From a virus: a DNA stretch of 64,000 bases. How positions within the stretch are numbered: the first letter of the stretch is position 1; every line of letters begins with the position of its first letter. The DNA is taken from IMG/VR virus record IMGVR_UViG_3300037420_001273, one strand, 5' to 3'. Position numbers and translations under genes: made by a program. The notes beneath the pieces were generated by a model that was given only the letters and a program-made list of their open reading frames with translations, made no database searches and was not told the DNA's origin. Positions 1-64,000 of the stretch are shown here, in pieces.

Positions 1-391
1 CCCGCAAGGCAATCGCGTGCTGGTAGAGCGCACCGTCCGGTCGCCCGGAAGCATCGGAGTCGATCGCGGCTTCGATGAGTTGCTCGGCAAGTGCCCGAAT
101 GCTCGGCGCCACCCGCTCAGGTGCTGGGGACTCGGCCGGCTCCGGTGGGCCTGACCATTCGTCGCACACGTAGTCCACCAGGTCGTCGATGGACTCCTGC
201 CCCATGAAGTCGTCGATTGCGAGTCGGTCGCCCGACTGGTTCATCGTTCGTTGCCGCCACGCGGCCTTGCGGCTCCATGCGAGGCACTTGTAGTCGGACT
301 CGTCGCCCTCGCGGCGCTCCCACTCGTCGCGGTTGCTACGCGCGATGGCGAGGTACTCGCTCAACAGCTTTTTGATCTGTTCTGTGCTCAT
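1..391 (-). CDS. hypothetical phage protein (C-terminal end lies beyond left edge of window)
   Basis: My translation from ATG 391..389 (MSTEQIKKLLSEYLAIARSNRDEWERREGDESDYKCLAW...) stays open to position 1. ATGA overlap with stop of ORF 388..660. G/C-rich third positions. Confidence 0.5.
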   Translation of the reverse strand, partial: MSTEQIKKLLSEYLAIARSNRDEWERREGDESDYKCLAWSRKAAWRQRTMNQSGDRLAIDDFMGQESIDDLVDYVCDEWSGPPEPAESPAPERVAPSIRALAEQLIEAAIDSDASGRPDGALYQHAIALR

Positions 392-660
392 CGCCCCTCC
401 TGCTGGTCGTTGAGATGCGGCGGCTCAAAGCCCGCGTACAACATGAGGCGCTGCACGTTGACCGGGATCGCGCGGAACTGGTGGGCGCAAGCCGGGCAAA
501 TCACCTCGTCATTGTTCGGCTCTGCCTGTGCCGCCTGCTCAGGGAGAGAGGCGAGAGCGGCGCGAACAATAGGAATCAACGGCGCCAACGTTGGATACAT
601 CTTGGCGTCCGCTAGTTGTTCAAGCTTCGCCAGTGCCGCTTGCTCTTTGGTGCTTCTCAT
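388..660 (-). CDS. hypothetical protein
   Basis: 90 aa from internal ATG of track ORF 388..1086 (MRSTKEQAALAKLEQ...ICPACAHQF...). ATGA overlaps at both ends. Confidence 0.5.
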   Translation of the reverse strand: MRSTKEQAALAKLEQLADAKMYPTLAPLIPIVRAALASLPEQAAQAEPNNDEVICPACAHQFRAIPVNVQRLMLYAGFEPPHLNDQQEGR

Positions 661-1076
661 GCTCGATCCTTCATAGCGGCGCGGATGGCGTCGCGGAGCC
701 CTCCAGGGATACAGCAGATGTGCCTGCCGTTTCCTTCGGAACATGCGCGGTCCAGCCAATCCAGCATCGCCGCATCCTCGTTGCCTGCCGCTGGTGCCGG
801 GAAGGCGTAGAGCAGATAGTCTCCGGGCGGCAACTTCGCATCCAAGAGCTCCGGCGCATACGTGCGCTCGCCAAGTCGAGCATGCACACTGACGCGCAGC
901 TTCATCACGGGCTGCACCCCTGCCGGTGCGGCTGATGGGGATGAGAGCAGGTCGTCGCGGCATGCCATGAGCAGATCGCGCACAGCCTCGTGGTCCATCA
1001 GCTCGGGGTTCCAGAATCCGCCGTTGCCGAGGTAGTCGGCAATGCGTGCGACGAGTGCTGCGGCCTTCTCGGTCAT
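657..1076 (-). CDS. hypothetical protein
   Basis: Track ORF, 139 aa. ATGA-coupled to the downstream gene; coding-like GC3 frame. Confidence 0.55.
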   Translation of the reverse strand: MTEKAAALVARIADYLGNGGFWNPELMDHEAVRDLLMACRDDLLSSPSAAPAGVQPVMKLRVSVHARLGERTYAPELLDAKLPPGDYLLYAFPAPAAGNEDAAMLDWLDRACSEGNGRHICCIPGGLRDAIRAAMKDRA

Positions 1077-1297
1077 TTGTACACACCTCGTTTGAAACGC
1101 CGTACGTCTTGAGCGACGTTCATCGGCGTGTAGTGCGCGTTCTTCGGCGATCCCGACATCATCAGGCTTAGCTTCCTGCCGTCATCGAGCCTGATCGTGA
1201 GCTGGTAGTGCCCCTTCACTGGCTCGATCTTTTCAATCCAGGCACCTTCGGCCTGGACGAGCCGGCGTGTATTAGCGAGCATCTTCTTCTGACTCAC
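1073..1297 (-). CDS. hypothetical protein
   Basis: Track ORF, 74 aa. 4-nt overlaps with both neighbours. Confidence 0.5.
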   Translation of the reverse strand: MSQKKMLANTRRLVQAEGAWIEKIEPVKGHYQLTIRLDDGRKLSLMMSGSPKNAHYTPMNVAQDVRRFKRGVYK

Positions 1298-1551
1298 GTT
1301 CGGAGCCTCTCAGCAACTTCGACTGCGTCTGGGTGGTCTGCGATGAGTTCGATCGGGTCGCCGGGCTCGACGCGCTCGAGACGGCAGTCAGGATGCTTCT
1401 CGCGCACCGCTTCGATGGCGCGTTCGATGCTGCACGCGAGGACGCCGATGCACTGGGTTTTCTGTCTCAACGCCATTGGCGGCCTCGACCCCGGAACCGG
1501 CACGAACGTCGTGATCGACACGCGCCAGTGACGCGGGTAGGTGTAGTTCAC
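1294..1551 (-). CDS. hypothetical protein
   Basis: Track ORF, 85 aa. 4-nt overlaps with both neighbours. Confidence 0.5.
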   Translation of the reverse strand: MNYTYPRHWRVSITTFVPVPGSRPPMALRQKTQCIGVLACSIERAIEAVREKHPDCRLERVEPGDPIELIADHPDAVEVAERLRT

Positions 1552-1811
1552 TTCAACTCCGGTGGTACACGACGCCGGTTCCTTGGTTGACTCTGCACAG
1601 GCACGATTGATCCTGCGCCGGCGCCGACCACGTGCTTGAGCGCCAGCTCGTTGAGCACCTTCAACAGCGCTTCGCGCGGATAGCGCCAGCCACCACGGCC
1701 CTTCTTAAGGCCGGGCAACTCCTTGTTGCGTGTCATCAGCTCGACGGTCTCGACGTCACAGCCGAGCATGTCGGCTACGGCCTCGACCTTCAGGACGTCG
1801 TCCATGGTCAC
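1548..1811 (-). CDS. small HTH DNA-binding protein (excisionase/MerR-like fold)
   Basis: 87 aa. VEAVADMLGCDVETVELMTRNKELPGLKKGRGGWRYPREAL resembles the short excisionase-type HTH (recall-based). Confidence 0.5.
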   Translation of the reverse strand: MTMDDVLKVEAVADMLGCDVETVELMTRNKELPGLKKGRGGWRYPREALLKVLNELALKHVVGAGAGSIVPVQSQPRNRRRVPPELK

Positions 1812-1994
1812 TCAGTGCGTCTTCGGTTTCTCGGTGGGCGGCTCGAGCCCGCGCAACAGCACCTCGAGCGGGTTCACGCCGTGCTGGCAGTTCTCGCAGT
1901 GATTCTTGTGCCACCACACCGCCACGCGCAGCTTCATCGTGCGCAGACGCGTGGTCTCGATCTGCAGCCGGCGTGCGGCCTTGAGCGTCATCAT
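1812..1994 (-). CDS. hypothetical small Cys/His protein
   Basis: 60 aa from ATG 1994 of track ORF 1812..2045 (MMTLKAARRLQ...HKNHCENCQHG...). Abuts neighbouring genes. Confidence 0.4.
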   Translation of the reverse strand: MMTLKAARRLQIETTRLRTMKLRVAVWWHKNHCENCQHGVNPLEVLLRGLEPPTEKPKTH

Positions 1995-1996
1995 CG

Positions 1997-2260
1997 TCAC
2001 TCTCCGTTGGAAACTTCTTTGAGCCCACCGCGACTGGTGAGGCACCAGGTGCGCAGCACCGTGTACTGAGCATCACCACTCAGGATGCGCAGAACGCCGG
2101 CTTTGCTGGTGTCGACATCGACCAGCTCGATGCGCGTGTAGTCGCGCAAGTACGGCTGGTATCCTTTCGCGGCCTCGTGTGCTTCCTTCAACACGCCGTA
2201 AAAGCCGAACGGCGCTCTGTTGGTATCGGGTTGTTCGGCGAAGACTCGGTACACGTTCAT
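1997..2260 (-). CDS. hypothetical protein
   Basis: 87 aa from ATG 2260 (MNVYRVFAEQPDTNRAPFGFYGVLKEAHEAAKGY...). ATGA overlap with the ParB-like gene stop. Confidence 0.5.
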   Translation of the reverse strand: MNVYRVFAEQPDTNRAPFGFYGVLKEAHEAAKGYQPYLRDYTRIELVDVDTSKAGVLRILSGDAQYTVLRTWCLTSRGGLKEVSNGE

Positions 2261-3066
2261 TCCGGCGCTCCTTGCTTGACCATCACCTGCGACACCGCTT
2301 GACGGATCTGCCGCAGCGAGTCGTCCATGTCGGTGACCTGGATCTTCGACAGGGTCTGTTTCTTCCGGTCGAGCGCGATCCACATACGGCACGCCAGGTC
2401 ATAACCGCTGGTGGCCTTGATCTTTCCGTCGATCACCTGGCGGTACACCGACGCGAGCGCCGGCGACATGCGCTGAAATTCGTTGTGGACGAGGATGCGC
2501 ATGCTCTCGAACACGTACTCTTCGCCGTCGGTAAGCGCCCGCGCAGCGGCGATCGCCATCGACGGCGAGCTCGAGAAGACCTTGGCCTTCTTCTTGCCAC
2601 AGAACTCGTGCAAACCGATGACAGTCGGGCCGAACGCATCGATGTACTTGGCGACCTGCGCCGGCGTGGCCTTCAGGTGATTCGCGCCGCCGGCGTACAT
2701 GAGCCTGGAGGCGAGCCAGTTGGCCACCTCAGTGGGCATCTTGTCGGTCTTCAGAACGTCGGCCACAGATCGACCGAGACCGAGGTCGGTCGCCGCGTAG
2801 GCGTTCTCGTCCAGGCCGGTGGTCACGAGCATCTGGACCGCCTTGCCGGCGTTGAAGATCGCCCACAACCGATGCTGTCCGTCGATCAAACGGCCGGTTG
2901 CATCGAACGCGATGCCCTGGTGCGTGGTGATCCACTCGCCACGGTCGATCGCCCCGACGAAGTATTCGACGTGCTTCTGTCGAATCGGTCGGTTGTCGGT
3001 GTTGGCCTCGAGCCACTTGGCTGCGAGGTCCGGCGTGACGGTGATGAGTTTGGTCTGAATCATCAT
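2257..3066 (-). CDS. ParB-like nuclease domain protein
   Basis: 269 aa. N-terminal ParB/Srx-type motif ...FDATGRLIDGQHRLWAI... Confidence 0.65.
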   Translation of the reverse strand: MMIQTKLITVTPDLAAKWLEANTDNRPIRQKHVEYFVGAIDRGEWITTHQGIAFDATGRLIDGQHRLWAIFNAGKAVQMLVTTGLDENAYAATDLGLGRSVADVLKTDKMPTEVANWLASRLMYAGGANHLKATPAQVAKYIDAFGPTVIGLHEFCGKKKAKVFSSSPSMAIAAARALTDGEEYVFESMRILVHNEFQRMSPALASVYRQVIDGKIKATSGYDLACRMWIALDRKKQTLSKIQVTDMDDSLRQIRQAVSQVMVKQGAPE

Positions 3067-3287
3067 TTCTTCCTCGTTGCTTGACTCTGCAAGATCGCAC
3101 GAAGAGCTTCGATATGAAGCTTCGACCCACGCGATGCGTTGTTGTGAACGAAGCGCGCGGCTTCGTGATTGCTCGACCGAAGACCGTAGACGCGCAGGTA
3201 CGGCTTGGACGCGCCGTTATCGATCGTGTAGTGCAGCGCCCAGCCCTCGGCCTGCGCTGCAGCTTGTTGTTCAGAAGTCCAGCTCAT
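3063..3287 (-). CDS. hypothetical protein
   Basis: 74 aa from ATG 3287 (MSWTSEQQAAAQAEGW...). ATGA overlaps at both ends. Confidence 0.45.
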   Translation of the reverse strand: MSWTSEQQAAAQAEGWALHYTIDNGASKPYLRVYGLRSSNHEAARFVHNNASRGSKLHIEALRAILQSQATRKK

Positions 3288-3598
3288 GCGGCGAGCCTTT
3301 GCGCGATGCTTTTGACGAGACCGCCCCAGGCGATCACGTGATAGAGCTCGTTCGTTGTCATCAGTGTTGCGTTGTCGTAAGCCTGGCGTGCGTAGGACTG
3401 GTGCCGTGAAGTCGATCTGCTGTACTTGTCGGAGTTCTCGAGCCACACACCGTCGGTGTAAATGCACACAGGAAAGTGACTGCCATACGAATACGCCACG
3501 TACATCTCGCCGACACGGCACCCAACAAAGTTCGACCCTTGGAAAGGCTCAAGCCGCCTGATGTACTTAGAAGCATCCTTGTTCGCAACCCTGCTCAT
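3284..3598 (-). CDS. hypothetical conserved phage protein
   Basis: Track ORF, 104 aa (MSRVANKDASKYIRRLEPFQGSNFVG...YVAYSYGSHFPV...). Coding-like frame. Confidence 0.55.
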   Translation of the reverse strand: MSRVANKDASKYIRRLEPFQGSNFVGCRVGEMYVAYSYGSHFPVCIYTDGVWLENSDKYSRSTSRHQSYARQAYDNATLMTTNELYHVIAWGGLVKSIAQRLAA

Positions 3599-3669
3599 TA
3601 GATCGTGGTTCGAGCTTCGATGTCACTGCAAAGAAAAGAACCCGGCTCGTCGAGCGTGTTCAAAAGCGC

Positions 3670-4047
3670 TTACTTCCCTCGAATCGTGATCGTCAGCTGC
3701 GGCAAGTCGATCACTACGACGCCGCCTTCTTCCGTGATCGTCATCTTCGGCTTGTCGTAGATCAGGTTCGCTGGGCCGATGTACGGGATGCCTTCGGCAG
3801 TTGTCTTGCCCTTGCGCTTCCACTCATACATCCAGCGAGCGCGTCCATCCGCCTTCGGAGCGGGCAGACGTACGACAAGTCCTTTGCGCCACAGGTTGCC
3901 CAGGTAGTCCGACACACGATTGACGGAGGCCGCATGCTCTCGTACTGCTGGGATCTCGAACAGCTCGTGGCAGTTGAGAGGCCGCCCAGCTTTCCGTAGC
4001 TCGTGCTCCAGGGCTTCGAATAGCCCTTGTTCTCCAATGCGTGGCAT
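3670..4047 (-). CDS. winged-helix-like DNA-binding protein (putative)
   Basis: 125 aa from ATG 4047 (MPRIGEQGLFEALEHELRKAGRPLNCHELFE...VSDYLGNLWRKGLVVR). TGATG overlap with the TraR gene stop. Confidence 0.45.
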   Translation of the reverse strand: MPRIGEQGLFEALEHELRKAGRPLNCHELFEIPAVREHAASVNRVSDYLGNLWRKGLVVRLPAPKADGRARWMYEWKRKGKTTAEGIPYIGPANLIYDKPKMTITEEGGVVVIDLPQLTITIRGK

Positions 4048-4268
4048 CACTTGTCCCTGTAGAACCTCTGCCTGCCCTCGTGTTTTTGTTGGCATGCGAG
4101 GCAGTTGAAAAAACCGAGGTTGACGCGCCCCGGTGGCACTTGCTCCCCACAATCGCAGAAGCCGTCGAACCCGTCGGGCCGCAGCTGCTGCTTTCTTGCT
4201 TTCTCAATCCCAGCGACGATCGTGGCGCGCTCCAGCTCGGCGGCCATCTCCATGTACTTCTCGTCCAT
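4047..4268 (-). CDS. TraR/DksA-family C4 zinc-finger protein
   Basis: 73 aa. ...FCDCGEQVPPGRVNLGFFNCLACQQKHE... is a C4 pattern typical of phage TraR. Confidence 0.65.
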   Translation of the reverse strand: MDEKYMEMAAELERATIVAGIEKARKQQLRPDGFDGFCDCGEQVPPGRVNLGFFNCLACQQKHEGRQRFYRDK

Positions 4269-4367
4269 GAGTACCTCGCCTGGTGATGTACACCAGCAAC
4301 AACGCGGTGGTCGCGATCCGATAGAGCGCGTTCATGACACGAGCCGTTGTGAACAGGGGTTGAAAGT

Positions 4368-4772
4368 TCATGGGTGCGCTAGTGTAAGAGCAATCTCACG
4401 CGCGATCGACTTTCGATCTAGCATGCGACATACGAACGCGTCGGCTCGAATGGGGTGCTCCCATTCGACGTCCCGGAAGATGACTCCACCGGGGCGGGCG
4501 CCGACTACGACCCACACGCTACGTCCCTCTGAGTAACGTCGTGCCAGCCATTCACGCTGCAGCGGGCTGAGGGCGATGCAAACCTCAGTGCTTGCGCGCT
4601 TAGGCACCTCGATGTACTTGTATTCGATCCAGAGATCGCGTCGCCCGCTGTACCAGACGTCCGCTGTGCCAGAGCGGTACGGGTTGGCCATCTTCTCGCG
4701 GTGCAGCTCGCTCTCCGGCGGAAGATGCCGGTGCACCGACTGAATAAACGCGTTCTCTGCCTTCTGGCTCAC
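4368..4772 (-). CDS. VRR-NUC / PD-(D/E)XK endonuclease
   Basis: 134 aa. D...ExK signature in GRRDLWIEYKYIE; size typical of the VRR-NUC domain. Confidence 0.6.
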   Translation of the reverse strand: MSQKAENAFIQSVHRHLPPESELHREKMANPYRSGTADVWYSGRRDLWIEYKYIEVPKRASTEVCIALSPLQREWLARRYSEGRSVWVVVGARPGGVIFRDVEWEHPIRADAFVCRMLDRKSIAREIALTLAHP

Positions 4773-5005
4773 TTCATAACTCCGGCCTCGAGCTCCAGCA
4801 GCAGGTCCAGGTAGTGCCTGGCCTTCTTCAGGTCCTCGATGCCGCCCTTCGAGCGCCAGCGGCTCACGTACTTGATGACGTTGCCCTCGAAGTACCCCAC
4901 GCCGTTGGCGTGGATGTACTCCACCGGCTGAATCGTCATGTCCTTGTAGTGCGCGCCGCCCTCCTGGATCGCCAGCGCCCCGGCCGGTTTCGGTGTTGCT
5001 TTCAC
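4769..5005 (-). CDS. DUF3310-like phage protein
   Basis: GTG 5005 preceded by AAGGAGG, with GTGA overlap with the exonuclease stop. GGAHYKDMTIQPVEYI...GNVIKYVSRWRSKGG..DLKKARHYL matches my memory of DUF3310. Confidence 0.5.
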   Translation of the reverse strand: MKATPKPAGALAIQEGGAHYKDMTIQPVEYIHANGVGYFEGNVIKYVSRWRSKGGIEDLKKARHYLDLLLELEAGVMK

Positions 5006-5577
5006 GCCACCTCCTTGGCCTTCACGAGCCCGCCGATGTTCCAGATCGCCTGCAGCACCTTGACTTGGTGGAGCGCATCCGCCAGAGCGTTGTGCTGCAC
5101 GCCGACGCGCGGGATGTTCACCTGCGCTGCCCACGGCAGATTCTTCATCGTGCGCATGCAGCGCTCGTTGTGGAACGGCCAGGGAGACTCGAGCCCGGCT
5201 TGCTTGAGAGCGTGATTGATCATCGGGATGTCGAAGCTGGCGCCGTTGCTCCAGACGTGCGTGTCCTCGTAGGGCACGTCACTGCCTTCGAACCACTCCA
5301 CGAAATCGACCAGCGCGGACTCCAGCGTGTCCTTCGGCTCGTGAAACACACGCTGCGCCTCATGCGACTGCTTGAGCCACCACAACAGCGTGCCCTCCTC
5401 GATCTTCCGTCCAGCCGCCAGGTTGCTCTCGATGCTGATCGAAGCGTAGAACCCAGCGTCGTCGACCTCGTGTGTGTCGAGGTCGAACCGAACGGCTCCA
5501 ATGCTGAGGATCACCGCGTCGGCAGTGGTACCCAGCGTCTCCAAGTCAATCATGACGTGTTTCACGTCTTCTCCCAA
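5002..5577 (-). CDS. DEDDh 3'-5' exonuclease
   Basis: 191 aa. ExoI MIDLETLG, ExoII NGASFDIPMI, ExoIII HNALADAL. Confidence 0.7.
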   Translation of the reverse strand: MGEDVKHVMIDLETLGTTADAVILSIGAVRFDLDTHEVDDAGFYASISIESNLAAGRKIEEGTLLWWLKQSHEAQRVFHEPKDTLESALVDFVEWFEGSDVPYEDTHVWSNGASFDIPMINHALKQAGLESPWPFHNERCMRTMKNLPWAAQVNIPRVGVQHNALADALHQVKVLQAIWNIGGLVKAKEVA

Positions 5578-5635
5578 ACGGGTGTGTTGTCGTTGAGCTC
5601 CGCCGGTCCTGGGCGGAGACCGACGAAGCTGAGGC

Positions 5636-5983
5636 TCAGGCGGCGACGGTGCTGTTGTCGCTGGGAGCGGCCGGTTGCAGAGCGGCCAGCTGGCCGGTGA
5701 GCTTCTCGATGCCCTTGTCGGCGGCTTCGATGCGCTTGCGCGCGTGCTTGGCCTGAGCTTCGAACGCCTTCATTGCGTCCTTCATGGTCTTGTCCGCGGC
5801 CTTCTGCGCAGCGGCGACCGCCTTATCGGCGGCCTTCTTCGCGGTGTCGAGCTCCTTGACCGCTTTCGCGTTCGCAGTCTCGGCTTCCTTGCGATCAGCC
5901 GTGATCTTCTTCAGGACCGCGCGCAGGTTCTCGCGCTGGACCTTCAGTTCCTCGGGGGTCAGGGTTTTCTTGGGTCGGGCCAC
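5636..5983 (-). CDS. Lys/Ala-rich coiled-coil protein
   Basis: 115 aa. GTG start with AAGGAG SD; heptad-like KAADKAVAAAQKAADK repeats. Confidence 0.5.
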   Translation of the reverse strand: MARPKKTLTPEELKVQRENLRAVLKKITADRKEAETANAKAVKELDTAKKAADKAVAAAQKAADKTMKDAMKAFEAQAKHARKRIEAADKGIEKLTGQLAALQPAAPSDNSTVAA

Positions 5984-6194
5984 GGTATTTCTCCTTGAGT
6001 TGGCGGCCGTAGGAAAGCTCCCGGAGTCGAACGGCCCGGGAGATGAGTCGATCGACGATCGAAGATCGCCGACGGGTTGCAGCCTCGAGCTTGAGGCAGG
6101 TCAAGATCTCCTCTTCTGTCAGCTCGTGGAGCACGCGGGAAAGCCCCGTGAACGACTCGAGCGCTTGGTCCGTGTAGAACTTACGAACTGACAT
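5895..6194 (-). CDS. hypothetical protein
   Basis: 99 aa from ATG 6194 (MSVRKFYTDQALESFTGLSRVLHELTEEE...). The 3' tail overlaps the next gene by 89 nt in a poorer-looking frame. Confidence 0.4.
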   Translation of the reverse strand: MSVRKFYTDQALESFTGLSRVLHELTEEEILTCLKLEAATRRRSSIVDRLISRAVRLRELSYGRQLKEKYRGPTQENPDPRGTEGPAREPARGPEEDHG

Positions 6195-6307
6195 AGAGGT
6201 TCGATGTGCAGCAAAAATTACAGGTGGTGAAGGAGTAGTTTCAGTACTTTCTGCGTCGTCCGAATCCCCCCAAAGGGGGAAAAGCACCGAGTTCGGGGTG
6301 TGCAGAT

Positions 6308-7060
6308 TTAGCGGCGGGCCGTGCGCGTTTGCGCTTTCGCCTTCGGCGCCGCGGTGAAGCCGCTCACGTCGGGCTCGGCCATCAGCAGCTTGCGCGCCTC
6401 GTCCTGCCGGCTAAGGTGCTGCTCGAGGTTCTCGTTCGGCTGCGGGTTGCCGAAGCGCAGCGTCGCGTAGTCGGCGTTGTCGTCGAACGTGACCGTGGTG
6501 ACCACGCCGACCGGCGGCACTTGCAGCGAGCTGGCCAGCGAGCGCACGTAGGCGTCGTAGTTCTTGATGCCGGTGGGCGAGACCTTGAGCAGCCAGATCG
6601 GCGTGTCGTCGGTCGCATCGGCCGGCAGCACAGCGAGCACGCGCGTGTTCTTGCACGCCTTGCCGGCGCCGTTCGAGCCGAACTCGTTCATCGGGCAGCT
6701 CTTGCAGTCGGTGGACTGCTTGACCGGGCTGTTGTCGCTGGGCACGAGCGACTGCGGGTTGGTGCCGAGCGCGAAGCACGCCGGCGGCGTGATGTTCTTC
6801 GGATCGAACGTGCCTTCGTAGAAGAAGTTCGCCGAGACGAAGTCGACGATCACAGCCTCGAGCTGCTGAGTCTTGTTGCCGTCCGGCAGCTTCAGCTCCT
6901 TGGTGTTGAGCACCTGGATGTTGATGCCCGTCGCCGGCGCAACCCGGCTGTTCATTTCTTCGACCTGCTTGCGCAGCTGTTCCTGGATGCTCACGATCGC
7001 GCCGGACTTGCGCGTCGCGACGGCGGTGCTGGTAGCGGTCTTCTTGGCGGCAGTGGCCAT
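6308..7060 (-). CDS. replication-module protein, possible ssDNA-binding/annealing protein
   Basis: 250 aa, placed near the polymerase. Cys cluster DCKSCPMNEFGSNGAGKAC. The function is a positional guess only. Confidence 0.45.
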   Translation of the reverse strand: MATAAKKTATSTAVATRKSGAIVSIQEQLRKQVEEMNSRVAPATGINIQVLNTKELKLPDGNKTQQLEAVIVDFVSANFFYEGTFDPKNITPPACFALGTNPQSLVPSDNSPVKQSTDCKSCPMNEFGSNGAGKACKNTRVLAVLPADATDDTPIWLLKVSPTGIKNYDAYVRSLASSLQVPPVGVVTTVTFDDNADYATLRFGNPQPNENLEQHLSRQDEARKLLMAEPDVSGFTAAPKAKAQTRTARR

Positions 7061-7070
7061 GTCTTTCCTT

Positions 7071-7496
7071 TCAGTTCGAACGGAGGTTCAGCTTCTTGCG
7101 AGAGAAGCTCTCGGCGCCAGGCACCTTCTTGCCTTGCTCCCAGAGTTCACGGAACGCCGGATCGCTGGGCCGGCGTTGGAGGAGGTGCCAGTACTTGTGC
7201 TTCTGGATGTACGCGTACAGCGCGTCCCAGTCGGTGACGGTGGCGACGATCGTGCTCGTGACCGAGACGCTGGCTTTCTTGCCAGAGCCTTTGTCCGAGT
7301 TTTCGGCCTCGAGCTTGGCGAGCAGCTGCTGCTCGATCTCGGAGTACTTGGTCTCGATCTCGGAGACCTGGGCCTCGAGCGCTCGCTTGCGCTCACGTAG
7401 TTCGTGGAGCTCGTCGACCATGCCGCCGATCGTGCCGACCAGTCGCAGCTTGGTGGCGTGCGCGATGGCGGCGTCTTTGATTGCTTGTCTTGCCAT
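7071..7496 (-). CDS. coiled-coil protein
   Basis: 141 aa. First gene after a motif-bearing gap; no SD upstream of the ATG. Confidence 0.55.
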   Translation of the reverse strand: MARQAIKDAAIAHATKLRLVGTIGGMVDELHELRERKRALEAQVSEIETKYSEIEQQLLAKLEAENSDKGSGKKASVSVTSTIVATVTDWDALYAYIQKHKYWHLLQRRPSDPAFRELWEQGKKVPGAESFSRKKLNLRSN

Positions 7497-7531
7497 ATCG
7501 AAGTTAGATCGTACTACGAAGTTAGAACGAA
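7497..7531. promoter_or_regulatory. TTAGATCG / TTAGAAC element (two copies, 18-bp phase)
   Basis: ATCGAAGTTAGATCGTACTACGAAGTTAGAACGAA abuts the ATG of 7071..7496. Confidence 0.6.
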
Positions 7532-7553
7532 GTGCAACGGAAAAACGAACGAT

Positions 7554-7754
7554 TTACTCGTTCAACCGTTGCTTGGCGACCTCTGTCGCATGGGCCTCGA
7601 TCGCGGCGGACCAGAGGGCCCGCAGGGAGTCGCCGCGTCGGTACGTGATGCATATGCCGCGCACTTCCAGATCGAAGGGAAGAGACGGGAACGGCCACTT
7701 GTCCTTAGCTGCCTCGGCCTCGAGGTAGTCGAGGATTTCTTTGTCGCTCAGCAT
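7554..7754 (-). CDS. hypothetical protein
   Basis: Track ORF, 66 aa. Confidence 0.45.
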   Translation of the reverse strand: MLSDKEILDYLEAEAAKDKWPFPSLPFDLEVRGICITYRRGDSLRALWSAAIEAHATEVAKQRLNE

Positions 7755-7990
7755 GTCAGCCTCGCTTTGACTGCCTTAGCTTGTTGCTTGCGGTGTTCTT
7801 GGATGATCCAGCGGAGGGCCTTGATCCTGCTCTTAGCTGGATGAATCTGAAGAGTTCCATAGGCCTGAATAGCACAGACCCAAAAGAACTCATGCTCCGC
7901 TACTGCCCACCAAAAACCACCGCGGCTTGACCACTTCCATGCACTGCCAAAGGGTCCCGGGTTACTTGCTGTACTCGACGGCATAGCCAC
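7748..7990 (-). CDS. hypothetical protein
   Basis: Track ORF, 80 aa, Trp-rich. Overlaps the polymerase 3' end by 29 nt. Confidence 0.4.
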   Translation of the reverse strand: MAMPSSTASNPGPFGSAWKWSSRGGFWWAVAEHEFFWVCAIQAYGTLQIHPAKSRIKALRWIIQEHRKQQAKAVKARLTC

Positions 7991-9986
7991 CCTCAGCGTT
8001 CAGTGGAATATCTGCACACCAGGCCGGTGGCGTGCGCATCACCTTGACCATGAAGTCGACGGCCTTCTGACCAACGGCCTTCTTCGCCAATGACACGACC
8101 TCGTCGTGCGTGGTCATGACAACCTGGTACACCTTGTCGATCGCGAGCAGCTGGCCCATCACGACGATCTTGGCCAGCGCCTGGACGATGTTCTCGCACA
8201 GCTTGCCGCCGTACAGCTTCGTAACGCCGTCGCGTGAGTCATAGACCCACGCATGTTCGAACTCTTCATCAGGGATCTGACGCAGGTGCGGGTAGTGCAG
8301 CGTCATGCCGTCAGGCAGATAGACGGTCTCCTTGTCCCAGCTCAAGCACTTCCAGCTGCCGGCGCGACCGACAGCCATGTCGGAGATGATCCGCTCGCAG
8401 ATCTTCCAGCCGATCTGGATCTTGCTGTTCTTGCGGCGGTATGCCTGCACCGCCATGCGGCACGTGTTCTCGTCGAGGAACACCGGCGGGCCCATCGTGC
8501 CGAGCGCGAGCGTGTTCTGGAACTTCTTCCAGGCCGCCTGGTAGCCGAGCATGAGCACGGCGACCTTGCCGACGAAGCGCTCGTCCTTGTCGCTCTTCTC
8601 GATACGCCGGCCGTAGATCTTGTCGCTCTGCTTGCAGTACGGGTCGCGGTCCGTGTGATTGTCCGCGTCGCGGAACTCCTGCAGCAGGTCGAGCTGGTCC
8701 CACAGCCACGCATTCATGCGTGCTTCGATCTGGCTCGAGTCGCACACGGCCAGGACATAGCCCGGCGGGGCTTTGATCGTCTTGCGCAGCTCGCTGCCGC
8801 GGCGCAGGTTCTGGAAGTTCGTCCCGTCACCGCCTCCGAGCCGCTTGGTGTGCGCGCCGGCGTATTTGTAGTACACCGGCAGGGGCAGTCCGTTTGCACC
8901 GAGCTTGAGGAACGTCGCCGCGCGGGTCTCTGTCCCGCTTGACTTCACCATGAGGCGCGCTTCGACCAGGTCGCGCACGCGGTCGTTCGAGTTCTCGAGC
9001 AGCTCGGTGAAGTCCAGGTCCGTCTTGCTGAACGCGTAGGTGTACTTCTTCGCGTCGTCACGCTGATCCTTGGGCTTCTTGATCCACGCCGGGCTGATCT
9101 TCATCGGCGGCTCGATGCCCTCGGCGCGCAGCAGCTCGGCGTAGCGGTCAGAGCCGATCAGCTTCTTGACGCGACGGATCGTCAGCTGTTCCTCGGTCGC
9201 CGTGGGCCCGAGCTTCTTGCGGTCCTCGCTGGTCAGCTTGATGTCTGCGGCCAGGTCGGCGAACGAGAGCAGCAGGGTGCGCTTGCGTTCCAGCTCGCGC
9301 TCGAGCTCTGCCCGGCAGCGGGCTTCGTCGAGCTTGAGCGCTGGTTGCGTGTACATCCGGCAGATGATGTGGATGAGCTCGAGCTCGTCGGCCGGCATCA
9401 TCGGGAGCATCTGCTCGAAGATGCGCCGGGTCTCCTCGCCGTCCTGCATGCAGTACAGCATCGCGCGCTCGAGCTTCGCCTTGTCCTTGGCGAGCTCGGC
9501 CCAGTGCATGCCTTTGAAGTCCTCGGTGCCGCTGGCTGCTTTGCCGCGGCCACCCAGGAAGCGAGCCACTTCGTCCAGGCCCGCGCCGATGGAGTTGCTG
9601 AACAGCCCGCGTGCCATCGACAACGTGCAGTACAAGCGCTTGGGCTTGATGCCGTAGTGGTGGCTCAGGATGAGCCCGTCGAACTGCGTGTGGTGGCACA
9701 GCAAGCTGTGCGTCTCCCACGGGATCTTGCGCAGCTCGGTGGCGATCTTCGGGCCTGGCACGACCTTGGCGGGCTTGTTGCCCACCTGCAGGTACACCAT
9801 CAGGGCTTCGAAGCGCGGATCGCGCACGTACTGCGACGTGGTCAGCTTCTTGAGCGTGTACGTCTCGTCATAGAACGACTCGAAGTCCAGCGTGACGAGC
9901 CGCGACCAGTCGACTTTCTCGGTCGGGAACACCGGCCGCTCGATCACGAGCGACGCCGGCTTCTTGATGGCGGAGGACCAGCCCAT
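7962..9986 (-). CDS. family A DNA polymerase with 3'-5' exonuclease domain
   Basis: Start moved to ATG 9986 (MGWSSAIKK...). Exo motif LDFESFYD; pol motif A CDSSQIEARMNAW; motif B RFVGKVAVLMLGYQAAW; motif C TTHDEVV. Confidence 0.9.
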   Translation of the reverse strand: MGWSSAIKKPASLVIERPVFPTEKVDWSRLVTLDFESFYDETYTLKKLTTSQYVRDPRFEALMVYLQVGNKPAKVVPGPKIATELRKIPWETHSLLCHHTQFDGLILSHHYGIKPKRLYCTLSMARGLFSNSIGAGLDEVARFLGGRGKAASGTEDFKGMHWAELAKDKAKLERAMLYCMQDGEETRRIFEQMLPMMPADELELIHIICRMYTQPALKLDEARCRAELERELERKRTLLLSFADLAADIKLTSEDRKKLGPTATEEQLTIRRVKKLIGSDRYAELLRAEGIEPPMKISPAWIKKPKDQRDDAKKYTYAFSKTDLDFTELLENSNDRVRDLVEARLMVKSSGTETRAATFLKLGANGLPLPVYYKYAGAHTKRLGGGDGTNFQNLRRGSELRKTIKAPPGYVLAVCDSSQIEARMNAWLWDQLDLLQEFRDADNHTDRDPYCKQSDKIYGRRIEKSDKDERFVGKVAVLMLGYQAAWKKFQNTLALGTMGPPVFLDENTCRMAVQAYRRKNSKIQIGWKICERIISDMAVGRAGSWKCLSWDKETVYLPDGMTLHYPHLRQIPDEEFEHAWVYDSRDGVTKLYGGKLCENIVQALAKIVVMGQLLAIDKVYQVVMTTHDEVVSLAKKAVGQKAVDFMVKVMRTPPAWCADIPLNAEGGYAVEYSK

Positions 9987-9991
9987 GCGAC

Positions 9992-10405
9992 TCAGTGTTC
10001 TTGTAGCAACAGCATGACGACGACATCGACCGGTGCAATCAACCCGTCGATCGCGAGCTCGAACGTCCACGTGCCTTTAGGGAAGTCCGTGTACTCGATA
10101 GTTCTCGTCCACGCCGCCGGCTCGTCATCTGCCGAAGAAAGACTGAGCACTGCCGTGTTGTTTGAAGCCACGGCGATCGTCAGCATTCCGGTCGGGTTGC
10201 TTCTCGCTTCCCAGTCGCGCATGACGAGAGGTGCGGCTTCAGTGGCAACGATGTCGAGCAGCCAGTACGCGCCTGCCGATTCAGCCATTGCCTTGACGCC
10301 CTCGGTGTAGATGAACCGCTTGTTGAACGGATGTCGATAGCGGCCGTCGCTGCCACCGAGGTACTGGTCCATGACGGCTTGAAGTTCTTGTGGTGTTGCG
10401 CTCAT
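9992..10405 (-). CDS. DUF6876-like protein
   Basis: 137 aa from ATG 10405. GGSDGRYRHPFNKRFIYTEGVKAMAESAGAYWLLDI matches my memory of DUF6876 (plasmid/phage leading-region family). Confidence 0.5.
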   Translation of the reverse strand: MSATPQELQAVMDQYLGGSDGRYRHPFNKRFIYTEGVKAMAESAGAYWLLDIVATEAAPLVMRDWEARSNPTGMLTIAVASNNTAVLSLSSADDEPAAWTRTIEYTDFPKGTWTFELAIDGLIAPVDVVVMLLLQEH

Positions 10406-10599
10406 TCGTGATCCTCGAGCTGGTTCGACACGGCGTCGGCTGCGTACTGGCACAGGCAGTACTCGTCGACGAGACGGCGGATCTCGTCGTACTCGCGCGA
10501 GCCGTCGTCCATCATCTGGCATGCCTTCTTGCGCGCGAAGTCAGCACGCGTCTGCAGTTTCTCGTGCGCCTTCTTCCTGTCCTCGCTGAGGTAGTTCAT
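10402..10599 (-). CDS. hypothetical protein
   Basis: Track ORF, 65 aa. ATGA overlap with the downstream gene. Confidence 0.4.
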   Translation of the reverse strand: MNYLSEDRKKAHEKLQTRADFARKKACQMMDDGSREYDEIRRLVDEYCLCQYAADAVSNQLEDHE

Positions 10600-10939
10600 T
10601 GCTTGACACTCCTGTGATTCGGTTGATCAGCTTCTTCATCCTCCGGCGCGCGTTTCGGTTCTCGTTGTTCTGCGCGGTTGTTAGTCTCGGCATCTGCACG
10701 TCGCGGCCCACGCCGAGCGAATACATCGCTGCGTAGCGTGTGCTGCCGCGCCCCGTCCCTTCGTGCCAGCCGCTGCGATAAATAGCCTTGCGCTTGTGCG
10801 CTGCTCGGATGTACTCGTACACCGTGTTGATCCGCAGGCCGGTGCGCTCTTGTAGCTCCTTCACCGTGCACGGGCCCTCGCTGAATGCGAGCAGGATCTC
10901 TGCGAACGCGATCGCGTTGTTGTTCGGCGGTCGTCTCAC
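10541..10939 (-). CDS. winged-helix DNA-binding protein (putative regulator)
   Basis: 132 aa. EGPCTVKELQERTGLRINTVYEYIRAAHKRKAIYRSGW is HTH-like. Confidence 0.5.
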   Translation of the reverse strand: MRRPPNNNAIAFAEILLAFSEGPCTVKELQERTGLRINTVYEYIRAAHKRKAIYRSGWHEGTGRGSTRYAAMYSLGVGRDVQMPRLTTAQNNENRNARRRMKKLINRITGVSSNELPQRGQEEGARETADAC

Positions 10940-12417
10940 GCAGCATCCTTGAGATCGAACTGCGACGTAAGACTTGCGAACAAGTCAAGGAGCGTGGTCA
11001 TGCGTTCGTTTTTGCGCATCAAGATGTCGTAGTACACGCGCTGGTCGATCCGGCAGTCGCCGAGCACGACGATCGTCTCGGTCTTCTCCGTCTGGCCGAT
11101 GCGGTGCTGGCGCTTGTTGCCTTGCTTCCACAGCTCGAGGTCCGCCGTCGGCGAGGGCCAGATCGTAGCCGTGCCCTTGGTCAACGTCAGACCGTGCGCC
11201 GCGCTCTTCGGGTGCGCGAACATGACGCGGTAGCGGCCCATCTGGTAGGCCAGCACCATCATGTCCCGCTCCTTGTCGTTCGTCGCTCCGTCGAGCACGC
11301 AATACGTCAGCCCGCGGCTCTCAGCCTCAGCGACCATCAGGTCACGCTGGTGCTGCCAGAGGAAGAACACGAGACTGTGCTTGCGCTGCTCGACCATGTC
11401 GAGCACGAGCTCGTAACGGCTGCTGTCGATGACATGGTAGTTGCCGTCGCTGTCGTAGACAGCGCCTGAGGCGATCTGCAGCAGCTTGCCGGCCAGCACC
11501 GCAGCGTTGAGTGCCGTGAGCGGCACCACGCTGGCTTTCTTGCCAGTGCTCAGGTACTGCTTCATCGCCGCCGGCGAGGTGTCAGTGATCAGCGCAATCT
11601 GGTCGCGCTCCATCTGTTCGTAGACGCGCCGCATCTTCTGCGGCATCTCGAAGTCGACCACATAGTGGTGGTTCGGCGGGATGTCGACGCAGTCCTCGAA
11701 CTTGTGCCGCACGACGATGTCACTGAGCAAGCCGAACACGGCTTCCTCGGCGCCTTCCTTGTCGACCCAGTCGATCATGTGCTGCTGTCGGCCGACTTGC
11801 TCAGGCACGCAGACGCTGTTGCGGAACGCATAGAAGCTAGGTCCGAGACGCTGGCCGCCGTCGAGAATGGCAACCTGGTGCCAGACGTCCGTGATCGAGC
11901 GTCCGTTGGGTGTGCCGGTGAGGCCGGAGCGGTGCTTGAAGTACTTTGCGATCTTCCTGAGCGCCTTGCTGCGCTGGCTGGTGTGGTGCTTGAATGCCGT
12001 GATCTCGTCGACGATCAGCTCGCTGAACTTCTTGAAGAACGCCGGCCGCTGATCTGCGACCCACTTCACTCCGTCCGTGTTCACGATGTAGACATCAGCA
12101 TCGACGGCGAACGCGTGAGCACGGTTGTCAGCGCGGGCGATTGACACGCGCATGTCCGGGGCGAACTTCTTAAAGTCGTTGGCCCATGCGCTCTTGAGCA
12201 GCGAGCGTGGTGCTACCACTAGCGCGCAGCCACCGCCTTTGCGCCGGCGCTCGGCGAACGCCGTGACCCGCACGAACGTTTTGCCGGTGCCGGGGTCGCT
12301 GCAGTCATAGACGACCTCAGTCGTCTTGTCGTGCTTGAGGCTCACCTTCTGGTGCGCCATTGCTTGAGATTTCATGAAGGTGTTTGCGTAGTGCTTCGCG
12401 AGAAGCGGGCGGAACAT
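10936..12417 (-). CDS. SNF2/DEAD-like superfamily 2 helicase
   Basis: Walker A DPGTGKT, DExx box LIVDEITAFKH, motif VI QHRIGQT. The start may be ATG 12375 or 12360 instead. Confidence 0.8.
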   Translation of the reverse strand: MFRPLLAKHYANTFMKSQAMAHQKVSLKHDKTTEVVYDCSDPGTGKTFVRVTAFAERRRKGGGCALVVAPRSLLKSAWANDFKKFAPDMRVSIARADNRAHAFAVDADVYIVNTDGVKWVADQRPAFFKKFSELIVDEITAFKHHTSQRSKALRKIAKYFKHRSGLTGTPNGRSITDVWHQVAILDGGQRLGPSFYAFRNSVCVPEQVGRQQHMIDWVDKEGAEEAVFGLLSDIVVRHKFEDCVDIPPNHHYVVDFEMPQKMRRVYEQMERDQIALITDTSPAAMKQYLSTGKKASVVPLTALNAAVLAGKLLQIASGAVYDSDGNYHVIDSSRYELVLDMVEQRKHSLVFFLWQHQRDLMVAEAESRGLTYCVLDGATNDKERDMMVLAYQMGRYRVMFAHPKSAAHGLTLTKGTATIWPSPTADLELWKQGNKRQHRIGQTEKTETIVVLGDCRIDQRVYYDILMRKNERMTTLLDLFASLTSQFDLKDAA

Positions 12418-12577
12418 CTGTGCGCAGCAGCCAGCGTGTGATCTCGGTGATCTTCTCTTCGCGTGTATGCTTGTTCAGCTCGGCAGTCCAGAACTGGATT
12501 CGTTCGTGCCTTTTCTCTGCCAAAGGACTCAACTCATCCCACGTGGTGATCATCTCAATGCACAAACGGACGTTCAT
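12317..12577 (-). CDS. hypothetical protein
   Basis: Track ORF, 86 aa. Confidence 0.45.
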   Translation of the reverse strand: MNVRLCIEMITTWDELSPLAEKRHERIQFWTAELNKHTREEKITEITRWLLRTDVPPASREALRKHLHEISSNGAPEGEPQARQDD

Positions 12578-12741
12578 TCATGCTCCCGACAAGCCCAGTG
12601 CCCGCCGTTGATACGCACGCAGGCAAGAGACGCCGTGCGGCGCGCTTCAATCTTCTGAGACGGCCTGGTCTCGGTGATGCAGAGCAGCAGCACGAGGTAG
12701 CCGATGATCGCGATCACGCTGCCGGCAACGAAGAGTTTCAT
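12574..12741 (-). CDS. small membrane protein (55 aa, below track cut-off)
   Basis: My translation: MKLFVAGSVIAIIGYLVLLLCITETRPSQKIEARR...REHE. N-terminal TM segment; ATGA overlaps at both ends. Confidence 0.45.
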   Translation of the reverse strand: MKLFVAGSVIAIIGYLVLLLCITETRPSQKIEARRTASLACVRINGGHWACREHE

Positions 12742-12962
12742 GTCCTAAGCCTCTCGGTGACTTCTGCGGCGAGCACGCGCTGGCATGCTTTGCACGTCGG
12801 CGTCTTGCTGGCTTGTCTCGGGTTCACAGGCATGTGTCGGTCGCTACCGCAGCTGCATTCACGACACACGGCTGTGAGCGTGCGCTTGCGGTTCGTCCAC
12901 ACCCAAGTGAGATGCGTCTTCACTTCCTCTGCACTCCGTCTTGACAGTGTCCAGAGCCCCAC
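12738..12962 (-). CDS. small zinc-ribbon-like protein
   Basis: Contains CRECSC...CKAC pairs. The start is uncertain: GTG 12962, or GTG 12923 with a GTGA overlap. Confidence 0.4.
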   Translation of the reverse strand: MGLWTLSRRSAEEVKTHLTWVWTNRKRTLTAVCRECSCGSDRHMPVNPRQASKTPTCKACQRVLAAEVTERLRT

Positions 12963-13627
12963 GGGCCGTAGCCGCAGTACTGGCAGCTGAACACGTTCGC
13001 GTTGGTCGGGAACTCCGTTGCCGTGGTGATCTGCATGCCGCGGCGGTGAAAGTTCGACTTGAAGCGCAGCGCCTGGTCGCGCGTGAAGACCTTCTTCGTC
13101 GTGTCGTTCTGGTCGAAGTACCAGAGCTCCGTCTCCACCACCTCGAGCTTCGGGTAGCGCAGCACGGCGTTGAGCGCGTACAGCGTCATCTGTTCACCGT
13201 GCTTGACCTCGTTGCCGAACTTGCGGCCGGTCTTGTAGTCGATGACCGTGGCGTAGGTGTCGTCCCAGAACACGGTGGCGTCGAGCTTGCAGCGGTGCCA
13301 GGCCGTCTTCCAGTCCGTCGGCTCCCACTCGTGATCGACAGCCCACTCGCCTTCGCAAGACACCAGGCCCTCCGCGTAGAGCACGCGCAACAGGTCGAGC
13401 TCGGGACCGAAATGCTTGGATGCCTCGGGTGCAAGGAGGTCGCTCTCGCCCTTGACGTACAGCTCCGCGCTGGCGTGGATGCGGGTGCCACGGTCGTTCG
13501 CGTGTTCCGTCTTGCCGGGAGGCAGGGGACGGACCGGCTCAGGGATGCGCTGGTCGCGCATGAGCCAGACGCGGTGCTTGCACTTGTCCCACTCAGCGAG
13601 GATGGAGTGACTCCAGGACTTGAGCAT
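12920..13627 (-). CDS. Cas4/RecB-like PD-(D/E)XK exonuclease with Cys cluster
   Basis: 235 aa. N-terminal Cys (WDKCKHR), core ...VIDYKTG..., C-terminal CQYCGYGPWGSGHC. Confidence 0.7.
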   Translation of the reverse strand: MLKSWSHSILAEWDKCKHRVWLMRDQRIPEPVRPLPPGKTEHANDRGTRIHASAELYVKGESDLLAPEASKHFGPELDLLRVLYAEGLVSCEGEWAVDHEWEPTDWKTAWHRCKLDATVFWDDTYATVIDYKTGRKFGNEVKHGEQMTLYALNAVLRYPKLEVVETELWYFDQNDTTKKVFTRDQALRFKSNFHRRGMQITTATEFPTNANVFSCQYCGYGPWGSGHCQDGVQRK

Positions 13628-13641
13628 GTTGGAGTGTCGTA

Positions 13642-13667
13642 GTTAGATCGAAACACGATCTTAGACC
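13642..13667. promoter_or_regulatory. TTAGATCGAA / TTAGACC element (18-bp phase)
   Basis: GTTAGATCGAAACACGATCTTAGACC lies 15 nt from the ATG of 12920..13627. Confidence 0.6.
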
Positions 13668-14311
13668 AAAACACCCTCGGATTCATAGAGGTGGCGAGCG
13701 ACTGCGGGGATGCGCTGAACGAAGCGTTCTTCGGTCCAGCACCAGCGCCTTTCGGCGTACTTCATCGTGTTCGCGATGGAGCTGATGTCGTTGATCTCGA
13801 AAGCGTGGGCAAGGGTACTGTGCAAACCCCAACTGCTGACCCAGTGTTCCTTGTCTGTTAACTTCGACGCCACATACGCAACCTTGAAGATCTCTGTGAT
13901 CTTCGCGATCAGTGCCTTGCGCCTGGCGGAGTCGATCTTTTTCCGCACCGGCGGGTCGAGCACGATGATGCTTCCGGCGGCATCGATCAGCAGGCGGCTG
14001 GTTGTATCGAACCTAGCGCCTTTGATTTTGCTCAGCGTGAACACGGTGCCGCCAGTGATCGATCGCTTTTTGCGGTCGAACTGCAAACCGACGTAGCTGC
14101 CGACGCGTCTGTCCCAGACAGCACACTGTGCGTATTGCTTGAACGGCGGCGGAACCGTGACGATGATCTCGCCGTTGGGCTTCCACCGCAGCGTCTCGTG
14201 CTTGTCGTACAGCAGCAGGATGTCGTCGTTCTGCGCACGAACGAGACAAGTGCAGTAGCTGAGCGGGCAGCCGATTGGGCCGCAGCGAGAGGACGCGTTG
14301 TTGTAGTTCAT
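13661..14311 (-). CDS. hypothetical protein
   Basis: 216 aa from ATG 14311 (MNYNNASSRCGPIGC...). ATGA overlap with the upstream small ORF. Confidence 0.55.
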   Translation of the reverse strand: MNYNNASSRCGPIGCPLSYCTCLVRAQNDDILLLYDKHETLRWKPNGEIIVTVPPPFKQYAQCAVWDRRVGSYVGLQFDRKKRSITGGTVFTLSKIKGARFDTTSRLLIDAAGSIIVLDPPVRKKIDSARRKALIAKITEIFKVAYVASKLTDKEHWVSSWGLHSTLAHAFEINDISSIANTMKYAERRWCWTEERFVQRIPAVARHLYESEGVLV

Positions 14312-14481
14312 TTCTTCTTGCCGACCAGGTCGAAGCAACTCAAGAGCGCGAACAAGTTCAAGCCGAACCAAGCCGTTGTGATCGCAACGGCTTGGAACGA
14401 GACACCTGGGACTTCAAGCGAAGCGCCCCAGATGATTCCTGTCAGCACGAAGTTTGCGGCGAACGTGATGAGATAGAACAT
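14308..14481 (-). CDS. small two-TM membrane protein (57 aa, below track cut-off)
   Basis: My translation: MFYLITFAANFVLTGIIWGASLEVPGVSFQAVAITTAWFGLNLFALLSCFDLVGKKK. Confidence 0.45.
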   Translation of the reverse strand: MFYLITFAANFVLTGIIWGASLEVPGVSFQAVAITTAWFGLNLFALLSCFDLVGKKK

Positions 14482-14483
14482 AG

Positions 14484-14870
14484 TCAGAGTCCCAAGTCCG
14501 CGAGGTATTCGGCGAAGAACAGGCGCGTCCAGTCGGCTAAAACGGGGTCTTCTCCGTCAGCTTCGAGAACCCAGTTGCTGCCGGCCATGTCCATGAAGAG
14601 CTCAACTTCTTCAGGTAGCTCGCCGCTGTCAGTGAAGAGAGCCATGTCGCGGAAGGCAGTGCTCACCGGGCCGTACTGAAGATGTTCGTCGTCGGGGTGG
14701 ATACGCCACGAACCTTCGGGGCCGGGCAGCGCAAGGACGTCAAGAGGTATATCAACGTCGCGCCAACCATCGTCATTCTCTGTGCGCTCATGCATGTACC
14801 CTACCGCCACATAGTCACGCTGGATGCGTGCACCGCGCGCTGCGGCGAATTGCATTCGTTTGAGGTTCAT
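14484..14870 (-). CDS. hypothetical acidic protein
   Basis: Track ORF, 128 aa. Confidence 0.5.
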   Translation of the reverse strand: MNLKRMQFAAARGARIQRDYVAVGYMHERTENDDGWRDVDIPLDVLALPGPEGSWRIHPDDEHLQYGPVSTAFRDMALFTDSGELPEEVELFMDMAGSNWVLEADGEDPVLADWTRLFFAEYLADLGL

Positions 14871-14872
14871 CG

Positions 14873-15993
14873 TCAGAGCTCCAGACGGACCGTTTCACCC
14901 CACGGGCCTTGCGTGTCGGTAGTAGCGCACCAGAGCACCGGGAACTGCACCGGCGCGTCGGGGAACGCGCCGTACATGTCGGTCAGGTAGATGAGCGCCT
15001 TCGGCTCGATGCCGTGCTTTTCGAGCCAGCGGAACGGGGGGCGGAAGTCAGTGCCGCCACCACCATGCGGCTTGACGAAGAACTCGTCCTCGGGGAGGAA
15101 CTCGTCGACGTGGTTCACCGCAGCGTCGCAGTACATCACGATCGTCTTGCGCGGACGCACCTTGCTGCGGATGTCTTCGATCTCGGTCGCGAACGCAGTC
15201 AGCGTGGCCTGGTCGATCGAGCCGGAGGTGTCGATGACGGTGACGAGCTCACCCATCGACTCACTGTACATGCCGGGCAGGATGAGGCCGTGCGCGAGCA
15301 TGCGCCGGTTCGGACGCGACCAGCTGTAGTCGTCTTTCGTGCGCTCGGTGACGAAGCGACGCAGCACGGCGCGCCAGTCGACCTTGCTCGCGGTGAGCTC
15401 ATCGACGAACCGCTGCAGCGACGCAGGCAGTTTGCCTGCAGACTTGGCTGCATGCGCGGCCTGCATGACAGCGTCACGCCACTCGTCCCGTTGCGCCTCG
15501 GCCTCGTCTTCGTCGCCGCTGCCGTCCAGGACGACGTCCTGGCCTCTGTCGCCCTCGAGTTGGTCGGGCAGCAGGTTGTAGATCTGGTCCGCGGTGAAGT
15601 TCTTCCACGCCGGGTTCGGCTGGACCCAGTGCTTACCGAGCTGGAAGCCGGCGTCGACGATCATGTCATTGACGACATAGTCGGCGGCGATGTTCCACTT
15701 CGCCGCATTGCGCGAGCCACGGCGCGTCATGTGATCGAATACGCAGTGGCCGACCTCGTGCGCGACGGCGCTGCGCAGCAACGGGATCTCGGTCTCCATG
15801 ACGAACGTCTCGTCGTAGTAGATCGTGCTGCCGTCAACGGCGAGCGTCGGCTTCAGGCCGCGCGACTTGAACATCGCGTGCGCTTCGGGCGGCATCGGCG
15901 TGAGCTTCAACCGAAGCGCCAGGGCGCCGAAGAACGGTTGCTCGATGAGCAGCGTGGCTCGGGCCTTGACCAGGCGCTTCAAGACTTGTTCGT

Positions 15994-15997
<4 letters not shown>
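14873..15997 (-). CDS. putative metallopeptidase (HExxH) + von Willebrand A (VWA) domain protein
   Basis: 374 aa. AHEVGHCVFDH in the N-terminal half; MIDAS DxSxS (VIDTSGSID) in the C-terminal half. DUF2201/VWA-like layout, the usual partner of MoxR ATPases. Confidence 0.8.
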
Positions 15998-16301
<304 letters not shown>

Positions 16302-16305
<4 letters not shown>

Positions 16306-16541
16306 TTGCGCTGTCTGTAGGAACAGTTGATGATGAACAACACGGCTGCCGTGTTGAGCTTCACGGTGCCACACTTATCGAGAACGGTGCTCGATGTAGG
16401 ACCGTTCAAAGCGATCTCGCCGAGACCCTTCGTAGTGCCCCAATTGCGGACGACGCTTGCCTTCTCGAGTGTCTGCGCGTCAGCTTGTAGCTCTCCAATG
16501 AGCACCCAGCCGTTCGTGAGCACCACGATCTTCTCGTTCAT
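16302..16541 (-). CDS. hypothetical conserved phage protein
   Basis: 79 aa (MNEKIVVLTNGWVLIGEL...VRNWGTTKGLGEIALNGPT...). ATGA-coupled. Confidence 0.55.
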
Positions 16542-16753
16542 TTCGTCAACCTCAGTTGAATGACTTTGGACACGATCTCCTGCGCGTGCGGGAGAACTTC
16601 AGCGTTCTTTTCGATGTGGGCGATATACTTGATGCGTTGAGAAGTTCTCCACCAGTTGCAGTACATCTGAGCTGTTTTGCCGAACATGTTCGGTTTCTCG
16701 ATAGCAAGCGCTGCCAGCGCATGAGCGTAGAGATTGATCTTGTCGTGGTTCAC
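16538..16753 (-). CDS. hypothetical protein
   Basis: Track ORF, 71 aa, ATGA-coupled. Confidence 0.5.
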   Translation of the reverse strand: MNHDKINLYAHALAALAIEKPNMFGKTAQMYCNWWRTSQRIKYIAHIEKNAEVLPHAQEIVSKVIQLRLTK

Positions 16754-17001
16754 TGCAGCAGCTTCTTCGTGACTTCGTTGATCTCGTACCAGTCGCTTGC
16801 GAGTACCTCTTCGAATTCCGCGAGTAGGGCCTGCGCTTCAATGTCGCCGTTAGACGCCATCCGAACGCAGTCTCTGAAATCGTTGAAATGCGTGTCTGCG
16901 AGAGAAACGAACTTTGACTCTCCTGGGCGAAAGCTTTTGATCCTGTAGACCAGGTGCTTCCACGTCTCCAGTTCACGCTCAGTAACGAGTGCCTTCCTCA
17001 T
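16750..17001 (-). CDS. hypothetical protein
   Basis: Track ORF, 83 aa, ATGA-coupled. Confidence 0.5.
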   Translation of the reverse strand: MRKALVTERELETWKHLVYRIKSFRPGESKFVSLADTHFNDFRDCVRMASNGDIEAQALLAEFEEVLASDWYEINEVTKKLLQ

Positions 17002-17198
17002 GACTTCAACTTCTCTGCGACTTGGAACGCGATCCAGCGCTCGTTGATCTCCAGTGCACGCGGCACACCGTCGGCTAGATCTTGTTCGAAGATCTCAAGG
17101 TCTTTACTCCACGAACGCGCGCTGGCTGTGTATTCATCGCCTTGAGATAAATCTGAGCATATCCAGAAATTTCCCCAGACGAACCACTGTTCTTTCAT
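16998..17198 (-). CDS. hypothetical protein
   Basis: Track ORF, 66 aa, ATGA-coupled. Confidence 0.5.
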   Translation of the reverse strand: MKEQWFVWGNFWICSDLSQGDEYTASARSWSKDLEIFEQDLADGVPRALEINERWIAFQVAEKLKS

Positions 17199-17482
17199 TC
17201 CGTCAGCTTCGCAATCACCAGGATGTAGCGCAGCTTCTCCTCGAGCGTGAGGTTTGCTGGAACGTCAAACACGTCCGGGTCGTTTTCTTGCCAGCTACGA
17301 AATTTGCCCCCGCGGCACCACTTGTTCGACTGTGCAGAGAAGAAGAATTTGTTGTCACCGTACACATAGCTGTAGAGCCTGTGTTCATCCCAGTTCCATT
17401 GCCCAGGTATCTGCGCTTTTTCGTGGCCTACGGTCAACAGACCTTCGATCGGCTCTGGAGCCGGGTCCTGGACCCACTTCAA
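17195..17482 (-). CDS. hypothetical protein
   Basis: Track ORF, 95 aa, ATGA-coupled. Confidence 0.5.
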   Translation of the reverse strand: MKWVQDPAPEPIEGLLTVGHEKAQIPGQWNWDEHRLYSYVYGDNKFFFSAQSNKWCRGGKFRSWQENDPDVFDVPANLTLEEKLRYILVIAKLTE

Positions 17483-18021
17483 TGCATTTCGCTCGGTTGC
17501 GGCGACAGCGACATGCGCCCGGTCACGCGCTCGTCAGGGTTTTCGCCGATCACGATCGGCTCACCGTCGGCCTTGCCCTTGTCGTCGAACGCCTGCGTCA
17601 TCAGCGTGGTGTGTCCGGCCGTGTGCACCTGCACCATCAGGCAAGTGCGCGAGCCGGGCAAGCCGTGGATCGAGCCGTCGTAAAACGGCTTGTCGCTGCG
17701 CATCATGCTGCCTTCGGTGAGCACGATCCCGGCCACGATCTTGTCCGCTTCGAGCATTTCGCGGATGCCCTGGAGGGCGAAGTCCTTGCCGTTCGGCGTG
17801 TTGAGCAGCTTCGGCATCAGCCCTTCGGGCGCGAACTCGCCGCACACCTTGCCGTCAACGTCGTCAAAGCCGACGACCAGGAACATGTCCGGCTCGATCG
17901 TGGCTTGGTCCGCGGCGGTGTTGGGTACCCAGTTCTCTTCGAAACACTGCGTTGCTGCGGCGAGCATCTCGCGGGCGAAACTCATCAGCGTCTTGCGCTG
18001 GTTGTCGGTCATGACGCGCAT
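17479..18021 (-). CDS. hypothetical protein
   Basis: Track ORF, 180 aa; coding-like frame. Confidence 0.55.
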   Translation of the reverse strand: MRVMTDNQRKTLMSFAREMLAAATQCFEENWVPNTAADQATIEPDMFLVVGFDDVDGKVCGEFAPEGLMPKLLNTPNGKDFALQGIREMLEADKIVAGIVLTEGSMMRSDKPFYDGSIHGLPGSRTCLMVQVHTAGHTTLMTQAFDDKGKADGEPIVIGENPDERVTGRMSLSPQPSEMH

Positions 18022-18023
18022 GT

Positions 18024-18578
18024 TCAGCTCCTGAAACTGGAGACGTCGATCTCGACGAGCTGCATCGGCTCGTCGACGGCGGGGGCGGGGACGGTAGCCG
18101 GAGGCGCTTTCGGTGCGTCGACGGTCAGGTGCCGAGTGGCGTCGATGAGCCCCATCGGACCGACGACAACCCCCTCGATGCGGACGAAGTACAGGTTGTT
18201 CGTGTAGTCGTAGATATTCGGCGGGTCCTCGTCGTCCTCGGTCTCCGGCTCGTCGGCGTAGTTGTAGGAAAAGCTGTCCGTGTTGCGCAGCACGCCTTCT
18301 TCTTGGTCGAAGTCGATGACCTGGTCGTCCTCGTCCGTCGACAGGATGAGCGGTGCTCCCAGCACGTTCGCGCGCACGAAGTGGATGTCATCGAGGCCGT
18401 GGTCGAGATAGAACTCTTCTCTCCACAGCGGGTTCTCAGGCACGAACACGAGCTCGCCGGCGCGCCAGTTGCTGTAATCGATGTACATCAGGCCCAGCGG
18501 CTCATTGCGCTTCGCACGCCCTTCGATGATCGTAGCGATCTGCCTACGCAGCGCGTCGCACTTGTTGATCAGTAACAT
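18024..18578 (-). CDS. hypothetical acidic protein
   Basis: Track ORF, 184 aa, with an acidic stretch ADEPETEDDEDPP. Confidence 0.55.
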   Translation of the reverse strand: MLLINKCDALRRQIATIIEGRAKRNEPLGLMYIDYSNWRAGELVFVPENPLWREEFYLDHGLDDIHFVRANVLGAPLILSTDEDDQVIDFDQEEGVLRNTDSFSYNYADEPETEDDEDPPNIYDYTNNLYFVRIEGVVVGPMGLIDATRHLTVDAPKAPPATVPAPAVDEPMQLVEIDVSSFRS

Positions 18579-18702
18579 AGCCAGGTTCTCCTTCTCAAGG
18601 TCCCCGTGCTCTCCGGGGTGTCACGCGCTCACGACCCGACCGCGTTCATCGGGAAGGAAGGACTGCCGGGACCGGACTGGCTCCCGCCAGCCCCAGTCGT
18701 CC

Positions 18703-20139
18703 TTACACCTCGAGGCCGGCGTTGCGCAGCTTGGTCAACAGCTGCTCGGTCTCGGCGGAGGCGGTGCGCCGCACCAGCTCTTGCATCGTCGAGTCGACGG
18801 TCGGCTCGATGTCGCTGAGCTCGCTCTGCTCCTTGAGCAGGTTCAGCTGCATGCGCATGGTCTTCGCCGCCTCGACGAGCGCCTGCTCGCTCAGCTGCTT
18901 GACCTTCTCGCCCGGCTGCTGCAGGCGCAGCTGCGCCAGCTTCGCACGTTTGACCACCTCGGCGATGACCGCCGGGATGTGGCCCGCGAGCAGCTCACCG
19001 GCCTTGGTCAGGTCGGTGGCCTGGTCGATCGACTCGGCGCCGTAGTGGCGCAGCAGCTTCTCGACCGCCTTCGCGTCCGGCGGCGTGACGTCGATCACGG
19101 CATCCAGGCGACCCGGGCGCAGCATCGCGGCGTTGATCTTCTTGAGCTCGTTCGTCGTCAAGACGACGATGAGATTCGCGCTCTTCGTGTCGATGCCGTC
19201 GATGATGTTGAGGATGTCGTCCATCGCGACGTCACGCTCGCCGCTGAGCGCGCGGTCGATGTCTTCGCAGAAGATCACGCAGGCCGGGCTCTGGTATTGC
19301 TTGGCGAACTCGATTGCGTCGGGCAGCTCGTCGGCGCGCGGTACATACAGGTACGTGATGCCGTGGTCGACGGCCAGCTTCGAGGCCACGCGGGCGGCCA
19401 GCGTCTTGCCGGTGCCGTAGGTGCCGCCCAGCAGCACGCCGCGCTTGATCGTCAGGCCGTTGTCGATGCAGTCCTGCACGCGCTCGATCGGCGTGAACAG
19501 GCTGGTCTCGACGGCAGCCATGACGTCGTCGCTGTAGATCAGCTGCTCGCGGCGGATGTCGGACGTGTCCATGAACTTCGGCTCGGGCATCTCCAGCGCC
19601 TGGCCGTTGTCGTCCTTGAAGCGCATCTTGATCGCCTGACCACGGTACAGGCTGAACTCGGCGGCTTCGCGACGCAACTCCTCGAAGATCTTCTGGATCG
19701 TCGCCTCGTCCTTGCGCTTGACGTTGGCCGACAGGTGGAACACGAACCGCGCGCCCTTCTTGCCGACGCCGGTTTGCAGCAGGCCGTCGACCTTGGGCAG
19801 GCTGAACGAGCCCCAGGGGACCTGGATCTTGGAGGTCGGGCCGGTGTCGATCGAGATCAGCTGCGGCGGCTGCGGGCCGAAGAAGCCCGGGGTGGCGGTT
19901 GCGGCTGACCAGCCGAACTTGCGCGTCAGCACGCGATCCAGCAGGTACGCACCGTCCCAGGGGAAGACGTCGAACGTCTCCTGGATGCCGACGGCTTCCT
20001 CGAGGAACTGCTGCCGGCGCTTGAGCAGCTCGATCGCGTCGGTGATCGGCATGCCCTCGGGGAGGACCATCTTCTCGCCGTGGTAGACGATGTCGGCCAC
20101 ATGGGCCTGCGGGCCCGCATCTTTCAGGTTCTTGCTCAC
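18703..20139 (-). CDS. classical AAA ATPase (FtsH/Cdc48-clade core) with unique N-terminal domain
   Basis: 478 aa, GTG start. Walker A GGTYGTGKT, Walker B VIFCEDID, second region of homology NAAMLRPGRLD. Confidence 0.85.
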   Translation of the reverse strand: MSKNLKDAGPQAHVADIVYHGEKMVLPEGMPITDAIELLKRRQQFLEEAVGIQETFDVFPWDGAYLLDRVLTRKFGWSAATATPGFFGPQPPQLISIDTGPTSKIQVPWGSFSLPKVDGLLQTGVGKKGARFVFHLSANVKRKDEATIQKIFEELRREAAEFSLYRGQAIKMRFKDDNGQALEMPEPKFMDTSDIRREQLIYSDDVMAAVETSLFTPIERVQDCIDNGLTIKRGVLLGGTYGTGKTLAARVASKLAVDHGITYLYVPRADELPDAIEFAKQYQSPACVIFCEDIDRALSGERDVAMDDILNIIDGIDTKSANLIVVLTTNELKKINAAMLRPGRLDAVIDVTPPDAKAVEKLLRHYGAESIDQATDLTKAGELLAGHIPAVIAEVVKRAKLAQLRLQQPGEKVKQLSEQALVEAAKTMRMQLNLLKEQSELSDIEPTVDSTMQELVRRTASAETEQLLTKLRNAGLEV

Positions 20140-20306
20140 GTAGGTTTCCTTCTTTCGGTCGATTGCAGGAGTGCCTTCTTGACCAGCTCGACCTGGTACC
20201 GTTCAAGAAGTCTTTGCGCGAATGCTTCGCCTTTGGCTGCGCGTTCTTGGGCTATGAAGTCATACGCCTCGCGTGCCTTGAACCAAGCGTCTATGTCGAA
20301 TCTCAC
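20136..20306 (-). CDS. small helical protein (56 aa, below track cut-off)
   Basis: My translation from GTG 20306 (VRFDIDAWFKAREAYDFIAQERAAKGEAFAQRLLERYQVELVKK...). GAAGG SD; GTGA overlap with the AAA gene start. Confidence 0.4.
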   Translation of the reverse strand: MRFDIDAWFKAREAYDFIAQERAAKGEAFAQRLLERYQVELVKKALLQSTERRKPT

Positions 20307-20320
20307 TTAGACCTTCGATT
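20306..20320. promoter_or_regulatory. degenerate element copy
   Basis: CTTAGACCTTCGATT. Confidence 0.3.
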
Positions 20321-21349
20321 TCAGGTCAACACCTCGTGGTTCTTCACAGCCCAGTTCGTGAACGCCTTCGACTTGCTGATGCTCTCGTCGCGACGCACGC
20401 TGTCGCGCACGAACACGACCTGGAACTCCTCGGGCAGGCGCGAGGTGTACTGCATCAGAATGTCGAAGTTGTCCGGGGTGGCGCGGATGGCCAGGCTCGT
20501 GGTCAGCGCGTAGAGCACCGCCGGCTTGTCGCGGCCGGGCACCGGCGCTTCCTTCGGCTTGAGCATGATCACGTCCGGGTGGGGCAGCTCGCGGTACACG
20601 TTCAGGAACGTGAGGAACTCACCCGCAGCGCCTTCGCCGACGGTGCCCTTGAGCACCTCGCGCTCGACCGCCGGCGGCAGGTGGTTCTTGATGATGTCGT
20701 TGACGAACATCCAGCTGCGCGGGCTCGGAAACGCGCGCGGGTTGCTCGCAGCGTCGAATGAGTGCAACAGGTTCGACTTGAAGCGCAAGAACGCGAGTAC
20801 CTCCTCGTGGATGCCGTTCTTGAGCGCCCAGTCGCTGAAGTCGTCCAGGTTCACCTCGAAGTCGAGGTGGATGAACCGGTTCGCCAGCGCGGCGGGCATG
20901 GCGTGTACGACCGAGCGGTCACTGGCACGGTTGCCGGCGGCGATGATCGACCAGCCGTCGGGCAGGACGTACTCGCCGATGCGGCGGTCGAGGATGAGCT
21001 GGTAGCCCGCGGCCTGCACCGACGGCGGAGCGCTGTTCATCTCGTCGAGGAACAGCACGCCTTCGGACTCGTTCGGCACTTCCTTCGATCCCTTCTTGAC
21101 CGTCATCGGGGGCAGGAAGTCCGGCGGCAGCCAGCTCATGACCTTCTTGACGGTGTCGGGCACGGGGAAGCCCTTCAGGTCGACCGGGTCGAGCAGGCTC
21201 ATGCGCACGTCGCGGAACTCCTTGCACTGGCTGTCGGCGACTTGGCGAGCGACAGCGGACTTGCCGACGCCGGGCGGGCCCCAGATGAAGACGGGGCGCT
21301 TCTTCTCGATGGCGACGTTGAGGGCCTTGGCGATGTCAGACGGTTTCAT
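20321..21349 (-). CDS. MoxR-type (AAA_5, CbbQ/NorQ-like) AAA+ ATPase
   Basis: 342 aa. Walker A WGPPGVGKS, Walker B VLFLDEMN. Confidence 0.85.
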   Translation of the reverse strand: MKPSDIAKALNVAIEKKRPVFIWGPPGVGKSAVARQVADSQCKEFRDVRMSLLDPVDLKGFPVPDTVKKVMSWLPPDFLPPMTVKKGSKEVPNESEGVLFLDEMNSAPPSVQAAGYQLILDRRIGEYVLPDGWSIIAAGNRASDRSVVHAMPAALANRFIHLDFEVNLDDFSDWALKNGIHEEVLAFLRFKSNLLHSFDAASNPRAFPSPRSWMFVNDIIKNHLPPAVEREVLKGTVGEGAAGEFLTFLNVYRELPHPDVIMLKPKEAPVPGRDKPAVLYALTTSLAIRATPDNFDILMQYTSRLPEEFQVVFVRDSVRRDESISKSKAFTNWAVKNHEVLT

Positions 21350-21383
21350 TCACGGGTCCTTTCTTCCGTGGGGTTGAGGGATT

Positions 21384-21632
21384 TCAGTCTTTTATGAGCT
21401 GCAGGTATGCGATCGCAGCTTCCTTGGTGTCGAAGCTTGGGTTGCTGATGCGTTCGTTTAGCGCTGGTATGTCCGAAACGATCCACCAGCGGTTGTCGTC
21501 AATGAAGCGCACAACGACAACAACGATTCCCTTGATATTCCACTCTCCTTCGGTGTGGAGAAGCACGTCGTAGTGCCTGCCGAAAGGGCCGTAACTCAAC
21601 GGCGGATTGCGTATCTGCTGTTCGATCTTCAT
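21384..21632 (-). CDS. small paralogue family member P1 (WWI box + C-terminal FDT-EAA box)
   Basis: ...DNRWWIVSD...NPSFDTKEAAIAYLQLIKD. Confidence 0.6.
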   Translation of the reverse strand: MKIEQQIRNPPLSYGPFGRHYDVLLHTEGEWNIKGIVVVVVRFIDDNRWWIVSDIPALNERISNPSFDTKEAAIAYLQLIKD

Positions 21633-21865
21633 GCCAGCAACCTCAGTGCGGCGTAGGCTGCTTCAGCGGTATCGAACGGGTCGATGTCTTCGAAGCGCTT
21701 CTCGTCGTGGGAATCGTCGGGAACAATCCACCATTTATTGTCGGTTGCGAGTTGAGTAACGACGCAGTCGATGCCTTTGATCTGCGTGTTGAAGCTGTTG
21801 TCGTAGAACAGGTATACAACCGTGGTGCCGCGATGCGGTTCGCAGGCCGGTTTGAGCTTGAGCAC
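21629..21865 (-). CDS. small paralogue family member P2
   Basis: ...DNKWWIVPDD...IDPFDTAEAAYAALRLLA. ATGA overlap with P1. Confidence 0.6.
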   Translation of the reverse strand: MLKLKPACEPHRGTTVVYLFYDNSFNTQIKGIDCVVTQLATDNKWWIVPDDSHDEKRFEDIDPFDTAEAAYAALRLLA

Positions 21866-21866
21866 C

Positions 21867-22022
21867 TTAGACCCCGAGACGAGTCTTCAGCGAGGCCAGC
21901 TCGATGGCCTTACGCTCGGCGTACTTCGGGTCTTTGGCCGCCTTGGCCTCGTCGATCGTGAAACGCTCGAGGGCGTGGCGGCGGCGTGCTTGGTGTGCTT
22001 GGGAGAGGGGTGCCTTCTTCAT
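21867..22022 (-). CDS. small basic protein (51 aa)
   Basis: ATG 22022 with a GGAG SD (MKKAPLSQAHQARRRHALERFTIDEAKAAKDPKYAERK...). The track ORF 21867..22100 extends into the motif-bearing gap. Confidence 0.45.
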   Translation of the reverse strand: MKKAPLSQAHQARRRHALERFTIDEAKAAKDPKYAERKAIELASLKTRLGV

Positions 22023-22041
22023 GGCCTTGTAGGCTCCAAAG

Positions 22042-22067
22042 GTTAGATCGAACGAAGAGATTAGATC
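22042..22067. promoter_or_regulatory. TTAGATCGAACGAAGA / TTAGATC element (18-bp phase)
   Basis: GTTAGATCGAACGAAGAGATTAGATC lies upstream of ATG 22022. Confidence 0.6.
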
Positions 22068-22100
22068 ATGCGACGAAGCGCGTGGTCTACTGGTTTTCAC

Positions 22101-22340
22101 TCACTGGCGTAGCGTGCGTGCAACTTCTTGCGCAAGGTGATCTCGCGCTGCAGCGATGTAGAGGCGCATGGCAGTGATCGTGTAGTACTGCAGATACGGA
22201 AACTCGCTGCGATAGAAATGTTGAGGGCAGAGGCTCCGCATACGCCGGCGTGTGCGTCGGTTGAGCAGCAACGTGATCGTCGGCGGCTTAGCTCGGTCGC
22301 ACCTGGCTTCGAGCGTGTCGAGGAACTCGTGGTCAGTCAT
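22101..22340 (-). CDS. hypothetical protein
   Basis: 79 aa from ATG 22340 (MTDHEFLDTLEARCDRAK...). ATGA overlap with P3. Confidence 0.5.
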   Translation of the reverse strand: MTDHEFLDTLEARCDRAKPPTITLLLNRRTRRRMRSLCPQHFYRSEFPYLQYYTITAMRLYIAAARDHLAQEVARTLRQ

Positions 22341-22564
22341 TTGCGCAGACGTCCCCACGCGAGAGCTTCAGCAGCACTGTCGAACGTCTTCACGACGTCG
22401 TTGCTCAGGAGGTAGCGTCCGATCCACTCGGCAGCTTCTTCCTGCGTGTCGAATCCAGGTGATGGATCGTTCCAGAAAGGCATCCACCAGCGACGGTAAT
22501 GCGGGTCGAACCTGCCTGATGGCAGTTGAACGATGCGCACACGCGTACGGAAGGGGTTTTTCAT
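22337..22564 (-). CDS. small paralogue family member P3 (two FDT/FDS-EA boxes)
   Basis: 75 aa from ATG 22564: ...RRWWMPFWNDPSPGFDTQEEAAEWIGRYL...KTFDSAAEALAWGRLRK. Confidence 0.55.
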   Translation of the reverse strand: MKNPFRTRVRIVQLPSGRFDPHYRRWWMPFWNDPSPGFDTQEEAAEWIGRYLLSNDVVKTFDSAAEALAWGRLRK

Positions 22565-22749
22565 TTCTTCACCGGCGCTTGATGCTTCGCCCATTCTTCG
22601 AGCTGCTCTGCCGTCATCTCCTTGGGGCAGTACTCGAGCATGAGCGCATCGATCCTGGCTTGAAGAGCTTGCGCGTCTTCGTAGCGCACGTAACGGCCGT
22701 CTTCACGAACGACCATCGCGACATTGGGCTCGGGGTTGAATCGAATCAT
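22561..22749 (-). CDS. hypothetical protein
   Basis: 62 aa from ATG 22749 (MIRFNPEPNVAMVVREDGRYVRYEDAQALQ...). ATGA overlaps at both ends. Confidence 0.5.
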   Translation of the reverse strand: MIRFNPEPNVAMVVREDGRYVRYEDAQALQARIDALMLEYCPKEMTAEQLEEWAKHQAPVKK

Positions 22750-22961
22750 TGCGTCAAGACCTTGTAGGCGTATGCAGCTTCGGCGGTGTCGAAGGGGCCG
22801 TAGTAACTGGCGGGTGGTGGGGCGGCGTTGTAGACCCAATACTTGCTGGTGCGGTATTCACGAACGACGCCCCAACTGTTTTCAGCATCTGCGACCCATA
22901 ATTGGTCGTACCACATGCCCCACCACGAAAGATTCGTGGATTTGAGTGTCTCGGGCTTCAT
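22746..22961 (-). CDS. small paralogue family member P4
   Basis: 71 aa from ATG 22961: ...SKYWVYNAAPPPASYYGPFDTAEAAYAYKVLTQ. Confidence 0.6.
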   Translation of the reverse strand: MKPETLKSTNLSWWGMWYDQLWVADAENSWGVVREYRTSKYWVYNAAPPPASYYGPFDTAEAAYAYKVLTQ

Positions 22962-23230
22962 TCCTTGAGCAACAGCAGCGCTGTTTCCGCGGCTTCGAGT
23001 GTGTCGTACGGGCCGACGTTGTCGAACTCCGCGTCTTCGTCGTGTGGTGTGATCCACCACTTGTCGTCGTCGAGGAACTGGCCGATGCCTACGCTGACGC
23101 CTTTGACAACTGGTGCGGAAGGTTTAGAGCCGCTACCGTACCAGTGGATGTATTTGCGTCGTGTAGGTATATGCACGAACGACACGTCGTACATGGGCTT
23201 CTCGACGTGGTGAGGCAGGAAATTGCTCAT
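22958..23230 (-). CDS. small paralogue family member P5
   Basis: 90 aa from ATG 23230: ...DDDKWWITPHDEDAEFDNVGPYDTLEAAETALLLLKE. Confidence 0.6.
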   Translation of the reverse strand: MSNFLPHHVEKPMYDVSFVHIPTRRKYIHWYGSGSKPSAPVVKGVSVGIGQFLDDDKWWITPHDEDAEFDNVGPYDTLEAAETALLLLKE

Positions 23231-23451
23231 GACGTTAGCACCAGTACAACGTACGCAGCTTCGAACGTGTCGAAGGGACCGTTGACTACACCAACTTTGC
23301 GGAGTGTGTTGCGCACCCAAAACTTGTGGTTCGTGTCTTCCCAGATACGCCAGTGGTTAGACGGTTCTTTTATCCACCAATGCAGTATTTGGAAGCCGTA
23401 GCACGCGTTTATATCACCTTGTGTTGGTTGAAATGGACCTTTGAGCTTCAT
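23227..23451 (-). CDS. small paralogue family member P6
   Basis: 74 aa: ...NHKFWVRNTLRKVGVVNGPFDTFEAAYVVLVLTS. Confidence 0.6.
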   Translation of the reverse strand: MKLKGPFQPTQGDINACYGFQILHWWIKEPSNHWRIWEDTNHKFWVRNTLRKVGVVNGPFDTFEAAYVVLVLTS

Positions 23452-23456
23452 GCCTT

Positions 23457-23702
23457 TCAGTCTTTCATGAGCACGACGGCGGTGTGCGCGGCTTCGATGC
23501 TCGTGTACGGACCATAGCGCGACGGATTCTCGAACTCACACGCTTCGATCCAGAACTCACCGTTCTTGTACTCGGCGATAAGTACCTCAACGCCCTTTAT
23601 GGACCATTCGCTGTCGTTGCCGAACGGAGTAGCTGACCAATATCGCCTGATGCTTTGTTCTCGGCCGTTGTAGTTCACCGGCGGAAACGTGTGGAGCTTC
23701 AC
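23457..23702 (-). CDS. small paralogue family member P7
   Basis: 81 aa: ...KNGEFWIEACEFENPSRYGPYTSIEAAHTAVVLMKD. Confidence 0.6.
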   Translation of the reverse strand: MKLHTFPPVNYNGREQSIRRYWSATPFGNDSEWSIKGVEVLIAEYKNGEFWIEACEFENPSRYGPYTSIEAAHTAVVLMKD

Positions 23703-23708
23703 GGGATG

Positions 23709-23935
23709 TCAGTCCTTGAGCAGCTGGACGACAACATGAGCCTCTTTGAGCGTGTCGTAGGGACCGTACTCGAATGAGTTGGACATGTCTTGGTATGGGA
23801 CGATGAAGAACTTGCCCCTGTGCTCGAGGCCATGTCTCCTTTTATGAACCAGCTACCTATGTCAGGTATCCAAATGTCTTTGTACTCTCTGTTGCGTGCG
23901 GTTTTGGCGATCCAATGAACTCGGCAGAGCTTCAT
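23709..23935 (-). pseudogene. small paralogue family member P8, split by a -1 frame change at an A4 run
   Basis: Frame A from ATG 23935 gives MKLCRVHWIAKTARNREYKDIWIPDIGSWFIK. The -1 frame continues RRHGLEHRGKFFIVPYQDMSNSFEYGPYDTLKEAHVVVQLLKD* (stop 23711..23709). The junction is at TTTT 23840..23843. Confidence 0.5.
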
Positions 23936-26310
23936 CCCTTCGCTCCTACAGCTTTGAGCTCAGGCTTGCCGGTCGGTGCGAACAAGCGCTTGAAGCGGGG
24001 CCACTGCGTGAGGTCGCGCCACTGCACCTTCAAGCCGTAGACGGGCTCGCCGTCGACGCGTACGCGCTCGGTGGTGATGCGATGATGCTTGACGAAGCTG
24101 GTGAATTTGTTCGGGCTGTCGGGGATCTTGCCGACGGTGTACTCGAAGATGGCACGCAGCTCGTCGCGAGCGATATTGCAGCGGCCGTCGTTCATGTCCG
24201 TGCGCTCGAGCAGGCTCTTGATCACGTTCTTGTAGTCCTCGACCTTCGCGATCGAGCTGGCGCTGCCGAGGTAGCGGCTGTCCGTCGGCAGCTGGTCGAT
24301 GAAGAACTCCATGTCGCCCTTGAGCAGCGCGTTCGCGACGCTGTCGGCTGAGGACTCGGTCAGGTCCATCAATGTGTCACGGTCGGCGTTTTGCAGAACG
24401 TTGAAGACCTTCGCGCGGTCGACCTTGAGTGCGAGCAGGAAGTCGTGGAACGGCTGCAGCTCGCGCTCGATCGTGGCCAGGTCTTTCTCGGTCAGCACGA
24501 TCTTGTTCGGCTGGTACTTCGCGACGTTGAAGCGTCGATCATCCTTGGTCACGCGCACGGGTGCTGAGGCGTTCGAGCAAAAGATCCACGCGGTGTAGTT
24601 GCGCACCAGGCGAGCAGTGGCATGCATGCGGCGCACCGGGATGAACTCATCGGTGATGTACATGCGCAGGTCCGCCATGGCTCCGCGCTCGTTCGACAGT
24701 GCGTTGGTCTCGACCTCATCGACGGTGATCAGCAGGTTGTTCTCGATGAAGTCGTTGAACTTCTCGTCGAGCTGCTTCATGCGGATGACGGTGGAGTGCT
24801 GCAGGCCGAAGAGCGGGCGCAGGATCTTCGCGACCAGCGTGCCCTTACCTGTGCCGGGGATGCCGTGAAAGACCCAGGCGGTGAGCGGACGATCGCGTTC
24901 CTGCAGCACGTAGGCCAGCCAGTTGACGAAATGGTTGTACGAGTCCGTGTCGTTGCCGCACACGTGCTCGATGACCTTGCGGATCGTCTTCGGCATATGA
25001 GCGATAGGCTTGGCCTGCGCTTTCATGAAGGAGCTCAGCTGGAACGTGTTGATGACGCGGTTGTCGATGTCCACGCGTACGCTGTCGTGCGGGTCGAACA
25101 CAAGGCGCCATTCGGGGATCACGCCGTCGGGCAGCTGTATGCCGTTGGCTTTGGCGAAGTCCATCAGGACCTTGGAGCTCTTGGTTGGTTCGAGCTCGAG
25201 CTCGTCGTTGACCGAATCGTAAGTGCCGCGCCAGTAACGGTCGGTAGCTGGATCGATGAACGCGAGCTTGAGTACGCCCTGGGAGTCCGCCTTCACCGGC
25301 TGGTGGTGGAGCTGCTCCCAGTACTCAGGTAGCAGCTCCTTGGTCAGATAGATCGGCTCGCCCTTGAAGTTGAAGATGAACTCGGGGTTGTTCTCGGGGT
25401 GGTAGTACGCCCAGGAGTCACCGCCATTGAGATTGAAGTAGACGAAGCCGCGTTCTTGCTTGATCTCGGTGACGGAGCAGACGTCGGGCTTGACCAACAC
25501 CTCCATGCCGCTGTGCATCTTGTACTGCGTCTTGCGCTTGGGCAGTCCGTCGGTGGCGCGCAGCTCGTCGATGCGCTTGTTGATGGACTCGCGGTTCTTG
25601 GCGACAGTCGGGACAGCGGTGATGGACAAGCGTTCCTTGTCCTTGCGCACGAGCGTGATGCGCGGCTGGTTCTTTAGCGGGTCTTTCACGCCCTTGAGCA
25701 CCGGCGAGGCGATGTAGATCAGCTTGTCGTTCTGGCTTGCGCTGGTGTCCAGCGGCCAGTGGATCGAGTTGCCGGTCTTGGTCAGCGTCATCGACTCACG
25801 CAGCAGCGGCGTGGAGAAGTTCAGGCCGATGAGCCACTGCTTGAGCTGCGGCGCAGGCATTGGCTTGTCGAGCAGCATGAATACGTGCGCGCGCAGCTGC
25901 TTGTTCTCGAGTCCGTAGCTGGCGGACCATTGGACGATGTAGGAGACGTCGTTCAGGCCGAGCACGAACAGAACGTCGTCGACGGTGACGGTCGCTGTCT
26001 TGCCGTCCACGGTGGTGGTGTCGGGCAGTCCGTCGATGTCCAGGCAGATCCACTCGGTGGGCTCGTTGCTGTCCGTGGTGCCGGCACGCGACTCGTTGAC
26101 GAGGGTGCGAGCCAGGTGGCCTTTGAGCAGGCAGTGGTTGAGCTTGGCGTGGTGCTTGAGCACAGCTTCGAAGTCGCGCAGGTCGCGCACGTTCGCTTCG
26201 TGGCTGGTGACTTCGTAGACGTGTGGGTAGGGGGTCTTCTTGAGCGTTCCCTGCGCAAGCTCGTAGGTCTTGGTCAGGGGCACTGTGGCTTCGAGGAAGT
26301 GCAGCTTCAT
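23932..26310 (-). CDS. primase-helicase (SF3, D5/P4-type NTPase with large N-terminal presumed primase domain)
   Basis: 792 aa. Walker A VFHGIPGTGKGT, Walker B LLITVDEVE. N-terminal primase motifs not verified by eye. No SD upstream of the ATG. Confidence 0.8.
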   Translation of the reverse strand: MKLHFLEATVPLTKTYELAQGTLKKTPYPHVYEVTSHEANVRDLRDFEAVLKHHAKLNHCLLKGHLARTLVNESRAGTTDSNEPTEWICLDIDGLPDTTTVDGKTATVTVDDVLFVLGLNDVSYIVQWSASYGLENKQLRAHVFMLLDKPMPAPQLKQWLIGLNFSTPLLRESMTLTKTGNSIHWPLDTSASQNDKLIYIASPVLKGVKDPLKNQPRITLVRKDKERLSITAVPTVAKNRESINKRIDELRATDGLPKRKTQYKMHSGMEVLVKPDVCSVTEIKQERGFVYFNLNGGDSWAYYHPENNPEFIFNFKGEPIYLTKELLPEYWEQLHHQPVKADSQGVLKLAFIDPATDRYWRGTYDSVNDELELEPTKSSKVLMDFAKANGIQLPDGVIPEWRLVFDPHDSVRVDIDNRVINTFQLSSFMKAQAKPIAHMPKTIRKVIEHVCGNDTDSYNHFVNWLAYVLQERDRPLTAWVFHGIPGTGKGTLVAKILRPLFGLQHSTVIRMKQLDEKFNDFIENNLLITVDEVETNALSNERGAMADLRMYITDEFIPVRRMHATARLVRNYTAWIFCSNASAPVRVTKDDRRFNVAKYQPNKIVLTEKDLATIERELQPFHDFLLALKVDRAKVFNVLQNADRDTLMDLTESSADSVANALLKGDMEFFIDQLPTDSRYLGSASSIAKVEDYKNVIKSLLERTDMNDGRCNIARDELRAIFEYTVGKIPDSPNKFTSFVKHHRITTERVRVDGEPVYGLKVQWRDLTQWPRFKRLFAPTGKPELKAVGAKG

Positions 26311-26323
26311 GGGGCGCTCAGTG

Positions 26324-26347
26324 TAGATCGAACGAAGACGTTAGAAC
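26324..26347. promoter_or_regulatory. TAGATCGAACGAAGA / TTAGAAC element (18-bp phase)
   Basis: TAGATCGAACGAAGACGTTAGAAC lies 13 nt from the primase-helicase ATG. Confidence 0.6.
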
Positions 26348-26397
26348 AGAGCTCAAGTTCCGGTCTGGATCGGGACAACGGAACGCCAAAAACGCGC

Positions 26398-26585
26398 CTA
26401 AGTCCTTGATTCTTAAGCTTTGTTCTAATGTTCTGTTCCATTCTTGATTTTTCTTGTATGAAAGAGAAATACTTAATATACAGAGATACTATATAAAAAG
26501 TACTGTATGGAAAAGTATGTTGGGGGGAGTATCAAAAGTGCTCTCTCCTATAAAGAGTTGGAGAGATCGGAACGGAATTTTGGAA
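26398..26585. promoter_or_regulatory. AT-rich island with short direct repeats (candidate origin and/or strong promoter region)
   Basis: About 190 bp of strikingly AT-rich DNA in a GC-rich genome, just upstream of the primase-helicase gene. Repeats TGTTCT x2, TTCTTG/TTCTTA x3-4, GTACT/GTATG; inverted TCTCTCC...GGAGAGA. Confidence 0.5.
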
Positions 26586-26605
26586 CAGGGGGCCGGAGCC
26601 CCCTG
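26586..26605 (-). terminator. GC hairpin after gene 26612..27466
   Basis: CAGGGGGC-CGGA-GCCCCCTG lies 6 nt past the stop codon. No clean U tract. Confidence 0.35.
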
Positions 26606-26611
26606 CGTGCG

Positions 26612-27466
26612 TCACTCGATGGCGTTGAAGTGCTTGTGCTTGAGCTGCACGCCGAGCTGCTTCTTGAGCTCGCGCACGTCGGTGAACAGTGTCGCGAAGT
26701 CGAGCGACGACACGCGGTTATCGCGCCGGGCGTTGTCGACGCAGCGGTCGAGACCGCGCATCGCAGCGTTGAGCAACTTGAACTGCGTGCGCGCGTCCAA
26801 GTCGCCGAACGGGTCGTCGTGCATCGTGTCCAGGCTGATGTTCATGCAGTTGAACAACACGGTCAGCGACTTGGCTCGGTTCTTGTCGAAGTCGTGCAGG
26901 CGCACCTGCTCGAGCTTGTCCTTGGTCGCGAGGTCATGACGCAGCGCTTCGGCCAGTTCCTTGTCGCCGTCGGCGATGAGCTCGATGAGCTGCTCGTTCT
27001 TGGCGCGCGTCTCGGCGGTGACCGAGCGCAACCGCGGGTTGGAGATGACGTCGTGCAGTGCCGGGATCTTGGTCGAGTCGCCCTTATGGATGCGGTGCCA
27101 GATCTCTTCGCGGATGTCGAGCAGCAGAGCGATGCGCTGCTTCGTCTCCGTGACCTCGAAGCCTTGGTCCTGCAGGTTGGCTTCGTTCTCGTTCAGGCTC
27201 TCGACGAACGCGAGCATCGCCGCGTACGAGTCGAACGTCGGCTCTTCCGTGTTCTGGTCGCCACGGTAGAAGTCGTTGAGCATCTGGCCGAGCGTGGCGG
27301 TGATGTTGCCGTCGGCGCTGAACGCGATCGCGCGCATGACCTCATCCTTGATCCGGTCGTTGTCGATGGCTTCGGTCCAGTCGAGCAGATCGAACGAGAA
27401 CGGGTTGAGCTGCGAGTGCACGGCAGCGGCTTGTTCGGGGGTCAGGACATGGGTTTGGTTGGCCAT
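26612..27466 (-). CDS. hypothetical early/middle protein
   Basis: Track ORF, 284 aa, GGAG SD. No motif recognised. Confidence 0.6.
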   Translation of the reverse strand: MANQTHVLTPEQAAAVHSQLNPFSFDLLDWTEAIDNDRIKDEVMRAIAFSADGNITATLGQMLNDFYRGDQNTEEPTFDSYAAMLAFVESLNENEANLQDQGFEVTETKQRIALLLDIREEIWHRIHKGDSTKIPALHDVISNPRLRSVTAETRAKNEQLIELIADGDKELAEALRHDLATKDKLEQVRLHDFDKNRAKSLTVLFNCMNISLDTMHDDPFGDLDARTQFKLLNAAMRGLDRCVDNARRDNRVSSLDFATLFTDVRELKKQLGVQLKHKHFNAIE

Positions 27467-27556
27467 GATGAAGTTCTCCAGGTAAGTTGCGTTGAATGCC
27501 GGTTACGTCGAACGACTCCATCACTCAGGACGCTCGTCGTTCTTTCCGGCGGTATT

Positions 27557-27736
27557 TCACCCGTGGTTGAGCGTAAGCAAGGCGAGGGGCATGCCCAGAT
27601 CCTCTTCGTGCTCGGCGACTTCGTCGAACACGGGATCGTCGGACTCGGTGATGGGTTCTAGCTCGAGTTCATCGCGTGGTTGCTCCAGTAGATCGAACGA
27701 AGAGATGCGAACGCGAACGACAGCTACGCGGGCCAT
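27557..27736 (-). CDS. possible small acidic protein (59 aa, below track cut-off)
   Basis: My translation: MARVAVVRVRISSFDLLEQPRDELELEPITESDDPVFDEVAEHEEDLGMPLALLTLNHG. The 3' two-thirds is GC3-rich. The 5' part coincides with a TAGATCGAACGAAGA element, so the start is doubtful. Confidence 0.3.
   Translation of the reverse strand: MARVAVVRVRISSFDLLEQPRDELELEPITESDDPVFDEVAEHEEDLGMPLALLTLNHG
27689..27703. promoter_or_regulatory. TAGATCGAACGAAGA element
   Basis: Third exact copy of the 15-mer. Confidence 0.5.
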
Positions 27737-27855
27737 GCCAGCAGTACTCCCGTCGCTGCGAAGGCGGCGACGCCGCCGATCGTGTACAACGCGTCAGCGA
27801 GAGTGAAGCTGAGCGTGTGCACACGTTTGCCGATGATGAGGATGTGAATCTTCAT
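27724..27855 (-). CDS. small membrane protein (43 aa)
   Basis: ATG 27855 within track ORF 27724..27969: MKIHILIIGKRVHTLSFTLADALYTIGGVAAFAATGVLLAWPA. TGATG overlap with the upstream stop. Confidence 0.4.
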   Translation of the reverse strand: MKIHILIIGKRVHTLSFTLADALYTIGGVAAFAATGVLLAWPA

Positions 27856-28082
27856 CACTGCAACCTGAACTTCTTCAGGACTTCGTTGGCCTGCTCGGTG
27901 TTCTCGATCTTCGGCTCGATGTACGTGCCACCGAGTTGCTGCCGAGCGAAGGCTTGGGCGATGCGGCATTGCACTTCCAGGTCGACCATGAAGGTCAGAA
28001 AGATGAACTGCTCTTCGGGCAGGCCGTGCAAGAACGCGCGCAGCGCTTCGACGTCCTTAGGGTTGCTGGGTTGAAGGTCCAT
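27855..28082 (-). CDS. hypothetical protein
   Basis: Track ORF, 75 aa. Confidence 0.5.
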   Translation of the reverse strand: MDLQPSNPKDVEALRAFLHGLPEEQFIFLTFMVDLEVQCRIAQAFARQQLGGTYIEPKIENTEQANEVLKKFRLQ

Positions 28083-28094
28083 GTGAGCTCTCCT

Positions 28095-28376
28095 CTAGAG
28101 CTTGTGGCTGATGCTGATCCAGCCAGGTTGGTACTTGCCGCGCTCGATGTAGCCGAACGCTTTGCGGCCGAGGCCGATGCACGCAGAGCAGGTCAGGGCG
28201 CTGATCGCCGCGACCATCATTCCGCTGTACGTGCCGTAGTGAAGGAAGTTCACCAGCACGAACACGGCGATATCGAGCGCAAGCGGGTGACTGAGCATCC
28301 ACATGCGTCGCTTCCACGACAGCTTGCAGAACATCGTGATCAGGCCGATCGCGACGATGAGACCCATCTCGATCAT
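28095..28376 (-). CDS. membrane protein (about 3 TM)
   Basis: 93 aa from ATG 28376 (MIEMGLIVAIGLITMFCKLSWKRRMWMLSHPLALDIAVFVLVNFL...). ATGA overlap. Confidence 0.5.
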   Translation of the reverse strand: MIEMGLIVAIGLITMFCKLSWKRRMWMLSHPLALDIAVFVLVNFLHYGTYSGMMVAAISALTCSACIGLGRKAFGYIERGKYQPGWISISHKL

Positions 28377-28786
28377 GCGAACCTCCTTCGCGTCCACGTG
28401 GTGAACGCGTGCCAGTGCTGGTCGATGCGCCGGCCGACGATGTAGTCGAACGCGATGCTCGATGCCTGGATCGATGCATAGACTGCGAGTACGATGCCGA
28501 CGCACCACAGCACCATCGAGAACACGCTTGAAGCGCTGAGCGTTATGGCGCTGAGCGCGATCGCTTCGGTCATCCAGCTGACCGAATAGCCCACGCCCAG
28601 GCCGAACAGCATCGATGCGATGACCGCGGTGATGGCGCGGCTCCAGTGCGGCACGTTCAGATGCGTGAACAGCCGCTTCTGCGCTTCGAGGTACTCGCGC
28701 CACAGGCGTGTTTCCTCGATGTCGTTGCTCAGTTGCTCGGTCGTGATCGTTGCCTTCTTCGACGTACGTGGCTTCTTCGTTTCCAT
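28373..28786 (-). CDS. membrane protein (about 3 TM) with charged N-terminus
   Basis: Track ORF, 137 aa. Hydrophobic segments AITAVIASMLFGLGVGYSV, AIALSAITLSASSVFSMVLWCVGIVLAVYA. Confidence 0.55.
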   Translation of the reverse strand: METKKPRTSKKATITTEQLSNDIEETRLWREYLEAQKRLFTHLNVPHWSRAITAVIASMLFGLGVGYSVSWMTEAIALSAITLSASSVFSMVLWCVGIVLAVYASIQASSIAFDYIVGRRIDQHWHAFTTWTRRRFA

Positions 28787-28825
28787 GAGTGATCTCCTTC
28801 GTTGTATCCACTCGGATACATCGGT

Positions 28826-29014
28826 TCAGATAGAACGAGGCCCGCGGTTTTTGCGGGCCTCGAACAACATCTCGCTGAGCCAAGACCGTTTGCGTCGGCG
28901 CTTGGCGCGCGATGGCTTCATCCAGTCGTCGCTCGGTAGCTTCTCGGCTTCGACACGACGCACTTGCTCAGCCAGCTCTTCGTTGCTGAGCCATTCGCTG
29001 CGGTTGCGCTTCAC
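28826..29014 (-). CDS. small basic protein
   Basis: Track ORF, 62 aa (…SRAKRRRKRSW…). The 3' end overlaps the 28836-28862 hairpin. Confidence 0.45.
   Translation of the reverse strand: MKRNRSEWLSNEELAEQVRRVEAEKLPSDDWMKPSRAKRRRKRSWLSEMLFEARKNRGPRSI
28836..28862. other. 10-bp GC hairpin with GGTTTTT loop (copy 1)
   Basis: CGAGGCCCGC-GGTTTTT-GCGGGCCTCG, preceded by CAGATAGAAC. Confidence 0.6.
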
Positions 29015-29304
29015 CTCAGAGCCCCCGTCTGCCGGCGCACCGTTCCGCCGTTCTTTTTGGCTTCGTTCGACGCCCGAACAAAGTCTCCGGGCACTGCCGG
29101 ATCGAACTCGTACACGCGCTTCGGTGCACTCGCGTTCTGCTTGGCTGAACGCTTCGTGCTCAGTTGCTTGAACGCTTCGAGCTTGGACTGCAGCGCAGCC
29201 TTGTCGCCTTCGAGCTCCGCGATGCGCAGCCGCGCGGCTTCGAGCTGAGCGTTGCGCTCCGCCAGCGCCTGCGCGAGCTCCAGCTTGGTGGGCTTAGCGG
29301 CCAT
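29011..29304 (-). CDS. coiled-coil protein
   Basis: 97 aa from ATG 29304 (MAAKPTKLELAQALAERNAQLEAARLRIAELEGDKAALQSKLE...). Confidence 0.5.
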   Translation of the reverse strand: MAAKPTKLELAQALAERNAQLEAARLRIAELEGDKAALQSKLEAFKQLSTKRSAKQNASAPKRVYEFDPAVPGDFVRASNEAKKNGGTVRRQTGALR

Positions 29305-29404
29305 GGCGCACCTCCACACAGCAGCGCAGCTGCTCGCTGTCGTTGAGCACGAGCACGTAGTGCGACGCAGCTGCGAGCGCGCAGATGATCAAGTACTTGG
29401 TCAT
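29294..29404 (-). CDS. 36-aa hydrophobic peptide, first gene of leftward arm
   Basis: ATG 29404 preceded by AAGGAG at 6-nt spacing: MTKYLIICALAAASHYVLVLNDSEQLRCCVEVRHGR. Confidence 0.4.
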   Translation of the reverse strand: MTKYLIICALAAASHYVLVLNDSEQLRCCVEVRHGR

Positions 29405-29451
29405 CACGATCTCCTTGGGTTGATGAACGAACACAACCTCATGAGATCGAA

Positions 29452-29478
29452 CAGGGCGCGCGGTTTTTGCGCGCCCTG
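29452..29478. other. 10-bp GC hairpin with GGTTTTT loop (copy 2)
   Basis: CAGGGCGCGC-GGTTTTT-GCGCGCCCTG, preceded by GAGATCGAAC. Confidence 0.6.
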
Positions 29479-29605
29479 CCACCCGGAGCACAAAGGAATC
29501 CTTTTCCCCGGAGCGAAACACGAATCCGAAGTGGGGTGTCGAACGAGGCGACGGGGGAGGGGAGACTCAGTTCCCCGGCTATGCAGCTACAAAGCAAAAA
29601 TATCT

Positions 29606-29633
29606 GGGGGTGTAAAAAAAACTTTACACCCCC
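29606..29633. other. 11-bp hairpin in divergent control region
   Basis: GGGGGTGTAAA-AAAAAC-TTTACACCCCC, followed by an A8 run at about 29656-29663. Confidence 0.6.
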
Positions 29634-29679
29634 ATCCCCCTCGAACGCGACCGAACAAAAAAAATTTAGAAAACTGGCG

Positions 29680-29703
29680 TTCGATCGAAGTTCTATCTAA
29701 GAT
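29680..29703. promoter_or_regulatory. palindromic TTCGATCGAA + TCTATCTAAGA, upstream of terS
   Basis: TTCGATCGAAGTTCTATCTAAGAT. Confidence 0.45.
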
Positions 29704-29711
29704 TGCGGGCT

Positions 29712-30320
29712 ATGGCAGCAGGACAGATGCCCGCCCCTCATCGTCGCGGAAAGAACAACAAGGGAAGTGACTCGAAGACCCTGAAGGCGAACTACCGCGG
29801 GCTCGCCGACATGTCGCCGGCTGAGGTCGAGCAGCTGCCGGACGATGGCACGTGGAAGCCGAGCGAGAAGGCCCGCAACTTCGTCAAGCACTGGGCCTCC
29901 GGCGAGTCGATCCGCAACGCCGCCTACAAGGCGGGCTATGGCTTAGACGCCGCGTACGCCTACAAGCTCGTGCGCCACCCCACAGTGCTGCGCATGTACA
30001 ACGAGGAGAAGGTCAAGTACGAGCAGGCGGCGCAGATGACGCGCAAGAAGGTCATGGACGGCCTGCTCGAGGCCGTGGAGATGGCCAAGCTGATGGCCGA
30101 GCCCGCTTCGATGATCGCCGGCTGGCGCGAGATCGGGAAGATGTGCGGCTACTACGAGCCGGTGAAGAAGACGATCGACGTCAACGTCACCGGTAACGTC
30201 GTGATGGAGCGCCTGAACCGCCTGTCCGACGCCGAGCTGCTCAAGCTGATCACCCAGGAGGTCTCCAGTGTTGTCGAGCAAGAGCTCCTCACCGACGAAT
30301 CCGGCGACGAAGACGCCTGA
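29712..30320 (+). CDS. terS: terminase small subunit (Terminase_2-like)
   Basis: The HTH-like ARNFVKHWASGESIRNAAYKAGYGLDAAYAYKLVRHPTVLRMY is typical of TerS. It is the first gene of the rightward arm, directly upstream of TerL. The start (ATG 29712, or TTG 29703) is uncertain. Confidence 0.7.
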   Translation: MAAGQMPAPHRRGKNNKGSDSKTLKANYRGLADMSPAEVEQLPDDGTWKPSEKARNFVKHWASGESIRNAAYKAGYGLDAAYAYKLVRHPTVLRMYNEEKVKYEQAAQMTRKKVMDGLLEAVEMAKLMAEPASMIAGWREIGKMCGYYEPVKKTIDVNVTGNVVMERLNRLSDAELLKLITQEVSSVVEQELLTDESGDEDA

Positions 30321-30564
30321 ATTCGACCCGCATGCCCCGTTCGTCGACGAAAAAGGCTACGACTACGACGACTTCGCGGCGTTCCTCGCCGGCCGCAAAG
30401 AAAACTGCTGGCGCAACCGCGAAATCGAAAGCATCTGGAGCGTCTCCGGCAAAGACCCCTCTCGCGCACGGCGCTACGTCGGCGCCGTGCGCCACTGCTA
30501 CGACAAGGACGGAAACATCAACCTCGGGCTCGGCCGCCCCCAGCAGCGCTCCTTCCCGTTTTGA
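30268..30564 (+). CDS. 98-aa ORF with strong RBS, probably the N-terminal segment of TerL (joined by a +1 frame change)
   Basis: GTG 30268 lies 6 nt after AGGAGG. The frame is strongly GC3-biased and ends ...SFPF* at TTT TGA (30559-30564), exactly where the +1 frame becomes coding-like. Confidence 0.55.
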   Translation: MLSSKSSSPTNPATKTPEFDPHAPFVDEKGYDYDDFAAFLAGRKENCWRNREIESIWSVSGKDPSRARRYVGAVRHCYDKDGNINLGLGRPQQRSFPF

Positions 30565-30664
30565 CCCCGACTTCGAGCGCCAGCTCGAGTTCGCCAAGGC
30601 CAGCCCCGAGAACACCGCCCCTCTGCCTCCTTTGAACCCCCGGCGCCATGCGCTGGAGAAGGAG

Positions 30665-32215
30665 ATGGCCAGCCGCGTGCTCGCGCGGCGGCGCCTGTTG
30701 CCGTTCGTGCAGCGCATGAACGAGCGCTACGACGCCGGTTGGGTGCACGAGGACATCTGCCACCGCCTGGAGAAGTTCAGCGACGACGTCGCCAAGGGGT
30801 TGTCGCCGCGGCTGATGCTCCTGATGCCCCCGCGGCATGGGAAGAGCGAGCTCGCGAGCAAGAACTTCCCGGCCTGGCACCTGGGCCGGCATCCGGACCA
30901 CGAGTTCATCGCCTGCTCGTACAACCTGAGCCTGGCGATGGGCTTCAGCCGCAAGGTCAAGCAGATCATCGACGACCCGTCGTACCAGTCGGTCTTCGCA
31001 GAGACCCGCCTGGACCCGAACAACTCGTCGACCGAGGAGTGGGGCATCCACAACCAGCGCGGCGGCTACGTCGCAGCTGGTATCGGCGGCCCGATCACCG
31101 GCAAGGGCGCGCACGTGCTCGTGATCGACGACCCGGTGAAGAACGCCGAGGAGGCGGACTCGGCCGACGCGCGCGAGAAGATCTGGGAGTGGTACCTGTC
31201 CACCGCGTACACGCGCCTGGCCCCCGGAGGGGGCGTGCTCGTGATCCAGACCTGGTGGCACGACGACGACCTGGCCGGGCGGCTGCAGCAGATGATGGCC
31301 CAGGCCGGCGAGCTCGACGACGACGTCGATCAGTTCGAGGTGGTCAAGTACCCCGCTATCGCGGAGCGCGACGAGTACCTGGACGAGACCACCGGCTTGA
31401 TCGCGTACGACGAGGCGCCGGCGCAGGGCCGTCTGCTGCGTGCCCGCGGCGAGGCGCTGCACCCCAGCCGCTACGACCTGAAGAAGCTCAGCCGCATCCG
31501 GGCGCTCAACCGCAAGGGCGACGGCACTGACGGGCGCTGGTGGTCGGCGCTGTACCAGCAGAACCCGGTGCCTGACGACGGCAGCTACTTCACCAAGGAC
31601 CAGTTCCGGCGGGGGCCGATTCCGGCGAAGCCCGAGGCGCGCGTGTACATCGCGTGGGACTTCGCGATCAGCGAGAAGAAGCAGAACGACTACACCGTCG
31701 GCTCGGTGGGCCTGCAGGACGGCGACGACGTCCTGCACGTCGCGGAGGTGGTGCGCTTCAAGTCCGGCGACGCTTTTTTCATCGTGGAATCTATCTTAGA
31801 TCTAACGGCGAAGTGGTATAGTCCGTCCCTGATTCTGGGCTTCGAGGACGGGCAGATCTTCCGTGCGATCGAGGCGCTGTTGAAGAAGCGCATGCGCGAG
31901 CGGCGGATCTACCCGGCCGTCGAGGTCTTGAAGCCGATCACGGACAAGATGGCCCGAGCGCGGGCCCTTCAGGGTCGTATGCAGCAAGGCATGGTGAGTT
32001 TCAACGACCAGGCTCAGTGGTACGAGACGGTCAGGGCCGAGATGCTGCGCTTTCCCGCCGGCGTTCACGACGACTGCGTCGACTCCCTCGCCTGGATGAC
32101 GCAACTGGTCGTGGGGCGCGAGCCCCCGAGGAAGCCTCAGCCGCAGCGCATGAAGAGCTGGAAGGACAAGTTGTCCAACCTCGGCGCCGGTCAAGGCTCC
32201 CACATGTCCGCTTGA
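30665..32215 (+). CDS. terL: terminase large subunit (minimal extent from first SD-preceded ATG; coding signal in this frame starts at about 30563)
   Basis: Walker A-like LLMPPRHGKSELAS, Walker B VLVIDDPVKN, nuclease-half motifs IAWDFAIS and HDDCVDSLAW. The track ATG 30332 lies in a non-coding-looking stretch of this frame. Confidence 0.85.
   Translation: MASRVLARRRLLPFVQRMNERYDAGWVHEDICHRLEKFSDDVAKGLSPRLMLLMPPRHGKSELASKNFPAWHLGRHPDHEFIACSYNLSLAMGFSRKVKQIIDDPSYQSVFAETRLDPNNSSTEEWGIHNQRGGYVAAGIGGPITGKGAHVLVIDDPVKNAEEADSADAREKIWEWYLSTAYTRLAPGGGVLVIQTWWHDDDLAGRLQQMMAQAGELDDDVDQFEVVKYPAIAERDEYLDETTGLIAYDEAPAQGRLLRARGEALHPSRYDLKKLSRIRALNRKGDGTDGRWWSALYQQNPVPDDGSYFTKDQFRRGPIPAKPEARVYIAWDFAISEKKQNDYTVGSVGLQDGDDVLHVAEVVRFKSGDAFFIVESILDLTAKWYSPSLILGFEDGQIFRAIEALLKKRMRERRIYPAVEVLKPITDKMARARALQGRMQQGMVSFNDQAQWYETVRAEMLRFPAGVHDDCVDSLAWMTQLVVGREPPRKPQPQRMKSWKDKLSNLGAGQGSHMSA
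31796..31806. promoter_or_regulatory. palindromic TTAGATCTAAC copy embedded in terL coding sequence
   Basis: Encoded with rare TTA and CTA Leu codons (GAA TCT ATC TTA GAT CTA ACG). Confidence 0.45.
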
Positions 32216-32234
32216 AGCCCAGGAGCCCGAAAGC

Positions 32235-32444
32235 ATGGCCGTCCTCACCGCGAAGTCCCGCAACTCGTTGCGCTCCAGCACCTTCGGGCTGCCGAAGTCG
32301 CGCAAGTACCCGATGCCCGACAAGAGCCACGCGGCGAACGCCAAGAGCCGCGCGAGCCAGCAGCTGCACCGCGGCAACCTGAGCAAGAGCCAGTACAGCC
32401 AGATCGTCTCGAAGGCGAATCGCAAGCTGCGGGGGGCGTACTGA
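32235..32444 (+). CDS. small basic conserved phage protein
   Basis: 69 aa, with FGLPKSRKYPMPDKSHAANAKSRAS motif. Confidence 0.5.
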   Translation: MAVLTAKSRNSLRSSTFGLPKSRKYPMPDKSHAANAKSRASQQLHRGNLSKSQYSQIVSKANRKLRGAY

Positions 32445-32701
32445 TGGCCCGCCGCCGCAAAGCCGTCTTCACCCACAAGGGCTGGATCGGCCTGGCGCCG
32501 ATCTACATCGGCGCGCTCAACGGCCCCGACGACACCCCGCTCGACGTCATGGCGCGCTCCGCGTGGCTCGAGTGGTGGGCGAGCCTGAACTGCTCGGTCA
32601 TCTACTTCATCGGCTGGCTGTTCGGCACTGACCGAGCCCCGTTCGTCGTCACCGACGACGTCGACCCGCCGATTGTGCGCTACGTCGAGGAGGACGAGTG
32701 A
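32444..32701 (+). CDS. small membrane-associated protein
   Basis: Track ORF, 85 aa (…KGWIGLAPIYIG…IYFIGWLFG…). Confidence 0.5.
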   Translation: MARRRKAVFTHKGWIGLAPIYIGALNGPDDTPLDVMARSAWLEWWASLNCSVIYFIGWLFGTDRAPFVVTDDVDPPIVRYVEEDE

Positions 32702-32982
32702 CCCCTACCGACTTCGTGACCTGGCTTCAAGGCGTCGCCGACGTGCTCGGCGACGAGCCCCCGACGAAAGAGCGCTGGGAGCGCATCGTCAAGCAGCTGA
32801 GCGAGGTGCGCGTCACCCCCGCGCCGGCGCCGTTGACCTGGCCGACGCTGAACCCGCCGCCTGTACCCGTCCAGCCGCCGGCGTGGCCGACGTGGACTGT
32901 CTGGAGCGCTGGGAACTGCGGCCCCGAGGTCACCAGCACCGCGGTCATCGACTTCTCGAAGACCACGACGCACCGTCTATGA
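32698..32982 (+). CDS. hypothetical Pro/Trp-rich protein
   Basis: Track ORF, 94 aa; ATGA overlaps. Confidence 0.45.
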   Translation: MTPTDFVTWLQGVADVLGDEPPTKERWERIVKQLSEVRVTPAPAPLTWPTLNPPPVPVQPPAWPTWTVWSAGNCGPEVTSTAVIDFSKTTTHRL

Positions 32983-33341
32983 GCCACAACGTCGCCGCAG
33001 AGCTCGTAGCGCGCTGCTTCGCCACGCGCACGGCGGCGCACTTCGCGCACCTGAAGACGAAGAGTTACGCCGCGCACGTGGCGCTCAACGAGTTCTACGA
33101 CGCCGTCATCGAGCATGCGGACGCGTTCGCCGAGTGCTACCAGGGCGTGTTCGGCGTGATCCAGAACTACCCCGAGTACCCGTGTCCGAGCGGAGAGCTA
33201 AAGCCGATCGTCGAGCTGCGCGACTGGCTGTCGCAGAACCGCCAGGCGGCCAGCCGCGGCGAGACCGAGCTGGGCAACCTTATCGACGAGATCAAGACGG
33301 TGTGTGACCGCGCCATCTACAAGCTGGTGAACCTCAAGTGA
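32979..33341 (+). CDS. Dps/ferritin-like four-helix protein (DUF5856-like)
   Basis: 120 aa from ATG 32979 (MSHNVAAELVARCFATRTAAHFAHLKTKSYAAHVALNEFYDAVIEHADAFAE...). Recall-based. Confidence 0.45.
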   Translation: MSHNVAAELVARCFATRTAAHFAHLKTKSYAAHVALNEFYDAVIEHADAFAECYQGVFGVIQNYPEYPCPSGELKPIVELRDWLSQNRQAASRGETELGNLIDEIKTVCDRAIYKLVNLK

Positions 33342-33595
33342 TCGACTTCAAGCAGATCGACAAGCAGGGTCACTTCTTCGCAGGCGGCTGCATCGCGTCG
33401 GCTGTCGCCGCAGTGGCGGTGCCGCACCTTAACCGCGTCGGCTTCGTGCTGGCGTTTTTCGCCGCCGCCATCGTCGGCGTGTGCAAGGAGCTATGGGACG
33501 GGCACCACACAGGGCATGTCAAGGACTGGGACGACGCACGAGCCACCGCGCTGGGCGCACTCGTGATGACGGCCTGGCTGTTCGCCTGGAGCTGA
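33338..33595 (+). CDS. small membrane protein (about 3 TM)
   Basis: Track ORF, 85 aa. Confidence 0.5.
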   Translation: MIDFKQIDKQGHFFAGGCIASAVAAVAVPHLNRVGFVLAFFAAAIVGVCKELWDGHHTGHVKDWDDARATALGALVMTAWLFAWS

Positions 33596-33600
33596 TCGAC

Positions 33601-34110
33601 GTGGCAATTTCGAAAGCTGCAAAAGCCGCGTACGACCGCGAATACCGCGCTCGTAACAAGGAGCGCATCGCAGCGCGGAAGGCTGCTTACGTCGCACAAC
33701 ACAAGGAACAAGAGGCCGCTCGCGTGCGTGCGTGGATAGAAACGAACCCCGAGCGGGCGAAGGAAATCAAGAGTCGTTGCCGCGAAAAACGCGCAGAGCA
33801 AGAGCGTGCGTACCAAAGACACGTAGCCCCAAAGAAGGCTGAGTACATGCGGCAATACCGCAAACAGAAGCCGCACGTTTGGAAGAAGGAAACCGCGCAA
33901 CGGCGACGCAGTCTCGGCGCTGCAACACCGCCGTGGGCAGACCGACGCGCACTGGATGCCATTTGGCGCGCCGCACGCAGCGCGGGGTTGCATGTAGACC
34001 ACATAGTCCCGTTGCGAGGGAAGTTTGTTTGTGGCTTGAACGTTCCGTGGAATCTGCAGTTGCTGGACCCCAAGGCGAACCGACAGAAAGGAAATCGCCA
34101 TGCCTATTGA
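33601..34110 (+). CDS. HNH endonuclease
   Basis: LHVDHIVPLRGKFVCGLNVPWNLQLLDPKANRQKGN. GTG 33601 chosen as the start. Sits between terminase and portal. Confidence 0.75.
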   Translation: MAISKAAKAAYDREYRARNKERIAARKAAYVAQHKEQEAARVRAWIETNPERAKEIKSRCREKRAEQERAYQRHVAPKKAEYMRQYRKQKPHVWKKETAQRRRSLGAATPPWADRRALDAIWRAARSAGLHVDHIVPLRGKFVCGLNVPWNLQLLDPKANRQKGNRHAY

Positions 34111-36238
34111 TACCGTCGCAGCGACCAAGGTCTGGAATCGTTATGCCTGGACGCGCGACAACGGTCACACGGACTTCGTCCTGAAGGCCGACAAGTGCGA
34201 GAAGTTCTTCGCCGGCGAGCAGTGGGACCCGGCGGACCTGGTCAAGCTGCGCGCGTCGCGCCGGCCTGCGCTCACGATCAACAAGATCCTGTCGACCCTG
34301 GCCAACGTCATGGGCGAGCAGATCTACAACCGCTCGGAGATCGCGTTCCGGCCGCGCTCAGGCGCGCCCTCGGAGGTCGCCGAGGCGCTGACGAAGGTCT
34401 TCAAGCAGATCTCGGACAACAACCAGCTGGACTGGAAGCGCTCGGACATGTTCGCCGACGGCTGTATCACCAGCCGCGGCTTCCTGGACGTGCGCCTGGA
34501 CTTCACCGACGCGATGCAGGGCGAGGTCCGCATCGACAAGCTGAACCCGAAGAACGTGATCGTCGACCCTGACGGGGAGGACTACGACCCCGACACGTGG
34601 GCCGACGTGATGATCACGAAGTGGGTCACGGCCGACGACATCGCCGTGCTCTACAACCCCGAGGACGCTGAGCTGCTGCGCAACCGCGAGCAGAGCTATT
34701 TCCCCTACGGCTACGACTCGATCCAGGCCAACCGCGACCGCTTCGGCAACCGCCTGAACCCGATGTACAACGGGGTGTACGACGAGTCGAGCGTGATGCG
34801 CAACATCCGCGTGATCGAGCGCCAGTACCGCGTGCTCGACCGCCAGATGCACTTCATGTCGCCCGAGACCGGGGACATGCGGCCGATTCCGAAGGAGTTC
34901 GACCGCAACAAGATCGCCTGGTTCGTCGACAAGTTCGGCTTCCAGGTCGTGCCGAAGCTGGTGCGCCGCATCAAGTGGTGCGTCGTGGCTGACAACGTGC
35001 TGCTGCACGAGGACTGGAGCCCGTACAAGCACTTCACCGTCGTGCCGTTCTTCCCGTACTTCCGGCACGGGAACACGATCGGCCTGGTCGAGAACCTGCT
35101 CGGGCCGCAGGAGCTGCTGAACAAGGTCTCCAGCCAGGAGCTGCACGTGGTCAACACCACGGCGAACTCAGGCTGGAAGATCAAGGCCGGCGCGCTGCTC
35201 AACATGAGCATCGAGGAGCTCGAGCAGCGTGGCGCCGAGAGCGGCCTGGTGGTCGAGATCAACGGCGACCCGGAGAAGGACGCCGTCAAGATCCAGCCGA
35301 ACCAGGTCCCGCAGGGGCTGGATCGCGTCAGCTACAAGGCCGAGGAGCACATCAAGACGATCTCCGGCGTGCCTGACAGCGTGCAGGGCTTCGACCGTGA
35401 GGACGTCGCCGCGAAGGCGATCCAGGCCAAGCGCCAGGCCGCGGCCACGAACATGGCCAAGCCGCTGGACAGCCTGACGCGCTCGGACTTCATTCTCGCG
35501 CGCAACGTGCTCGACCTGGTGCAGGAGTTCTACACCGAGCCGCGCCTGCTCACGATCACGAAGGACCGCATCACCGGCGAGACCGAGACGTTCGGCATCA
35601 ACCAGCCCACCGCCGAGGGTGAGATCGTCAACGACCTGACGCTCGGCGAGTACGACGTGGTCATCAGCTCGGTGCCGCAGCGCGAGACGCTGGAGGACAG
35701 CCAGTTCGACCAGGCCGTGGCGCTGAAGGAGCTCGGGGTCGCGATTCCCGACAGCGTGCTCATCGAGAACAGCCGCCTGATGCGCAAGAGCGACATCCTC
35801 AAGCAGATGCAGGGTGACGCCGAGTCGCCCGAGGCGCAGATGCAGAAGCAGCTGCAGATGCGTGCGCAGGCCGCTGAGGTCAGCAAGCTCGAGGGCGAGG
35901 CCGCGGCGAAGCACGCCGACGCCGGCCTGCGCCAGGCCAAGACCCAGGAGACGATGGTCAAGGCGCACAAGGAGGCGGTCACGCCCCCTGAGGACAACGG
36001 CATCCACGTGAAGATGATGGAGGCCGAGGCCGACATGGAGCTCGAGGACCGCAAGTTCGAGCACCAGAAGGCCCTGGACTACGCCGAGCTGCAGCACAAG
36101 ATGCGCCTCGAGAAAGCCCAGGCGGAGCAGGACGCGCAGCTCAAGGCCGAGCAGGCCGCCACTGAGCGCCAGATCCGCATCCAGCAAGCGGCGCAGCAAG
36201 CGTCGAATCCGAAGCAACCCAGCAAGCAAGGAGCGTGA
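34100..36238 (+). CDS. portal protein
   Basis: 712 aa. Position is right (after terminase, before scaffold). N-terminal FFAGEQWDP...RRPALTINKI pattern; Lys/Glu/Gln-rich C-terminal tail. Confidence 0.75.
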   Translation: MPIDTVAATKVWNRYAWTRDNGHTDFVLKADKCEKFFAGEQWDPADLVKLRASRRPALTINKILSTLANVMGEQIYNRSEIAFRPRSGAPSEVAEALTKVFKQISDNNQLDWKRSDMFADGCITSRGFLDVRLDFTDAMQGEVRIDKLNPKNVIVDPDGEDYDPDTWADVMITKWVTADDIAVLYNPEDAELLRNREQSYFPYGYDSIQANRDRFGNRLNPMYNGVYDESSVMRNIRVIERQYRVLDRQMHFMSPETGDMRPIPKEFDRNKIAWFVDKFGFQVVPKLVRRIKWCVVADNVLLHEDWSPYKHFTVVPFFPYFRHGNTIGLVENLLGPQELLNKVSSQELHVVNTTANSGWKIKAGALLNMSIEELEQRGAESGLVVEINGDPEKDAVKIQPNQVPQGLDRVSYKAEEHIKTISGVPDSVQGFDREDVAAKAIQAKRQAAATNMAKPLDSLTRSDFILARNVLDLVQEFYTEPRLLTITKDRITGETETFGINQPTAEGEIVNDLTLGEYDVVISSVPQRETLEDSQFDQAVALKELGVAIPDSVLIENSRLMRKSDILKQMQGDAESPEAQMQKQLQMRAQAAEVSKLEGEAAAKHADAGLRQAKTQETMVKAHKEAVTPPEDNGIHVKMMEAEADMELEDRKFEHQKALDYAELQHKMRLEKAQAEQDAQLKAEQAATERQIRIQQAAQQASNPKQPSKQGA

Positions 36239-37263
36239 ACATGAGCATGTTGCTCAAGAAACTGCTGCACCCGTACCTCATGGCACCGGCCGACGACGGC
36301 GGCTCCGGCGGCGGTGCAGTCGACCGCGGCGACGACTTCACGCCCACCGAGGACGACGACACCCCGGACCCGCAGAAGGCTGAGGCCACCGACGAGGACA
36401 AGAAGAAGGTCGGCGTCAGCGACGAGCTCGACGAGGAAGAAGAGCCCAAGAGCGAAGAGGAAGAAGAGCAGAAGGACGAGAAGAAGGACAAGAAGAAGGA
36501 CTCGCGCATGCCGCTGGCGCGGCACAAGGAGATCCTCGAGCGCGAGCGCGCGCAGCGCAAGGCACTCGAGGACGAGCTGGCTCGCTTCAAGCAGGGCGAC
36601 AAGATCGCCGCGACGAACGAGGAGATCACCAAGGCGGAGAACAACCTCCTGGCCTTGGAGAAGGAGTACCACAAGCTGATCGCCGACGGCGAGTCGGACA
36701 AGGCCGTCGACAAGATGGGCGAGATCCGCCGCCTGGAGCGTGCGATCCAGGACAAGCGCACCGAGATGCTCACGCAGGCCGCCGAGACGCGCGCCGCCGA
36801 GCGCGTGCGCTACGACCTGACGCTCGAGCGTCTCGAGGAGGCGTACCCGACGATCAACGAGGACTCGGACGACTTCGACCAGGGGGTCGCCGACGAGGTG
36901 ATCGACGTCAAGCTCGCGTTCCAGGCCCGCGGCTACCCGGCCAGCCAGGCGCTGCAGCGCGCGGTGAAGTACGTGCTCGGCGAGCCGAAGAACCGCGCCC
37001 AGGAGCGCGCGGTGAACTCCGAGGCGCGCGTCGACAAGGAGGACGTGGCCAAGAAGGTCGCCGAGGAGCGCGCCGCCGCTGCGCGCAAGAAAGCTGCCGA
37101 CACCGCCGGCAAGCAGCCTCCGAGCACGGCGAAGATCGGGCAGGACAGCGACAAGTCCGGCGGCGGCATTAACGCGCGTGACGTGATGAAGATGAGCCAG
37201 GACGACTTCTCGAAGCTCGACGAGGCGACCCTGGCCAAGCTGCGCGGCGACGAGCTCGTCTGA
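36235..37263 (+). CDS. scaffolding protein (acidic, coiled-coil)
   Basis: 342 aa with EEEEPKSEEEEEQKDEKKDKKKD and long heptad regions. Lies between portal and capsid genes. Confidence 0.6.
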   Translation: MNMSMLLKKLLHPYLMAPADDGGSGGGAVDRGDDFTPTEDDDTPDPQKAEATDEDKKKVGVSDELDEEEEPKSEEEEEQKDEKKDKKKDSRMPLARHKEILERERAQRKALEDELARFKQGDKIAATNEEITKAENNLLALEKEYHKLIADGESDKAVDKMGEIRRLERAIQDKRTEMLTQAAETRAAERVRYDLTLERLEEAYPTINEDSDDFDQGVADEVIDVKLAFQARGYPASQALQRAVKYVLGEPKNRAQERAVNSEARVDKEDVAKKVAEERAAAARKKAADTAGKQPPSTAKIGQDSDKSGGGINARDVMKMSQDDFSKLDEATLAKLRGDELV

Positions 37264-37275
37264 AGGGGGTAGCGC

Positions 37276-37548
37276 ATGCGCCCGTTCGTTGGTCAGAGCG
37301 TCTTGGTCAAGGGGCCGTACAGCAACGGCTCCAGCGTCCACCCGGCTGTCATCACCCGAGTGCACAGCCACAACGACCTCGAGGAGGGGCCGGTCTGCGT
37401 GAACCTGACGGTGTTCTTGGACTGTGCGTCGCCGGTGAGTCACCCGTCGGTGTACCTGTACCGCAACACCGGCGCTGCCCAGGCCGCCCTCGCGCTGGTG
37501 CCTCGGCACTATGCAGCCCCTCACGTAGCGTATCTGCCCGAAGAATGA
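37276..37548 (+). CDS. hypothetical protein
   Basis: Track ORF, 90 aa. Confidence 0.5.
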   Translation: MRPFVGQSVLVKGPYSNGSSVHPAVITRVHSHNDLEEGPVCVNLTVFLDCASPVSHPSVYLYRNTGAAQAALALVPRHYAAPHVAYLPEE

Positions 37549-37841
37549 GCGCCTGGCGTGTTCTCGTGCGCCGGCTGTACGAGCTTGGTGGCGAGGGCAC
37601 GCGCGATCAGTTCGACGACTTCTCCATGTCGGCCGGCAGCAGCAACTGGGCGGTCGAGCGTGCGAAAGCGCTGGGGTTGATCGAGCTCGTCGACAAGCGC
37701 CGGCAACGACCGCGGTGGCGCCTTACTGAGCTCGGGCGCCGGTACTGTGAAGGCGAAGCCGAGCTCCGGCACGCACCACGCATAACCGGCGGGAAAGCCG
37801 CCGACTACATCGCAGCGAGTTGGTTGTCATGTCTGAAATGA
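37545..37841 (+). CDS. winged-helix-like protein inside head module
   Basis: 98 aa (…AVERAKALGLIELVDKRRQRPRWRLTELGRRY…). Confidence 0.45.
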   Translation: MSAWRVLVRRLYELGGEGTRDQFDDFSMSAGSSNWAVERAKALGLIELVDKRRQRPRWRLTELGRRYCEGEAELRHAPRITGGKAADYIAASWLSCLK

Positions 37842-38203
37842 ACCGCAGCCAGGAAGACGAGATCCTCCGCCAGGCGAAGGAGATCGAGAAGCGCCGCAGC
37901 GAGGAGTACGCCGCGCAGTCGCGCGAGACCATGCACCGCGTCGAGACCGGCCAGCCGCCGTACACCGACACGGAGCTGATCTACGCCGCCACGGCGCGCT
38001 GCAAGTGCGGCGCCGGCTTCGCGTACCCGCGCGCGCCGTTCCGGAGCGGCATGTGGGTCTGCGCGGCGCTGCTCAAGAGCGGCGACCGTTCGATGCAGGA
38101 GCAATCTAAGCACGACGCGTCGCTGCCGTTCATGTTCTACGAGGTCAAGAGCGAGGACCAGCCGAGCGCATACGGCTGGACGACGCGACCGAAATCGAAG
38201 TAA
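37838..38203 (+). CDS. hypothetical Cys-containing protein
   Basis: 121 aa from ATG 37838 (ATGA overlap): MNRSQEDEILRQAKEIEKRR...ARCKCGAGFAYP... Confidence 0.5.
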   Translation: MNRSQEDEILRQAKEIEKRRSEEYAAQSRETMHRVETGQPPYTDTELIYAATARCKCGAGFAYPRAPFRSGMWVCAALLKSGDRSMQEQSKHDASLPFMFYEVKSEDQPSAYGWTTRPKSK

Positions 38204-38212
38204 GATCGAAAC
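38194..38212. promoter_or_regulatory. ATCGAAG-TAAGATCGAAAC element (11-bp phase)
   Basis: Lies at the stop codon of 37838..38203, before the terminator. Confidence 0.45.
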
Positions 38213-38264
38213 GCCTCGCAAGGGCAGTTGCTTGTCTCCCTCCCCCTCTGGGCACGCCCAGTTC

Positions 38265-38294
38265 AAGAGCCGCTTGTCAAGCGGCTCTTTTTTC
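38265..38294 (+). terminator. rho-independent terminator
   Basis: AAGAGCCGC-TTGTCAA-GCGGCTCTT followed by a T run. Confidence 0.8.
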
Positions 38295-38301
38295 GATTAC
38301 A

Positions 38302-38313
38302 TTTCGATCTAAC
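38302..38313. promoter_or_regulatory. inverted copy TTTCGATCTAAC upstream of the capsid gene
   Basis: Directly after the terminator T run. A second related TCTCTAACTTCGA lies at 38386..38398. Confidence 0.5.
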
Positions 38314-38416
38314 ACGTTCGCAGAGCACGACAGCCTCTGCAACCCTCTCGCCCAGTCGGAGCGACATCTCGACGAAAGGAGCTGTTCTCTAACTTCGACG
38401 AGAGGAGGGGCCTACC

Positions 38417-39529
38417 ATGGCTCTTACCAATTTCGGTCTGTTGACGACGGAGCAGAAAACCGTCTGGTCGATGGACCTGTGGAAGCAAGCTCGCAACCAG
38501 AGCTTCATCAACCGTTTCCTGGGCAAGGGCCCGAACTCGATGGTGCAACACATCACCGAGTTGAAGAAGACCGAGAAGGGCGCTCGCGCGGTCATCACGC
38601 TGCTGGCCGACCTGACCGGTGACGGCGTCGCCGGCGACCGCACGCTGGAAGGCAACGAAGAGGCGATGCAGACCTTCGACCAGGTCATCCGCATCGACCA
38701 GCTGCGTCACGCCAACCGGCACGAAGGTCGCATGGCCGACCAGAAGTCGATCGTCGAGTTCCGCAACAACAGCCGCGATGTGCTCGCGTACTGGCTGGCG
38801 GACCGCATCGACCAGCTGGCGTTCCTGACCCTGTCCGGCGTCTCGTACGCGAACAAGAACACCGGCGTCGCCCGCACGGGTTCGGACCTGCCGTACCTGG
38901 AGTTCGCCGCCGACGTGGCCACGCCGTCGAGCAACCGCCGCCTGCGCTGGGACGCCACCAACGGCGTGCTGGTGTCGAGCGCCGCGACCTCGGGCATCGC
39001 TTCCACCGACCTGCCGCAGTGGGCCACCTTCGTCGCGCTGAAGGCGTACGCGAAGGAGCGCTACATCCGCGGCATCAAGGACGGCAACGGCGAGGAGACC
39101 TTCCACGCGTTCCTGACCCCGCAGGCGATGTCGCGCCTGAAGCTGGACAACAACTACATGCTGAACCTGCGGCACTCGCAAGAGCGCGGCAACAGCAACG
39201 AGCTGTTCACCGGCACCTCGGTCAAGATCGACGGCATCTACCTGCACGAGTTCCGCCACGTGTACAACACGCGCCTCGCGGCGTCGGGTTCGAAGTGGGG
39301 TTCTGGCGGCACGGTCGACGGCTGCCAGATCCTGTTCTGCGGCGCCCAAGCGCTCGGCATGGCCGACATCGGCGCGCCGGAGTGGGTCGAGAAGGGCTTC
39401 GACTACGAGAACCAGCAGGGCATCTCGGTCGGCAAGATCCTCGGCTTCCTGAAGCCGAAGTTCGGCAACATCTACGAGAGCGGCAGCGTCGAAGACTTCG
39501 GCGTGATCAGCTGCTACGTGGCGCAATAA
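38417..39529 (+). CDS. major capsid protein (N4 gp56-like)
   Basis: 370 aa. MALTNFGLLTTEQKTVWSMDLWKQARNQSFINRFLGKGPNSMVQHITELKKTEKGARAV resembles N4-type MCP N-termini as I recall them. Strong SD GAGAGGAGG; bracketed by terminators. Confidence 0.8.
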   Translation: MALTNFGLLTTEQKTVWSMDLWKQARNQSFINRFLGKGPNSMVQHITELKKTEKGARAVITLLADLTGDGVAGDRTLEGNEEAMQTFDQVIRIDQLRHANRHEGRMADQKSIVEFRNNSRDVLAYWLADRIDQLAFLTLSGVSYANKNTGVARTGSDLPYLEFAADVATPSSNRRLRWDATNGVLVSSAATSGIASTDLPQWATFVALKAYAKERYIRGIKDGNGEETFHAFLTPQAMSRLKLDNNYMLNLRHSQERGNSNELFTGTSVKIDGIYLHEFRHVYNTRLAASGSKWGSGGTVDGCQILFCGAQALGMADIGAPEWVEKGFDYENQQGISVGKILGFLKPKFGNIYESGSVEDFGVISCYVAQ

Positions 39530-39541
39530 GGAGGCTGAAAC

Positions 39542-39988
39542 ATGTCTGTCCTGAAAGCCTCGCGCACCGCGCAGTACGCCCTGTGGGCGGAGTTCACCTG
39601 GAACTACAACGACACTGCGGTCGATACCGTCGCCGGTACGTCCAAGACGTTCGGTTCCACGTTCGGCGACAACCTGGTGTTCGACTGCATCCCGCTGCCG
39701 CCGAACGCCACCGTCGTCGGCGGTGAGCTGGTGGTCGAGACGGCGTACGCCGGCCCGACCGCAGCCACGGTGTCGATCGGCGACTCGGTGTCCGCCACCC
39801 GCTACGGCTCGACTGTCGACATGAAGACCGCCGCCCGCACCGCGCTGACCCTCACGGGTTTCCGCGGCGCCGGCGAGAACATCCGCATCACCCAGAACGT
39901 GACGGTCGCCAACGCGACCGCCGGCAAGGTGACGCTGCGGGTGGCCTACGTGGTCCAGAGCCGCGCGCAAGAAACCCAGATCGCCTGA
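39542..39988 (+). CDS. head decoration / capsid accessory protein (putative)
   Basis: 148 aa, beta-rich, immediately after the MCP and before a terminator. Confidence 0.5.
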   Translation: MSVLKASRTAQYALWAEFTWNYNDTAVDTVAGTSKTFGSTFGDNLVFDCIPLPPNATVVGGELVVETAYAGPTAATVSIGDSVSATRYGSTVDMKTAARTALTLTGFRGAGENIRITQNVTVANATAGKVTLRVAYVVQSRAQETQIA

Positions 39989-39995
39989 TCTGGTT

Positions 39996-40021
39996 GACGG
40001 GGGCTTCGGCCCCCGTCTCTT
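39996..40021 (+). terminator. rho-independent terminator
   Basis: GACGGGGGC-TTCG-GCCCCCGTC followed by TCTT. Confidence 0.65.
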
Positions 40022-40039
40022 AACCCCAAGGAGTCGTCG

Positions 40040-40411
40040 ATGAATTTCGTGATGATGCGCGATCGCACGATCGCGTCGGTGCACGGTCACGCCGTGGAGT
40101 TCAAGAAGGGCGTGGCAACGCACGTCCCGCCGGTGATGTACGACGAGGTCATGGCCGCGGGTGCGGTGCCGGAAGAAGAGTTGCCCGAGGAAGAGCCGAA
40201 GGCCAACGACGCCGAGCCGACCGACCCGAGCGAGCGCAAGGCGCTCGTCATGGCCGCGATCGAGCAAATCGCGCTGAAGAATTCGCGCGAGGACTTCACC
40301 GCCTCCGGCGCGCCGCACGGCAAGGCCCTGGCCGCCGTGCTCGGCTTCCGAGTCGACAACAAGGAGCGCGATCTCCTGTGGGCTGAATTCCAGAAGAAGG
40401 GCCAGGAGTGA
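40040..40411 (+). CDS. hypothetical head-associated protein
   Basis: Track ORF, 123 aa; acidic EELPEEEPKANDAEP. Confidence 0.5.
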   Translation: MNFVMMRDRTIASVHGHAVEFKKGVATHVPPVMYDEVMAAGAVPEEELPEEEPKANDAEPTDPSERKALVMAAIEQIALKNSREDFTASGAPHGKALAAVLGFRVDNKERDLLWAEFQKKGQE

Positions 40412-41061
40412 GCCCCGCAGACCTCCTCGACCTGTTCCGCTCGGAGATGTCCGACTGGGCGGAGCCGTTCCTCTGGAGCGACGAGGAGGTCTACGGCTAC
40501 ATCGATGACGCGCAGAAGATGTTCTGCCGTCTGACCGACGGGATCTCCGACGCGACGACCGAGGAGGTCACGCAGCTGCAGGTCGACATCGGCACGACCT
40601 GGCTGGACACGCACCCGTCGATCCTGAAGATCCGCGACTGCTACCGCACCGACACCGGCCGCGGCGTCGACGTGATCAACCGCGAGGACATGGCCACGCG
40701 GCGCATGTTCTTCGACGGCGTGCCTGGCGTGCTGCGCGCGCTCGTCATCGGCATGGAGGCCGACAAGGCGCGTGTGTACCCGGACTCGAGCGAAGCCGTG
40801 ACGCTGCAGCTGACGGTGTTCCGTCTTCCGCTCGCCGACGTCACCGAGTCTTCGCAGACCTTCGAAATCGCACCTGAGCATCACCGGCACCTGCTGGGCT
40901 GGGTCAAGCACCTGGCGTACGACAAGCAGGACGCCGAGACCCAGGACAAGAAGAAGTCGGCTGAGTTCGAGGCGGCGTTCCGCCGCTACTGCACTCAGTC
41001 TACGGATGAAGAGCGGCGCAAGCGTCACAAACCCCGCGCCGTGGCCTACGGCGGTCTATGA
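40408..41061 (+). CDS. head-tail adaptor-like protein
   Basis: 217 aa. The call rests on position and general resemblance only. Confidence 0.45.
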   Translation: MSPADLLDLFRSEMSDWAEPFLWSDEEVYGYIDDAQKMFCRLTDGISDATTEEVTQLQVDIGTTWLDTHPSILKIRDCYRTDTGRGVDVINREDMATRRMFFDGVPGVLRALVIGMEADKARVYPDSSEAVTLQLTVFRLPLADVTESSQTFEIAPEHHRHLLGWVKHLAYDKQDAETQDKKKSAEFEAAFRRYCTQSTDEERRKRHKPRAVAYGGL

Positions 41062-41480
41062 GGACGGAAATGGCAGCAGAAACCGCCGGCGCTGGAACCG
41101 CAGCAGCGATCAAGTACATCGGCCTCCCCGCGATCGCCGGCGCGATGTCCGCCGGCCTGGGCTTCGCCGTGTTGTGGCCGAAGACAGCCAAGGAAGCCGC
41201 TGCGCGCTTCACGACTGCGATCCTCTCGAGCTGCCTGTTTGGCCCATTCGCGATCGCGTCGCTGCACGCGAAGTGGCCTGAGCTCTTCGCCTCAGCTGCG
41301 CAGATGGCTGTGCAGTCCGACATGCCGCCGCTGGTGGGCTGGGTCGCCGTCGTGGCACCGCTGCTCGTGCTGTGCGGCCTGCCCGCCTGGTGGGTGCTCG
41401 GCTGGGTGATGCGCGCGCTCGACAAACGCAAGGACAAGGACCTCGGCGAGATCGTCGACGAGGTGAAAGGGAAGCTCTAA
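41058..41480 (+). CDS. multi-TM membrane protein with charged C-terminus (holin-like)
   Basis: 140 aa. 3-4 hydrophobic segments and a KRKDKDLGEIVDEVKGKL tail. Confidence 0.4.
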   Translation: MRTEMAAETAGAGTAAAIKYIGLPAIAGAMSAGLGFAVLWPKTAKEAAARFTTAILSSCLFGPFAIASLHAKWPELFASAAQMAVQSDMPPLVGWVAVVAPLLVLCGLPAWWVLGWVMRALDKRKDKDLGEIVDEVKGKL

Positions 41481-42080
41481 GTGGCCACTCGCGAAGATCT
41501 GGTCATCGAGCAGGGTCGCACCTTCCACACGGTCGTCCGCTGGGAGGTCGAGCCGCTGGTGTACCGGCCCATCACCGCGATCGCACAGAGTGCGCCGGCG
41601 CGCTTAACGGTGCCCGCGCACGGTGTCGTCGATGGCTGGCGCGTGGCCGTGGTCGACGCGAAGGGCATGACCGAGCTGAACGCCCGCAAGAACCCTCCAG
41701 CGCTGTCCGACTTCCACCGCGTGAACGCCGTCGACTCGAACACGCTCGACCTGCGCAGCGTGAGCTCAGCCAGCTTCAAGCCCTACCGCTCTGGCGGTTA
41801 CATCGCGTACTACACACCGGCTGACCTGACCAGCTACACGGCGCGCATGACGATCAAGAACAAGATCGGCGGCACCGTGTACACGCAGCTCTCTACGACC
41901 GGCGGGACCATCGTGCTCGATCCGACCCTGCGCACGATCACGCTGTCGCTGACTGCTGAGACCACCGCCGCGCTGACCTTCACGAAGGGTGTTTACGACC
42001 TGGAGATGGTGTCGCCCACCGACGTCGTGACAGCGATCCTGTACGGCTCTGTTTCCTTGACCAAAGAGGTGACCACGTGA
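41481..42080 (+). CDS. virion structural protein
   Basis: 199 aa, GTG start, beta-rich. Confidence 0.5.
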   Translation: MATREDLVIEQGRTFHTVVRWEVEPLVYRPITAIAQSAPARLTVPAHGVVDGWRVAVVDAKGMTELNARKNPPALSDFHRVNAVDSNTLDLRSVSSASFKPYRSGGYIAYYTPADLTSYTARMTIKNKIGGTVYTQLSTTGGTIVLDPTLRTITLSLTAETTAALTFTKGVYDLEMVSPTDVVTAILYGSVSLTKEVTT

Positions 42081-42283
42081 GCGACCTGATCTACACCACC
42101 AAAGGCGATTTGCCGATCGACTCGCTCGTCAAGACCGAGACCGTTGTCGACAACGACAACGAGTACACGGTCGCGACGGAATATCGGCTCAAAGACGACC
42201 CGACCGGCGAGGTGGTGCGCCGAGACGTTCACGTGACGCTGAAGCAGGGGCCCGTCCTGTTCGGCGAGCAAGCCACCCTCTGA
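42077..42283 (+). CDS. hypothetical protein
   Basis: Track ORF, 68 aa. Confidence 0.45.
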   Translation: MSDLIYTTKGDLPIDSLVKTETVVDNDNEYTVATEYRLKDDPTGEVVRRDVHVTLKQGPVLFGEQATL

Positions 42284-42293
42284 AGGAGCCACC

Positions 42294-42749
42294 ATGGCCA
42301 ATTCTCAAGCTATCTGCACCTCCTTCAAGGGGGAAATCCTGTCGGGCGTTCATGCGCTCGGCACCACTGTCACGCGCGGCGGCACGACTGCTGACACGGT
42401 CAAAGCGGCGCTGTACCTGGCGACCGGCTCGATCGGCGCTGCCACCACGGCGTACTCGGCGACCAACGAGGTCTCGGGCACCAACTACACCGCCGGCGGC
42501 GTGACCGTCACCAACGGCACCGCGCCGTCGACCTCGGGTACCACGGCGATCTGGACGCCCAGTGCGTCGATCACGTACACGAACGTAACGCTGTCGACGT
42601 CGTTCGACTGCGTGCTGCTCTACAACAGCACCCAATCGAACAAGGCGATCGCCGCGTACATCTTCGGCGCGCAGACGATCACCGCCGGCACCCTGACGCT
42701 CACGATGCCCACGAACGACGCCTCGAACGCGCTGCTCCGTATCGCGTAA
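42294..42749 (+). CDS. small beta-rich virion protein (family also at 52053 and 52586?)
   Basis: 151 aa, Thr/Ser/Ala/Gly-rich. Confidence 0.5.
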   Translation: MANSQAICTSFKGEILSGVHALGTTVTRGGTTADTVKAALYLATGSIGAATTAYSATNEVSGTNYTAGGVTVTNGTAPSTSGTTAIWTPSASITYTNVTLSTSFDCVLLYNSTQSNKAIAAYIFGAQTITAGTLTLTMPTNDASNALLRIA

Positions 42750-42785
42750 TCGAACCTCGAACGACGATCGAAGGAGGTGCCTTAG

Positions 42786-43094
42786 ATGGCTACCAAACTG
42801 AGCGACAGCCAGTCCGTCAGCGCGACCGGCACGTCGAACATTGCTTTCGCAGCGGAGCCCCTCGGCGGCTTCACCGCGCAAGCTTCGCTGGGCACGGCCA
42901 CGTCGGCGACCGTGAAGGTGCAGGTGCGCGTCAACTCGACCAACTGGGTCGATGCCGCCATCTTCAGCCTGAGCTCGGGTGGCACGACCACTGACCTGGT
43001 CAACGTCTGGCCTCCGTACAACCAAGCACGCTGGAACGTGACCGCCGTCGCCGGCGGCACGCTGCTGCTCGACGCCGTCGGCGTGGGGGTCTGA
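42786..43094 (+). CDS. small virion protein
   Basis: Track ORF, 102 aa; SD GAAGGAGG. Confidence 0.5.
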   Translation: MATKLSDSQSVSATGTSNIAFAAEPLGGFTAQASLGTATSATVKVQVRVNSTNWVDAAIFSLSSGGTTTDLVNVWPPYNQARWNVTAVAGGTLLLDAVGVGV

Positions 43095-43095
43095 C

Positions 43096-44022
43096 ATGCC
43101 TGTTCAGAACTACCGCGTCACGTCCGGCGTGCCGATGCCTTGGGCCGAGATCGTCGGCGGCGGTGGACTGGATGTCACCGGCGTCACGTACAACACCAAT
43201 GGCACCGTTGCCACGTATACCGCCAACGGCCGCACGTGGACGTTGAGCTACCTGAGCGACGGTCGCCCCGACACCGAGACGTCTAGCGGCTTCACCCGTC
43301 AGTACACGTACGACGCTTCCGGCAACTTCACCGGCGTGTCGGGCGCCGGGGTCGCGACGAACCAGACCAACAGCGGCACCTTGGCGAACCGACCAAGCAG
43401 CGCACTCGCCGGCGACCGGTATTTCTGCACCGACGTCGGCCCGCACGGCGTGATGACCGAGTACAAGGCATCCGGCTACTGGGGCCCGGCTGGTACGCAG
43501 TTGTTGGAGTCCTTGCTCGGCACCACCTCGTCGCCGGTGTCGAACACGCTCACCAACGCGAATACCACGTCAACGTTGTTCAAGGCGCCAGATGGCACGA
43601 CGCAGCTGATCCGTACGATCCCGGCGAACCTGCTGACGCTCGGCAAGTCGCGCCTGCGCATCCACGTGCGCCCGAAGCGCACGCAGACCAGCGGCACGAA
43701 CTCGATCACCGTCTACATGAAGCTCGGCACTGCCGGCACGACGTCCGACGGCAGCATCAGCAGTAACAGCGTAGGCGCAACCGACGGGATCTCGGCGCAC
43801 CTGATGTACGACCTGATGCTGACCAACCTGTCAGGCAAGGTCGAGTCGTACGGCAACCTGGGCCCCAACGCCACCGCCACGACCGCCGGCGAGATCTCGG
43901 GCACTATCACGTTCACGCCGGCGAACGCGTGGATCATCTCGATCGGAATCACCGGTGTGAACGCGGCCGACACCGGCACGACCATATACCTTACCGACGT
44001 CGCGGTCGAATGGTTGGCGTGA
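43096..44022 (+). CDS. tail/structural protein
   Basis: Track ORF, 308 aa. Confidence 0.55.
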   Translation: MPVQNYRVTSGVPMPWAEIVGGGGLDVTGVTYNTNGTVATYTANGRTWTLSYLSDGRPDTETSSGFTRQYTYDASGNFTGVSGAGVATNQTNSGTLANRPSSALAGDRYFCTDVGPHGVMTEYKASGYWGPAGTQLLESLLGTTSSPVSNTLTNANTTSTLFKAPDGTTQLIRTIPANLLTLGKSRLRIHVRPKRTQTSGTNSITVYMKLGTAGTTSDGSISSNSVGATDGISAHLMYDLMLTNLSGKVESYGNLGPNATATTAGEISGTITFTPANAWIISIGITGVNAADTGTTIYLTDVAVEWLA

Positions 44023-44034
44023 AGGGACACTCTT

Positions 44035-45690
44035 ATGTCCCTTCTGCCGATGTATCAATCGCGGTATCACAAGCCATCCACGACGGCGGCGATCTTTCGC
44101 GGCCCTCGTGTAGCGGCGATTGACTACACCGCGACTGTCGACACGGTGCGCCGTGACCTGACGGCGAAGTTCGACATCGTCCTGCGCAACGGCAGCAGCA
44201 TCGCGAGCAACTTCACCTCGCTGGGCGCCTACACCGCCTTCATCCAGGGCGTGAAGGCGATCAACCCGACGATCAAGTGGCTGAACTACGTCATCGTCAA
44301 CCAGTGGAACACGTCGAACGGTGCGTGGAGCGCGCTGGCGAACGATCTCAACGCGACGGGCGGTAAGGGCGGCCTTGATGGGAAGCCTTGGTGGGTTTTC
44401 GACGCCGGCACGAGCACGCAGCTTTTGCTCGACGGCTCGCCGATGGTCAACCTCACCACGGCGGTCGCCGCCGACTCGAATGGCGACCGCTGGCCCCAGG
44501 TGTGCGGCAAGTGGTGGATCAACACGATGTATTCGGGCGCGCTGGGCGCGGCCCTGGGCATGGACGGCGTGTGGACCGATAACACGTTCTACGCCCCGCG
44601 CAAGAGCAACGACGCGAATCTGAAGATCGGCGACATCAACCTTGACGGTGTCAACGAAACAATCGGCGGTGATGGCCGCGCGTCGAGCTCCACCATCCGA
44701 GCCGCCTACCGCACCGGTGTCCAGGCGTTCTGGACGCAGATGTCATCGCTGCACTCCGGGCTGAAGATCGGCGGCAACAGCGATTACGACGCGAGCGCGC
44801 AGAAGGCGTCGGTCGACACCACCGAACTCACCGGCCGCTGCGACTATCCCTTCCTGGAGTCGTGCACCGGCAAGAGCTTCTCGACTGAGAACAGCGCCGG
44901 CTTCAGCGGCTGGATGACCTGGTACGCGTCGGCCGAGAACGGCTGCAAGGCCGGCGGTAGCGTGTGGGTGCATGCCTCGGCGGATTCGGTGACCAACGCC
45001 AGCCGCGCCTATCGGATCGCGCGCTACATCCTCGCAGTCGCGCACTTGCGTAACGGCTACGCGTGCGTGGCCGACAATCCGAGCGGCGGCTCCAACCAGC
45101 CCATCTGGTACAGCGATTTCGACCCGCTTGTCGCGAACATCGGCACGGCCGTCGATCCGGTGCAGACCGCGGCTTGGTCGAGCAACGTGTGGCGCCGGCG
45201 TTATCAGAACGGCGCCGTCTTCGTGGTCCCGACGGACACCCATGGCGGCTACTTCCGCCTCGGTGGCCTGTCGCTGATCCGCACCGCCAACGTAGTCACG
45301 CTTTCCGGCTCTGGGCTGACGGGGCACGGCGCCGTGGCCGGCGACCTCATCCGCTGGGAGATGGACGGCGTCACGCCAGCTGACGGCAGCTTCAAGGGCT
45401 GCTTCGCGATCACCGCCGTCACGGCGACCTCGATCTCATGGGCACAGACAGGCGCCGCCGACACCTCTTCGCTGACGGGCGTCGAGATGGGCTGGTGGGC
45501 GCTGCAGACGACGATCGACCTGACTGGTCAGGGCTATAAGCGCATCCTCACCACGAGCGACGCGCACAACAACTACGACGGCACGCTCGTCAGCGGCTCG
45601 GCGCCGGTCTATACGTCGCAGAACGACGGCACAGCCTGCGGCCTGGTCAAGTTGTGGGCCGGCGACGGACTAGTGGTGGTAGCAGCATGA
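44035..45690 (+). CDS. tail-associated protein, possibly glycosidase-like
   Basis: 551 aa. MDGVWTDNTFY-type segment suggests a TIM-barrel glycosyl-hydrolase-like fold (weak, recall-based). Confidence 0.5.
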   Translation: MSLLPMYQSRYHKPSTTAAIFRGPRVAAIDYTATVDTVRRDLTAKFDIVLRNGSSIASNFTSLGAYTAFIQGVKAINPTIKWLNYVIVNQWNTSNGAWSALANDLNATGGKGGLDGKPWWVFDAGTSTQLLLDGSPMVNLTTAVAADSNGDRWPQVCGKWWINTMYSGALGAALGMDGVWTDNTFYAPRKSNDANLKIGDINLDGVNETIGGDGRASSSTIRAAYRTGVQAFWTQMSSLHSGLKIGGNSDYDASAQKASVDTTELTGRCDYPFLESCTGKSFSTENSAGFSGWMTWYASAENGCKAGGSVWVHASADSVTNASRAYRIARYILAVAHLRNGYACVADNPSGGSNQPIWYSDFDPLVANIGTAVDPVQTAAWSSNVWRRRYQNGAVFVVPTDTHGGYFRLGGLSLIRTANVVTLSGSGLTGHGAVAGDLIRWEMDGVTPADGSFKGCFAITAVTATSISWAQTGAADTSSLTGVEMGWWALQTTIDLTGQGYKRILTTSDAHNNYDGTLVSGSAPVYTSQNDGTACGLVKLWAGDGLVVVAA

Positions 45691-46162
45691 GCCCCGCAGC
45701 CAGCAGCATCCATTGCTCCGGCTCCGGCACTGAGGAGACGACGACGTGAACCTCAGCCGGCGTGGTCGTCCACCACACTTCGGAGTTGGGCCCGCCGTCC
45801 ATCGAGGCGATGTTCAAGCCCATCCACAGACTCAGCCCTTCCTCGGGGCTGGTGAACGCCATGAAATCGAGCAGCTGATTGGTTGCAACGCGGTAGTCCA
45901 AGCGCGCCACAACGCTGGCCTGCGTGTTGCCGAAGACCGGCATCCACGAGGCGGCATGCAGGCATTCGTTTGGAGTTACGACGCCGTCGCCGTTCATGTC
46001 GTCGACCGTCAGCAAGGCTTGCAGCGCGAACGGCTTGATCATCCACGAGATGTTCTGCGGCAGTTCGTTGTCGAGTCCGCTGACAGTGATCGACAAGTCG
46101 AAGGGCTGAGCGTGGGCGCAACAGATCCCCGCGGCGAGCACCGTCCCGACGAGCAGCTTCAT
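45647..46162 (-). CDS. secreted PEP-CTERM (exosortase-sorted) protein with EF-hand/dockerin-like Ca loop; antisense moron
   Basis: 171 aa. Signal peptide MKLLVGTVLAAGICCAHA|QP; loop DMNGDGVVTPNE; C-terminus VPEPEQWMLLAAGLMLLPPLVRRRP (PEP + TM + Arg cluster). GGAG SD. Overlaps the tail gene convergently by 44 nt. Confidence 0.7.
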   Translation of the reverse strand: MKLLVGTVLAAGICCAHAQPFDLSITVSGLDNELPQNISWMIKPFALQALLTVDDMNGDGVVTPNECLHAASWMPVFGNTQASVVARLDYRVATNQLLDFMAFTSPEEGLSLWMGLNIASMDGGPNSEVWWTTTPAEVHVVVSSVPEPEQWMLLAAGLMLLPPLVRRRPTT

Positions 46163-46240
46163 GTCCGTCTCCGTTGTTATGCCCGAGACGATACGCAGCA
46201 GACGCTGTACCTGAATCCCACGAATGAGGGATGACGCCCC

Positions 46241-47404
46241 ATGTCGAACAACACCACTCTGAACCTCGGCTCCGGCGGCGACGTAGTTCGCACGTTAGAT
46301 CGTCAGTCGAACGGCACGAAGACGCAGGTCGTACAGCTGGACGTCGGGGGTGCGTCCACCAACGCCGAAGCGCTCCTGACCGGCGGGCAGCAGACGATGG
46401 CGAACTCGTTGCCCGTCGTCATCGCATCTAATCAGTCCGGCGTCGCAACCCTGACGCAAGACGCGACCGGCACCGGCATCACGTCGCTGGCTGATGGCGC
46501 CGGCGCGGTGGGCTTGATGTCGTCGATGTGCGCGACGAACTACGTCGTCTCGACCGCCAACAGCACGACCACGCAGCTGGCCGCGAGCGCGACGTTCAAC
46601 GGCACGATCGAGACGGTGTTCAACCAGCAGGCAGTGTCGATCCTGCTGACGTGCGACCAGAACTGCACGCTGACCGTCAACCAGTACATCGACTCCGGCG
46701 GCACGCGCGTCAGCAGCACGTGGACTTTCAGCGTCACGGCGGGCTCGCCCTTCAGCCGCTGCCTGGTGGCCAACGGCAACTACATCAAGTTCTCGCTGCA
46801 GAACAATGGCGGCTCGACGACGACCACGCTGAACCTGAACGTCGCCTACGGCACGCTGCCGAACTCGACGCAGCTGGGCAACAACAGCACGGCGATCAAC
46901 GAGATCGGCGGCACGCAGGTATCGACGCCGTACTTGCCGGTGTTCAAGACGAACACCAGCCGCACGTTCGTTCACCTCTGGGCCGTGGCTGCGGCAGCCG
47001 GCACGACCGGCACCGAGACCGCGATCACGCTGACGCGCTCCGGCGCGGCCGGCGCGTCGACGACCACCGGTACCAGCTTCACGCCGACCAGCGGCAAGCG
47101 CTTTCGCATCACGTCGATGTCGTTCGCCACGCGCGGCAACGCGACTGCGACCGTGCAGACCACGACGTTCGCGCTGCGCGTGAACACCGCCGGCGCTGTC
47201 ACTACGACTTCGAACATCTGGTTCTCGGCGCGCTCAGCGACGCCGGCCACGGCCAGCGCCTGGGACCGCTACGCACTCAACTTCGGCGACGACGGGCCTG
47301 AGCTGGTCGGTGACGGCACGCTGCAGTACGGCGTGACGGCGGCGGCGACGTACACAACCAACGCGCCGACGTGGGACGTCGAAATCACCGGCTACGAGTT
47401 CTGA
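46241..47404 (+). CDS. virion structural protein
   Basis: Track ORF, 387 aa (MSNNTTLNLGSGGDVVRTLDRQSNGTKTQVVQLDVGG...). Confidence 0.6.
   Translation: MSNNTTLNLGSGGDVVRTLDRQSNGTKTQVVQLDVGGASTNAEALLTGGQQTMANSLPVVIASNQSGVATLTQDATGTGITSLADGAGAVGLMSSMCATNYVVSTANSTTTQLAASATFNGTIETVFNQQAVSILLTCDQNCTLTVNQYIDSGGTRVSSTWTFSVTAGSPFSRCLVANGNYIKFSLQNNGGSTTTTLNLNVAYGTLPNSTQLGNNSTAINEIGGTQVSTPYLPVFKTNTSRTFVHLWAVAAAAGTTGTETAITLTRSGAAGASTTTGTSFTPTSGKRFRITSMSFATRGNATATVQTTTFALRVNTAGAVTTTSNIWFSARSATPATASAWDRYALNFGDDGPELVGDGTLQYGVTAAATYTTNAPTWDVEITGYEF
46294..46302. promoter_or_regulatory. GTTAGATCG copy embedded at the 5' end of gene 46241..47404
   Basis: Uses the rare TTA codon (ACG TTA GAT CGT). Confidence 0.35.
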
Positions 47405-47424
47405 TCTAACGTCTAACGAAGATC
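47403..47424. promoter_or_regulatory. GATCTAAC-GTCTAACGAAGATCG (inverted-orientation copies)
   Basis: Fills the 20-nt gap upstream of the fibre gene's GTG. Confidence 0.4.
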
Positions 47425-49719
47425 GTGCTGCTGTTCCATCAGAACCTGCTGAACGGCAATCGCTACGTGAATCATCACGTGGCGGGCACGTGGCTGCCCG
47501 GACTGCGCGAACGCGCGCAGATCATGTTCTTCAGCGCGAACCAGGCGAGCGCGGCGCTCACTGGGTCGAGCGCCACTACGACCGCCGGAACTGCTGCGCC
47601 CACGATCTCAGTCGCGCTTACCGGTACGACGGCCTCCACTGGCCAGGGCTCGTTCCCGCTCGTCTATGGCATCGGTACCCGTGTGGTCAATCCGCACGTG
47701 GCCGGGCGCTGGGTACCTGATGTCGCGGAGCGCGCGAAGCTGCTCCTGTTCTCGGCCACCCTGAGCAACGTTGCGCTCGCTGGCTCGAGTGCTACCGCCT
47801 CCGCGGGGTCCGCCACGGCGGCAATCAGCACGGCTCTGACTGGCGTCGGTGCAACCTCAGCAGTCGGCGCGATCACGTCGTCGTCGACTGTCGCCCTGAC
47901 CGGCTCCGCGTCGACGGCCTCCGCGGGCACGATGGCGCCGACGCACACGGCTGCGCTGTCCGGGAGCGCCGCCACTGGCGCCCAAGGCAGCGTGTCGGCC
48001 AGCGGCAGCGGCTCAGCCTCGCTCAGCGGCTCGGCTGCTACGGCCTCCACCGGTACGCCGGCGGTGACGCACACCGTGGCCCTGACGGGCGCTTCAGCCA
48101 CGTCTGCGCAAGGCTCCGTCATCCCCGGGCTGCAGCTCACCGGTGCCCAGGCAACCGGCGCTGCGGGCACGCTCGGCGTCGCCGCTGCGATCCCGCTCAC
48201 CGGCGCCTCGAACACTGCTGCGGCGGGCGCGCTGTCCGCCGGCGTGACGCTCGCGCTGAACGGGCAGGGCGCCGTGATCGCTCAGGGCCAGTTCTCGGCG
48301 GTGTTCGATGCCTATGGCGCACGGGCGGTCAACCGCCACGTTGCGGGCACCTGGTCGCCGGTGATGCACCAGCGAGCCGTGGTGATGATGACCGGCGGCT
48401 CCCTGGTCGGTCAGCAGGCGAGTGCAGCCGCCGGGGCGATGACGACTTCGCGCACGATCGCGCTCACCGGCGCCGCCGCTACGGCGCAGGCTGGGGCGCT
48501 CTCGGCGAACCAACCTGCCGGCGTCAACCCAACCGTCACCGGCTGGTGGACCGGCGCTGTCGTCAAGCGTTTCTCGTTGCTGGCGCCCGGCATCGAGCTG
48601 ATCGGTGTGTCGGCCGCGGCGTCCACCGGTGTTCTCTCGCCTGTGCGCAGCATCGCGCTCACCGGCTCGATTGCCACGGCCGCAGCTGGTTCGCTCGCCG
48701 CGACGATCCGCGTGGCGCCGAGCGGTTTGTCCGCTACGGGCGCACAGGGTTCTGTTGGGCCGGCTCAGCCTCTGGTCGGCAGCAGCCTGACTGGCGCCAC
48801 AGGTACGCTGAACCTCGTCAACTCGCCTGCGCTGAGCAACGCGCTCGCCAGCACCTCCGCCGGCAACCTCGGCGAGCTGGTGTCTGCATTCGCGCTCACC
48901 GGTGGCTCTGCTACGTCGCTCACCGGTACTGCCGCGCCGGCTATCACGATCGCGCTCACCGGCGCCGCCGCTACGGCCGCCGGCGGTACGCTGTCTGCAT
49001 CCAAATCCCTCAACGGCGCTGCCGCCACGGCTGCGGCCGGCACGCTCGGCGTGACGACCAGCATCGCGCTGACCGGCTCGGCTGCTGCGGGCGCGCAGGG
49101 CTCGGTTGGTACGAGCTTCGCCGGCAACGTGAGCCTGACCGGCTCTGCTGCGACGGCCGCGGCTGGCGTTCCTGGCGTCTCAGTCACGATCGCGCTGTCT
49201 GGCGCCGGTGCAGCCGCCGCGGTGGGCTCCGTCGGCCAGTCGCGCGCTGTCAGCACCAGCGGCGCGGCGGCCTCGAGCGTCGCAGGCAGCGTCGCTGCGG
49301 TCATCGCGAAGGCGCTCGCCGGCGCGCAGGCTGCGATGCAGGCCGGTGCCGTCAATATCCAGGGCGACTCCACGATCGCGCTCACTGGTACCGGCGCAGC
49401 GGCTGCGCAAGGGTCTCTCAGCTCGAGCTTCGCGGTCGGCGTTACCGGCGCGCAACTGGTCGCGGCGCAGGGCGCTGTCGACAAGGTGCTCGGCGCCGCG
49501 CTGTACGGCGCGTCCTTGAGCGCTCAGGCGGGTACCTTCATCGTCACCGGCGGCGTCATCGGCAGCGACGGCGGCGTGACCTCGCCCATCTACGCCCGCA
49601 CGTTCATTGACCAGCGCACCGCCCAGACGTTTATCGACGATCGCTTCGCTCACACCACAGACGGCGATACGAGTGCATCGACGTCTGACTCTGACATCGC
49701 TGCTTACACCCGGGAGTGA
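47425..49719 (+). CDS. repeat-rich Ala/Gly/Thr/Ser fibre-like protein
   Basis: 764 aa, GTG start. About 30 copies of a 19-21-aa unit (xALTGSAATAAAGTLxxxxx), plus four VNxHVAGxWxP...ERAxLLxF-type modules. Confidence 0.65.
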   Translation: MLLFHQNLLNGNRYVNHHVAGTWLPGLRERAQIMFFSANQASAALTGSSATTTAGTAAPTISVALTGTTASTGQGSFPLVYGIGTRVVNPHVAGRWVPDVAERAKLLLFSATLSNVALAGSSATASAGSATAAISTALTGVGATSAVGAITSSSTVALTGSASTASAGTMAPTHTAALSGSAATGAQGSVSASGSGSASLSGSAATASTGTPAVTHTVALTGASATSAQGSVIPGLQLTGAQATGAAGTLGVAAAIPLTGASNTAAAGALSAGVTLALNGQGAVIAQGQFSAVFDAYGARAVNRHVAGTWSPVMHQRAVVMMTGGSLVGQQASAAAGAMTTSRTIALTGAAATAQAGALSANQPAGVNPTVTGWWTGAVVKRFSLLAPGIELIGVSAAASTGVLSPVRSIALTGSIATAAAGSLAATIRVAPSGLSATGAQGSVGPAQPLVGSSLTGATGTLNLVNSPALSNALASTSAGNLGELVSAFALTGGSATSLTGTAAPAITIALTGAAATAAGGTLSASKSLNGAAATAAAGTLGVTTSIALTGSAAAGAQGSVGTSFAGNVSLTGSAATAAAGVPGVSVTIALSGAGAAAAVGSVGQSRAVSTSGAAASSVAGSVAAVIAKALAGAQAAMQAGAVNIQGDSTIALTGTGAAAAQGSLSSSFAVGVTGAQLVAAQGAVDKVLGAALYGASLSAQAGTFIVTGGVIGSDGGVTSPIYARTFIDQRTAQTFIDDRFAHTTDGDTSASTSDSDIAAYTRE
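47570..49500 (+). repeat. intragenic tandem repeats (about 57-63 nt period)
   Basis: Recurrent ATCGCGCTCACCGGC... words. For example, the 29-mer ATCGCGCTCACCGGCGCCGCCGCTACGGC occurs at about 48453 and about 48950. Confidence 0.8.
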
Positions 49720-50177
49720 CCATGCAGTTGAGCCCCCACTTCTCTCTGGCCGAATTCACGGTGACGCAGCACCGCGAGATCGACAACACGCTACCGCCGG
49801 ACCTGTATAACGAGGCCCGTCGCACCTGCCAGCTGCTCGAGCGCGTGCGCGACTTCCTGTCGAACAAGCTCGGGCGCGAGGTGCCGCTCACGCTGTCCAG
49901 CGGCTATCGCTGTCTCGAGCTCAACCGCGCCGTGGGCTCGGCGGACTCGAGCGACCACATCAAGGCGATGGCCGCCGACATGGTCGCGCCGGTGTTCGGC
50001 ACGCCGCTGAAGATCGCGAGCACGCTCGCGCCCTACGTCGATCAGCTCGGAGTGGGGCAGCTGATTCACGAGTACGGCCGCTGGGTCCACCTGTCGACCC
50101 GCACGCCGGACAAGACGCTGAACCGGATCATCACGATCAGCGGTGCGGGGACGTTCGTAGGAGTGCTGCCTTGCTGA
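49716..50177 (+). CDS. endolysin, Peptidase_M15 (zinc D-Ala-D-Ala / L-Ala-D-Glu peptidase-like)
   Basis: SGYRCLELNRAVGSADSSDHIKAMAADM...GRWVHL gives the H/D/H zinc-ligand pattern. Confidence 0.75.
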   Translation: MTMQLSPHFSLAEFTVTQHREIDNTLPPDLYNEARRTCQLLERVRDFLSNKLGREVPLTLSSGYRCLELNRAVGSADSSDHIKAMAADMVAPVFGTPLKIASTLAPYVDQLGVGQLIHEYGRWVHLSTRTPDKTLNRIITISGAGTFVGVLPC

Positions 50178-50641
50178 CCGACATCCGCACGTACATCGCG
50201 GTCGCCCTGTTAGTCGCCGGCTTCGGCGCCGGGCACTGGTGGGTTCAAACAAGCTGGGACAAGGCTGAAGCGGCCCGAACGTCTCAGCAGCTCGCGCAAG
50301 AGCAGGAATTGCGCCGCTTCGAGCAGGCGCGCGCCGCCAAGACTCAGGAGATCCAAAGTGACCAAGCCCTCAAGCAAGCGCGCCTGGCTCGCGCTGCATC
50401 TGACGATCACGTTGCTGTGCTCGGCCTGCGCGAGCAGCTCGATGCCATCCGCAACGACGCCGAAACAAACCCCGCCGCCTGCCGAGCTAATGCAGAGCGA
50501 GTCCGAGTCCTCGCAGGATTACTCGCAGAGGGCGTTGGACTGGTTCAAGAAGGTAAAGAACGCGTTGGACGGCTTGATGCCCGGCTAACTGGACTGCAAG
50601 CCATCGAAGGAGACGTGCGCGTAGCCGCGCCTCCGAAATGA
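50171..50641 (+). CDS. Rz: i-spanin (Rz-like)
   Basis: N-terminal TM YIAVALLVAGFGAGHWW followed by a coiled coil. TTG start overlaps the endolysin stop. Confidence 0.65.
   Translation: MLTDIRTYIAVALLVAGFGAGHWWVQTSWDKAEAARTSQQLAQEQELRRFEQARAAKTQEIQSDQALKQARLARAASDDHVAVLGLREQLDAIRNDAETNPAACRANAERVRVLAGLLAEGVGLVQEGKERVGRLDARLTGLQAIEGDVRVAAPPK
50358..50588 (+). CDS. Rz1: o-spanin (Rz1-like lipoprotein) nested in the +1 frame of Rz
   Basis: GTG 50358. Signal plus lipobox-like LLCSAC, then a Pro-rich PKQTPPPAE mature part. Fully embedded in Rz. Confidence 0.55.
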   Translation: MTKPSSKRAWLALHLTITLLCSACASSSMPSATTPKQTPPPAELMQSESESSQDYSQRALDWFKKVKNALDGLMPG

Positions 50642-50723
50642 ATCAGCGGTGGTTGTCCGCCAGCAGAGGGTGCGGACCGCTGTGGGGCGCTCACGAACCC
50701 CTATCCAACCCTCTGTCGCTCCT

Positions 50724-50752
50724 GCCGGCGGGTTTTGCCTTGGCCCGCCGGC
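50724..50752 (+). terminator. GC hairpin after lysis cassette
   Basis: GCCGGCGGG-(11 nt)-CCCGCCGGC. No U tract. Confidence 0.3.
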
Positions 50753-50773
50753 GGGTGCACCTAAAAGTCGAAT

Positions 50774-50802
50774 ATCGAAGTTAGATCGAACCTATAATCG
50801 AA
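50774..50802. promoter_or_regulatory. three ATCGAA units at 11/12-bp phase incl. GTTAGATCGAAC, overlapping a TATAAT box
   Basis: ATCGAAGTTAGATCGAACCTATAATCGAA. TATAAT at 50793..50798; ATG at 50806. Confidence 0.55.
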
Positions 50803-50805
50803 CGG

Positions 50806-52056
50806 ATGACCGCGAACGACCGCCAGAAGTCCCTCGGCCCGTTCTCGCTGGGGGTCAACAACCGTCTGCCCGACTTTAAGTTGCGGACCAAAGACGGCGA
50901 CTTCGTTCGCTCTGCCGTCAACGTCGACCTGACCACGGAAGGCTCGTTCAAGCGCCGCGGCGGAACGCTCAAGCTCATCGCTGGTGACCAAGCATCTTCG
51001 CTGTGGTCAGACGAGGACGACGCCTTCTACTTGGATTCGGGGACGCTCTATCGCCTCAGCGGTAGCGTTTCCTCGCCAGTCCGCGTTCCGCTTGCGAGCG
51101 GGCTTCCGAACAAAAGCTTCAGCTACACGCGCGCCGGCGCCGAGATTTACGCGAGCAACGGGCAGCAGCTGTACCGGATCAGCGGTAATTCACTCCTCGT
51201 CGCTGGTGTTCCGCTCATTGCGCCGGAACCGGACGTGACCGCCGCGTCTGGAGGCTCGCTGCCCGCCGGCGAGTACCAGGTGTGTTTCACCTATGTCGCG
51301 GAGGATCTGGAAGAAAGCGGCTCAACCGTACCTGTACGTGTGAGTGTCGGCCTCAACGGAGCGCTGTCGTTCACCAACATCCCGACGCCGCCCGCGGGGG
51401 CAGTGCTGCGCGTCTACATGACTTCGGTGAACGATAACGTCCTGCTGCGCGCGTTTGACATGCCGGCGTCTGGGAGCTTCACTCTTACCGCGCGGCCTAC
51501 GCTGGGCTCGCGCTGCATGACATTGCTGCTGCGGCCGATGCCGGCTGGCGACGTCGTGCGCTGGTTGAACGGCCGCTTGTACGTCGCCGCCGGCGACACC
51601 GTGTACTACAGCGAGCCCTACGCGCCGACGCTGTTCAACCCGGCGCGCAACTACATCCTGTTCCCTTCGACTATCTCCATGCTGGAGACGTGCCAAAACG
51701 GCCTGTACGTCGCCGCCGACCAGACCTACTGGCTTGGTGGTGATCCAAGCGGCGCGTCGCTCGACCCAGTGCTCCCGTATGGAGCTGTTCCCGGCTCGAG
51801 CGTGCAGTCGCCGGTGAAGAACGAGTGCTTTTGGATGAGCGTGCGCGGTCTCGTACGCGGCGATCAGAACGGCGTAGCCACCAACTTGCAAGAGGCGTTC
51901 GTTGCGGTGGAGCCTGCACAAGCAGGCTCCACTTTGTTTCGCGAGCAGGACGGCGTCCGCCAGGTGCTGTCGTCGCTCTTCGGTGGCGAGCAGACCGTGA
52001 CGGCTGCTCGCAGCTACATGGACGCGGAAGTGATCCGCAAGGAGACCATTCTATGA
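50806..52056 (+). CDS. tail/structural protein
   Basis: Track ORF, 416 aa. No SD; TATAAT lies 7 nt upstream of the ATG. Confidence 0.6.
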   Translation: MTANDRQKSLGPFSLGVNNRLPDFKLRTKDGDFVRSAVNVDLTTEGSFKRRGGTLKLIAGDQASSLWSDEDDAFYLDSGTLYRLSGSVSSPVRVPLASGLPNKSFSYTRAGAEIYASNGQQLYRISGNSLLVAGVPLIAPEPDVTAASGGSLPAGEYQVCFTYVAEDLEESGSTVPVRVSVGLNGALSFTNIPTPPAGAVLRVYMTSVNDNVLLRAFDMPASGSFTLTARPTLGSRCMTLLLRPMPAGDVVRWLNGRLYVAAGDTVYYSEPYAPTLFNPARNYILFPSTISMLETCQNGLYVAADQTYWLGGDPSGASLDPVLPYGAVPGSSVQSPVKNECFWMSVRGLVRGDQNGVATNLQEAFVAVEPAQAGSTLFREQDGVRQVLSSLFGGEQTVTAARSYMDAEVIRKETIL

Positions 52057-52550
52057 ACACGTGCCTGGAAGGCGGTTTCGAGTACCTCGTCGAGGTCGTC
52101 AAAGACGGGCGCGTCGTGGACAGCGAGCGTGTATGCAACCTGATGCCGAGCGAAGGCATCACGTACATGCTCAATACCACGTTCAAGGGCGGCGCGCAGG
52201 TAACTGGCTGGTACGTCGGCCTCTACGAAGGCAACTACACGCCGTCGTCGTCAGACACCGCGGCGGCGCTGCCGGCACTTGCGACGGAATGCACGGCGTA
52301 CGCAGAGACGGCGCGCGTGCAGTGGGTGTCCGGGGCTGTGTCGAGCGGCACGCTCGACAACGTGTCATCGCGCGCCGAGTTCACGTTCAACGCGACGAAG
52401 ACCGTCTATGGCGGGTTCATCACCTCGAGCGCGACCAAAGGGTCGACCTCGGGCGTGCTGTCGTCTGTTGTTCGCTTCGCTTCTCCCAAGTCCCTCGACA
52501 GCGGCAGCGTGCTGCGCGTGACCGCGGGTTTCACTCTCGCTTCGGCCTGA
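52053..52550 (+). CDS. small beta-rich virion protein
   Basis: 165 aa from ATG 52053 (ATGA overlap): MNTCLEGGFEYLVEVVKDGR... Confidence 0.55.
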   Translation: MNTCLEGGFEYLVEVVKDGRVVDSERVCNLMPSEGITYMLNTTFKGGAQVTGWYVGLYEGNYTPSSSDTAAALPALATECTAYAETARVQWVSGAVSSGTLDNVSSRAEFTFNATKTVYGGFITSSATKGSTSGVLSSVVRFASPKSLDSGSVLRVTAGFTLASA

Positions 52551-52551
52551 A

Positions 52552-52577
52552 ATCGAAGCTCTTAGTTAGATCGAAGG
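52552..52577. promoter_or_regulatory. ATCGAAG...TTAGTTAGATCGAAGG element
   Basis: Upstream of 52586..53029. Confidence 0.55.
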
Positions 52578-52585
52578 AATGAACC

Positions 52586-53029
52586 ATGGCCCTGAAACTC
52601 TCCACTGGTCTGCGCAACAAGCTGCTTGACACTGGCTCGCTCAAGTCCACTTTCGCTGCCGGCTTCATCAAGATCTACGCCGGCACCGTGCCGGCCGACG
52701 CCGACTCGTCCATCGGCTCGGCCACCCTGCTGTGCACTATCTCGGTGAGCAGCTCCGGCACCGGCATCAACTTCGCAACCAGCGCGTCCGGCGGTTCCAT
52801 CTCCAAAGCGTCGGGCGAAACCTGGAGCGGTGTCAACGCCGCTACCGGCACGGCGACGTTCTATCGCCACGTGGCTGTCGGTGACGACGGTACCTCCAGC
52901 ACCACGCAAGCACGCATGCAAGGCCTGGTTGGCACCGCCGGCGCAGAGCTGAACTTGACTTCGGTGTCACTGAATTCCGGCGCCACGCAGGCGATCGACT
53001 ACTACACCGTCGCGCTGCCGACGTTCTGA
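52586..53029 (+). CDS. small beta-rich virion protein
   Basis: Track ORF, 147 aa; AAGGA SD. Confidence 0.55.
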   Translation: MALKLSTGLRNKLLDTGSLKSTFAAGFIKIYAGTVPADADSSIGSATLLCTISVSSSGTGINFATSASGGSISKASGETWSGVNAATGTATFYRHVAVGDDGTSSTTQARMQGLVGTAGAELNLTSVSLNSGATQAIDYYTVALPTF

Positions 53030-53030
53030 C

Positions 53031-53975
53031 GTGTCCAAGGTCACTCGTTCTGGCTTGACGGCCGTTGGGTCCGTCGCCGTGTCTGGCGACGGAACAACGG
53101 CGTTCGTCGGTCAGTACTCCGCAAGCAGCGTGTACGAGTACACGTGGTCCGGCGGTGCGTGGACCTACGCCAACACGATCTCGACTTCGTTCCCTGCGCG
53201 GTTGGGTGCGTCGAGTGACGGCACGACGCTCGTGTCGACTGACGGCTACGACTTCCATACGTACCAGAAGACCAGTGGTACGTGGAGCCAGGTCGACTTG
53301 CTTTCTCTCACAGGGAACGATTCGCTCGACAACAACATCAGGATCAAGCCTGATGCGAGTTTGATGTGCGTGTCCGGGTGGGACACCAGCACAGGTCAAC
53401 GGTATCTTTGGACTTATCAGCGGTCCGGTTTAGCTTGGTCCAGAGTCGACTCGATCAACACAGGTCCAAACAGCACTCGCCTCATGATCGGGGGCTTCGA
53501 TGCCTCGGGCTATCTGTACGTTTACTACACAAACGACAGTACGACATACGAGGTTCGCAAGTACGTTCGCAGTGGCGCCAGCTGGTCCCTCGTGACAACG
53601 ACAGCTGTGTCGTCCTACGCGAACATCAACAACATCAGCGATTTCGTCGCTGACTACAACACTGGAGCGACCTGGTTCTTCGGCCACTCGAGCGCCACCA
53701 GCACGTACTACGACGGCGTACGCAAGTACGTGTCGGCTGCGTACGCGTCGACGATCAACGCTGACTTCACAGACGGCACCGAATCGATCTTCGGTCAAGC
53801 CGTCGATGTCAGCTCAGATGGTTCGGTACTTGTTGCGAACTACAGAAACGTCACCGCGAACCAGTTCGGCTTCTACTACACCGGGGGCGGTTCTCCGCCG
53901 CCACCCCCGCCTCCGCCGCCGCCAGGCACGTCTGTGTTCTGGACCGACTTCCAACACACCTATGAAGTTCCCTAA
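53031..53975 (+). CDS. repeat (propeller-like) structural protein with P10 tract
   Basis: 314 aa, GTG start. Recurrent W/Y-rich about 45-aa segments; Pro x10 at 53895..53924. Confidence 0.55.
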   Translation: MSKVTRSGLTAVGSVAVSGDGTTAFVGQYSASSVYEYTWSGGAWTYANTISTSFPARLGASSDGTTLVSTDGYDFHTYQKTSGTWSQVDLLSLTGNDSLDNNIRIKPDASLMCVSGWDTSTGQRYLWTYQRSGLAWSRVDSINTGPNSTRLMIGGFDASGYLYVYYTNDSTTYEVRKYVRSGASWSLVTTTAVSSYANINNISDFVADYNTGATWFFGHSSATSTYYDGVRKYVSAAYASTINADFTDGTESIFGQAVDVSSDGSVLVANYRNVTANQFGFYYTGGGSPPPPPPPPPPGTSVFWTDFQHTYEVP

Positions 53976-55614
53976 GCAGCGTACGCTGGGCTTCTCGGTG
54001 GTCGGCACGGACCAAGTATGGGGGCTCGAGCAAGTGGACTGCCCGTACCTGACGCGCACGAGCCCAGAGTCGCTCACGCGCAAGGCCGGGCCGTTCGTCA
54101 ATGTGTACAAGCTAGATGAGACTCCGTCCCCGCCGGCGGCGACGTTCCACCTGTGGGGCGACGTCCTCACGACTGCGGGCCTCACGACTGGTACGTTTAC
54201 GAAGACCTCAAAGAGTCTCGCTGCATACGGCTCAGTGATCACTGACAGCACTTACGCGCTGACTACTTCGTTCGACGTGTACGCCGGCAACCAGTACATC
54301 CTGCGTCTGGCGCGGAACACGAGCAGCACGGCGTTCTGGCCAGTACTCGTGCGACCTACGCTTGGAAACGAATACGCGCCGCTGCCAGCGAACGCAGGCA
54401 ACTCGATCTCGTTCTTCAGCACGATGAAGCTTTCGGGCGGAGCCACTTTGAACGAGTATCAGCGTGGCTTGTCGATCTTTGCGACGGGTACTGACGGAAC
54501 GGCTTATCGCTTCGGATTCAGCGGTATGTGGCAAGACACAGCCACTACTCCGATCTGGGTGAACGGCGGTCCTAACGACGGTTTCCTCGCTACTAGCTTG
54601 CGTTACCGCGAGCAGCGCTGCTGGTTCTCGGACACGGCGAGCTTCGAGGTGACGACCAAGACTTTCAACGAGACTTCGCGCGAGTCTTCGCCGACGTACG
54701 TACAACAGATTGGCAAGGGCAAGCTACTCGCGCTGCAGACCGTCATGGAGCAAGCAGCCAGCGTTGATTTCAACGGCACGGACTACGTGACGACGTTTCA
54801 GCCGTTTGTGCTTCCTAAGCTCTGGAGCTCGAGCGACCACGGCGCCACCTGGTCATCGACGCCCGCTAGCTTCTTGCTGCCGTACCTGTACTACACCGCG
54901 AACAACAACGGTGCGTTCGGCGGTGCTTGGACAGTCAACTACGCGACCCTTGGCGACCGGCTTGTGGTGAGCAACCGACAGCTGTTGAACATGGCCAGCG
55001 GCGCGCGATTCATCTACGTCGGCAACAGCACTGTGCTTCTTATCGTGCCGTTCTGCTACCTCGGCGGTACCGGGCCGGGCGAGCAGTGGGCTACGCTGCT
55101 ATTCCGCAGCACAGCTGGCGGCGCGTTCACGCGTGTCACTTGGCCTGCCGACGCTTGGATTGCGTCCTCACAGACGAGCGTTTCCGAGCCGTTCCTGACA
55201 TCACTGATCGGATACTTCTACAACGGCTGCTGGTCGCTCGGTCCTGGACACGCGTTCGTGCCCGTGCAGTACGCGAGCGGCGCCGTGAAGATTCTTTACA
55301 CACAGGACTCTGGCAACACATGGACGTTGTCGCCGGCGGTGCCTACCGATGTCGTGTATCCGTTGACTGGCGCGTTCTACGCTACACCGTTGACGACCGG
55401 CGTAGCGCTCGTCCCTAAGCTGGACACGTCAGCGAACACGCTGACGTGGATGCGTACTACGTCCACCTTCGACGTGTACACGCCCGTCGGCAATGTCCAG
55501 GCCGGTTCTGCGTTGGCGCCTGCGGTGAGTGACCTCAGCGGCTACGCTGGTCGCTTCTTCATCAACCTCGGTGGTCGGTTCAACCCGGCCTACCCGAACG
55601 AGTTCGACCAATGA
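53962..55614 (+). CDS. Asp-box (BNR/sialidase-like) beta-propeller protein, tail spike candidate
   Basis: 550 aa from ATG 53962 (MKFPKQRTLGF...). Asp-boxes SDHGATW (54832..54852) and QDSGNTW (55303..55323). Confidence 0.55.
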   Translation: MKFPKQRTLGFSVVGTDQVWGLEQVDCPYLTRTSPESLTRKAGPFVNVYKLDETPSPPAATFHLWGDVLTTAGLTTGTFTKTSKSLAAYGSVITDSTYALTTSFDVYAGNQYILRLARNTSSTAFWPVLVRPTLGNEYAPLPANAGNSISFFSTMKLSGGATLNEYQRGLSIFATGTDGTAYRFGFSGMWQDTATTPIWVNGGPNDGFLATSLRYREQRCWFSDTASFEVTTKTFNETSRESSPTYVQQIGKGKLLALQTVMEQAASVDFNGTDYVTTFQPFVLPKLWSSSDHGATWSSTPASFLLPYLYYTANNNGAFGGAWTVNYATLGDRLVVSNRQLLNMASGARFIYVGNSTVLLIVPFCYLGGTGPGEQWATLLFRSTAGGAFTRVTWPADAWIASSQTSVSEPFLTSLIGYFYNGCWSLGPGHAFVPVQYASGAVKILYTQDSGNTWTLSPAVPTDVVYPLTGAFYATPLTTGVALVPKLDTSANTLTWMRTTSTFDVYTPVGNVQAGSALAPAVSDLSGYAGRFFINLGGRFNPAYPNEFDQ

Positions 55615-57875
55615 CCAGCGCGCTGTACAAAGACCTCGGCCAGGTTATCGGCGACTACAACAACAACGGCGTCCCGGACTATCTGGAGACGATGTCTGGC
55701 GGAGCTACGCCGAACAAGATCTACTCGTACAAAGTGGTACAGGACACCTGGACTACTTTGTACAACGTCGATGGTACCGGCAGCAGCACCAGCAGCGCGC
55801 TGTACGGAACGATCACGTCGACGACTTACTCGTCGAAGACGCACGTATCGTCGTTTACGTCGAGCTCCGGTGTTTCCGGCTCAGGTGATGTGCTGTACGC
55901 GTCGTGGACCGGCACAACGATGCAGACCGTTGCGATGGAGCTCACGGTCTTGACTGAGGACGCGGTAACGCCGGCGATTGAGCCGAGCGGCACTGTCCCC
56001 GGCGCGAACGTCGTGCTCATCGACCCTGGCTCCCCAGCTGTCCCCGGCTACTTCAGTACGGAAAAGGAGCTCGTGTGCGAGTTCGTCTCGGCGGAGCCGA
56101 CATCGTTCGAACCTGGGCAGGTGTACCTACCGCCCGACAGCGGTCCGGGCTCGCCTGGGGGAGCAGCGCGCGTGTGCTCCGTACAGGACGTGCAGGTCTG
56201 GCACGAACCTGTCCCGGCGCGCGCGCCCACGTACAGCAACGTCGACTCGCCGAGTGTGAAGTTCGCGCGCGATCTGAACCTCGGCTGGAGTGATGGCGCT
56301 CGCTCTGTCGCGCGGCCTAAGCGTGACGCGTTCCTGCAGTTTACGGTCGGGAGCACGCTCATCGGTGCGGTCGTCGGTTTCGAAGACACGGCGAACCTGG
56401 ACTCTTCGATCGACGCCACTTTGCTGGCGTACGCGTACCCAAGCGACGACTGGTCTACGTACACACTCGATCCAGCGCCGATCACAGACGAGTCGTTCAT
56501 GTGGACGTACATCCGCAACGGCGTCGTGATCCGCGACGGCGAGCTGTTCACGTTCGAGCGGTTCGGTTCGCAGAACTACCTCTCCACAATCGCAACTGGC
56601 GACGTAGTGCGCGTTGAGCGCAACCTGCGCCGCATGCGCTGGTACAAGAACGGCACTCTGCTCAAGGAGAGCCTACTGGAGCGCTCCTATCGCCCCACCA
56701 GCATGGTGGCGATGCTCTACGCCGGCGGCGACTACATCGACACGCCGAGTGTCGGTGACCTCCTGGTCAATCAAGCGTACGTCTACGTGTCTCCGCTGGA
56801 AGCGCTCGGCGGCGCCGCGATCGCGCAAGCCGGCGTGTTCATGCAGTTCATGACCGTATCAGCCGGCGCGTACCCGGTCATCTCGTTGCCGCATCTGAGC
56901 GTGTTCGCCGCCGACCACGTCTCTGGGCAAGCGTCGCTTTCGCTGCCGTATCTGGCTGTGACCGCGCATAACACTGCGGTATCCATCACTCCGCGGTTCG
57001 CCATCGCCACAGTGGGGCTACCTACGATGCAAGCTGCTGCGGTCGGCACTACCGGTGGCACCGGTCAAGCCAGCGTGTCCACGAAGAAGATCGTGGCGCT
57101 CGGCTGGGATCACGTCGGTGGCATGGCTGCTGTAGATACGCCGACGTTGTATGCCTTCGGTCTCGAGGAAGGCAATGGCAACGCCACTATCGGCGGTCTC
57201 CTGACGGTCACGCCGTCGCTGACGGCGTACAGCGCGATCGTAGTGACGATGACGTCCACTGGCACGATCACGAACGCAGTGGCGTACCAGGTCGTGAAGG
57301 ATGCCAGCGCTACTACCGGTATCGGGGCCGCCACGACCTGGTCGTCGACGTCGATCCTGCAAGCGCTGTTGAGCAACGTCCTGAGCATCGGCAGCGCGGT
57401 GCCTGTGTACGAACAACCGACGCAAGCCTGGGTTGTGAACATCGACAGCGGAGCCAGTACGTCATACGAGAGCTATGACTTCAACTCGTATGCGATCTTC
57501 GACGGGCACTACCTGGGAGTGAAGAACGACGGCCTCTACCTGCTCGAGGGTGACGATGACGACGGAACGCCGATCCGCGCATCGATTTCGTTGGGCAAGC
57601 AGAACTTCGACACTTCCTTGCTCAAGCGCCCGCAGTACTGCTACGTCGGGGTGTCGTCCAGCGGAACGGTCTTCATGAAAGTGACTGACGCCAGCGGCAC
57701 TGAGTACGTCTATGCAGCGCGGCGTGCCGACCAACAACTGGCTACGCAGCGGTTTGACCTCGGGAAGGGGCTGCGGGCGAACTACTTCACTTTCGAGCTC
57801 TTCAACGGCGACGGTGCGGACTTCGAGTTCAACACCGTCGAATTCCAGCTCGCTGAGCTGACCCGGAGGATCTGA
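55611..57875 (+). CDS. large tail/structural protein
   Basis: Track ORF, 754 aa; ATGA overlap with the upstream gene. Confidence 0.6.
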   Translation: MTSALYKDLGQVIGDYNNNGVPDYLETMSGGATPNKIYSYKVVQDTWTTLYNVDGTGSSTSSALYGTITSTTYSSKTHVSSFTSSSGVSGSGDVLYASWTGTTMQTVAMELTVLTEDAVTPAIEPSGTVPGANVVLIDPGSPAVPGYFSTEKELVCEFVSAEPTSFEPGQVYLPPDSGPGSPGGAARVCSVQDVQVWHEPVPARAPTYSNVDSPSVKFARDLNLGWSDGARSVARPKRDAFLQFTVGSTLIGAVVGFEDTANLDSSIDATLLAYAYPSDDWSTYTLDPAPITDESFMWTYIRNGVVIRDGELFTFERFGSQNYLSTIATGDVVRVERNLRRMRWYKNGTLLKESLLERSYRPTSMVAMLYAGGDYIDTPSVGDLLVNQAYVYVSPLEALGGAAIAQAGVFMQFMTVSAGAYPVISLPHLSVFAADHVSGQASLSLPYLAVTAHNTAVSITPRFAIATVGLPTMQAAAVGTTGGTGQASVSTKKIVALGWDHVGGMAAVDTPTLYAFGLEEGNGNATIGGLLTVTPSLTAYSAIVVTMTSTGTITNAVAYQVVKDASATTGIGAATTWSSTSILQALLSNVLSIGSAVPVYEQPTQAWVVNIDSGASTSYESYDFNSYAIFDGHYLGVKNDGLYLLEGDDDDGTPIRASISLGKQNFDTSLLKRPQYCYVGVSSSGTVFMKVTDASGTEYVYAARRADQQLATQRFDLGKGLRANYFTFELFNGDGADFEFNTVEFQLAELTRRI

Positions 57876-57877
57876 CT

Positions 57878-58900
57878 ATGTCCAGCTTCCCGCTGCCTGA
57901 CCCGCCCAGCACTGTTGCCTACGCGGTCACTGCCGCGAGCCGCATCTTCAACGGCTTGTGGGAGACCGCGCAGGAGAAGTCCGTCAAGTTCGACGCGCGC
58001 CTGGATGACACAACGGCGAACGTCCCGGCGTCGATGGCGCTGGCGCCGGCGCCCGTGATCTCCGGCTTCACCACTCCGACGTTGCCGACGCCGCCCACGA
58101 GCATGAACGCCTCTGACCTCGAGGCGCTTTACAACAACAATGTGAGCGCGCTGGAAGAGCTGCTGGTCAGCTCTTACTCGGACTACCTGGCTACTTACTT
58201 CCCAGCTGGGACGTACTTGTCGCAGGCTCAGTCGTGGATCGAAAACGTGCTGAGCACCGGCGGCACTGGCGTGAATCCGACCGTCGAGGCGCAGCTGTGG
58301 GAGCGAGATCGCGCGCGTGTGCTGCAAGAAGCCGCCCGCATGGAGGAGGAGCTGCTGACGACCTGGGCTGGTCGGCGCTTCCCGCTGCCGCCTGGCGCAC
58401 TCACGTATCAGGTCCTGCAAGTCCGCAAAGACTCCTCGGACAAGATCGCCGAGAGCTCGCGCAACACGGCGATCAAGGTCTACGAGATTCAGGTAGAGCA
58501 AGCGCGTTTTGCCGTTCAGCAGGCGCTTGCGCTGCGACAGCAGGCCGTGCAGGCGGCAGGGGAATACATGCGCAATCTGGCGTTGGCGCCGCAGATCGGC
58601 GCGACGCTCGCCGCAGCTCTCGCTGATGCGCAGGCTCGCCTGGCCAGCGTGACGACGGAGTACTACAAGGCACTGATCGCTGCGCAGGAGATCCCTCTGC
58701 GCGTAGCGACCACGAACGCCGAGCTGGCGGTGCGCGTCGAAGAGCTGCGCGGCCGGCTGGATGTGGATCTGATCGACAAGCGCGTTCAGGCAGCGATCGG
58801 CGCGGCTCAGATGTACAGCACGCAGGCGGCGGCGGCCTTCAACGCGCTGCACAGCCAGGCTGCCATCAGCTCGAGCGACAGCGTGAGCACTTCGCTCTAA
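57878..58900 (+). CDS. structural/internal virion protein
   Basis: Track ORF, 340 aa, helical, Ala/Gln-rich. Confidence 0.55.
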   Translation: MSSFPLPDPPSTVAYAVTAASRIFNGLWETAQEKSVKFDARLDDTTANVPASMALAPAPVISGFTTPTLPTPPTSMNASDLEALYNNNVSALEELLVSSYSDYLATYFPAGTYLSQAQSWIENVLSTGGTGVNPTVEAQLWERDRARVLQEAARMEEELLTTWAGRRFPLPPGALTYQVLQVRKDSSDKIAESSRNTAIKVYEIQVEQARFAVQQALALRQQAVQAAGEYMRNLALAPQIGATLAAALADAQARLASVTTEYYKALIAAQEIPLRVATTNAELAVRVEELRGRLDVDLIDKRVQAAIGAAQMYSTQAAAAFNALHSQAAISSSDSVSTSL

Positions 58901-59085
58901 CGGAAGAAGAACTGACCGATGCCGACGAACAACCCGATTGCTGTTGCGACGGCGAAGATCGCCCAGAGCAGCCACTGCGCCCAGCGCCGCGGCTGCTCAA
59001 GGTACCAGTTCTTGTTGTCCAGCAGCGACTGGATCTCCTGGATAGGTTGAGGCGTCAGCTCTTCGACCACGTTCTTGAGTTTCAT
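58897..59085 (-). CDS. small C-terminally anchored membrane protein, antisense moron
   Basis: 62 aa from ATG 59085: MKLKNVVEELTPQPIQEIQSLLDNKNWYLEQPRRWAQWLLWAIFAVATAIGLFVGIGQFFFR. Lies between two plus-strand late genes. Confidence 0.45.
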   Translation of the reverse strand: MKLKNVVEELTPQPIQEIQSLLDNKNWYLEQPRRWAQWLLWAIFAVATAIGLFVGIGQFFFR

Positions 59086-59112
59086 GGCCGGGCTTCTAGC
59101 ACACGCCTGCAA

Positions 59113-59139
59113 ATCGTACAATCTAAGTTAGATCGAAGG
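59113..59139. promoter_or_regulatory. ATCGTAC...TCTAAGTTAGATCGAAGG element
   Basis: Upstream of 59147..60916. TCTAA-G-TTAGA forms an inverted repeat. Confidence 0.55.
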
Positions 59140-59146
59140 AGTCCCG

Positions 59147-60916
59147 ATGGCCAGTCTGCGAATCCCCGTTGGCGAGGCAACCGAGATCAACCCGGAGCGC
59201 ATCAACGTCGGCCCTGACGGCCGCGCCATCCCCTCGATGGAGCCGAAGCCGCTCGGCGCCCGCGGCCCGCAGTTCAACCGCACGATGGTCGGCTCCACGC
59301 CGGCGCCTACCGCGCCCGCACAGGTGGCCACGACTCCAGCGGCGGCTCAATCCCTGCGTACCCGCGTGGCCACGGGCGTCGGCCGCACCGTCGGCTCGGC
59401 CGCGCGCGTCGCGCTTTCGCCCGCCGCGCTTCTCGGCGCTGCTGCGACCAGCGGCTACGGCACGTACCACATCAACGATCCCGAGATCGACTCGTCGGCC
59501 GGCGGGACGCTGAACTACATCAAGAACGGCGAGGGCGGCAAACTCCTTCGCTCGCTCTCCAACGGCGCCCTCGAGACCGGCCTGGACCTGGCGCACGGCG
59601 GCGCCGGCATGATCGACTCGATCGCCGGCACGCACCTGCAGCAGAGCCTGCGCGATCGCGTCCAGTCCGACCTCGGTGACCAGATCCGCATCGGCCAGCC
59701 CGCCGCGGCTGCTGCCGTCGCACCGGCGTCGCCTGCGGGCAGTGCGAACCCGGCTCAGGAGAACTTCCGCGCGGCGGAGCTGGCTGGCGCCAGCCCCAGC
59801 GCCCCGTTGCAGACGCAGGAGGCGAACTACCAGAGCCCGGCGCTGCGCAATGTCAGCACGATCCCTGGCACCAGCACGGCGGACACGCTGCGACAGATCG
59901 ACACGATCCGCGGCTTGGGCGGCAATCCGATGGACCCGTACGGCTCCGGCGCTCACGGTCCCGACGGCTCCGGCGGGCTGGCCAGCATCGGCTCTGGCGG
60001 CTCGATCTCGAGCGACGCACATGCCAAGTTCGATCAATTCGCGCAGCGCGAAACCCTGCGTGGTCAGATCCGCGATGCGCTGTCGAGCCGCAATCCGCAC
60101 GACCGCGCAGCGGCGATGCAGCTCGCCGGCCAGGCCGAAGGAATCGCCGGTAACGAGCGCGTGGCGGGGCTTCGCGAAGCCGGTGAAAACGCGCGCGCCT
60201 CGGCCCAGCTCGGCTTGTCGCGCTACCTCGGCGACCGCAACGCCCAGCTGCAACTGCGTGGGCAGGACATCACGCGCGAGGGCCACATGATCAACGCTGC
60301 CGGCCAGCGCGCGCAGCTGCTCTACAACATCAACAAAGACCAGCGCGACTTCAACCTGCGCAAGGACGAGGTCGACAACGCCGAGCGCGAGCGCGGCCAG
60401 AAGAGCATCAGCGACTGGTTGCAGTCGTCGTTCCAGACGACCGACGCGAACGGCAAGGCGGTGCCCGACAGCGCGCGCATCGCTTCGTTCACCCAGGCGT
60501 CCACCCGCATGCTGGGCAACGTCATCAACCAGTTCAAGAACGACCCGGACCCGGCCAAGCGGGCCTACGCCGAGAAACTGTCGAAGCAGGGCCTGCAAGC
60601 GCTCGACCCCGAGGACCGCGCCGCGATGCTCACGCTGTTCGGCCGCATGGAGCGCTTCCAGCAAGCGCGCAGCGGCATCGTGCCGGGCACCGCCAGCGGG
60701 GCGGTCTCAGGCAGCCTGAATGACTACGAGATCGTCGGCCACGAGCCCGGGCTGCTGCAGGACCGCTACCGCCTGCGCGGCGGCCAGTCGATCCCGGTCA
60801 ATGACGTGCGCTACCGCGAGGGCCCGGCGAACCTGGTCCTGCCTGACGTCGGGAAGACCCCGACCACTGACCTCGGTCCGACCCCGCAGGAGCGCGAGCG
60901 CCTGCGCCAGCGATAA
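59147..60916 (+). CDS. internal virion / ejection-type protein (putative)
   Basis: 589 aa. Low-complexity Ala/Gly/Pro N-terminal half, helical C-terminal half. AGGAG SD after a TTAGATCGAAGG element. Confidence 0.55.
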   Translation: MASLRIPVGEATEINPERINVGPDGRAIPSMEPKPLGARGPQFNRTMVGSTPAPTAPAQVATTPAAAQSLRTRVATGVGRTVGSAARVALSPAALLGAAATSGYGTYHINDPEIDSSAGGTLNYIKNGEGGKLLRSLSNGALETGLDLAHGGAGMIDSIAGTHLQQSLRDRVQSDLGDQIRIGQPAAAAAVAPASPAGSANPAQENFRAAELAGASPSAPLQTQEANYQSPALRNVSTIPGTSTADTLRQIDTIRGLGGNPMDPYGSGAHGPDGSGGLASIGSGGSISSDAHAKFDQFAQRETLRGQIRDALSSRNPHDRAAAMQLAGQAEGIAGNERVAGLREAGENARASAQLGLSRYLGDRNAQLQLRGQDITREGHMINAAGQRAQLLYNINKDQRDFNLRKDEVDNAERERGQKSISDWLQSSFQTTDANGKAVPDSARIASFTQASTRMLGNVINQFKNDPDPAKRAYAEKLSKQGLQALDPEDRAAMLTLFGRMERFQQARSGIVPGTASGAVSGSLNDYEIVGHEPGLLQDRYRLRGGQSIPVNDVRYREGPANLVLPDVGKTPTTDLGPTPQERERLRQR

Positions 60917-60925
60917 GGAGCGCGC

Positions 60926-63900
60926 ATGGGGCTTCTGGCAGACCTGCTCGCCCAGCAGGAAGCGCAACAGGCTGAGCCGACGCTCGGCGAATCGTTCGGC
61001 GCCGGCCTGCGCTCAGGGGGCCTGGCCGCCGGCGGTCAGCTGGCCACCCTGGGCGGCTCAGTCCTCGACTCGCCCGAGCTGCTGGCCACCGGCCGGCGCC
61101 TGCGCGGCGAGGCTGCTGCCGCGGCTCCTGTCGTCGGCTCGCTGCGCGACGTGCACAGCCTGGGCGACTTCGGCCACTACGCCGCCGGCCTGGCGGGCGG
61201 CATGGTGCCTACCGCAGGCGCTGCGCTCGGCGCCGGGCTGCTCACGCGCGACCCGCGCAAGGCGACCCTGGCCGGTACCGCGGCGCTGTCGCCGCTCGAG
61301 GTGGGCGACGTGCTGCAGCGTCAGGAAGAGGCCGGCCAGCCGCTCGACCTGCGCACCGCGGTGCCTGCTGGCGTGGCCTCGGCCGCGGTGCAGAACGTGC
61401 TGCCCGGCGCGGCGCGCGCGGCGAAGATTCCCGGCGGAGCCCTGGCGGCGATCCCTGAGCAGGCGGCGCTGGCCGGCGGCAGCGAGGCGATCAAGCAGCA
61501 GGGCGCTGGCCAGCAGCTGGACCCCGAGGCGATCAAGGAAGCCGCCGCGGGCGGCGCCGTCATGGGCGCGCCGGTGGCAGCGGTCCACGGTCTGAGCGCG
61601 AACAAGTCGAAGCTGAAGAACCTCTACGAGGGCGCGCGCGGCAAGGTCGACGAGAGCCTGGATCGCGTCTCGAAAGGCATTCCGCTGGGCGACCTCAAGG
61701 AGTTCGGCGATGCCCAGGGCGATAAGCTCAATGACCTGGTCAAGCGCAGCGACGAGCTGGGCGTCGAGAAGGCGAAGCAGTGGGGGCAGGAGCTCCTGGC
61801 CAAGGGCGGCTTGACGCCCGAGAAGCAGGCCGAGCTCGTGCAGGCGATGTCGAACCTGCACGACGACGCGAACCGCATGCTGGTCGCCGGCATGAAGAAG
61901 GCCCAGGACCTGGGCAGCGACGCGCTCGACCATGTCAACGCGTTCGCCGACCACGCCAAGGAGCTCTGGGCCGGCGCGAAGTCGAAGGCCGCCGAGGCCG
62001 CCGGCAAGAAGAGCGAGGACTACAGCGGCCTGCGCGCCGCGATCGCAGACGTGATCCAGAACGTCGCCGGGCCGGCGCTGCGCGAGCGGCATCCTGAGCT
62101 GCTGAACAACCCCGAGGCGATCGACAAGCTCGCCGGCGGCATGCGCTACGCGGCTGAGTCCCTGGCGCGCGACGGTCACCTGGACGAGAAGACGACCTCG
62201 CTGATGCACGACTTCTTCGGCGACGACACCCGCTCGGTGCTCGAGGAGCTGCACGGCGTGGTCGCGAACCAGAAGGATCAGCCGGCCACCGAGCGCTACT
62301 TCAAGGGCCTGAACGAGATCGCCGACAACGAGCGCCAAGGCCTGCAGCTGCGCGAGGTCGTGGCGAAGTACGCGAAGGACAAGGACGCCGCCGAGGTCGA
62401 CGCCGCGGTGAACAACATCCGCCGCATCCTCAACGGCGACACGACGAAAGACCTGCACGGCGAGCAGAAGGCATACGAAGAGCGCCGCCTGATGGACCTG
62501 ATCCATCAGGAGTTCGGCGCCGACACCGACAAGGTCCTGGCCGCGTTCGAGAAAGACACCAAGCGCGCCAAGTACAGCGCCGTCGGCCCGGCCGAAGACC
62601 CTGAGCTGGTCAAGACGCTGGAGCAGCCCGGCGACCAGGCAGCGCTGCTGAACAAGGGCGAGCCGGTCGAGAGCCCGCAGACGCACCGCGCGAACTACGA
62701 CAGCGAGAGCCGCGCCGAGCGCATGATCCGCGAGGCCGAGGCGAAGTATCCCGACGTCAAGGCGCGCTTCCTCAGCCACGACGAGGCGGTGCAGCATGGC
62801 CTTGTAGACGAGGGCGCCCAGACGCCGGAGGGCCACGGCTACGTCGCTGCATTCAAGACCGCCGGCTCCGACAAGCTGACCGACGCCGAGCTGTCGTCGA
62901 TGCGCTTCGCGCACGACAAGACGAACGCGCGCAGCAACCCCAGCCTGGTCGACTTCGGCACCGGCGGCTACTACGACGCCCGCAAGGTGACCAGCGTCAT
63001 GCACGCGAAGCTGGGCGACCAGCTGCCCGACGCCGGGACTGACGTGCGCCTGGCGCGCGCGTTCATGAACGGCGTCGGGCAGCTCGCCGAGAAGACGGGA
63101 GAGGCGCCCAAGCTCAACGACACGATCGTCATCGGCCAGATCAACGGTGCTCCGCTCACGTGGGGCGAGGCGAAGAAGCTGACGGCCGTCGAGGGCGGGC
63201 GCAACTATGACGCTGAGCTGCAGGCGCTACGCAAGCAGTACAGCGAGGCGCGCGCTCGGCGCGACGAGCGCGGCATGGACGAGACCGCGCGCAAGGCACA
63301 ACGTGTCAAAGACGCTCGTGACGAGGAGATCGCCGGCCGCGAGGACCGTGCGGACAAGCCCGTCGACGAGAGCTTACGCGAGCAGGGCAAGCAGGAGGCT
63401 GACCCCGACGGCCAGATCCACGAAGCCGCGGCGGCACTGAGCCCGAACGAGCTCGAGCGCAAGAACCCGGTGCCCAGCGCCAAGCCGACGCCCGCCGACG
63501 CGCTGCGCGCGCTGGACAGCAAGCTCAAGCGCATGGAAGCCAGTGCGGTCAAGGCTGTGCGCGACGCCGGCGCTGCGGCGCGCGAGCTGGCCAAGCAGTG
63601 GAAGACCCTGGACGACGAGCAGCGTCAGATGCTGCTCAGCCTGGTCAAACAGCACGACATGACGAAGGCGGTGGCCCTGGTCAAGGAGCTGACCGCGCCG
63701 GCCAAGGAGGTGCCGGCCAGCGGCCCAAAAGCGCTGCTGGACAAAGCGCGTTCGCCGGACTCGACCTTCCTTGAGCGCGTAGCGAAGAACGACGACGCCA
63801 AGGGCCTGCAGCGCGCCGTAGAGGAGCTCAACCGCCACGACGGTACCGAGCGTGCCGTGGACGCGATCAACGAGCGCCTGGGCCAGCTGGTGCAGGACCC

Positions 63901-64000
63901 CGACGTCGCCTACAGCCTGCAGCGCACGCGCGAGGGCAAGTCGATCTCGCCGGCGAAAGAGGCCGAGGTCCGCGAGCACATCGAGAAGGTCCTGGGCCCG
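60926..64000 (+). CDS. giant virion-associated protein, N-terminal 1025 aa only (runs off right edge)
   Basis: My translation from ATG 60926 (MGLLADLLAQQEAQQAEPTLGESFGAGLRSGG...) is open through 64000. It is not in the track because it has no stop. GC3-rich. The antisense ORF 61058..63004 is a shadow. Confidence 0.7.
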   Translation, partial: MGLLADLLAQQEAQQAEPTLGESFGAGLRSGGLAAGGQLATLGGSVLDSPELLATGRRLRGEAAAAAPVVGSLRDVHSLGDFGHYAAGLAGGMVPTAGAALGAGLLTRDPRKATLAGTAALSPLEVGDVLQRQEEAGQPLDLRTAVPAGVASAAVQNVLPGAARAAKIPGGALAAIPEQAALAGGSEAIKQQGAGQQLDPEAIKEAAAGGAVMGAPVAAVHGLSANKSKLKNLYEGARGKVDESLDRVSKGIPLGDLKEFGDAQGDKLNDLVKRSDELGVEKAKQWGQELLAKGGLTPEKQAELVQAMSNLHDDANRMLVAGMKKAQDLGSDALDHVNAFADHAKELWAGAKSKAAEAAGKKSEDYSGLRAAIADVIQNVAGPALRERHPELLNNPEAIDKLAGGMRYAAESLARDGHLDEKTTSLMHDFFGDDTRSVLEELHGVVANQKDQPATERYFKGLNEIADNERQGLQLREVVAKYAKDKDAAEVDAAVNNIRRILNGDTTKDLHGEQKAYEERRLMDLIHQEFGADTDKVLAAFEKDTKRAKYSAVGPAEDPELVKTLEQPGDQAALLNKGEPVESPQTHRANYDSESRAERMIREAEAKYPDVKARFLSHDEAVQHGLVDEGAQTPEGHGYVAAFKTAGSDKLTDAELSSMRFAHDKTNARSNPSLVDFGTGGYYDARKVTSVMHAKLGDQLPDAGTDVRLARAFMNGVGQLAEKTGEAPKLNDTIVIGQINGAPLTWGEAKKLTAVEGGRNYDAELQALRKQYSEARARRDERGMDETARKAQRVKDARDEEIAGREDRADKPVDESLREQGKQEADPDGQIHEAAAALSPNELERKNPVPSAKPTPADALRALDSKLKRMEASAVKAVRDAGAAARELAKQWKTLDDEQRQMLLSLVKQHDMTKAVALVKELTAPAKEVPASGPKALLDKARSPDSTFLERVAKNDDAKGLQRAVEELNRHDGTERAVDAINERLGQLVQDPDVAYSLQRTREGKSISPAKEAEVREHIEKVLGP

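Follow-up and report, generated by a model that had tools for sequence, protein, structure and literature searches.

The repeated motif TTAGATCGAA of an uncultured phage is real and forms half of a signal of ~23 bp preceding ~17 gene blocks, where it most likely marks transcription starts as well as the binding place of a candidate regulator. Read with the gene, this directional composite consists of a -10-like box, TC[T/G]A[A/T]nnT, followed after 8 bp by GATC[T/G]AA. On balance, the composite is probably a family-specific promoter module for the host polymerase, lacking a -35 element and carrying an operator-like core at the predicted transcription start, with the motif as its downstream half.

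Enrichment and Architecture of the Composite Element

Within the window, i.e., the whole 64-kb stretch of DNA analyzed, TAGATCGAA occurs in nine exact copies as opposed to 0.18 expected from dinucleotide shuffles, none of which reached nine. A preliminary description had counted at least eight copies of this 9-mer against an expectation well below one, and the enrichment over shuffled controls that it anticipated is present. Furthermore, GTTAGATCGAA is the top over-represented 11-mer of the window (six copies vs 0.009 expected), and the 15-mer TAGATCGAACGAAGA, described as exact in three sites, is found at 22044, 26324, and 27689. The strict composite yields 11 matches against 0.24 expected (200 shuffles) and a 26-nt PWM yields 23 against ~0.35. 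The good composite sites number ~17, comprising all 15 PWM matches of ≥19 bits and two sites with a 9-nt spacer (Table 1).

The 8-bp stretch between box and core is semi-conserved (C[T/G]nnnTT[A/C]), and the GATC-centered core has the consensus [A/C]GATC[G/T]AA. No conserved -35 hexamer was found across the composite sites. The box hexamer conserves A at its second (A2) and T at its sixth position (T6), the two positions of a -10 hexamer on which sigma-70 is strictest. Several box hexamers are nevertheless poor -10 elements (GAAGCT, GCATCT) for which neither a -35 element nor a TGn extension compensates. The composite sites of the window lie 0–40 nt ahead of start codons, with distances as low as -3 nt from the core; Shine-Dalgarno sequences are often absent at these starts and elsewhere directly follow the core (GATCGAAGGAG). 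Terminator-like hairpins precede five sites, and the composites at 42750 and 47405 occupy tiny gaps without an upstream terminator, where they could be taken for intercistronic RNA signals.

The five sites listed in the preliminary description read exactly as written there, and four of them indeed contain another TAGA at a distance of 18 bp, start to start (7505/7523, 13644/13662, 22044/22062, and 26324/26342). This spacing is present in four of the 11 core sites; the supposed downstream half-site is, however, rather an upstream -10-like box in gene direction. The start codons 7496, 13627, and 26310 were confirmed, with 7–15 nt between element and ATG, and the idea of a promoter- or operator-like element near starts often devoid of a Shine-Dalgarno sequence agrees with its intergenic location, co-orientation with genes, placement after terminators, and recurrence in relatives. 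Its restriction to the replication (left) arm does not hold, since equally good sites lie in the right arm at 42750, 47405, 50768, 52553, 59114, and 38303; further left-arm sites were found at 3112, 3620, 4435, and 10972. Only part of the element had thus been seen, the real unit being the directional composite, and the earlier interpretation is partly supported overall.

Table 1. Composite elements, variants, and the capsid promoter in the window (sites 1–5: those of the preliminary description).
Position (strand)	Sequence	Start codon	Detection	Context
3090..3112 (-)	TCGAAGCT-cttcgtgc-GATCTTG	23 nt before ATG 3066	regex + PWM 22.4 bits	downstream gene 2257-3066 ParB-like (PHROG)
3598..3620 (-)	TCGAAGCT-cgaaccac-GATCTAA	overlaps ATG 3598	regex + PWM	terminator-like hairpin 3640-3655 upstream
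4412..4435 (-)	TCGTATGTC-gcatgcta-GATCGAA	ATG 4371 (55-aa ORF)	pattern match	9-nt spacer, core in G form; followed by TACACT, the ORF, and terminator 4113-4134: small self-contained promoter-ORF-terminator unit, 4435 to 4113
7504..7526 (-)	TCTAACTT-cgtagtac-GATCTAA	7 nt before ATG 7496	PWM 31.2 bits	site 1; right after terminator 7546-7564
10950..10972 (-)	TCTTACGT-cgcagttc-GATCTCA	10 nt before GTG 10939	PWM 19.3 bits	within 3' end of SNF2 helicase gene; downstream gene 10541-10939 wHTH (Pfam pRN/HTH_20)
13643..13665 (-)	TCTAAGAT-cgtgtttc-GATCTAA	15 nt before ATG 13627	PWM 29.4 bits	site 2; PD-(D/E)XK nuclease gene
20296..20318 (-)	TCGAAGGT-ctaagtga-GATTCGA		PWM 15.5 bits	weak variant; gap before AAA ATPase gene (start 20139)
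22043..22065 (-)	TCTAATCT-cttcgttc-GATCTAA	20 nt before ATG 22022	PWM 33.6 bits	site 3
26323..26345 (-)	TCTAACGT-cttcgttc-GATCTAC(ACT)	12 nt before ATG 26310	PWM 29.0 bits	site 4; DUF5906 primase-helicase gene
27688..27710 (-)	TCGCATCT-cttcgttc-GATCTAC	15 nt before ATG 27672	PWM 22.4 bits	site 5; variant
29680-29702 (-)	TCTTAGAT-agaacttc-GATCGAA			leftward; divergent control region 29680..29707
29685-29707 (+)	TCGAAGTT-ctatctaa-GATTGCG	4 nt before terS ATG 29712		rightward variant
38298..38313 (+)	TACATT, then TCGATCTAAC	103 nt before ATG 38417		capsid promoter (major head protein), other geometry; terminator 38265-38289 upstream
42750..42772 (+)	TCGAACCT-cgaacgac-GATCGAA, then GGAGG	13 nt before ATG 42786	PWM 28.0 bits
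47405..47427 (+)	TCTAACGT-ctaacgaa-GATCGTG	GTG 47425	PWM 27.8 bits	exactly fills gap from stop codon 47402-47404 to start
50768..50790 (+)	TCGAATAT-cgaagtta-GATCGAA, then cc-TATAAT-N7-ATG	ATG 50806	PWM 31.0 bits	after terminator 50712-50732; head closure gene
52553..52575 (+)	TCGAAGCT-cttagtta-GATCGAA, then GGAA	10 nt before ATG 52586	PWM 33.0 bits	virion protein gene
59114..59137 (+)	TCGTACAAT-ctaagtta-GATCGAA, then GGAG	9 nt before ATG 59147	pattern match	9-nt spacer

Orientation of the Composite and Its Core

The composite is co-oriented with the downstream gene at 17/17 good sites, on the - strand in the left arm and on the + strand in the right (p ~8e-6), while the asymmetric core TAGATCG may face either way at the same position within it. 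GATCT is the form used in the left arm and GATCG that in the right, and the bases flanking GATC covary (C..T 18, A..G 15, C..G 1, A..T 1). Such covariation amounts to the same asymmetric duplex being flipped, which argues for recognition at the DNA level. TAGATCG lies on the + strand in 9/11 core copies, a split that alone reaches p ~0.07, and this shared strand is a by-product of the different core forms in the two arms. The impression that the element always keeps one absolute orientation was mistaken, as the cores at 4412 and 38303 lie on the - strand; what is fixed is the direction of the composite relative to transcription.

In the divergent control region, the leftward and rightward elements have the palindromic TTCGATCGAA in common. 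Ahead of the capsid gene, terminator and TAnnnT are conserved in dozens of relatives and the TCGATCTAA add-on occurs in a subset. Here, the core lies 2 nt past the comparatively conserved TAnnnT instead of 8, and many relatives keep the TAnnnT without the core, which suggests that the core is a separable add-on.

Recurrence in Relatives

Across uncultured relatives, the composite has 45 matches in 1.25 Mb as opposed to 5–12 (mean 7.6) in shuffles. Intergenic DNA holds 37 of these 45, although non-coding DNA makes up only 19%; among these 37, 31 share the direction of the next gene and 25 are ≤60 nt from that gene's start. The core is present in both orientations within one arm. The element, whose conservation was proposed earlier as a check, recurs in these genomes but is absent from the isolate KPP25 (primase identity 42%) and from an Acidovorax prophage relative, so that the composite is not essential to the gene layout of the family.

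At individual loci, the variant at 27688..27710 is kept in the closest relative (L001/L005), a related palindrome precedes the orthologous PD-(D/E)XK nuclease gene in another (L004/L006), and the 25-mer TACAATCTAAGTTAGATCGAAGGAG of the 59114 site is identical in L096, whose primase is only 52% identical. The promoter region orthologous to that of the primase-helicase gene was compared in ~65 relatives. For the 50768 site, the counterpart in L084-L086 reads terminator, then GGATCGAC-N7-TAGAAT-N6/7-start codon. Family-wide, TCTAA located upstream of genes has a T at +7 in 71% of cases, which yields TAAnnT. In many relatives, the terS promoter reads TCTAACC TCTAAGT TAGAAT N7 ATG, a leaderless geometry which argues that such regions are promoters. 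The relative integrated in an Acidovorax chromosome indicates that temperate members exist and, together with the nearest isolates, which infect Pseudomonas, points to proteobacteria as likely hosts.

Proposed Promoter Module and Rival Explanations

Since some start codons lie only -3, -1, or 4–10 nt from the core, and Shine-Dalgarno sequences come directly after it, transcription cannot begin downstream of the core; this favors a -10 role for the upstream box. In the proposed mechanism, DNA opening by host RNA polymerase at the box would be followed by initiation ~7–9 nt further on, either at GATC or immediately ahead of it. The resulting leaders would be very short: in some, the core is followed at once by a Shine-Dalgarno sequence, and others would be nearly leaderless. 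The core would act as an asymmetric double-stranded site (TAGATCG) working in either orientation and is probably bound by a candidate phage regulator over the start point, in which case one protein could switch ~17 transcription units. For some sites, the true -10 element could be a TAnnnT other than the box, e.g., TATAAT at 50793 or TACACT at 26320-26325, the latter of which is conserved in relatives. There is also a depletion of consensus sigma-70 promoters (0, 1, and 1 vs 2–3 expected per 20 kb). A repressor matching the motif was not found, and a gene-by-motif association over 52 loci yielded nothing significant for a regulator tied to the core. Among four wHTH proteins suggested as binders, an HTH domain is detectable only in those encoded by 10541-10939 and 1548-1811, neither of which is linkable to the motif. 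Nothing supports the suggested iteron or replication role; as an origin, the separate AT-rich repeats at 26350-26610 are the better candidate. Likewise, a "middle" class is not assignable because the element occurs both in the earliest leftward promoter region and at late structural genes.

A pure operator array, in which one global phage protein such as a lysogeny or timing repressor binds both TCTAAC-type and TAGATCG boxes scattered across all promoters, in the manner of P1 C1 operators or mycobacteriophage L5 stoperators, and neighboring TAnnnT sequences are the real promoters, is rather unlikely. It would accommodate a core that functions both ways round at a kept position and lies at variable distances from the best -10 candidates: 2 nt after TACATT (capsid), 2 nt before TATAAT (50793), and directly before TACACT in L011-type relatives. 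The family-wide TCTAA boxes as 7-bp direct repeats and TCTAAnTTAGA palindromes, the existence of temperate members, and a wHTH gene with its own composite 10 nt upstream are also in its favor. Independent operators, however, need neither the strict gene direction nor the fixed 8-bp spacing, and the box conserves A2 and T6 as a -10 element does; moreover, neither repressor nor integrase was found in the window, and none of the protein families tracks motif use over the 52 loci. It is still less probable that an unrecognized phage sigma-like factor or RNA polymerase reads the whole ~23-bp composite as one recognition sequence, comparable to T7-type or T4 late and middle promoters. A long, conserved, directional element right before genes and after terminators, with short leaders and no -35, would fit such an enzyme, as would the depletion of host-type promoters and the many ORFs without a detectable family, several of 589 to >1024 aa. 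Yet Pfam and PHROGs revealed neither a polymerase nor a sigma domain in the ORFs scanned, one enzyme would be unlikely to tolerate a flippable core, and the sites vary more than T7-type promoter sets do. The leftward 29680-29702 element is of the same type and, if it is the earliest promoter, must act before any phage protein.

Similarly improbable is a signal at the RNA level, with the composite transcribed in polycistronic mRNAs and acting in 5' untranslated or intercistronic stretches as a translation enhancer, ribosome standby, or processing site, much like the start-associated sequences (SAS) of cluster K mycobacteriophages. The direction of the element, its location always within ~40 nt of a start codon, often right behind the previous stop codon (42750, 47405) with a Shine-Dalgarno sequence immediately past the core, and the ~2.5:1 sense:antisense ratio of TCTAAC family-wide (median ~21 nt from the ATG) are compatible with it. 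The flipped core, however, gives two different RNAs (AGAUCGAA and CGAUCUAA) but the same duplex DNA, some sites directly follow intrinsic terminators or lie in the divergent region, into which no transcript from upstream is expected, the distance to the start codon is variable, and no Rfam family matches. Localized single-strand interruptions are known from T5, phiKMV, and tf, and Dam-type control provides a methylation parallel, but a strand-specific mark, with TAGATCG as nicking-enzyme or methylase target and a functional + strand orientation, is highly improbable here. While the core contains GATC, which is not avoided (468 copies vs ~217 expected from base composition), the excess of TAGATCG on the + strand is weak and accounted for by the two arms, relatives show both orientations on one arm, neither methylase nor nickase was detected, and the tight tie to gene starts and direction is unexpected for nick sites.

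Comparison With Known Systems

The proposed host-polymerase promoter module resembles known phage promoter sets, namely the 23-bp promoters of the T7 group, the T4 late promoters (TATAAATA), and the MotA-dependent T4 middle promoters, in that one conserved directional sequence precedes many units, often after terminators, with short leaders and without a normal -35; in T4, the late and middle classes also pair a -10-like element with a second box. In contrast to these sets, no polymerase, sigma, MotA, or AsiA homolog was found in the phage, and the composite is more variable and has an invertible downstream half, which to our knowledge none of these promoter types tolerates. P1 C1 operators (17 bp, >14 sites) and the stoperators of cluster A mycobacteriophages (L5 gp71; 13–14 bp, ~30 sites) share an asymmetric 7–11 bp site present in at least a dozen short intergenic regions genome-wide, near or at promoters and sometimes as partial palindromes. 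Their sequences are unrelated, however, and the phage core is fixed 8 bp from a -10-like box; L5 stoperators are oriented, whereas the core's own orientation is not tied to transcription, and the window revealed neither a repressor nor an integrase or immunity region.

The SAS/ESAS elements of cluster K mycobacteriophages are likewise short, conserved, gene-oriented sequences repeated shortly before numerous start codons. In SAS, the ribosome-binding site is part of the sequence, at a fixed distance of 3–8 nt from the start codon, whereas the phage element lies at -3 to 40 nt, follows terminators, and has a core that flips at the DNA level. Finally, promoters without a -35 and leaderless promoters acting via a TAnnnT box alone are common in actinobacteria and known from some phages. 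They share with the composite the conserved A2 and T6 and the missing -35, and several genes start 6–9 nt past TAnnnT (terS in relatives; 50793-50806 in the window). In contrast to the actinobacterial promoters, the phage's likely hosts are proteobacteria, and its box combines an unusual TC prefix with a conserved downstream GATC core.

Genome Organization and Relatives

The window represents most of the genome of a phage of ~64-70 kb (G+C 60-65%), which is divided into two arms of opposite polarity (see the table). Among isolates it is closest to the KPP25 group of Pseudomonas phages, with identities of 35% for the polymerase and 42% for the primase, and its relatives in metagenomes number in the thousands (more than 2,500 primase homologues). 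A scan of IMG/VR with the capsid protein returned at least 599 matching stretches, and among the matches listed a capsid relative is encoded in 591. Searches of other kinds were less productive: a near-identity DNA search of phage records with the window gave no match, a homologue search with the tail protein encoded at 55611-57875 gave a single one, and locus scans with the primase as single protein found no relatives, whereas an alignment-based scan did recover loci. Nothing relevant was found in the literature on KPP25 or on the motif strings. The chromosome of Acidovorax sp. T1m (CP021648.1, 2.39-2.41 Mb) harbors a relative as a prophage; its primase is 54% identical and the prophage contains an IS21-type insertion (rve + IstB). 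At least some family members would thus be temperate, with Comamonadaceae as hosts.

The open reading frame at the right end of the window corresponds by position to a giant structural protein of the KPP25 virion and remained without match in Pfam, PHROG and PDB sequence searches. Covariance models from Rfam gave no match at gathering thresholds over the whole window, and a tRNA scan of it was negative.

Coordinates of composite sites and other features in the window
Feature	Position	Strand	Remarks
Left arm	1-29.4 kb	-	Family A DNA polymerase, SNF2 helicase, PD-(D/E)XK nuclease, DUF2201 protein, AAA ATPases, DUF5906 primase-helicase
Right arm	29.7-64 kb	+	terS, terminase, P22-type portal, major head protein, head-closure protein, virion proteins
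Good composites	3112, 3620, 4435, 7526, 10972, 13665, 22065, 26345, 27710, 29702	-
Good composite, weaker	6204	-	GTTC in place of GATC in core
Good composites	29685, 42750, 47405, 50768, 52553, 59114	+
Candidate DNA binder	1548-1811		HTH_17
Candidate DNA binder	2257-3066		Weak ParB-like
Candidate DNA binder	10541-10939		wHTH; own composite 10 nt upstream
Mini-unit	4113-4435	-	Predicted composite promoter, hydrophobic/basic 55-aa ORF (4204-4371), intrinsic terminator (4113-4134); embedded in 3' end of ORF 4368-4772
CGGCAA hexanucleotide repeat	16112-16285	-	12-mer in 8 copies vs 0.01 expected; within coding region, ORF 15994-16374 (weak TrAA12-like Pfam match)
AT-rich 260-bp non-coding stretch	26350-26610		Between 284-aa ORF 26612-27466 and primase-helicase gene
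GC-rich hairpin	29445-29470		Followed by TTCGATCTCATG
Invariant 11-mer CYTCGGATTCG	29521-29531	-	Within CCCCACTTCGGATTCG
Strong terminator-like hairpin	29605-29634	-	13-bp stem and T run, ~50-90 nt downstream of composite 29702
A/T-rich divergent tract	29650-29675		Partly palindromic (AAAATTTTAGAAAA / TTTTCTAAATTTTTTTT)
Right-end ORF	60926-64000		>1024 aa; continues past right end of window

A Two-Part Composite at Gene Starts

Alignment of the sites along the direction of the gene that each precedes, instead of along the + strand, revealed a two-part composite, in which a -10-like box, TC[T/G]A[A/T]nnT, is followed after 8 bp by a GATC[T/G]AA core. The composite is a real feature of this genome: its strict form matches 11 times, compared with 0.24 in 200 dinucleotide shuffles, and a 26-nt weight matrix matches 23 times (about 0.35 expected). 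The 17 good sites, a count that takes in two with a 9-nt spacer, are all oriented with the local genes, and five of them are preceded by a terminator-like hairpin. The distance from the end of the composite to the start codon ranges from -3 to 40 nt, leaving out the site at 29702, which has a ~280-nt leader ahead of it, and the site at 6204, for which the downstream start codon is not clear.

Much of the preliminary description stands. The five left-arm sites that it had listed, the three start codons and the further TAGA found at +18 in four of the sites are all as described; the 15-mer TAGATCGAACGAAGA is present in three copies, and the enrichment of TAGATCGAA holds against shuffled controls (9 copies vs 0.18 expected), the most over-represented word of the window being GTTAGATCGAA (6 copies vs 0.009 expected). 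These coordinates are nevertheless only part of the full site set. The element is not confined to the left arm, as four copies sit in the right arm, and the single absolute strand assigned to it applies to most copies but not to those at 4412 and 38303, which are on the - strand. The 18-bp-phased second half-site does exist, but it is the upstream box of the composite viewed from the opposite strand and not a partner site. A role as replication iterons does not fit either, since the sites are single and spread over 56 kb at gene starts, whereas iterons cluster at an origin.

Two further matches were discarded. The TTAGATCTAA at 31796 lies inside the terminase gene, where it encodes Leu-Asp-Leu, for which the related locus L001 uses other codons, and the match at 33594-33613 (-), in a likely coding region and with neither core form, is probably due to chance. 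At two sites with GATCG cores the opposite strand also shows a weak composite (50785 and 52570, both on the - strand), scoring 15.6 and 14.9 bits; these may represent antisense starts toward the upstream gene or a by-product of the near-palindrome.

Conservation in Relatives

Exact-motif counts in relatives appeared negative at first, and a scan of viral contigs with the exact 15-mer returned mostly chance matches, the sole true relative being locus L096; conservation became visible only with the composite pattern. In ~1.25 Mb of primase-anchored loci the composite matches 45 times (5-12 in shuffles), and 37 of these matches are intergenic, although non-coding DNA makes up 19% of the total. 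Among the intergenic matches, 31/37 face the same way as the gene that follows, and 25/37 are no more than 60 nt away from its start. Both KPP25, whose intergenic regions contain no comparable repeat, and the Acidovorax prophage lack the element.

A 25-mer across the 59114 site is identical in L096, even though the primases share just 52% identity, and the head-closure gene of relatives at ~42% identity still shows, in addition to a near-leaderless start, the terminator followed by a GATCGA element and a TAnnnT box. Across the family, ATCTAA, TCTAAC and TCTAAG show the strongest upstream enrichment of any hexamers apart from A/T tracts and ribosome-binding sites, with a ~2.5-fold bias for the sense strand. 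In 71% of cases TCTAA has a T at +7, the sixth position of TAAnnT, and the TCTAA-type hexamers form either direct repeats of 7 bp or the palindrome TCTAAnTTAGA. Upstream of terS, many relatives show TCTAACC-TCTAAGT-TAGAAT-N7-ATG, a leaderless-mRNA geometry which indicates that such regions are promoters.

The Upstream Box and the Predicted Start Point

In the 11 best sites, position 2 of the box hexamer is A and position 6 is T in 10 sites each, including some hexamers that are otherwise poor, such as GAAGCT. The start codons lie as close to the core as -3, -1 and 4-10 nt, the Shine-Dalgarno sequence can follow directly 3' of it (GATCGAAGGAG), and both are always located at or past the core, so the start point cannot lie downstream of it. 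These features favor the upstream box as the putative -10 element, with initiation at or adjoining the GATC. Two other sequences would compete for the same role: a TACACT overlaps the core at the primase gene and is kept in many relatives, and a TATAAT at 50793 is ideally placed for a leaderless start at 50806.

Ahead of the box, the aligned sites share no conserved sequence and no TTGACA-like -35 hexamer. Promoters of the sigma-70 consensus are themselves depleted in the window (0-1 per 20 kb vs 2-3 expected), the capsid promoter at 38274-38303 being the sole match of the scan. Reading two TCTAAC boxes as sigma-70 -35 and -10 elements was rejected, as the spacer would be 14 bp and no -10 element lies past the core in sites with GATCG, and ECF, sigma-28 and sigma-54 geometries do not fit the aligned sites by eye. 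In dozens of relatives a TAnnnT box directly follows the terminator at the capsid gene, while the TCGATCTAA core 2 nt past it is restricted to the lineage of the window and some others. The core thus behaves as a module in its own right, at a spacing from the -10 element that can vary, which is operator-like.

Two Orientations of One Asymmetric Core

The core is near-palindromic, TT[A/C]GATC[G/T]AA, and TAGATCG(AA) is present in at least 11 copies in intergenic gaps of both arms. Left-arm composites carry the C-GATC-T form in eight of ten cases, and right-arm composites have G after GATC in all five and A before it in four of five. As both arrangements place TAGATCG on the + strand, its absolute orientation had seemed constant; in relatives, both forms occur on one arm, even at the orthologous primase promoter, and a fixed strand is therefore no general property.

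The bases flanking GATC covary. In 48 intergenic composites pooled from the window and its relatives, C..T was counted 18 times and A..G 15 times, with C..G and A..T found once each, such that symmetric versions are nearly absent. By this pattern, C..T and A..G are one asymmetric duplex that can face either way without changing its place. All 18 C..T and 15 A..G cores lie within co-oriented composites, so that orientation is a property of the complete composite and not of its core. Avoidance of palindromes or restriction sites was rejected as the cause, given that the window contains CGATCG and AGATCT in excess of expectation. The covariation speaks for a reader that recognizes double-stranded DNA and would be indifferent to the direction of an asymmetric site; it predicts that inversion of the core (TTAGATCGAA to TTCGATCTAA) is tolerated and that the symmetric TTAGATCTAA and TTCGATCGAA are not.

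A separate observation concerns GGATCC (BamHI-type), which has no copy in the window compared with 13.5 +/- 3.3 in dinucleotide shuffles, while the remaining NGATCN hexamers are at expectation or higher. This suggests selection by a GGATCC-specific host restriction system.

Control Region, Likely Origin and Early Leader

The AT-rich stretch beside the primase-helicase gene contains several short direct and inverted repeats that differ in sequence from the composite, and at the equivalent place in relatives there are repeats that are likewise AT-rich and resemble iterons (GAATGTAAG, AGAATAGAAG and others like them); it is a likely replication origin. The 11-mer CYTCGGATTCG is found in 43 of 111 loci, including the distant isolate KPP25 and locus L111 (23961-23971), nearly always as one copy within the leader of the early leftward genes, on their strand. 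RNAalifold on a 19-sequence alignment revealed no conserved structure, and the 11-mer may be a regulatory element conserved more deeply than the composite. The two hairpins that follow composite 29702 suggest that early transcription stops after a short distance here, or that they form an attenuator dependent on antitermination. The A/T tract keeps its position between the arms across the family, and the upstream hexamers of highest rank derive from it; an UP element is one possible role, and binding of a DNA-bending protein of the host is another.

Candidate Readers and Interpretation

In none of the open reading frames scanned within the window was an RNA polymerase, a sigma factor, an integrase or a classical repressor (CI-like repressors included) detected. 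The large open reading frames show no RNA polymerase domain in Pfam or PHROGs, a negative that is not absolute because the window ends at 64000 inside a giant one, and the two largest without assignment have no PDB sequence match. Three candidate DNA binders were identified (see the table), and a coiled-coil protein is encoded at 29011-29319 in the left arm. Among the small early proteins, the best conserved one (28095-28397) appears to be a membrane protein and was rejected as regulator, and a comparison of protein families with motif use (52 loci, ~20 kb per relative) gave no significant association (best p 0.04, uncorrected).

From these sequence patterns we infer both initiation and binding, and the composite is best explained as a family-specific promoter module lacking a -35 element, in which the predicted start point is covered by a GATC core that resembles an operator and is independent of orientation. 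Its main rival is a pure operator array, with which the separable core would agree; the near-invariant A2 and T6 of the box and the strict orientation of the composite with the genes speak rather for a promoter. A phage sigma factor or polymerase of an unrecognized kind might read the composite, and the absence of a -35 hexamer would suit it, but this is less likely: the divergent control region has a leftward element of this composite type too, which together with the depletion of sigma-70 consensus promoters makes the host polymerase the most economical reader. An RNA-level signal associated with starts, as the proximity to start codons could imply, is likewise less likely, as the covariation argues against an RNA-level function of the core. 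That the GATC-centred core is a nick or methylation mark is unlikely.

More speculatively, and with considerable doubt, the promoter-operator module might extend to a whole clade of uncultured proteobacterial podophages. There, a -35-less TC-TAAnnT box with an orientation-independent TAGATCG operator exactly over the start point would govern nearly all units as a genome-wide switch read by a phage protein, and core orientation could encode temporal class (GATCT for the early/replication arm, GATCG for the structural arm). The clade is very large and has almost no cultured members, and a defined promoter/operator module would provide an operon map for its genomes, a concrete starting point for work with reporters and with transcription in vitro, and a bait with which to find the regulator. 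If the composite is merely a lineage-specific promoter consensus, it helps annotation without being a surprise.

Comparison With Known Systems

Elements of this kind are already known. The core shares with stoperators and P1 C1 operators an asymmetric site at many intergenic positions genome-wide; however, the orientation of stoperators follows transcription, whereas the core described here faces both ways relative to the gene. The SAS of cluster K phages lie at a fixed, short distance from the start codon and include the ribosome-binding site, whereas the distance of the composite varies and the Shine-Dalgarno sequence, if any, comes after it. What is new is this architecture and above all the flipped core, whose covariation is an unusual and clean mark of recognition at the DNA level.

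Follow-up and report, generated by a model that had tools for sequence, protein, structure and literature searches.

An array of diverging small genes from an uncatalogued protein family in the replication module of an uncultured phage

Within the replication module of an uncultured phage of ∼70 kb, distantly related to the Pseudomonas phages KPP25 and phiR18, we find a tandem array of small genes that belong to a single uncatalogued protein family, defined here by the motifs WWI-x-P and G-P-[FY]-D-T (alignment A6). A preliminary description of the window (i.e., the whole stretch of DNA analyzed, 64,000 nucleotides) had counted eight paralogues, P1–P8; the actual number is six intact copies and one degenerate copy (P8), and P3 has to be excluded. 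The locus is an accessory island that varies among relatives and lies within the replication operon; it holds a birth-and-death array of the family with six intact members and one in decay. Its products are putative host-directed, possibly anti-defence binders, a reading that we favor tentatively and place a little short of an even chance. Newly found inhibitors of bacterial immunity and host machinery come mainly from small accessory proteins of phages, most of which are not recognizable from sequence.

The array and its flanks are encoded entirely on the minus strand. Upstream lies the gene for a primase-helicase (792 aa, positions 23932–26310; Pfam DUF5906, E = 3e-18, together with phrog_24712 and DNA primase PHROGs), the product of which is 42% identical to its counterparts in KPP25 and phiR18, and downstream lies the gene for a MoxR-like AAA_5 ATPase (342 aa, 20321–21349; Pfam AAA_5, E = 1.7e-7; phrog_1297, E = 4e-107). 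These matches agree with the location given in the preliminary description, and its assignment to the early/middle region fits the position of the array in the replication module. The GC content of the island is 55%, compared with 61–65% in the flanks. Near-universal linkage of the genes by ATGA overlaps had also been described; read from the sequence, ATGA or GTGA overlaps are present at 7 of the 11 gene junctions. Three small ORFs unrelated to the family are found in the island: two basic ones of 51 aa (21867–22022; 90% identical in a sibling strain) and 79 aa (22101–22340; 87.5% identical in the sibling strain), and one of 62 aa (22561–22749), which has a mosaic ortholog at L021 382–642 and the C-terminal half of which is swapped out in the sibling strain. 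Pfam and PHROG searches returned no matches for these three ORFs and no known anti-defence gene in the window's own island, and no Aca-type HTH regulator was found adjacent to the array in the window.

P1, P2, and P4–P7 are intact ORFs of 71–90 aa that bear an aromatic box and a GP[FY]DT-EAA box. When leave-one-out HMMs were run on the window's full set of 918 six-frame ORFs, each of the six was recovered with an E value of about 1e-7 to 1e-12: P1 (82 aa, 21384–21632; E = 8e-11), P2 (78 aa, GTG start, 21629–21865; E = 1.3e-11), P4 (71 aa, 22746–22961; E = 6e-7), P5 (90 aa, 22958–23230; E = 3e-12), P6 (74 aa, 23227–23451; E = 2e-7), and P7 (81 aa, GTG start, 23457–23702; E = 2e-11). Pairwise phmmer comparisons among the copies gave E values down to 2e-10 (P5 against P2), and P4 and P6, which form a short Trp-rich subtype, match each other at E = 5e-8. 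By both measures, the similarity of the six intact copies is far above chance, with a mutual identity of only 17–36% (41% for the partial P7–P8 pair). The C-terminal box attributed to all eight genes and the aromatic box attributed to most of them are upheld for the six intact copies; P3 has the short motif only, and in P8 the boxes are out of frame. Divergence of the N-terminal halves, also part of the original account, is confirmed, and it is the C-terminal scaffold that is conserved.

P3 (75 aa, pI 9.8, 22337–22564) shares with the family just a short F-D-[TS]-x-x-E-A helix-cap motif. It scores E = 2.2 with the leave-one-out HMM, hhalign assigns it a probability of 13.6–13.7% over 12–14 residues, and the 79-sequence family HMM finds nothing in it at E ≤ 1; none of these results supports membership. 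Comparison with its ortholog in the sibling strain, the sole homolog among 5.8 billion proteins searched, gives a dN/dS of 0.06; judged from these sequences, P3 is a real, constrained gene, though not a demonstrable member of the family.

Three-frame translation of P8 (23709–23935) reveals no intact ORF. An ATG at 23935 sets the frame of the N-terminal part (MKL...SWFIKG), in an ORF that ends at 23699, and the C-terminal part (GKFFIVPY...GPYDT...LLKD) is read in the −1 frame, which is open from 23852 to 23709 but offers no usable start codon. The C-terminal half is matched significantly by HMMs from which P8 had been left out (E = 5e-6 and 2e-7); the N-terminal half, which aligns with columns 1–34 of the A4 profile, is not significant alone. 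According to the HMM coordinates of the two halves, profile columns 35–43 are covered by 14 nt where 27 are expected, and because the ∼13 missing nucleotides remove a central strand and shift the frame, P8 is probably a pseudogene. It would not be one if programmed −1 ribosomal frameshifting yielded a full-length member, which we consider very improbable. Both frames are open across the junction and end beside the start codon of P7 (in frame A, stop and start share a GTGA), and an A-AAA-G stretch in frame A could permit a single-tRNA slip; however, the overlap, as read from the sequence, contains no canonical X-XXY-YYZ heptamer, and the shifted product would still lack the part of the domain that corresponds to columns 35–43. 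The identity of the P8 sequence in three assemblies (the window and two from different samples) might seem to speak for frameshifting, but the assemblies are 100% identical to each other and hence represent one strain, so they do not demonstrate conservation of P8.

An exhaustive HMMER scan of 1.84 billion representative proteins gave 78 matches at E ≤ 1e-3, comprising 2 spurious repeat proteins, 6 of the query's own sequences, and ∼70 relatives, the last being stand-alone proteins of 54–111 aa with the family motifs. No member from a cultured phage was found, and no catalogued relative was found in Pfam, PHROGs, NCBIfam, or PDB sequences; the first three include many Acr and anti-restriction families, and they gave no homology to a known anti-defence or host-takeover protein, which counts against the host-directed reading. 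At the sequence level, the ∼70 stand-alone relatives and a dN/dS below 1 support a real coding family. The median pI of the family is 4.7, and 90% of its members lie below pI 6; P6, with a pI of 8.9, is the sole basic copy among the window members. Five of the six window copies have lost an HR[DG]T motif that most members of the wider family conserve, so perhaps not all window copies retain the ancestral activity. Both the basic P6 and this loss sit awkwardly with a common host-directed role. HRG is kept in the window by P2 alone, the canonical type and the copy nearest to those of other phages (43–46% identity to the copies in L005, L006, and L010).

The faint likeness to DUF2188-type domains suggested in the preliminary description is not borne out. 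DUF2188, DUF1816, and the RNase H1 N-terminal domain do resemble the present proteins in that an aromatic β-strand leads into a G-P-F-D-T-x-E-A turn and helix N-cap, and sub-threshold matches exist (P4 to DUF1816, E = 2.3; P3 to Cauli_VI, E = 0.17), as might be expected if the proteins were divergent versions of one of these catalogued families with a β-strand and an F-x-T-x-EEA helix. We give this explanation very little credence. With hmmscan, the eight window proteins had no DUF2188 (PF09954) match up to E = 10, and 79 family members had none up to E = 1; the DUF1816 (PF08846) match is confined to P4, scores 8.7 bits against a gathering threshold of 27 bits, and is absent from the family-wide scan. 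None of the three domains gives a profile match at family thresholds, and the predicted domain, of five strands and one helix, is larger than these short modules. Moreover, the box by itself is not diagnostic: the short motif recurs in Achromobacter phage JWF, in an unrelated protein with a family-HMM score of only 8 bits.

Each copy is predicted to be a compact domain in which a five-stranded antiparallel β-sheet packs against one C-terminal helix. The AlphaFold (AF2) model of P2 (pLDDT 95.6, pTM 0.85) has strands at residues 3–11, 14–21, 32–39, 45–49, and 61–64 and a helix at 67–77; that of P7 (pLDDT 85) has strands at 4–6, 18–23, 38–45, 50–54, and 62–66 and a helix at 69–79, i.e., the order of strands and helix is identical in the two copies that were modeled. 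The conserved C-terminal half would constitute the structural scaffold, made up of the WWI-x-P strand, a loop of acidic D/E residues, the G-P-[FY]-D-T turn with its helix cap, and the A...L helix; the N-terminal β-hairpin would provide a variable surface carrying specificity. Foldseek found no match to either model in the PDB (best E = 1.0–1.8, the value for P2 being 1.8), and the best match of the P7 model in BFVD reached just E = 0.2. The best PDB hit, AcrIIC2, is meaningless as a fold relative (E = 1.8, TM 0.25). An SH3-like β-barrel was likewise rejected, given that the best PDB matches of these two confident models include no SH3 domain; the family profile meets ASAP1 SH3 sequences merely at E ∼0.04, via a D-x-x-WWI word.

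In this clade, the family consists of small stand-alone proteins, encoded in a variable accessory island, that are present or absent among relatives, as is usual for phage anti-defence proteins. At the locus equivalent to that in the window, which has seven copies, phiR18 has none, L019 has one, L005 has two plus one weak distant copy, and L013 has at least four. In the window, L005, and L013 the copies immediately follow the primase gene, the stop codon of which overlaps the first copy (P8 in the window) as ATGA in the window and L013; L019 has its one copy just upstream of the MoxR-like gene. In four members of the clade (the window, L005, L013, and L019), the copies occupy the interval from the primase to the MoxR-like ATPase, and a search for a promoter or terminator between them and these genes found none, an arrangement that would suit proteins serving the phage's own replication or AAA+ machinery (the primase-helicase, the MoxR-like ATPase, or the AAA ATPase) as accessory subunits or adaptors. 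We nevertheless regard such a role as quite unlikely, since the copy number ranges from 0 to 7 among the relatives, and since arrays also occur in T4-like or jumbo-like contigs of 41–51% GC (four copies in L010, five in L006, and three plus a divergent fourth in L018), where they lie among runs of small unknown genes with neither primase nor MoxR nearby. In addition, the non-synonymous divergence of the copies is ∼100-fold that of the flanking enzymes they would serve (dN 0.12–0.26 versus 0.001).

Between the window and its sibling strain, amino acid identity is 67% for P1 (ortholog P0009), 63% for P2 (P0007), and 76% for P4 (P0008), compared with 99.7–99.8% for the MoxR-like and AAA ATPases and 100% for two further genes, in accordance with the rapid diversification originally claimed. 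The dN/dS ratio is 0.4–0.5 overall (0.54 for P1 and 0.45 for P4) and ∼0.75 for the N-terminal halves, and P1 and P2 show a raised dS as well; because dN/dS stays below 1 and dS is raised, the signal is one of relaxed constraint or allele exchange, and positive selection is unproven. The divergence could stem from simple relaxed constraint or from recombination with divergent alleles, a point against the host-directed reading. P1 and P2 do not behave as targets of a diversity-generating retroelement, in which changes would be confined to adenines of a template repeat: their 110 strain differences are spread over all four bases (A 40, C 24, G 24, T 22), with indels among them. Relaxed constraint (dN/dS 0.4–0.75), the degenerate P8, and the retention of HRG by P2 alone, which groups with the copies of other phages, would also be seen if the array were mostly evolutionary debris in which canonical P2 is functional and the rest are drifting duplicates heading for loss. 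This, too, appears improbable: six ORFs remain intact, translationally coupled, and in possession of the full scaffold although they are only 17–36% identical to each other, which implies long maintenance; P1 and P4 have a dN/dS below 1; P5 is 98% conserved between the strains in its C-terminal part; and the P7 model is confident, with the strand and helix order of P2.

As the preliminary description proposed, the genes fit the pattern of host-takeover or anti-defence effectors: the proteins are small and mostly acidic, the low-GC island is variable, copy number differs among relatives, and the equivalent island of L019 holds a Lar_restr_allev gene (PF14354; E = 4.5e-8, 33.6 bits against a cut-off of 28.6), which is present in this one relative and not in the window, a narrow association for the host-directed reading. 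From their acidity, we infer that the proteins bind host proteins, not DNA, and they would do so as stoichiometric binders. The likeliest targets would be components of host immunity or other host functions taken over by the phage, and duplication with divergence would supply the phage with a set of variants aimed at different targets or at alleles of a target. Being small, acidic, variable, accessory, and multi-copy cannot separate one arms-race target from another, and the same traits would characterize proteins acting in phage–phage conflict or phage development (superinfection exclusion, inhibition of competing mobile elements, anti-sigma-like small regulators) instead of against bacterial immunity. 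We think this unlikely; nothing specific opposes it, but the sole functional neighbor, Lar in L019, points toward restriction evasion.

If the proteins are host-directed, their closest parallels are Acr loci and Lar, Ocr, and ArdA-type acidic inhibitors, which are likewise small, mostly acidic stand-alone proteins. Anti-CRISPR and anti-restriction islands also cluster in variable low-GC stretches between core genes and vary in presence among close relatives, and the Lar-family gene in L019 adds to the resemblance. The present family differs in matching no catalogued sequence or fold and in that the window yielded no adjacent Aca-type HTH regulator, and its role as an inhibitor is putative. In T-even phages, small anti-defence genes undergo tandem amplification, as for tifA against ToxIN (PMC9391042) and for anti-defence loci amplified by SegB (PMC13096335). 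Those loci share with the window array small, tandem, multi-copy genes in non-essential regions and a variable copy number tied to host conflict; they are recent and arose under laboratory selection, whereas the window copies are old (17–36% identical), with diverged N-terminal halves, and are putative effectors. No homology to TifA was detected in the window family.

A bolder proposal, which is possible but which we hold to be rather doubtful, is that the family forms a new superfamily of putative phage counter-defence or host-takeover proteins, with a fold unseen in solved structures, in which the arrays serve as a specificity library. The scaffold would present the hypervariable N-terminal hairpin, each paralogue would neutralize a different host immune protein or allele, the arrays would expand, diverge, and decay (compare P8) as hosts change, and the family would move between unrelated phages, from ∼70-kb KPP25-like to T4-like or jumbo-like ones. 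If the copies do bind different host targets, the array would show counter-defence broadened by duplication rather than by the acquisition of unrelated genes. A family defined by HMMs, with a very confident model that has no solved counterpart, found in uncultured phages only, recurring in arrays, and hypervariable between strains is a good candidate for functional screening.

In poxvirus gene accordions (K3L amplification), a host-antagonist gene similarly expands in tandem and then diverges and contracts; the poxvirus case differs in concerning a eukaryotic virus, a transient expansion, and a known antagonist and target. The window array is a natural case of long-term birth and death of a gene family in a phage genome.

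P1-P8 lie on the minus strand of the window (21384-23935), flanked by the primase-helicase gene (23932-26310, minus strand; Pfam DUF5906, phrog_24712) and, at the other side, by the gene for a MoxR-like AAA_5 ATPase (20321-21349, minus strand). Six of them (P1, P2, P4, P5, P6, and P7) are uninterrupted reading frames that encode 71-90 aa and bear the sequence boxes noted in the preliminary description. When phmmer was run with every six-frame ORF of ≥40 aa in the window (918 in total) as background, it joined these six in a single network (P1-P2, 1e-8; P2-P5, 2e-10; P4-P6, 5e-8; P5-P7, 5e-6; P4-P7, 2.5e-4). The array had been described as eight paralogous copies; the family is real, with each of the six recovered by a leave-one-out hidden Markov model (HMM) at E-values from 2e-7 to 3e-12, but the count is seven rather than eight, since P3 fails three tests of membership (E = 2.2 with the leave-one-out HMM, no match at E ≤ 1 with a 79-sequence family HMM, and a probability of 13.6%-13.7% over 12-14 aligned residues in hhalign). 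What P3 and the family have in common is a short F-D-[TS]-x-x-E-A helix-cap motif. Achromobacter phage JWF, a weak hit among the cultured phages, has this motif in an unrelated protein whose score with the family HMM is only 8 bits. P3 is a real gene all the same: its ortholog in the sibling strain, the only homolog found among 5.8 billion proteins, is 92% identical with a dN/dS of 0.06. The array region therefore holds six intact members, one decaying member (P8), P3, and three unrelated small ORFs.

Read in three frames, P8 does not form a single ORF: the start ATG of its N-terminal part (MKL...SWFIKG) overlaps the primase stop codon, and its C-terminal part (GKFFIVPY...GPYDTLKEAHVVVQLLKD) occupies the -1 frame, where it lacks a usable start codon. 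The C-terminal half is matched significantly by HMMs built without P8 (E = 5e-6 and 2e-7), and the N-terminal half, which is not significant when taken alone, aligns to columns 1-34 of the family profile (A4). Profile columns 35-43, corresponding to the third β-strand of the structural models, are represented by 14 nt in place of the expected 27, so ∼13 nt have been lost, taking out a core strand and shifting the frame. Programmed frameshifting was rejected, given that the junction lacks a canonical slippery heptamer and that columns 35-43 are incomplete. An identical P8 sequence is present in two other assemblies, excluding a one-off assembly error; it is no sign of evolutionary conservation, because both are 100% identical to the window. 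A further contig (L023) stops ∼20 nt short of the frameshift site. We read P8 as a probable pseudogene.

Among 5.8 billion proteins, a word-indexed search picked up three sibling-strain orthologs and otherwise only proteins of the window itself. HMMER, run exhaustively over 1.84 billion cluster representatives, produced 78 matches at E ≤ 1e-3 (i.e., 2 spurious repeat proteins, 6 of the query's own sequences, and ∼70 stand-alone proteins of 54-111 aa). These ∼70 relatives follow the pattern HR[DG]T ... I-[DN]-G-x-x-V-x-V-x-Q-L-x-x-D-x-K-WWI-[IV]-P ... D-[DE] ... D-x-G-P-[FY]-D-T-x-E-x-A ... L. Scans of the eight window proteins and 79 aligned family members against Pfam, PHROGs, and NCBIfam found nothing above threshold, and the DUF2188 resemblance suggested in the preliminary description finds no support in these profile searches; DUF1816 was likewise rejected as the identity of the family. 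Searched with the family profile, the PDB sequences gave only chance-level matches (botrocetin, SH3 domains) via the WWI word. Megablast and tblastn detected no member among the genomes of 50,697 cultured phages or in 72,556 plasmids. A two-motif DNA pattern, which misses even the window's own copies, recovered an already known IMG/VR contig and two chance matches from genome, viral, and metagenome collections and no member from 185,579 species-representative genomes, the pattern being too strict for a sensitive test. A literature search found no description of the family. The finding is real and more general than first seen. The catalogues searched contain neither the family nor its predicted fold; a variable accessory island with an array of paralogous small genes is of a known kind.

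AlphaFold2 modeling of P2 with a 79-sequence alignment yielded a model of very high confidence (pLDDT 95.6, pTM 0.85), with β-strands at residues 3-11, 14-21, 32-39, 45-49, and 61-64 followed by a helix at residues 67-77. P7, which is 23% identical to P2, was modeled from nine sequences with a pLDDT of 85 and shows the same order of elements. Foldseek comparison with the PDB gave no significant match for either model (best E = 1.0 for P7 and 1.8 for P2), with TM-scores of ∼0.4 or lower for the leading matches, and the best match of P7 in the BFVD had E = 0.2. The top match of P2, AcrIIC2, was dismissed as meaningless (TM 0.25, rmsd 13 Å), and an SH3-like fold for the family was rejected. We conclude that this is a real, uncatalogued family of small proteins whose fold, predicted with confidence, is without a counterpart among solved structures. 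Mapped onto the model, the conserved sites fall in the C-terminal half: the WWI-x-P strand, an acidic loop, the G-P-[FY]-D-T turn with its helix-capping box D-T-x-E, and residues A70 and L76 in the helix. Variation is found in strands 1 and 2 except for the HR[DG]T turn, itself lost in five of the six window copies, suggesting a structural scaffold on which the N-terminal surface would vary. The proteins of the family are acidic (median pI 4.7, median net charge -6, pI < 6 in 90% of members), which argues against DNA binding.

Tandem arrays of the family, variable in copy number and in the window including the decaying P8, are found in other phages. The nearest cultured relatives of the window's primase-helicase, from the Pseudomonas phages KPP25 and phiR18 (genus Kochitakasuvirus), are only 42% identical in amino-acid sequence, and phiR18 has no copy at the syntenic position. 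Within the window's clade, the six intact copies and one degenerate copy of the window come directly after the primase, as do two copies in the 68.7-kb IMG/VR contig L005 (primase 57.5%, MoxR 70% identity), which has one further weak, distant copy, and at least four copies in contig L013 (primase 46% identity over the C terminus only; MoxR outside the contig's coverage). The single copy in the 42-kb contig L019 (primase 54%, MoxR 47% identity) sits just upstream of the MoxR-like gene; three genes upstream of it, in the same primase-to-MoxR island, is a Lar restriction-alleviation gene (5996-6214; PF14354, E = 4.5e-8, 33.6 bits against a cut-off of 28.6). Outside the window's clade, five tandem copies occur in L006 (GC 51%), four in L010 (GC 41.5%), and three in L018 (GC 45%). 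The array of L018, a T4-like or jumbo-like contig, ends in a divergent fourth gene (6920-7435) whose 171-aa product weakly matches the family at residues 52-107 (E = 8e-6), followed by an unrelated extension of ∼65 residues; no other member seen carries additional sequence. A second contig bearing the same family protein as L018 (P0081) encodes T4-type Gp23, RtcB, Thg1, and PTH2. In L006, a neighboring protein shares ∼35% identity with proteins of two jumbo phages, Phosso (Sinorhizobium) and Atu_ph07 (Agrobacterium), which have no member at the syntenic positions. The uncultured phages that bear the family are of at least two very different kinds. In L017 (IMGVR_UViG_3300044719_000205), a weak, divergent family-like ORF (11989-12504; E = 3e-4; ...HGQWFLV...DIGPVPFEVALALVRLKGT) lies ∼6.5 kb downstream of a two-copy array, so members may also occur singly.

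In a neighbor-joining tree of the copies, which the shortness of the proteins makes weak, P2 falls with one of the L005 copies (L005_a) and with copies from the T4-like or jumbo-like contigs (43%-46% identity), and P4/P6, P5/P7/P8, and the three L013 copies form clusters that follow lineage. The tree suggests a single canonical type that is widely shared, together with lineage-specific expansions. That the array consists largely of duplicates drifting around one functional canonical copy, as P8 appears to be doing, strikes us as improbable.

A search of the minus strand from 20 to 27 kb of the window gave neither a sigma-70-like promoter nor an intrinsic terminator, and 7 of the 11 gene junctions in the array region are ATGA or GTGA overlaps; the small genes thus belong to a single long operon with translational coupling. 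The GC content of the island (21384-23935) is 55.4%, and that of single family genes 48%-56%, compared with 61% for the flanking primase gene and 65% for the MoxR-like gene.

We compared the window gene by gene with contigs L004 and L021 of its sibling strain (95% nucleotide identity overall for L004). Amino-acid identity is 67% for P1 (dN 0.19, dN/dS 0.54), 63% for P2 (dN 0.26, dN/dS 0.38), 76% for P4 (dN 0.12, dN/dS 0.45), and 98% for the C-terminal part of P5 (dN 0.008, dN/dS 0.14), whereas it is 99.7% for the MoxR-like ATPase and 99.8% for the AAA ATPase (dN 0.001 and dN/dS 0.01 in both) and 100% for two downstream genes (dN 0). The changes in the family genes cluster in the N-terminal halves (dN/dS ∼0.75, against 0.2-0.3 in the C-terminal halves). 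In P1 and P2, dS is elevated as well (0.35-0.67; flanks, 0.07-0.19), so an exchange of alleles with more distant variants is as likely a source of their divergence as positive selection in place. A diversity-generating retroelement is not indicated, because the strain differences fall on all four bases. Other genes of the island show instability too. The 62-aa ORF between P4 and P3 (22561-22749, minus strand; L021 382-642) is a mosaic between the strains: its first ∼28 residues are nearly identical, and the C-terminal half in L021 is an unrelated replacement that gives an 86-aa protein. A 56-aa ORF between the MoxR-like and AAA ATPase genes (20136-20306, minus strand) has an 11-residue indel and a dN/dS of 1.26. 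The array sits in a fast-evolving accessory island. Both the contrast in rate between family genes and enzymes and the occurrence of arrays in T4-like and jumbo-like contexts weaken the idea that the proteins are accessory to the primase or AAA+ machinery of the phage itself, which we consider quite unlikely.

Our preferred but tentative reading is that the proteins would bind host proteins and serve host takeover or counter-defence, the role proposed in the preliminary description, given their size, charge, and variability, the accessory island they occupy, a Lar gene in the island of a relative, and a precedent in T-even phages, where small anti-defence genes are amplified in tandem (PMC9391042, PMC13096335). 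The present data would look the same if the proteins acted in phage-phage conflict or in regulation, an alternative that we regard as unlikely.

The window is a phage genome from a 70-kb contig of 63% GC. Its plus strand encodes the terminase, portal, and major head protein, and its minus strand the DNA polymerase, helicase, and primase. Within the replication module, a 374-aa HNH endonuclease (14873-15997, minus strand; phrog_1314, E = 7e-97) may be a homing-type element. The structural module contains a 764-aa ORF (47425-49719, plus strand) without a PHROG match at E ≤ 1e-5; the region around it (48001-50000; 70.7% GC) is, jointly with 60001-62000 (70.9%), the most GC-rich in the window. At ∼27500-28600 the coding strand switches from the minus-strand replication genes to the plus-strand structural genes, and this region may be a divergent promoter or origin region.

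Follow-up and report, generated by a model that had tools for sequence, protein, structure and literature searches.

Why would a phage encode, among its late genes and on the opposite strand, a small protein built like a bacterial surface protein? The question is raised by a 64,000-nucleotide stretch of viral DNA (IMG/VR record IMGVR_UViG_3300037420_001273; the whole stretch is called the window below), in which an earlier note had pointed to an ORF on the minus strand with a PEP-CTERM sorting tag. Among environmental Gram-negative bacteria the PEP-CTERM/exosortase system is widespread, with ties to the formation of exopolysaccharide, flocs and biofilms. To our knowledge, the partner to which exosortase joins its substrates has yet to be described. 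The combination of a signal peptide, a calcium-binding type of loop and a PEP-CTERM tag in one phage protein suggests that the virus probably places a protein of its own on the surface of the infected cell by way of the host exosortase.

The ORF is a real phage gene with an orientation of its own, as the earlier note had it. It occupies 45647..46162 on the minus strand (stop codon included), starts with ATG and encodes a 171-residue protein whose sequence is exactly as first quoted. The GC content at its codon positions 1, 2 and 3 (0.61/0.45/0.81) is like that of the window's secure genes. The rival plus-strand ORF at 45746..46234 was discarded as a shadow because of its values at these positions (0.82/0.44/0.58). 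Late genes run on the plus strand from 29.7 kb to the end of the window, and in this block the minus strand has just one further ORF with a coding pattern, at 58897..59121, so the gene is indeed one of two on its strand there. A GGAG Shine-Dalgarno sequence (46169-46172) stands 6 nt ahead of the ATG, a divergent intergenic region of 78 nt (46163..46240) separates the gene from a plus-strand gene starting at 46241, and its 3' end overlaps convergently, by 44 nt (45647..45690), with the preceding gene, which encodes 551 residues; on all three points the coordinates agree with the earlier description. The window has a GC content of about 64% and many shadow ORFs are present, but this gene is no chance ORF, because its position and architecture are conserved in two other phage contigs (see below). 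No other PEP-CTERM ORF was found within the window.

The tag itself spans residues 145-168 (45659..45730, minus strand). V145-P-E-P148, 23 residues before the C-terminus, is followed by 17 hydrophobic residues (EQWMLLAAGLMLLPPLV) and then by RRR at the extreme C-terminus, with the C-terminal Kyte-Doolittle peak at residues 151-166. Among 21 relatives, VPEP and G157 are invariant, and RR is invariant or nearly so. Ten NCBIfam PEP-CTERM family models match the 38 C-terminal residues (131-168; best E 3.8e-7). The tag of the window copy is the family's most divergent, with the atypical features PEP-EQ and two prolines in the helix. It scores 14.2 bits with PF07589 (curated cut-off 20.7 bits), a model that all 21 relatives match at E<=1. 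TIGR02595 (curated cut-off 16 bits), named earlier as the model to search, was not reported for the window copy, whereas both phage orthologues, and the cellular relatives too, pass the generic models; TIGR02595 gives 21.6 bits for P0002, 23.7 for P0003 and 28.2 for P0009. The signal had been called a textbook one, which is too strong in view of the scores below the PF07589 and TIGR02595 thresholds. Three phage copies that have diverged deeply all retain VPEP, the helix and the basic cluster, which makes it reasonable to suppose that an exosortase is required in the host.

At the other end of the protein, residues 1-18 (MKLLVGTVLAAGICCAHA; 46109..46162, minus strand) form the predicted signal peptide, which consists of MK, a 13-residue hydrophobic core and a predicted cleavage site between AHA and QP. 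The AxA-xP pattern, including A18 and P20, is nearly invariant among the 21 relatives, in agreement with the proposed Sec-type signal. A Kyte-Doolittle scan of the 171 residues found two hydrophobic segments only, at residues 1-18 and 151-166; the mature part is acidic, with 14 D+E versus 3 K+R. A lipoprotein or u-spanin identity was considered and discarded: the context of C14 and C15 (AGIC, GICC) does not fit the lipobox [LVI][ASTVI][GAS]C, both Cys residues are missing from the homologues, and a protein without a lipobox is not a u-spanin.

Between these signals lies an EF-hand-type Ca2+-binding loop at residues 55-66 (DMNGDGVVTPNE; 45965..46000, minus strand). All 12 positions fit an EF-hand loop, with ligands at 1, 3, 5 and 12, a Gly at position 6 and a hydrophobic residue at position 8. 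Across the 21 relatives the ligands D55 and E66 never vary, and G58 and D59 hardly do. Moreover, the family profile matches the EF-hand loops of solved calcium-binding proteins in the PDB (2m7n, E 3.5e-6), and 15 of the 21 relatives match PS00018. Position 13 of that pattern, which we take to be hydrophobic, is Cys in the window protein, and no EF-hand Pfam model matches it. The AlphaFold2 (AF2) model of the window protein was poor (pLDDT 54.5) and was set aside; in the model of the homologue P0009 (pLDDT 82.8), a single loop follows a beta-strand within an all-beta domain. The 12-residue ligand pattern is shared with canonical EF-hands and dockerins, while the loop, being single and preceded by a beta-strand, is not part of a helix-loop-helix pair. 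Judging from this model, DMNGDGVVTPNE would work like an EF-hand loop and is no EF-hand domain, so that of the "EF-hand/dockerin-like" label the loop stands and the domain does not. DxDxDG-type loops occur in non-EF-hand folds, and the present loop resembles these. The passenger domain falls outside every curated NCBIfam and Pfam model, and Foldseek searches with the P0009 model found nothing of significance in the PDB (best E 0.017, TM below 0.33) or in BFVD (TM 0.37 or less).

Where does such a protein come from? It belongs, as a divergent member, to a small family of all-beta PEP-CTERM proteins that Sec exports and that carry a Ca2+ loop. The cellular homologues, which NCBI names 'PEP-CTERM sorting domain-containing protein', were found in Pseudoduganella lutea (P0009), P. 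plicata (P0028) and P. lurida, with one in Massilia sp. X63. Their homology to the phage protein is full-length, at 30-34% identity, and the two groups have in common the signal peptide, the beta strands, the EF-hand-type loop, a beta domain with a conserved Trp and the VPEP tag. The phage copies have 16-30 residues fewer (164-171 versus 187-199 aa) and form a clade of their own. The cellular genes lie in ordinary chromosomal contexts in Oxalobacteraceae, with a long AT-rich upstream region and another, divergent PEP-CTERM gene adjoining, whereas the phage gene has the 78-nt gap on one side and on the other shares nucleotides with a structural gene. A betaproteobacterium resembling Oxalobacteraceae is the probable host. 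XrtA, PrsK and PrsR have been reported in Janthinobacterium, another genus of Oxalobacteraceae (PMC8929069); this and the cellular relatives in Pseudoduganella and Massilia lend indirect support to a host exosortase.

The same gene occurs in two other phage contigs. In the IMG/VR contig L002 the orthologue (9953..10447) keeps the antisense, overlapping position, again with an overlap of 44 nt (10404..10447), and the arrangement recurs in the P0003 contig, where the gene upstream is divergent and the convergent overlap measures 53 nt. The three phage copies are 34-43% identical to one another. Between the window and L002, identity is 43% for the PEP-CTERM protein and 45% for the flanking 308- and 551-residue proteins, and a crude dN/dS is 0.57 for the gene versus 0.71 for its flanks; in identity, the gene has diverged between phages to the same degree as its neighbors. 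Close homologues proved scarce. A word-indexed search returned the identical fragment only, neither tblastn nor megablast found a close homologue among 50,697 phage records, and among the matches listed in a metagenome scan with the phage-type alignment there was a tag-level match only. The family-consensus tag peptide also found nothing by tblastn in the 50,697 records, possibly through low-complexity masking.

The phage looks like a KPP25-like podovirus. KPP25 is a virulent phage, and there was no integrase among the proteins scanned, so a long-term role in lysogenic conversion is unlikely. The PEP-CTERM gene is absent from KPP25 and from the unrelated phage L005, and it sits in a variable, fast-evolving cassette of the late structural block that co-varies with putative receptor-binding genes. 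The upstream part of this cassette (42077..44022, plus strand) encodes proteins of 68, 151, 102 and 308 aa that are 37, 81, 74 and 45% identical to their L002 counterparts by tblastn, in the same order; KPP25 has no counterpart of it. Next comes the 551-residue late gene that converges on the PEP-CTERM gene (44035..45690, plus strand). Its product weakly matches the GHL15 glycosyl-hydrolase-like model PF14885 (E 1.6e-5; 25.4 bits, below the cut-off of 27) and is a candidate polysaccharide-degrading or receptor-binding protein. It has a 45% identical homologue in L002 and a 74% identical copy in L005, and no PHROG match, no PDB sequence match and no match in genome contigs; a protein search returned two metagenomic sequences only. 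On the other side lie a 387-residue divergent neighbor with no assigned function (46241..47404, plus strand), whose place is taken by three other genes in L002, and a 764-residue repetitive protein rich in Ala, Gly, Ser and Thr (47425..49719, plus strand; GC up to 0.75; 771-residue homologue in L002), which closes the cassette before the endolysin (49716-50177), 3.5 kb downstream of the PEP-CTERM gene. PHROG matches were found neither for the PEP-CTERM protein nor for its neighbors, and PDB sequence searches with three neighbors gave nothing useful. The assignment of this region to a tail module is therefore not borne out, the 551-residue protein having a sub-threshold GHL15 match only. PADLOC gave no defense-system match, and the window contains no tRNA genes.

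Is the gene expressed on its own, as the term "moron" in the earlier note implies? The opposite orientation, own Shine-Dalgarno sequence, patchy presence and cellular homologues all fit that term; a sigma-70 promoter, a significant sigma-54 match and a convincing terminator were not found. No sigma-70 consensus was found in 46163..46240. The best sigma-54 -24/-12 match there (AGGTAC-N5-CTGCT, 8/12, 38 nt upstream) is not above background, sites of such quality numbering 74 per strand in the window, or about one per 865 nt per strand. Genes under PrsK/PrsR/sigma-54-type control have upstream a 17-nt motif ending in TTTACA, then about 63 nt and a -24 GG/-12 GC site; only 99 of 167 proteobacterial genes have this feature, which is hence not required (PMC1569441). 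The TTTACA PrsR-type motif is absent within 400 nt upstream of the phage gene, and control of this kind was kept as a weak lead only. The L002 upstream region has a 9/12 sigma-54 match by our own reading, and the upstream regions of the cellular homologues have no obvious sigma-54/PrsR site. The window and L002 upstream regions do not align meaningfully, and no motif is shared between 46163..46240 and other intergenic regions. No convincing terminator was found, the single weak terminator-like hairpin lying inside the neighboring gene; the 3' overlap region folds no more stably as RNA than shuffled sequences, and Rfam has no match in the window. With no promoter, sigma-54/PrsR site or terminator, and an upstream region not conserved with L002, independent expression is unproven. 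Late read-through from the 551-residue gene, if it occurs, would run antisense to the PEP-CTERM gene.

The reading that we favor, with a probability of roughly 60%, is that this is a host-derived phage accessory gene and that its product leaves the cytoplasm by Sec, is passed to the host exosortase and alters the surface of the infected cell. Expression and its timing, exosortase processing, surface location, host identity and the advantage for the phage are all inferred. During infection, translation would start at the gene's own GGAG site, and the precursor would pass through Sec and lose its signal peptide after AHA18. The C-terminal helix would then hold the protein in the inner membrane, with RRR in the cytoplasm and VPEP at the periplasmic face, where a host exosortase of the XrtA/EpsH type could recognize it, cut the anchor and hand the acidic beta domain of about 125 residues to the cell surface or the exopolysaccharide layer. 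The processing model, with the co-occurrence of PEP-CTERM proteins and EpsH/exosortase, is that of Haft et al. (2006; PMC1569441). Ca2+-dependent interactions might finally change the infected-cell surface in the phage's favor; the most plausible effects would be masking or altering the polysaccharide receptor layer targeted by the GHL15-like neighbor, or a change in the cohesion of aggregates. Superinfection exclusion, receptor masking and floc remodeling, as outcomes, are speculation.

Perhaps, instead, the protein acts as a decoy: made in bulk, it would compete for exosortase and block the delivery of host PEP-CTERM proteins, loosening the floc or biofilm so that progeny could escape or spread. 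It does mimic the host family at 30-34% identity, it is shorter than the cellular versions, its tag with prolines in the helix is atypical, and a candidate polysaccharide hydrolase adjoins. Flocs of Zoogloea and Aquincola reportedly require PEP-CTERM proteins (PMC9850573; Gao et al. 2018). The phage protein has, however, kept both its Ca2+ loop and those positions of the beta domain that the family conserves, which suggests a functional passenger domain and no dummy, and we consider the decoy unlikely.

A protein that simply remains tethered to the inner membrane on its periplasmic side, with no part for exosortase, is a rather unlikely explanation too. It could exclude superinfecting phages by blocking DNA entry, or serve as a spanin- or antiholin-like lysis accessory, with the endolysin 3.5 kb downstream; phages often encode small exclusion proteins anchored in the membrane (T4 Imm and Sp, P22 SieA). 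A signal peptide and a single C-terminal helix give just this topology, and the generic PEP-CTERM HMMs are sub-threshold for the window copy. Yet VPEP, helix and RR(R) are kept in three phage copies of 34-43% identity and in all cellular relatives, which points to selection on the sorting motif itself; moreover, the lack of a lipobox argues against a u-spanin, and the full-length homology is to chromosomal PEP-CTERM proteins outside lysis cassettes.

Very improbable is a virion or tail-assembly component, such as a fiber chaperone or decoration protein, encoded on the other strand: the gene does lie within the late structural block, and its cassette co-varies with putative receptor-binding genes, but signal peptide and C-terminal anchor would route its product away from the cytoplasm, where tailed-phage virions assemble, its homologues are bacterial surface proteins encoded on chromosomes, and it lacks a PHROG match. 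That the ORF is a non-functional antisense product of GC-rich DNA or a decaying remnant, as the shadow ORFs, the missing promoter and a tag weaker than the orthologues' might suggest, is effectively refuted by its conservation in three phages and about 25 cellular relatives with architecture and motifs intact, quite apart from its correct codon-position GC (GC1 > GC2, unlike shadows), its Shine-Dalgarno sequence and ATG, and a 550-nt stretch without any plus-strand gene.

How does the favored reading, in which the host exosortase delivers an exported phage protein, compare with known systems? Lambda Bor and Lom, P22 SieA, and T4 Imm and Sp are phage-encoded proteins of the host envelope that alter the surface or entry. 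They too come from small accessory genes, often in opposite orientation, and their products go to the envelope and not to the virion, as predicted here. We know of none among them that uses the exosortase/PEP-CTERM route, and the present gene differs from theirs in that it belongs to a cassette of late structural genes in a KPP25-like phage, one of which it overlaps. The PepA-type proteins of the betaproteobacteria Zoogloea resiniphila and Aquincola (NF033554; under XrtA and PrsK/PrsR/RpoN control) are likewise small, secreted and PEP-CTERM-tagged, with the EPS or floc matrix as presumed destination, as for the phage protein. The likeness is restricted to the tag (the window protein matches NF033554 at E 0.15), and the phage-encoded gene has no upstream sigma-54/PrsR site.

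A fuller and more tentative proposal is that a phage lineage captured a host PEP-CTERM protein and has long kept it in its receptor-interaction cassette, with host exosortase displaying the Ca2+-binding product on the infected cell or its exopolysaccharide matrix. If so, it would be the first exosortase substrate described from a virus, with superinfection exclusion or floc and biofilm remodeling as possible roles, and the conservation of such a substrate in phage genomes would show viral exploitation of the exosortase pathway. The passenger of about 125 residues, naturally minimal, would make a small and simple experimental substrate for dissecting exosortase action. Because the host must carry an exosortase, the gene would also serve as a host-prediction marker for uncultured phages, and its place beside a candidate polysaccharide hydrolase suggests a pair, one an enzyme that cuts the matrix and the other a protein inserted into it. 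If the gene is silent or its product independent of exosortase, it would be merely another small phage membrane protein with no function assigned. Other IMG/VR contigs with PEP-CTERM ORFs suggest that such genes may be a general, undescribed class of phage cargo.

Two of these contigs, both classed as viral, resemble the window in encoding secreted, tagged proteins; they differ in that the passenger domains are unrelated and the tags score above the Pfam threshold. On L014 the ORF (4851-5477; 30.7 bits) is antisense to its neighbors, which include RusA. L013 carries two ORFs (2914-3606 and 4054-4746; 39.3 and 37.1 bits), a pair that could be the host flank of a prophage.

The minus-strand open reading frame at 45647..46162 of the window is, with a probability of about 90%, a genuine, conserved phage gene that encodes a secreted protein of the PEP-CTERM type. 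It starts with ATG and runs for 171 codons, and its sequence is the one that the earlier note quotes. As that note had described, it has its own ribosome-binding site (GGAG, 46169-46172, 6 bases 5' of the ATG), is separated by a 78-nt gap from the divergent plus-strand gene that starts at 46241, and overlaps by 44 nt, 3' end to 3' end, the gene for a 551-aa protein (44035..45690). It is also one of two minus-strand genes in the late block; the second is 58897..59121, and every other credible gene between 29.7 kb and the end of the window lies on the plus strand. Because long chance ORFs are frequent in DNA of 64% GC, the average of the window, coding potential was tested. The GC content at codon positions 1/2/3 is 0.61/0.45/0.81, the same pattern as in the secure genes of the window; given the conservation in other phage contigs, a spurious ORF is effectively excluded. 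A competing plus-strand ORF (45746..46234) was rejected as a gene; its values of 0.82/0.44/0.58 mark it as the shadow of the minus-strand frame. The other antisense ORF of the late block (58897-59121) has an internal ATG that gives a product of about 62 aa, with a hydrophobic C-terminal helix, WLLWAIFAVATAIGLFVGIGQFFF, and no PHROG match.

The C-terminal tag consists of VPEP, 17 mostly hydrophobic residues, RRR and four final residues. The earlier note had treated a lack of HMM support as telling against the assignment, and such support was found. Ten PEP-CTERM family models of NCBIfam match residues 131-168 (best E 3.8e-7); since the tag alone aligns, none of them reaches its full-length cut-off. 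TIGR02595 (cut-off 16 bits) was not reported for the window copy; it is passed by both phage orthologues (21.6 and 23.7 bits) and by cellular relatives (23-28 bits). PF07589 matches 21 of 21 relatives at E<=1. The description "textbook" is nonetheless too generous, since the window copy reaches only 14.2 bits with PF07589 (cut-off 20.7) and has the most divergent tag of its family (PEP-EQ, and two prolines in the helix). What does stand is that the predicted tag retains all elements of the definition of Haft et al. (2006; PMC1569441). The mature part of the protein is acidic with few basic residues, as PEP-CTERM proteins are reported to be (PMC1569441).

At the N-terminus, MK, a 13-residue hydrophobic core and AHA/QP make up a predicted Sec-type signal peptide, in agreement with the earlier reading; the prediction draws on hydropathy and on conservation, A18 and P20 being nearly invariant among 21 relatives. 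There is no lipobox in the protein. The calcium loop, DMNGDGVVTPNE, fits the EF-hand loop at each of its twelve positions, with D55 and E66 invariant among the relatives, and the family profile aligns with EF-hand loops of solved calcium-binding proteins (2m7n, E 3.5e-6). The full pattern of PROSITE PS00018 is matched by 15 of the 21 relatives; at its position 13 the window protein has Cys. The AF2 model of the window protein is poor (pLDDT 54.5), and that of a cellular homologue from Pseudoduganella lutea is confident (pLDDT 82.8, core >90). In the latter model, for which Foldseek gives no significant match in the PDB or in viral models, the domain is all-beta and the loop comes after a beta-strand. 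The feature is therefore an EF-hand-like loop. It is predicted to work as an EF-hand loop does, in a protein that, by the fold modelled for the homologue, has no EF-hand or dockerin domain, so that the "perfect EF-hand/dockerin-like loop" of the earlier note holds for the twelve loop positions and not for the domain.

Where does such a protein come from? A word-indexed search gave a sole match, an identical fragment from a JGI metagenome; searches of cultured phages gave none. Three full-length relatives came from an exhaustive HMMER scan over 1.8 billion representatives, and a subsequent profile search brought the number to about 25, in two groups. The phage-type group (164-171 aa, one clade) comprises the window protein and two orthologues. 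One of these, P0002, is encoded in the same position and antisense on a 95.5-kb IMG/VR contig, L002, where 44 nt overlap the 3' end of the gene for a 556-aa protein homologous to the 551-aa one; the other, P0003, lies on a 1.6-kb contig of equal layout, with an upstream divergent gene and a 53-nt overlap with a convergent one. The cellular group (187-199 aa) occurs in P. lutea, P. plicata and P. lurida, under the NCBI name "PEP-CTERM sorting domain-containing protein", and Massilia sp. X63 has one relative. Cellular genes lie in ordinary chromosomal surroundings, typically adjoining a divergent second PEP-CTERM gene. The window protein belongs to an uncurated PEP-CTERM subfamily, of which it is a divergent member. 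At the P. plicata locus (523-10308), a truncated prophage with terminase, portal and ClpP protease comes after the family member (4128-4709), and two more PEP-CTERM genes bracket the region. The product of one of these two, 225 aa long, has 37% identity with the 227-aa PEP-CTERM protein encoded divergently beside the P. lutea homologue, which suggests that the PEP genes belong to the chromosome and that the prophage was inserted.

The window itself is a phage genome with a head, terminase and replication gene set. DNA polymerase, helicase, primase and exonuclease are encoded on the minus strand in the first 29 kb, an early region where the GC3-based gene list has no confident gene at 21350-23931 (2.6 kb) and is likewise empty at 16542-17478 and 3067-4046 (about 0.9-1.0 kb each). 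On the plus strand follow the large terminase (30332-32215), a P22-type portal (34100-36238), the major head protein (38417-39529) and, further along the strand, an endolysin (49716-50177), an Hc3-type head-closure protein (50806-52056) and virion structural proteins. The major head protein shares 65% identity with those of Pseudomonas phages KPP25 and phiR18 (genus Kochitakasuvirus, 64-kb genomes) and 52% with that of Acidovorax phage AP1. In KPP25, the late genes run in a single direction throughout, just a few small genes separate the structural proteins from the endolysin, and there is no counterpart of the window block at about 42.1-49.7 kb; the PEP gene therefore lies within a variable insertion of the late block. 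"Tail module" would be a reasonable name for this block, but its 308-, 551-, 387- and 764-aa proteins have no PHROG matches and the 551-aa protein has just a sub-threshold match to the glycosyl-hydrolase-like GHL15 (E 1.6e-5; 25.4 bits, cut-off 27). A virion component is effectively excluded as the role of the PEP protein.

The block (window 42077-49719) recurs as a cassette in L002 (5662-13971). Identities are 37% for the 68-aa protein, 81% for the 151-aa, 74% for the 102-aa, 45% for both the 308- and the 551-aa, 43% for the PEP-CTERM protein and about 30% for the 764-aa repeat protein. The PEP protein is thus about as diverged as the distal proteins, which presumably interact with the host, and its gene is therefore old in the cassette. 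Saturation and codon bias make the crude dN/dS values (0.57 for the PEP gene, 0.71 for its two neighbours) unreliable. With small proximal proteins at 74-81% and distal ones at about 45%, the cassette looks like an exchangeable host-interaction module, and it may move between phages, since the window's head, portal and endolysin genes match nothing in the 20 kb of L002 compared. A further contig, L005, otherwise an unrelated phage, carries a copy of the 551-aa gene at 74% identity (5968-7608), directly 5' of a portal-like gene (judged by eye from the translation), and no PEP-CTERM gene within the 13.6 kb examined; this is evidence for horizontal exchange of the 551-aa gene alone. The genes for the PEP and repeat proteins are separated by one gene in the window (387 aa, 46241-47404) and by three in L002 (8008-9870; 117, 136 and 361 aa). 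The 361-aa protein has, by eye, four or five Asp-box/BNR-like SxDxGxTW repeats, which suggests another glycan-directed protein. The 764-aa protein (47425-49719; 771 aa in L002) consists largely of Ala/Gly/Ser/Thr repeats with a recurrent ALTG..A...G motif, and local GC there reaches 0.75, well over the window average.

Searches for expression signals of the PEP gene found none. The 78-nt gap contains no sigma-70 consensus and no motif in common with other intergenic regions, no convincing terminator was found, and the sequences upstream of the window and L002 copies do not align. A PrsR site together with a sigma-54 promoter is found at many PEP-CTERM genes of Proteobacteria (PMC1569441; PMC9850573), which is why both were sought. 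AGGTAC-N5-CTGCT, 38 nt 5' of the ATG, fits 8 of 12 positions of the sigma-54 consensus, a level of match that occurs 74 times per strand in the window; TTTACA is absent from the 400 nt upstream. Independent transcription is suggested just by the orientation and the gene's own ribosome-binding site. If late transcription continues from the 551-aa into the 387-aa gene, it would be antisense to the PEP gene, and we infer only that this would fit expression before the late phase. Upstream of their start codons, the AT-rich leaders of the P. lutea (~9930-9945) and P. plicata (~4048-4062) homologues both contain a AAATTGCAATTT-like palindrome, a possible regulator site that is absent 5' of the phage copies.

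By the processing model for PEP-CTERM proteins (Haft et al. 2006, PMC1569441), the precursor would be exported by Sec and its signal peptide cut off, and the C-terminal helix would then anchor the protein so that RRR lies in the cytoplasm and VPEP on the periplasmic side. A host exosortase would recognise the motif and remove the anchor, and an acidic beta domain of about 125 residues would pass on to the cell surface or exopolysaccharide. The tag is argued to be in use because it is kept in three phage copies at merely 34-43% identity, because the host-derived passenger domain retains its calcium ligands, and because the gene sits in a cassette adjoining a candidate polysaccharide hydrolase; a host exosortase probably handles the protein. 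Use of the tag implies an exosortase-bearing host, as the earlier note had proposed; the cellular relatives point to Oxalobacteraceae (the Massilia / Pseudoduganella group, which is of similar GC content). XrtA, PrsK and PrsR are reported in Janthinobacterium, also of the Oxalobacteraceae (PMC8929069).

What might the phage gain? Of the possible roles, a change in the infected-cell surface or receptor layer, by exclusion or masking, ranks first. Second, the protein could be an exosortase decoy that loosens flocs. Third is an inner-membrane exclusion or lysis accessory independent of exosortase, a possibility at odds with the arguments for use of the tag. No new mechanism is demonstrated by this analysis; what the gene offers is a testable entry point to an obscure sorting pathway, along with a marker of host range.

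In the literature searched, no report of a PEP-CTERM protein in a tailed phage was found; the closest case is a conserved gene of Dehalococcoides IME1 elements, for which a PEP-CTERM domain is mentioned. When IMG/VR was scanned with two family patterns, 312 stretches matched, and other viral contigs with bona fide PEP-CTERM ORFs were found among them, so exosortase substrates may be a recurring, hitherto undescribed class of phage cargo. One contig (L014) has such an ORF at 4851-5477, antisense and beside a RusA resolvase gene (30.7 bits), and another (L013) has two in tandem at 2914-3606 and 4054-4746 (39.3 and 37.1 bits), all three above the Pfam threshold.
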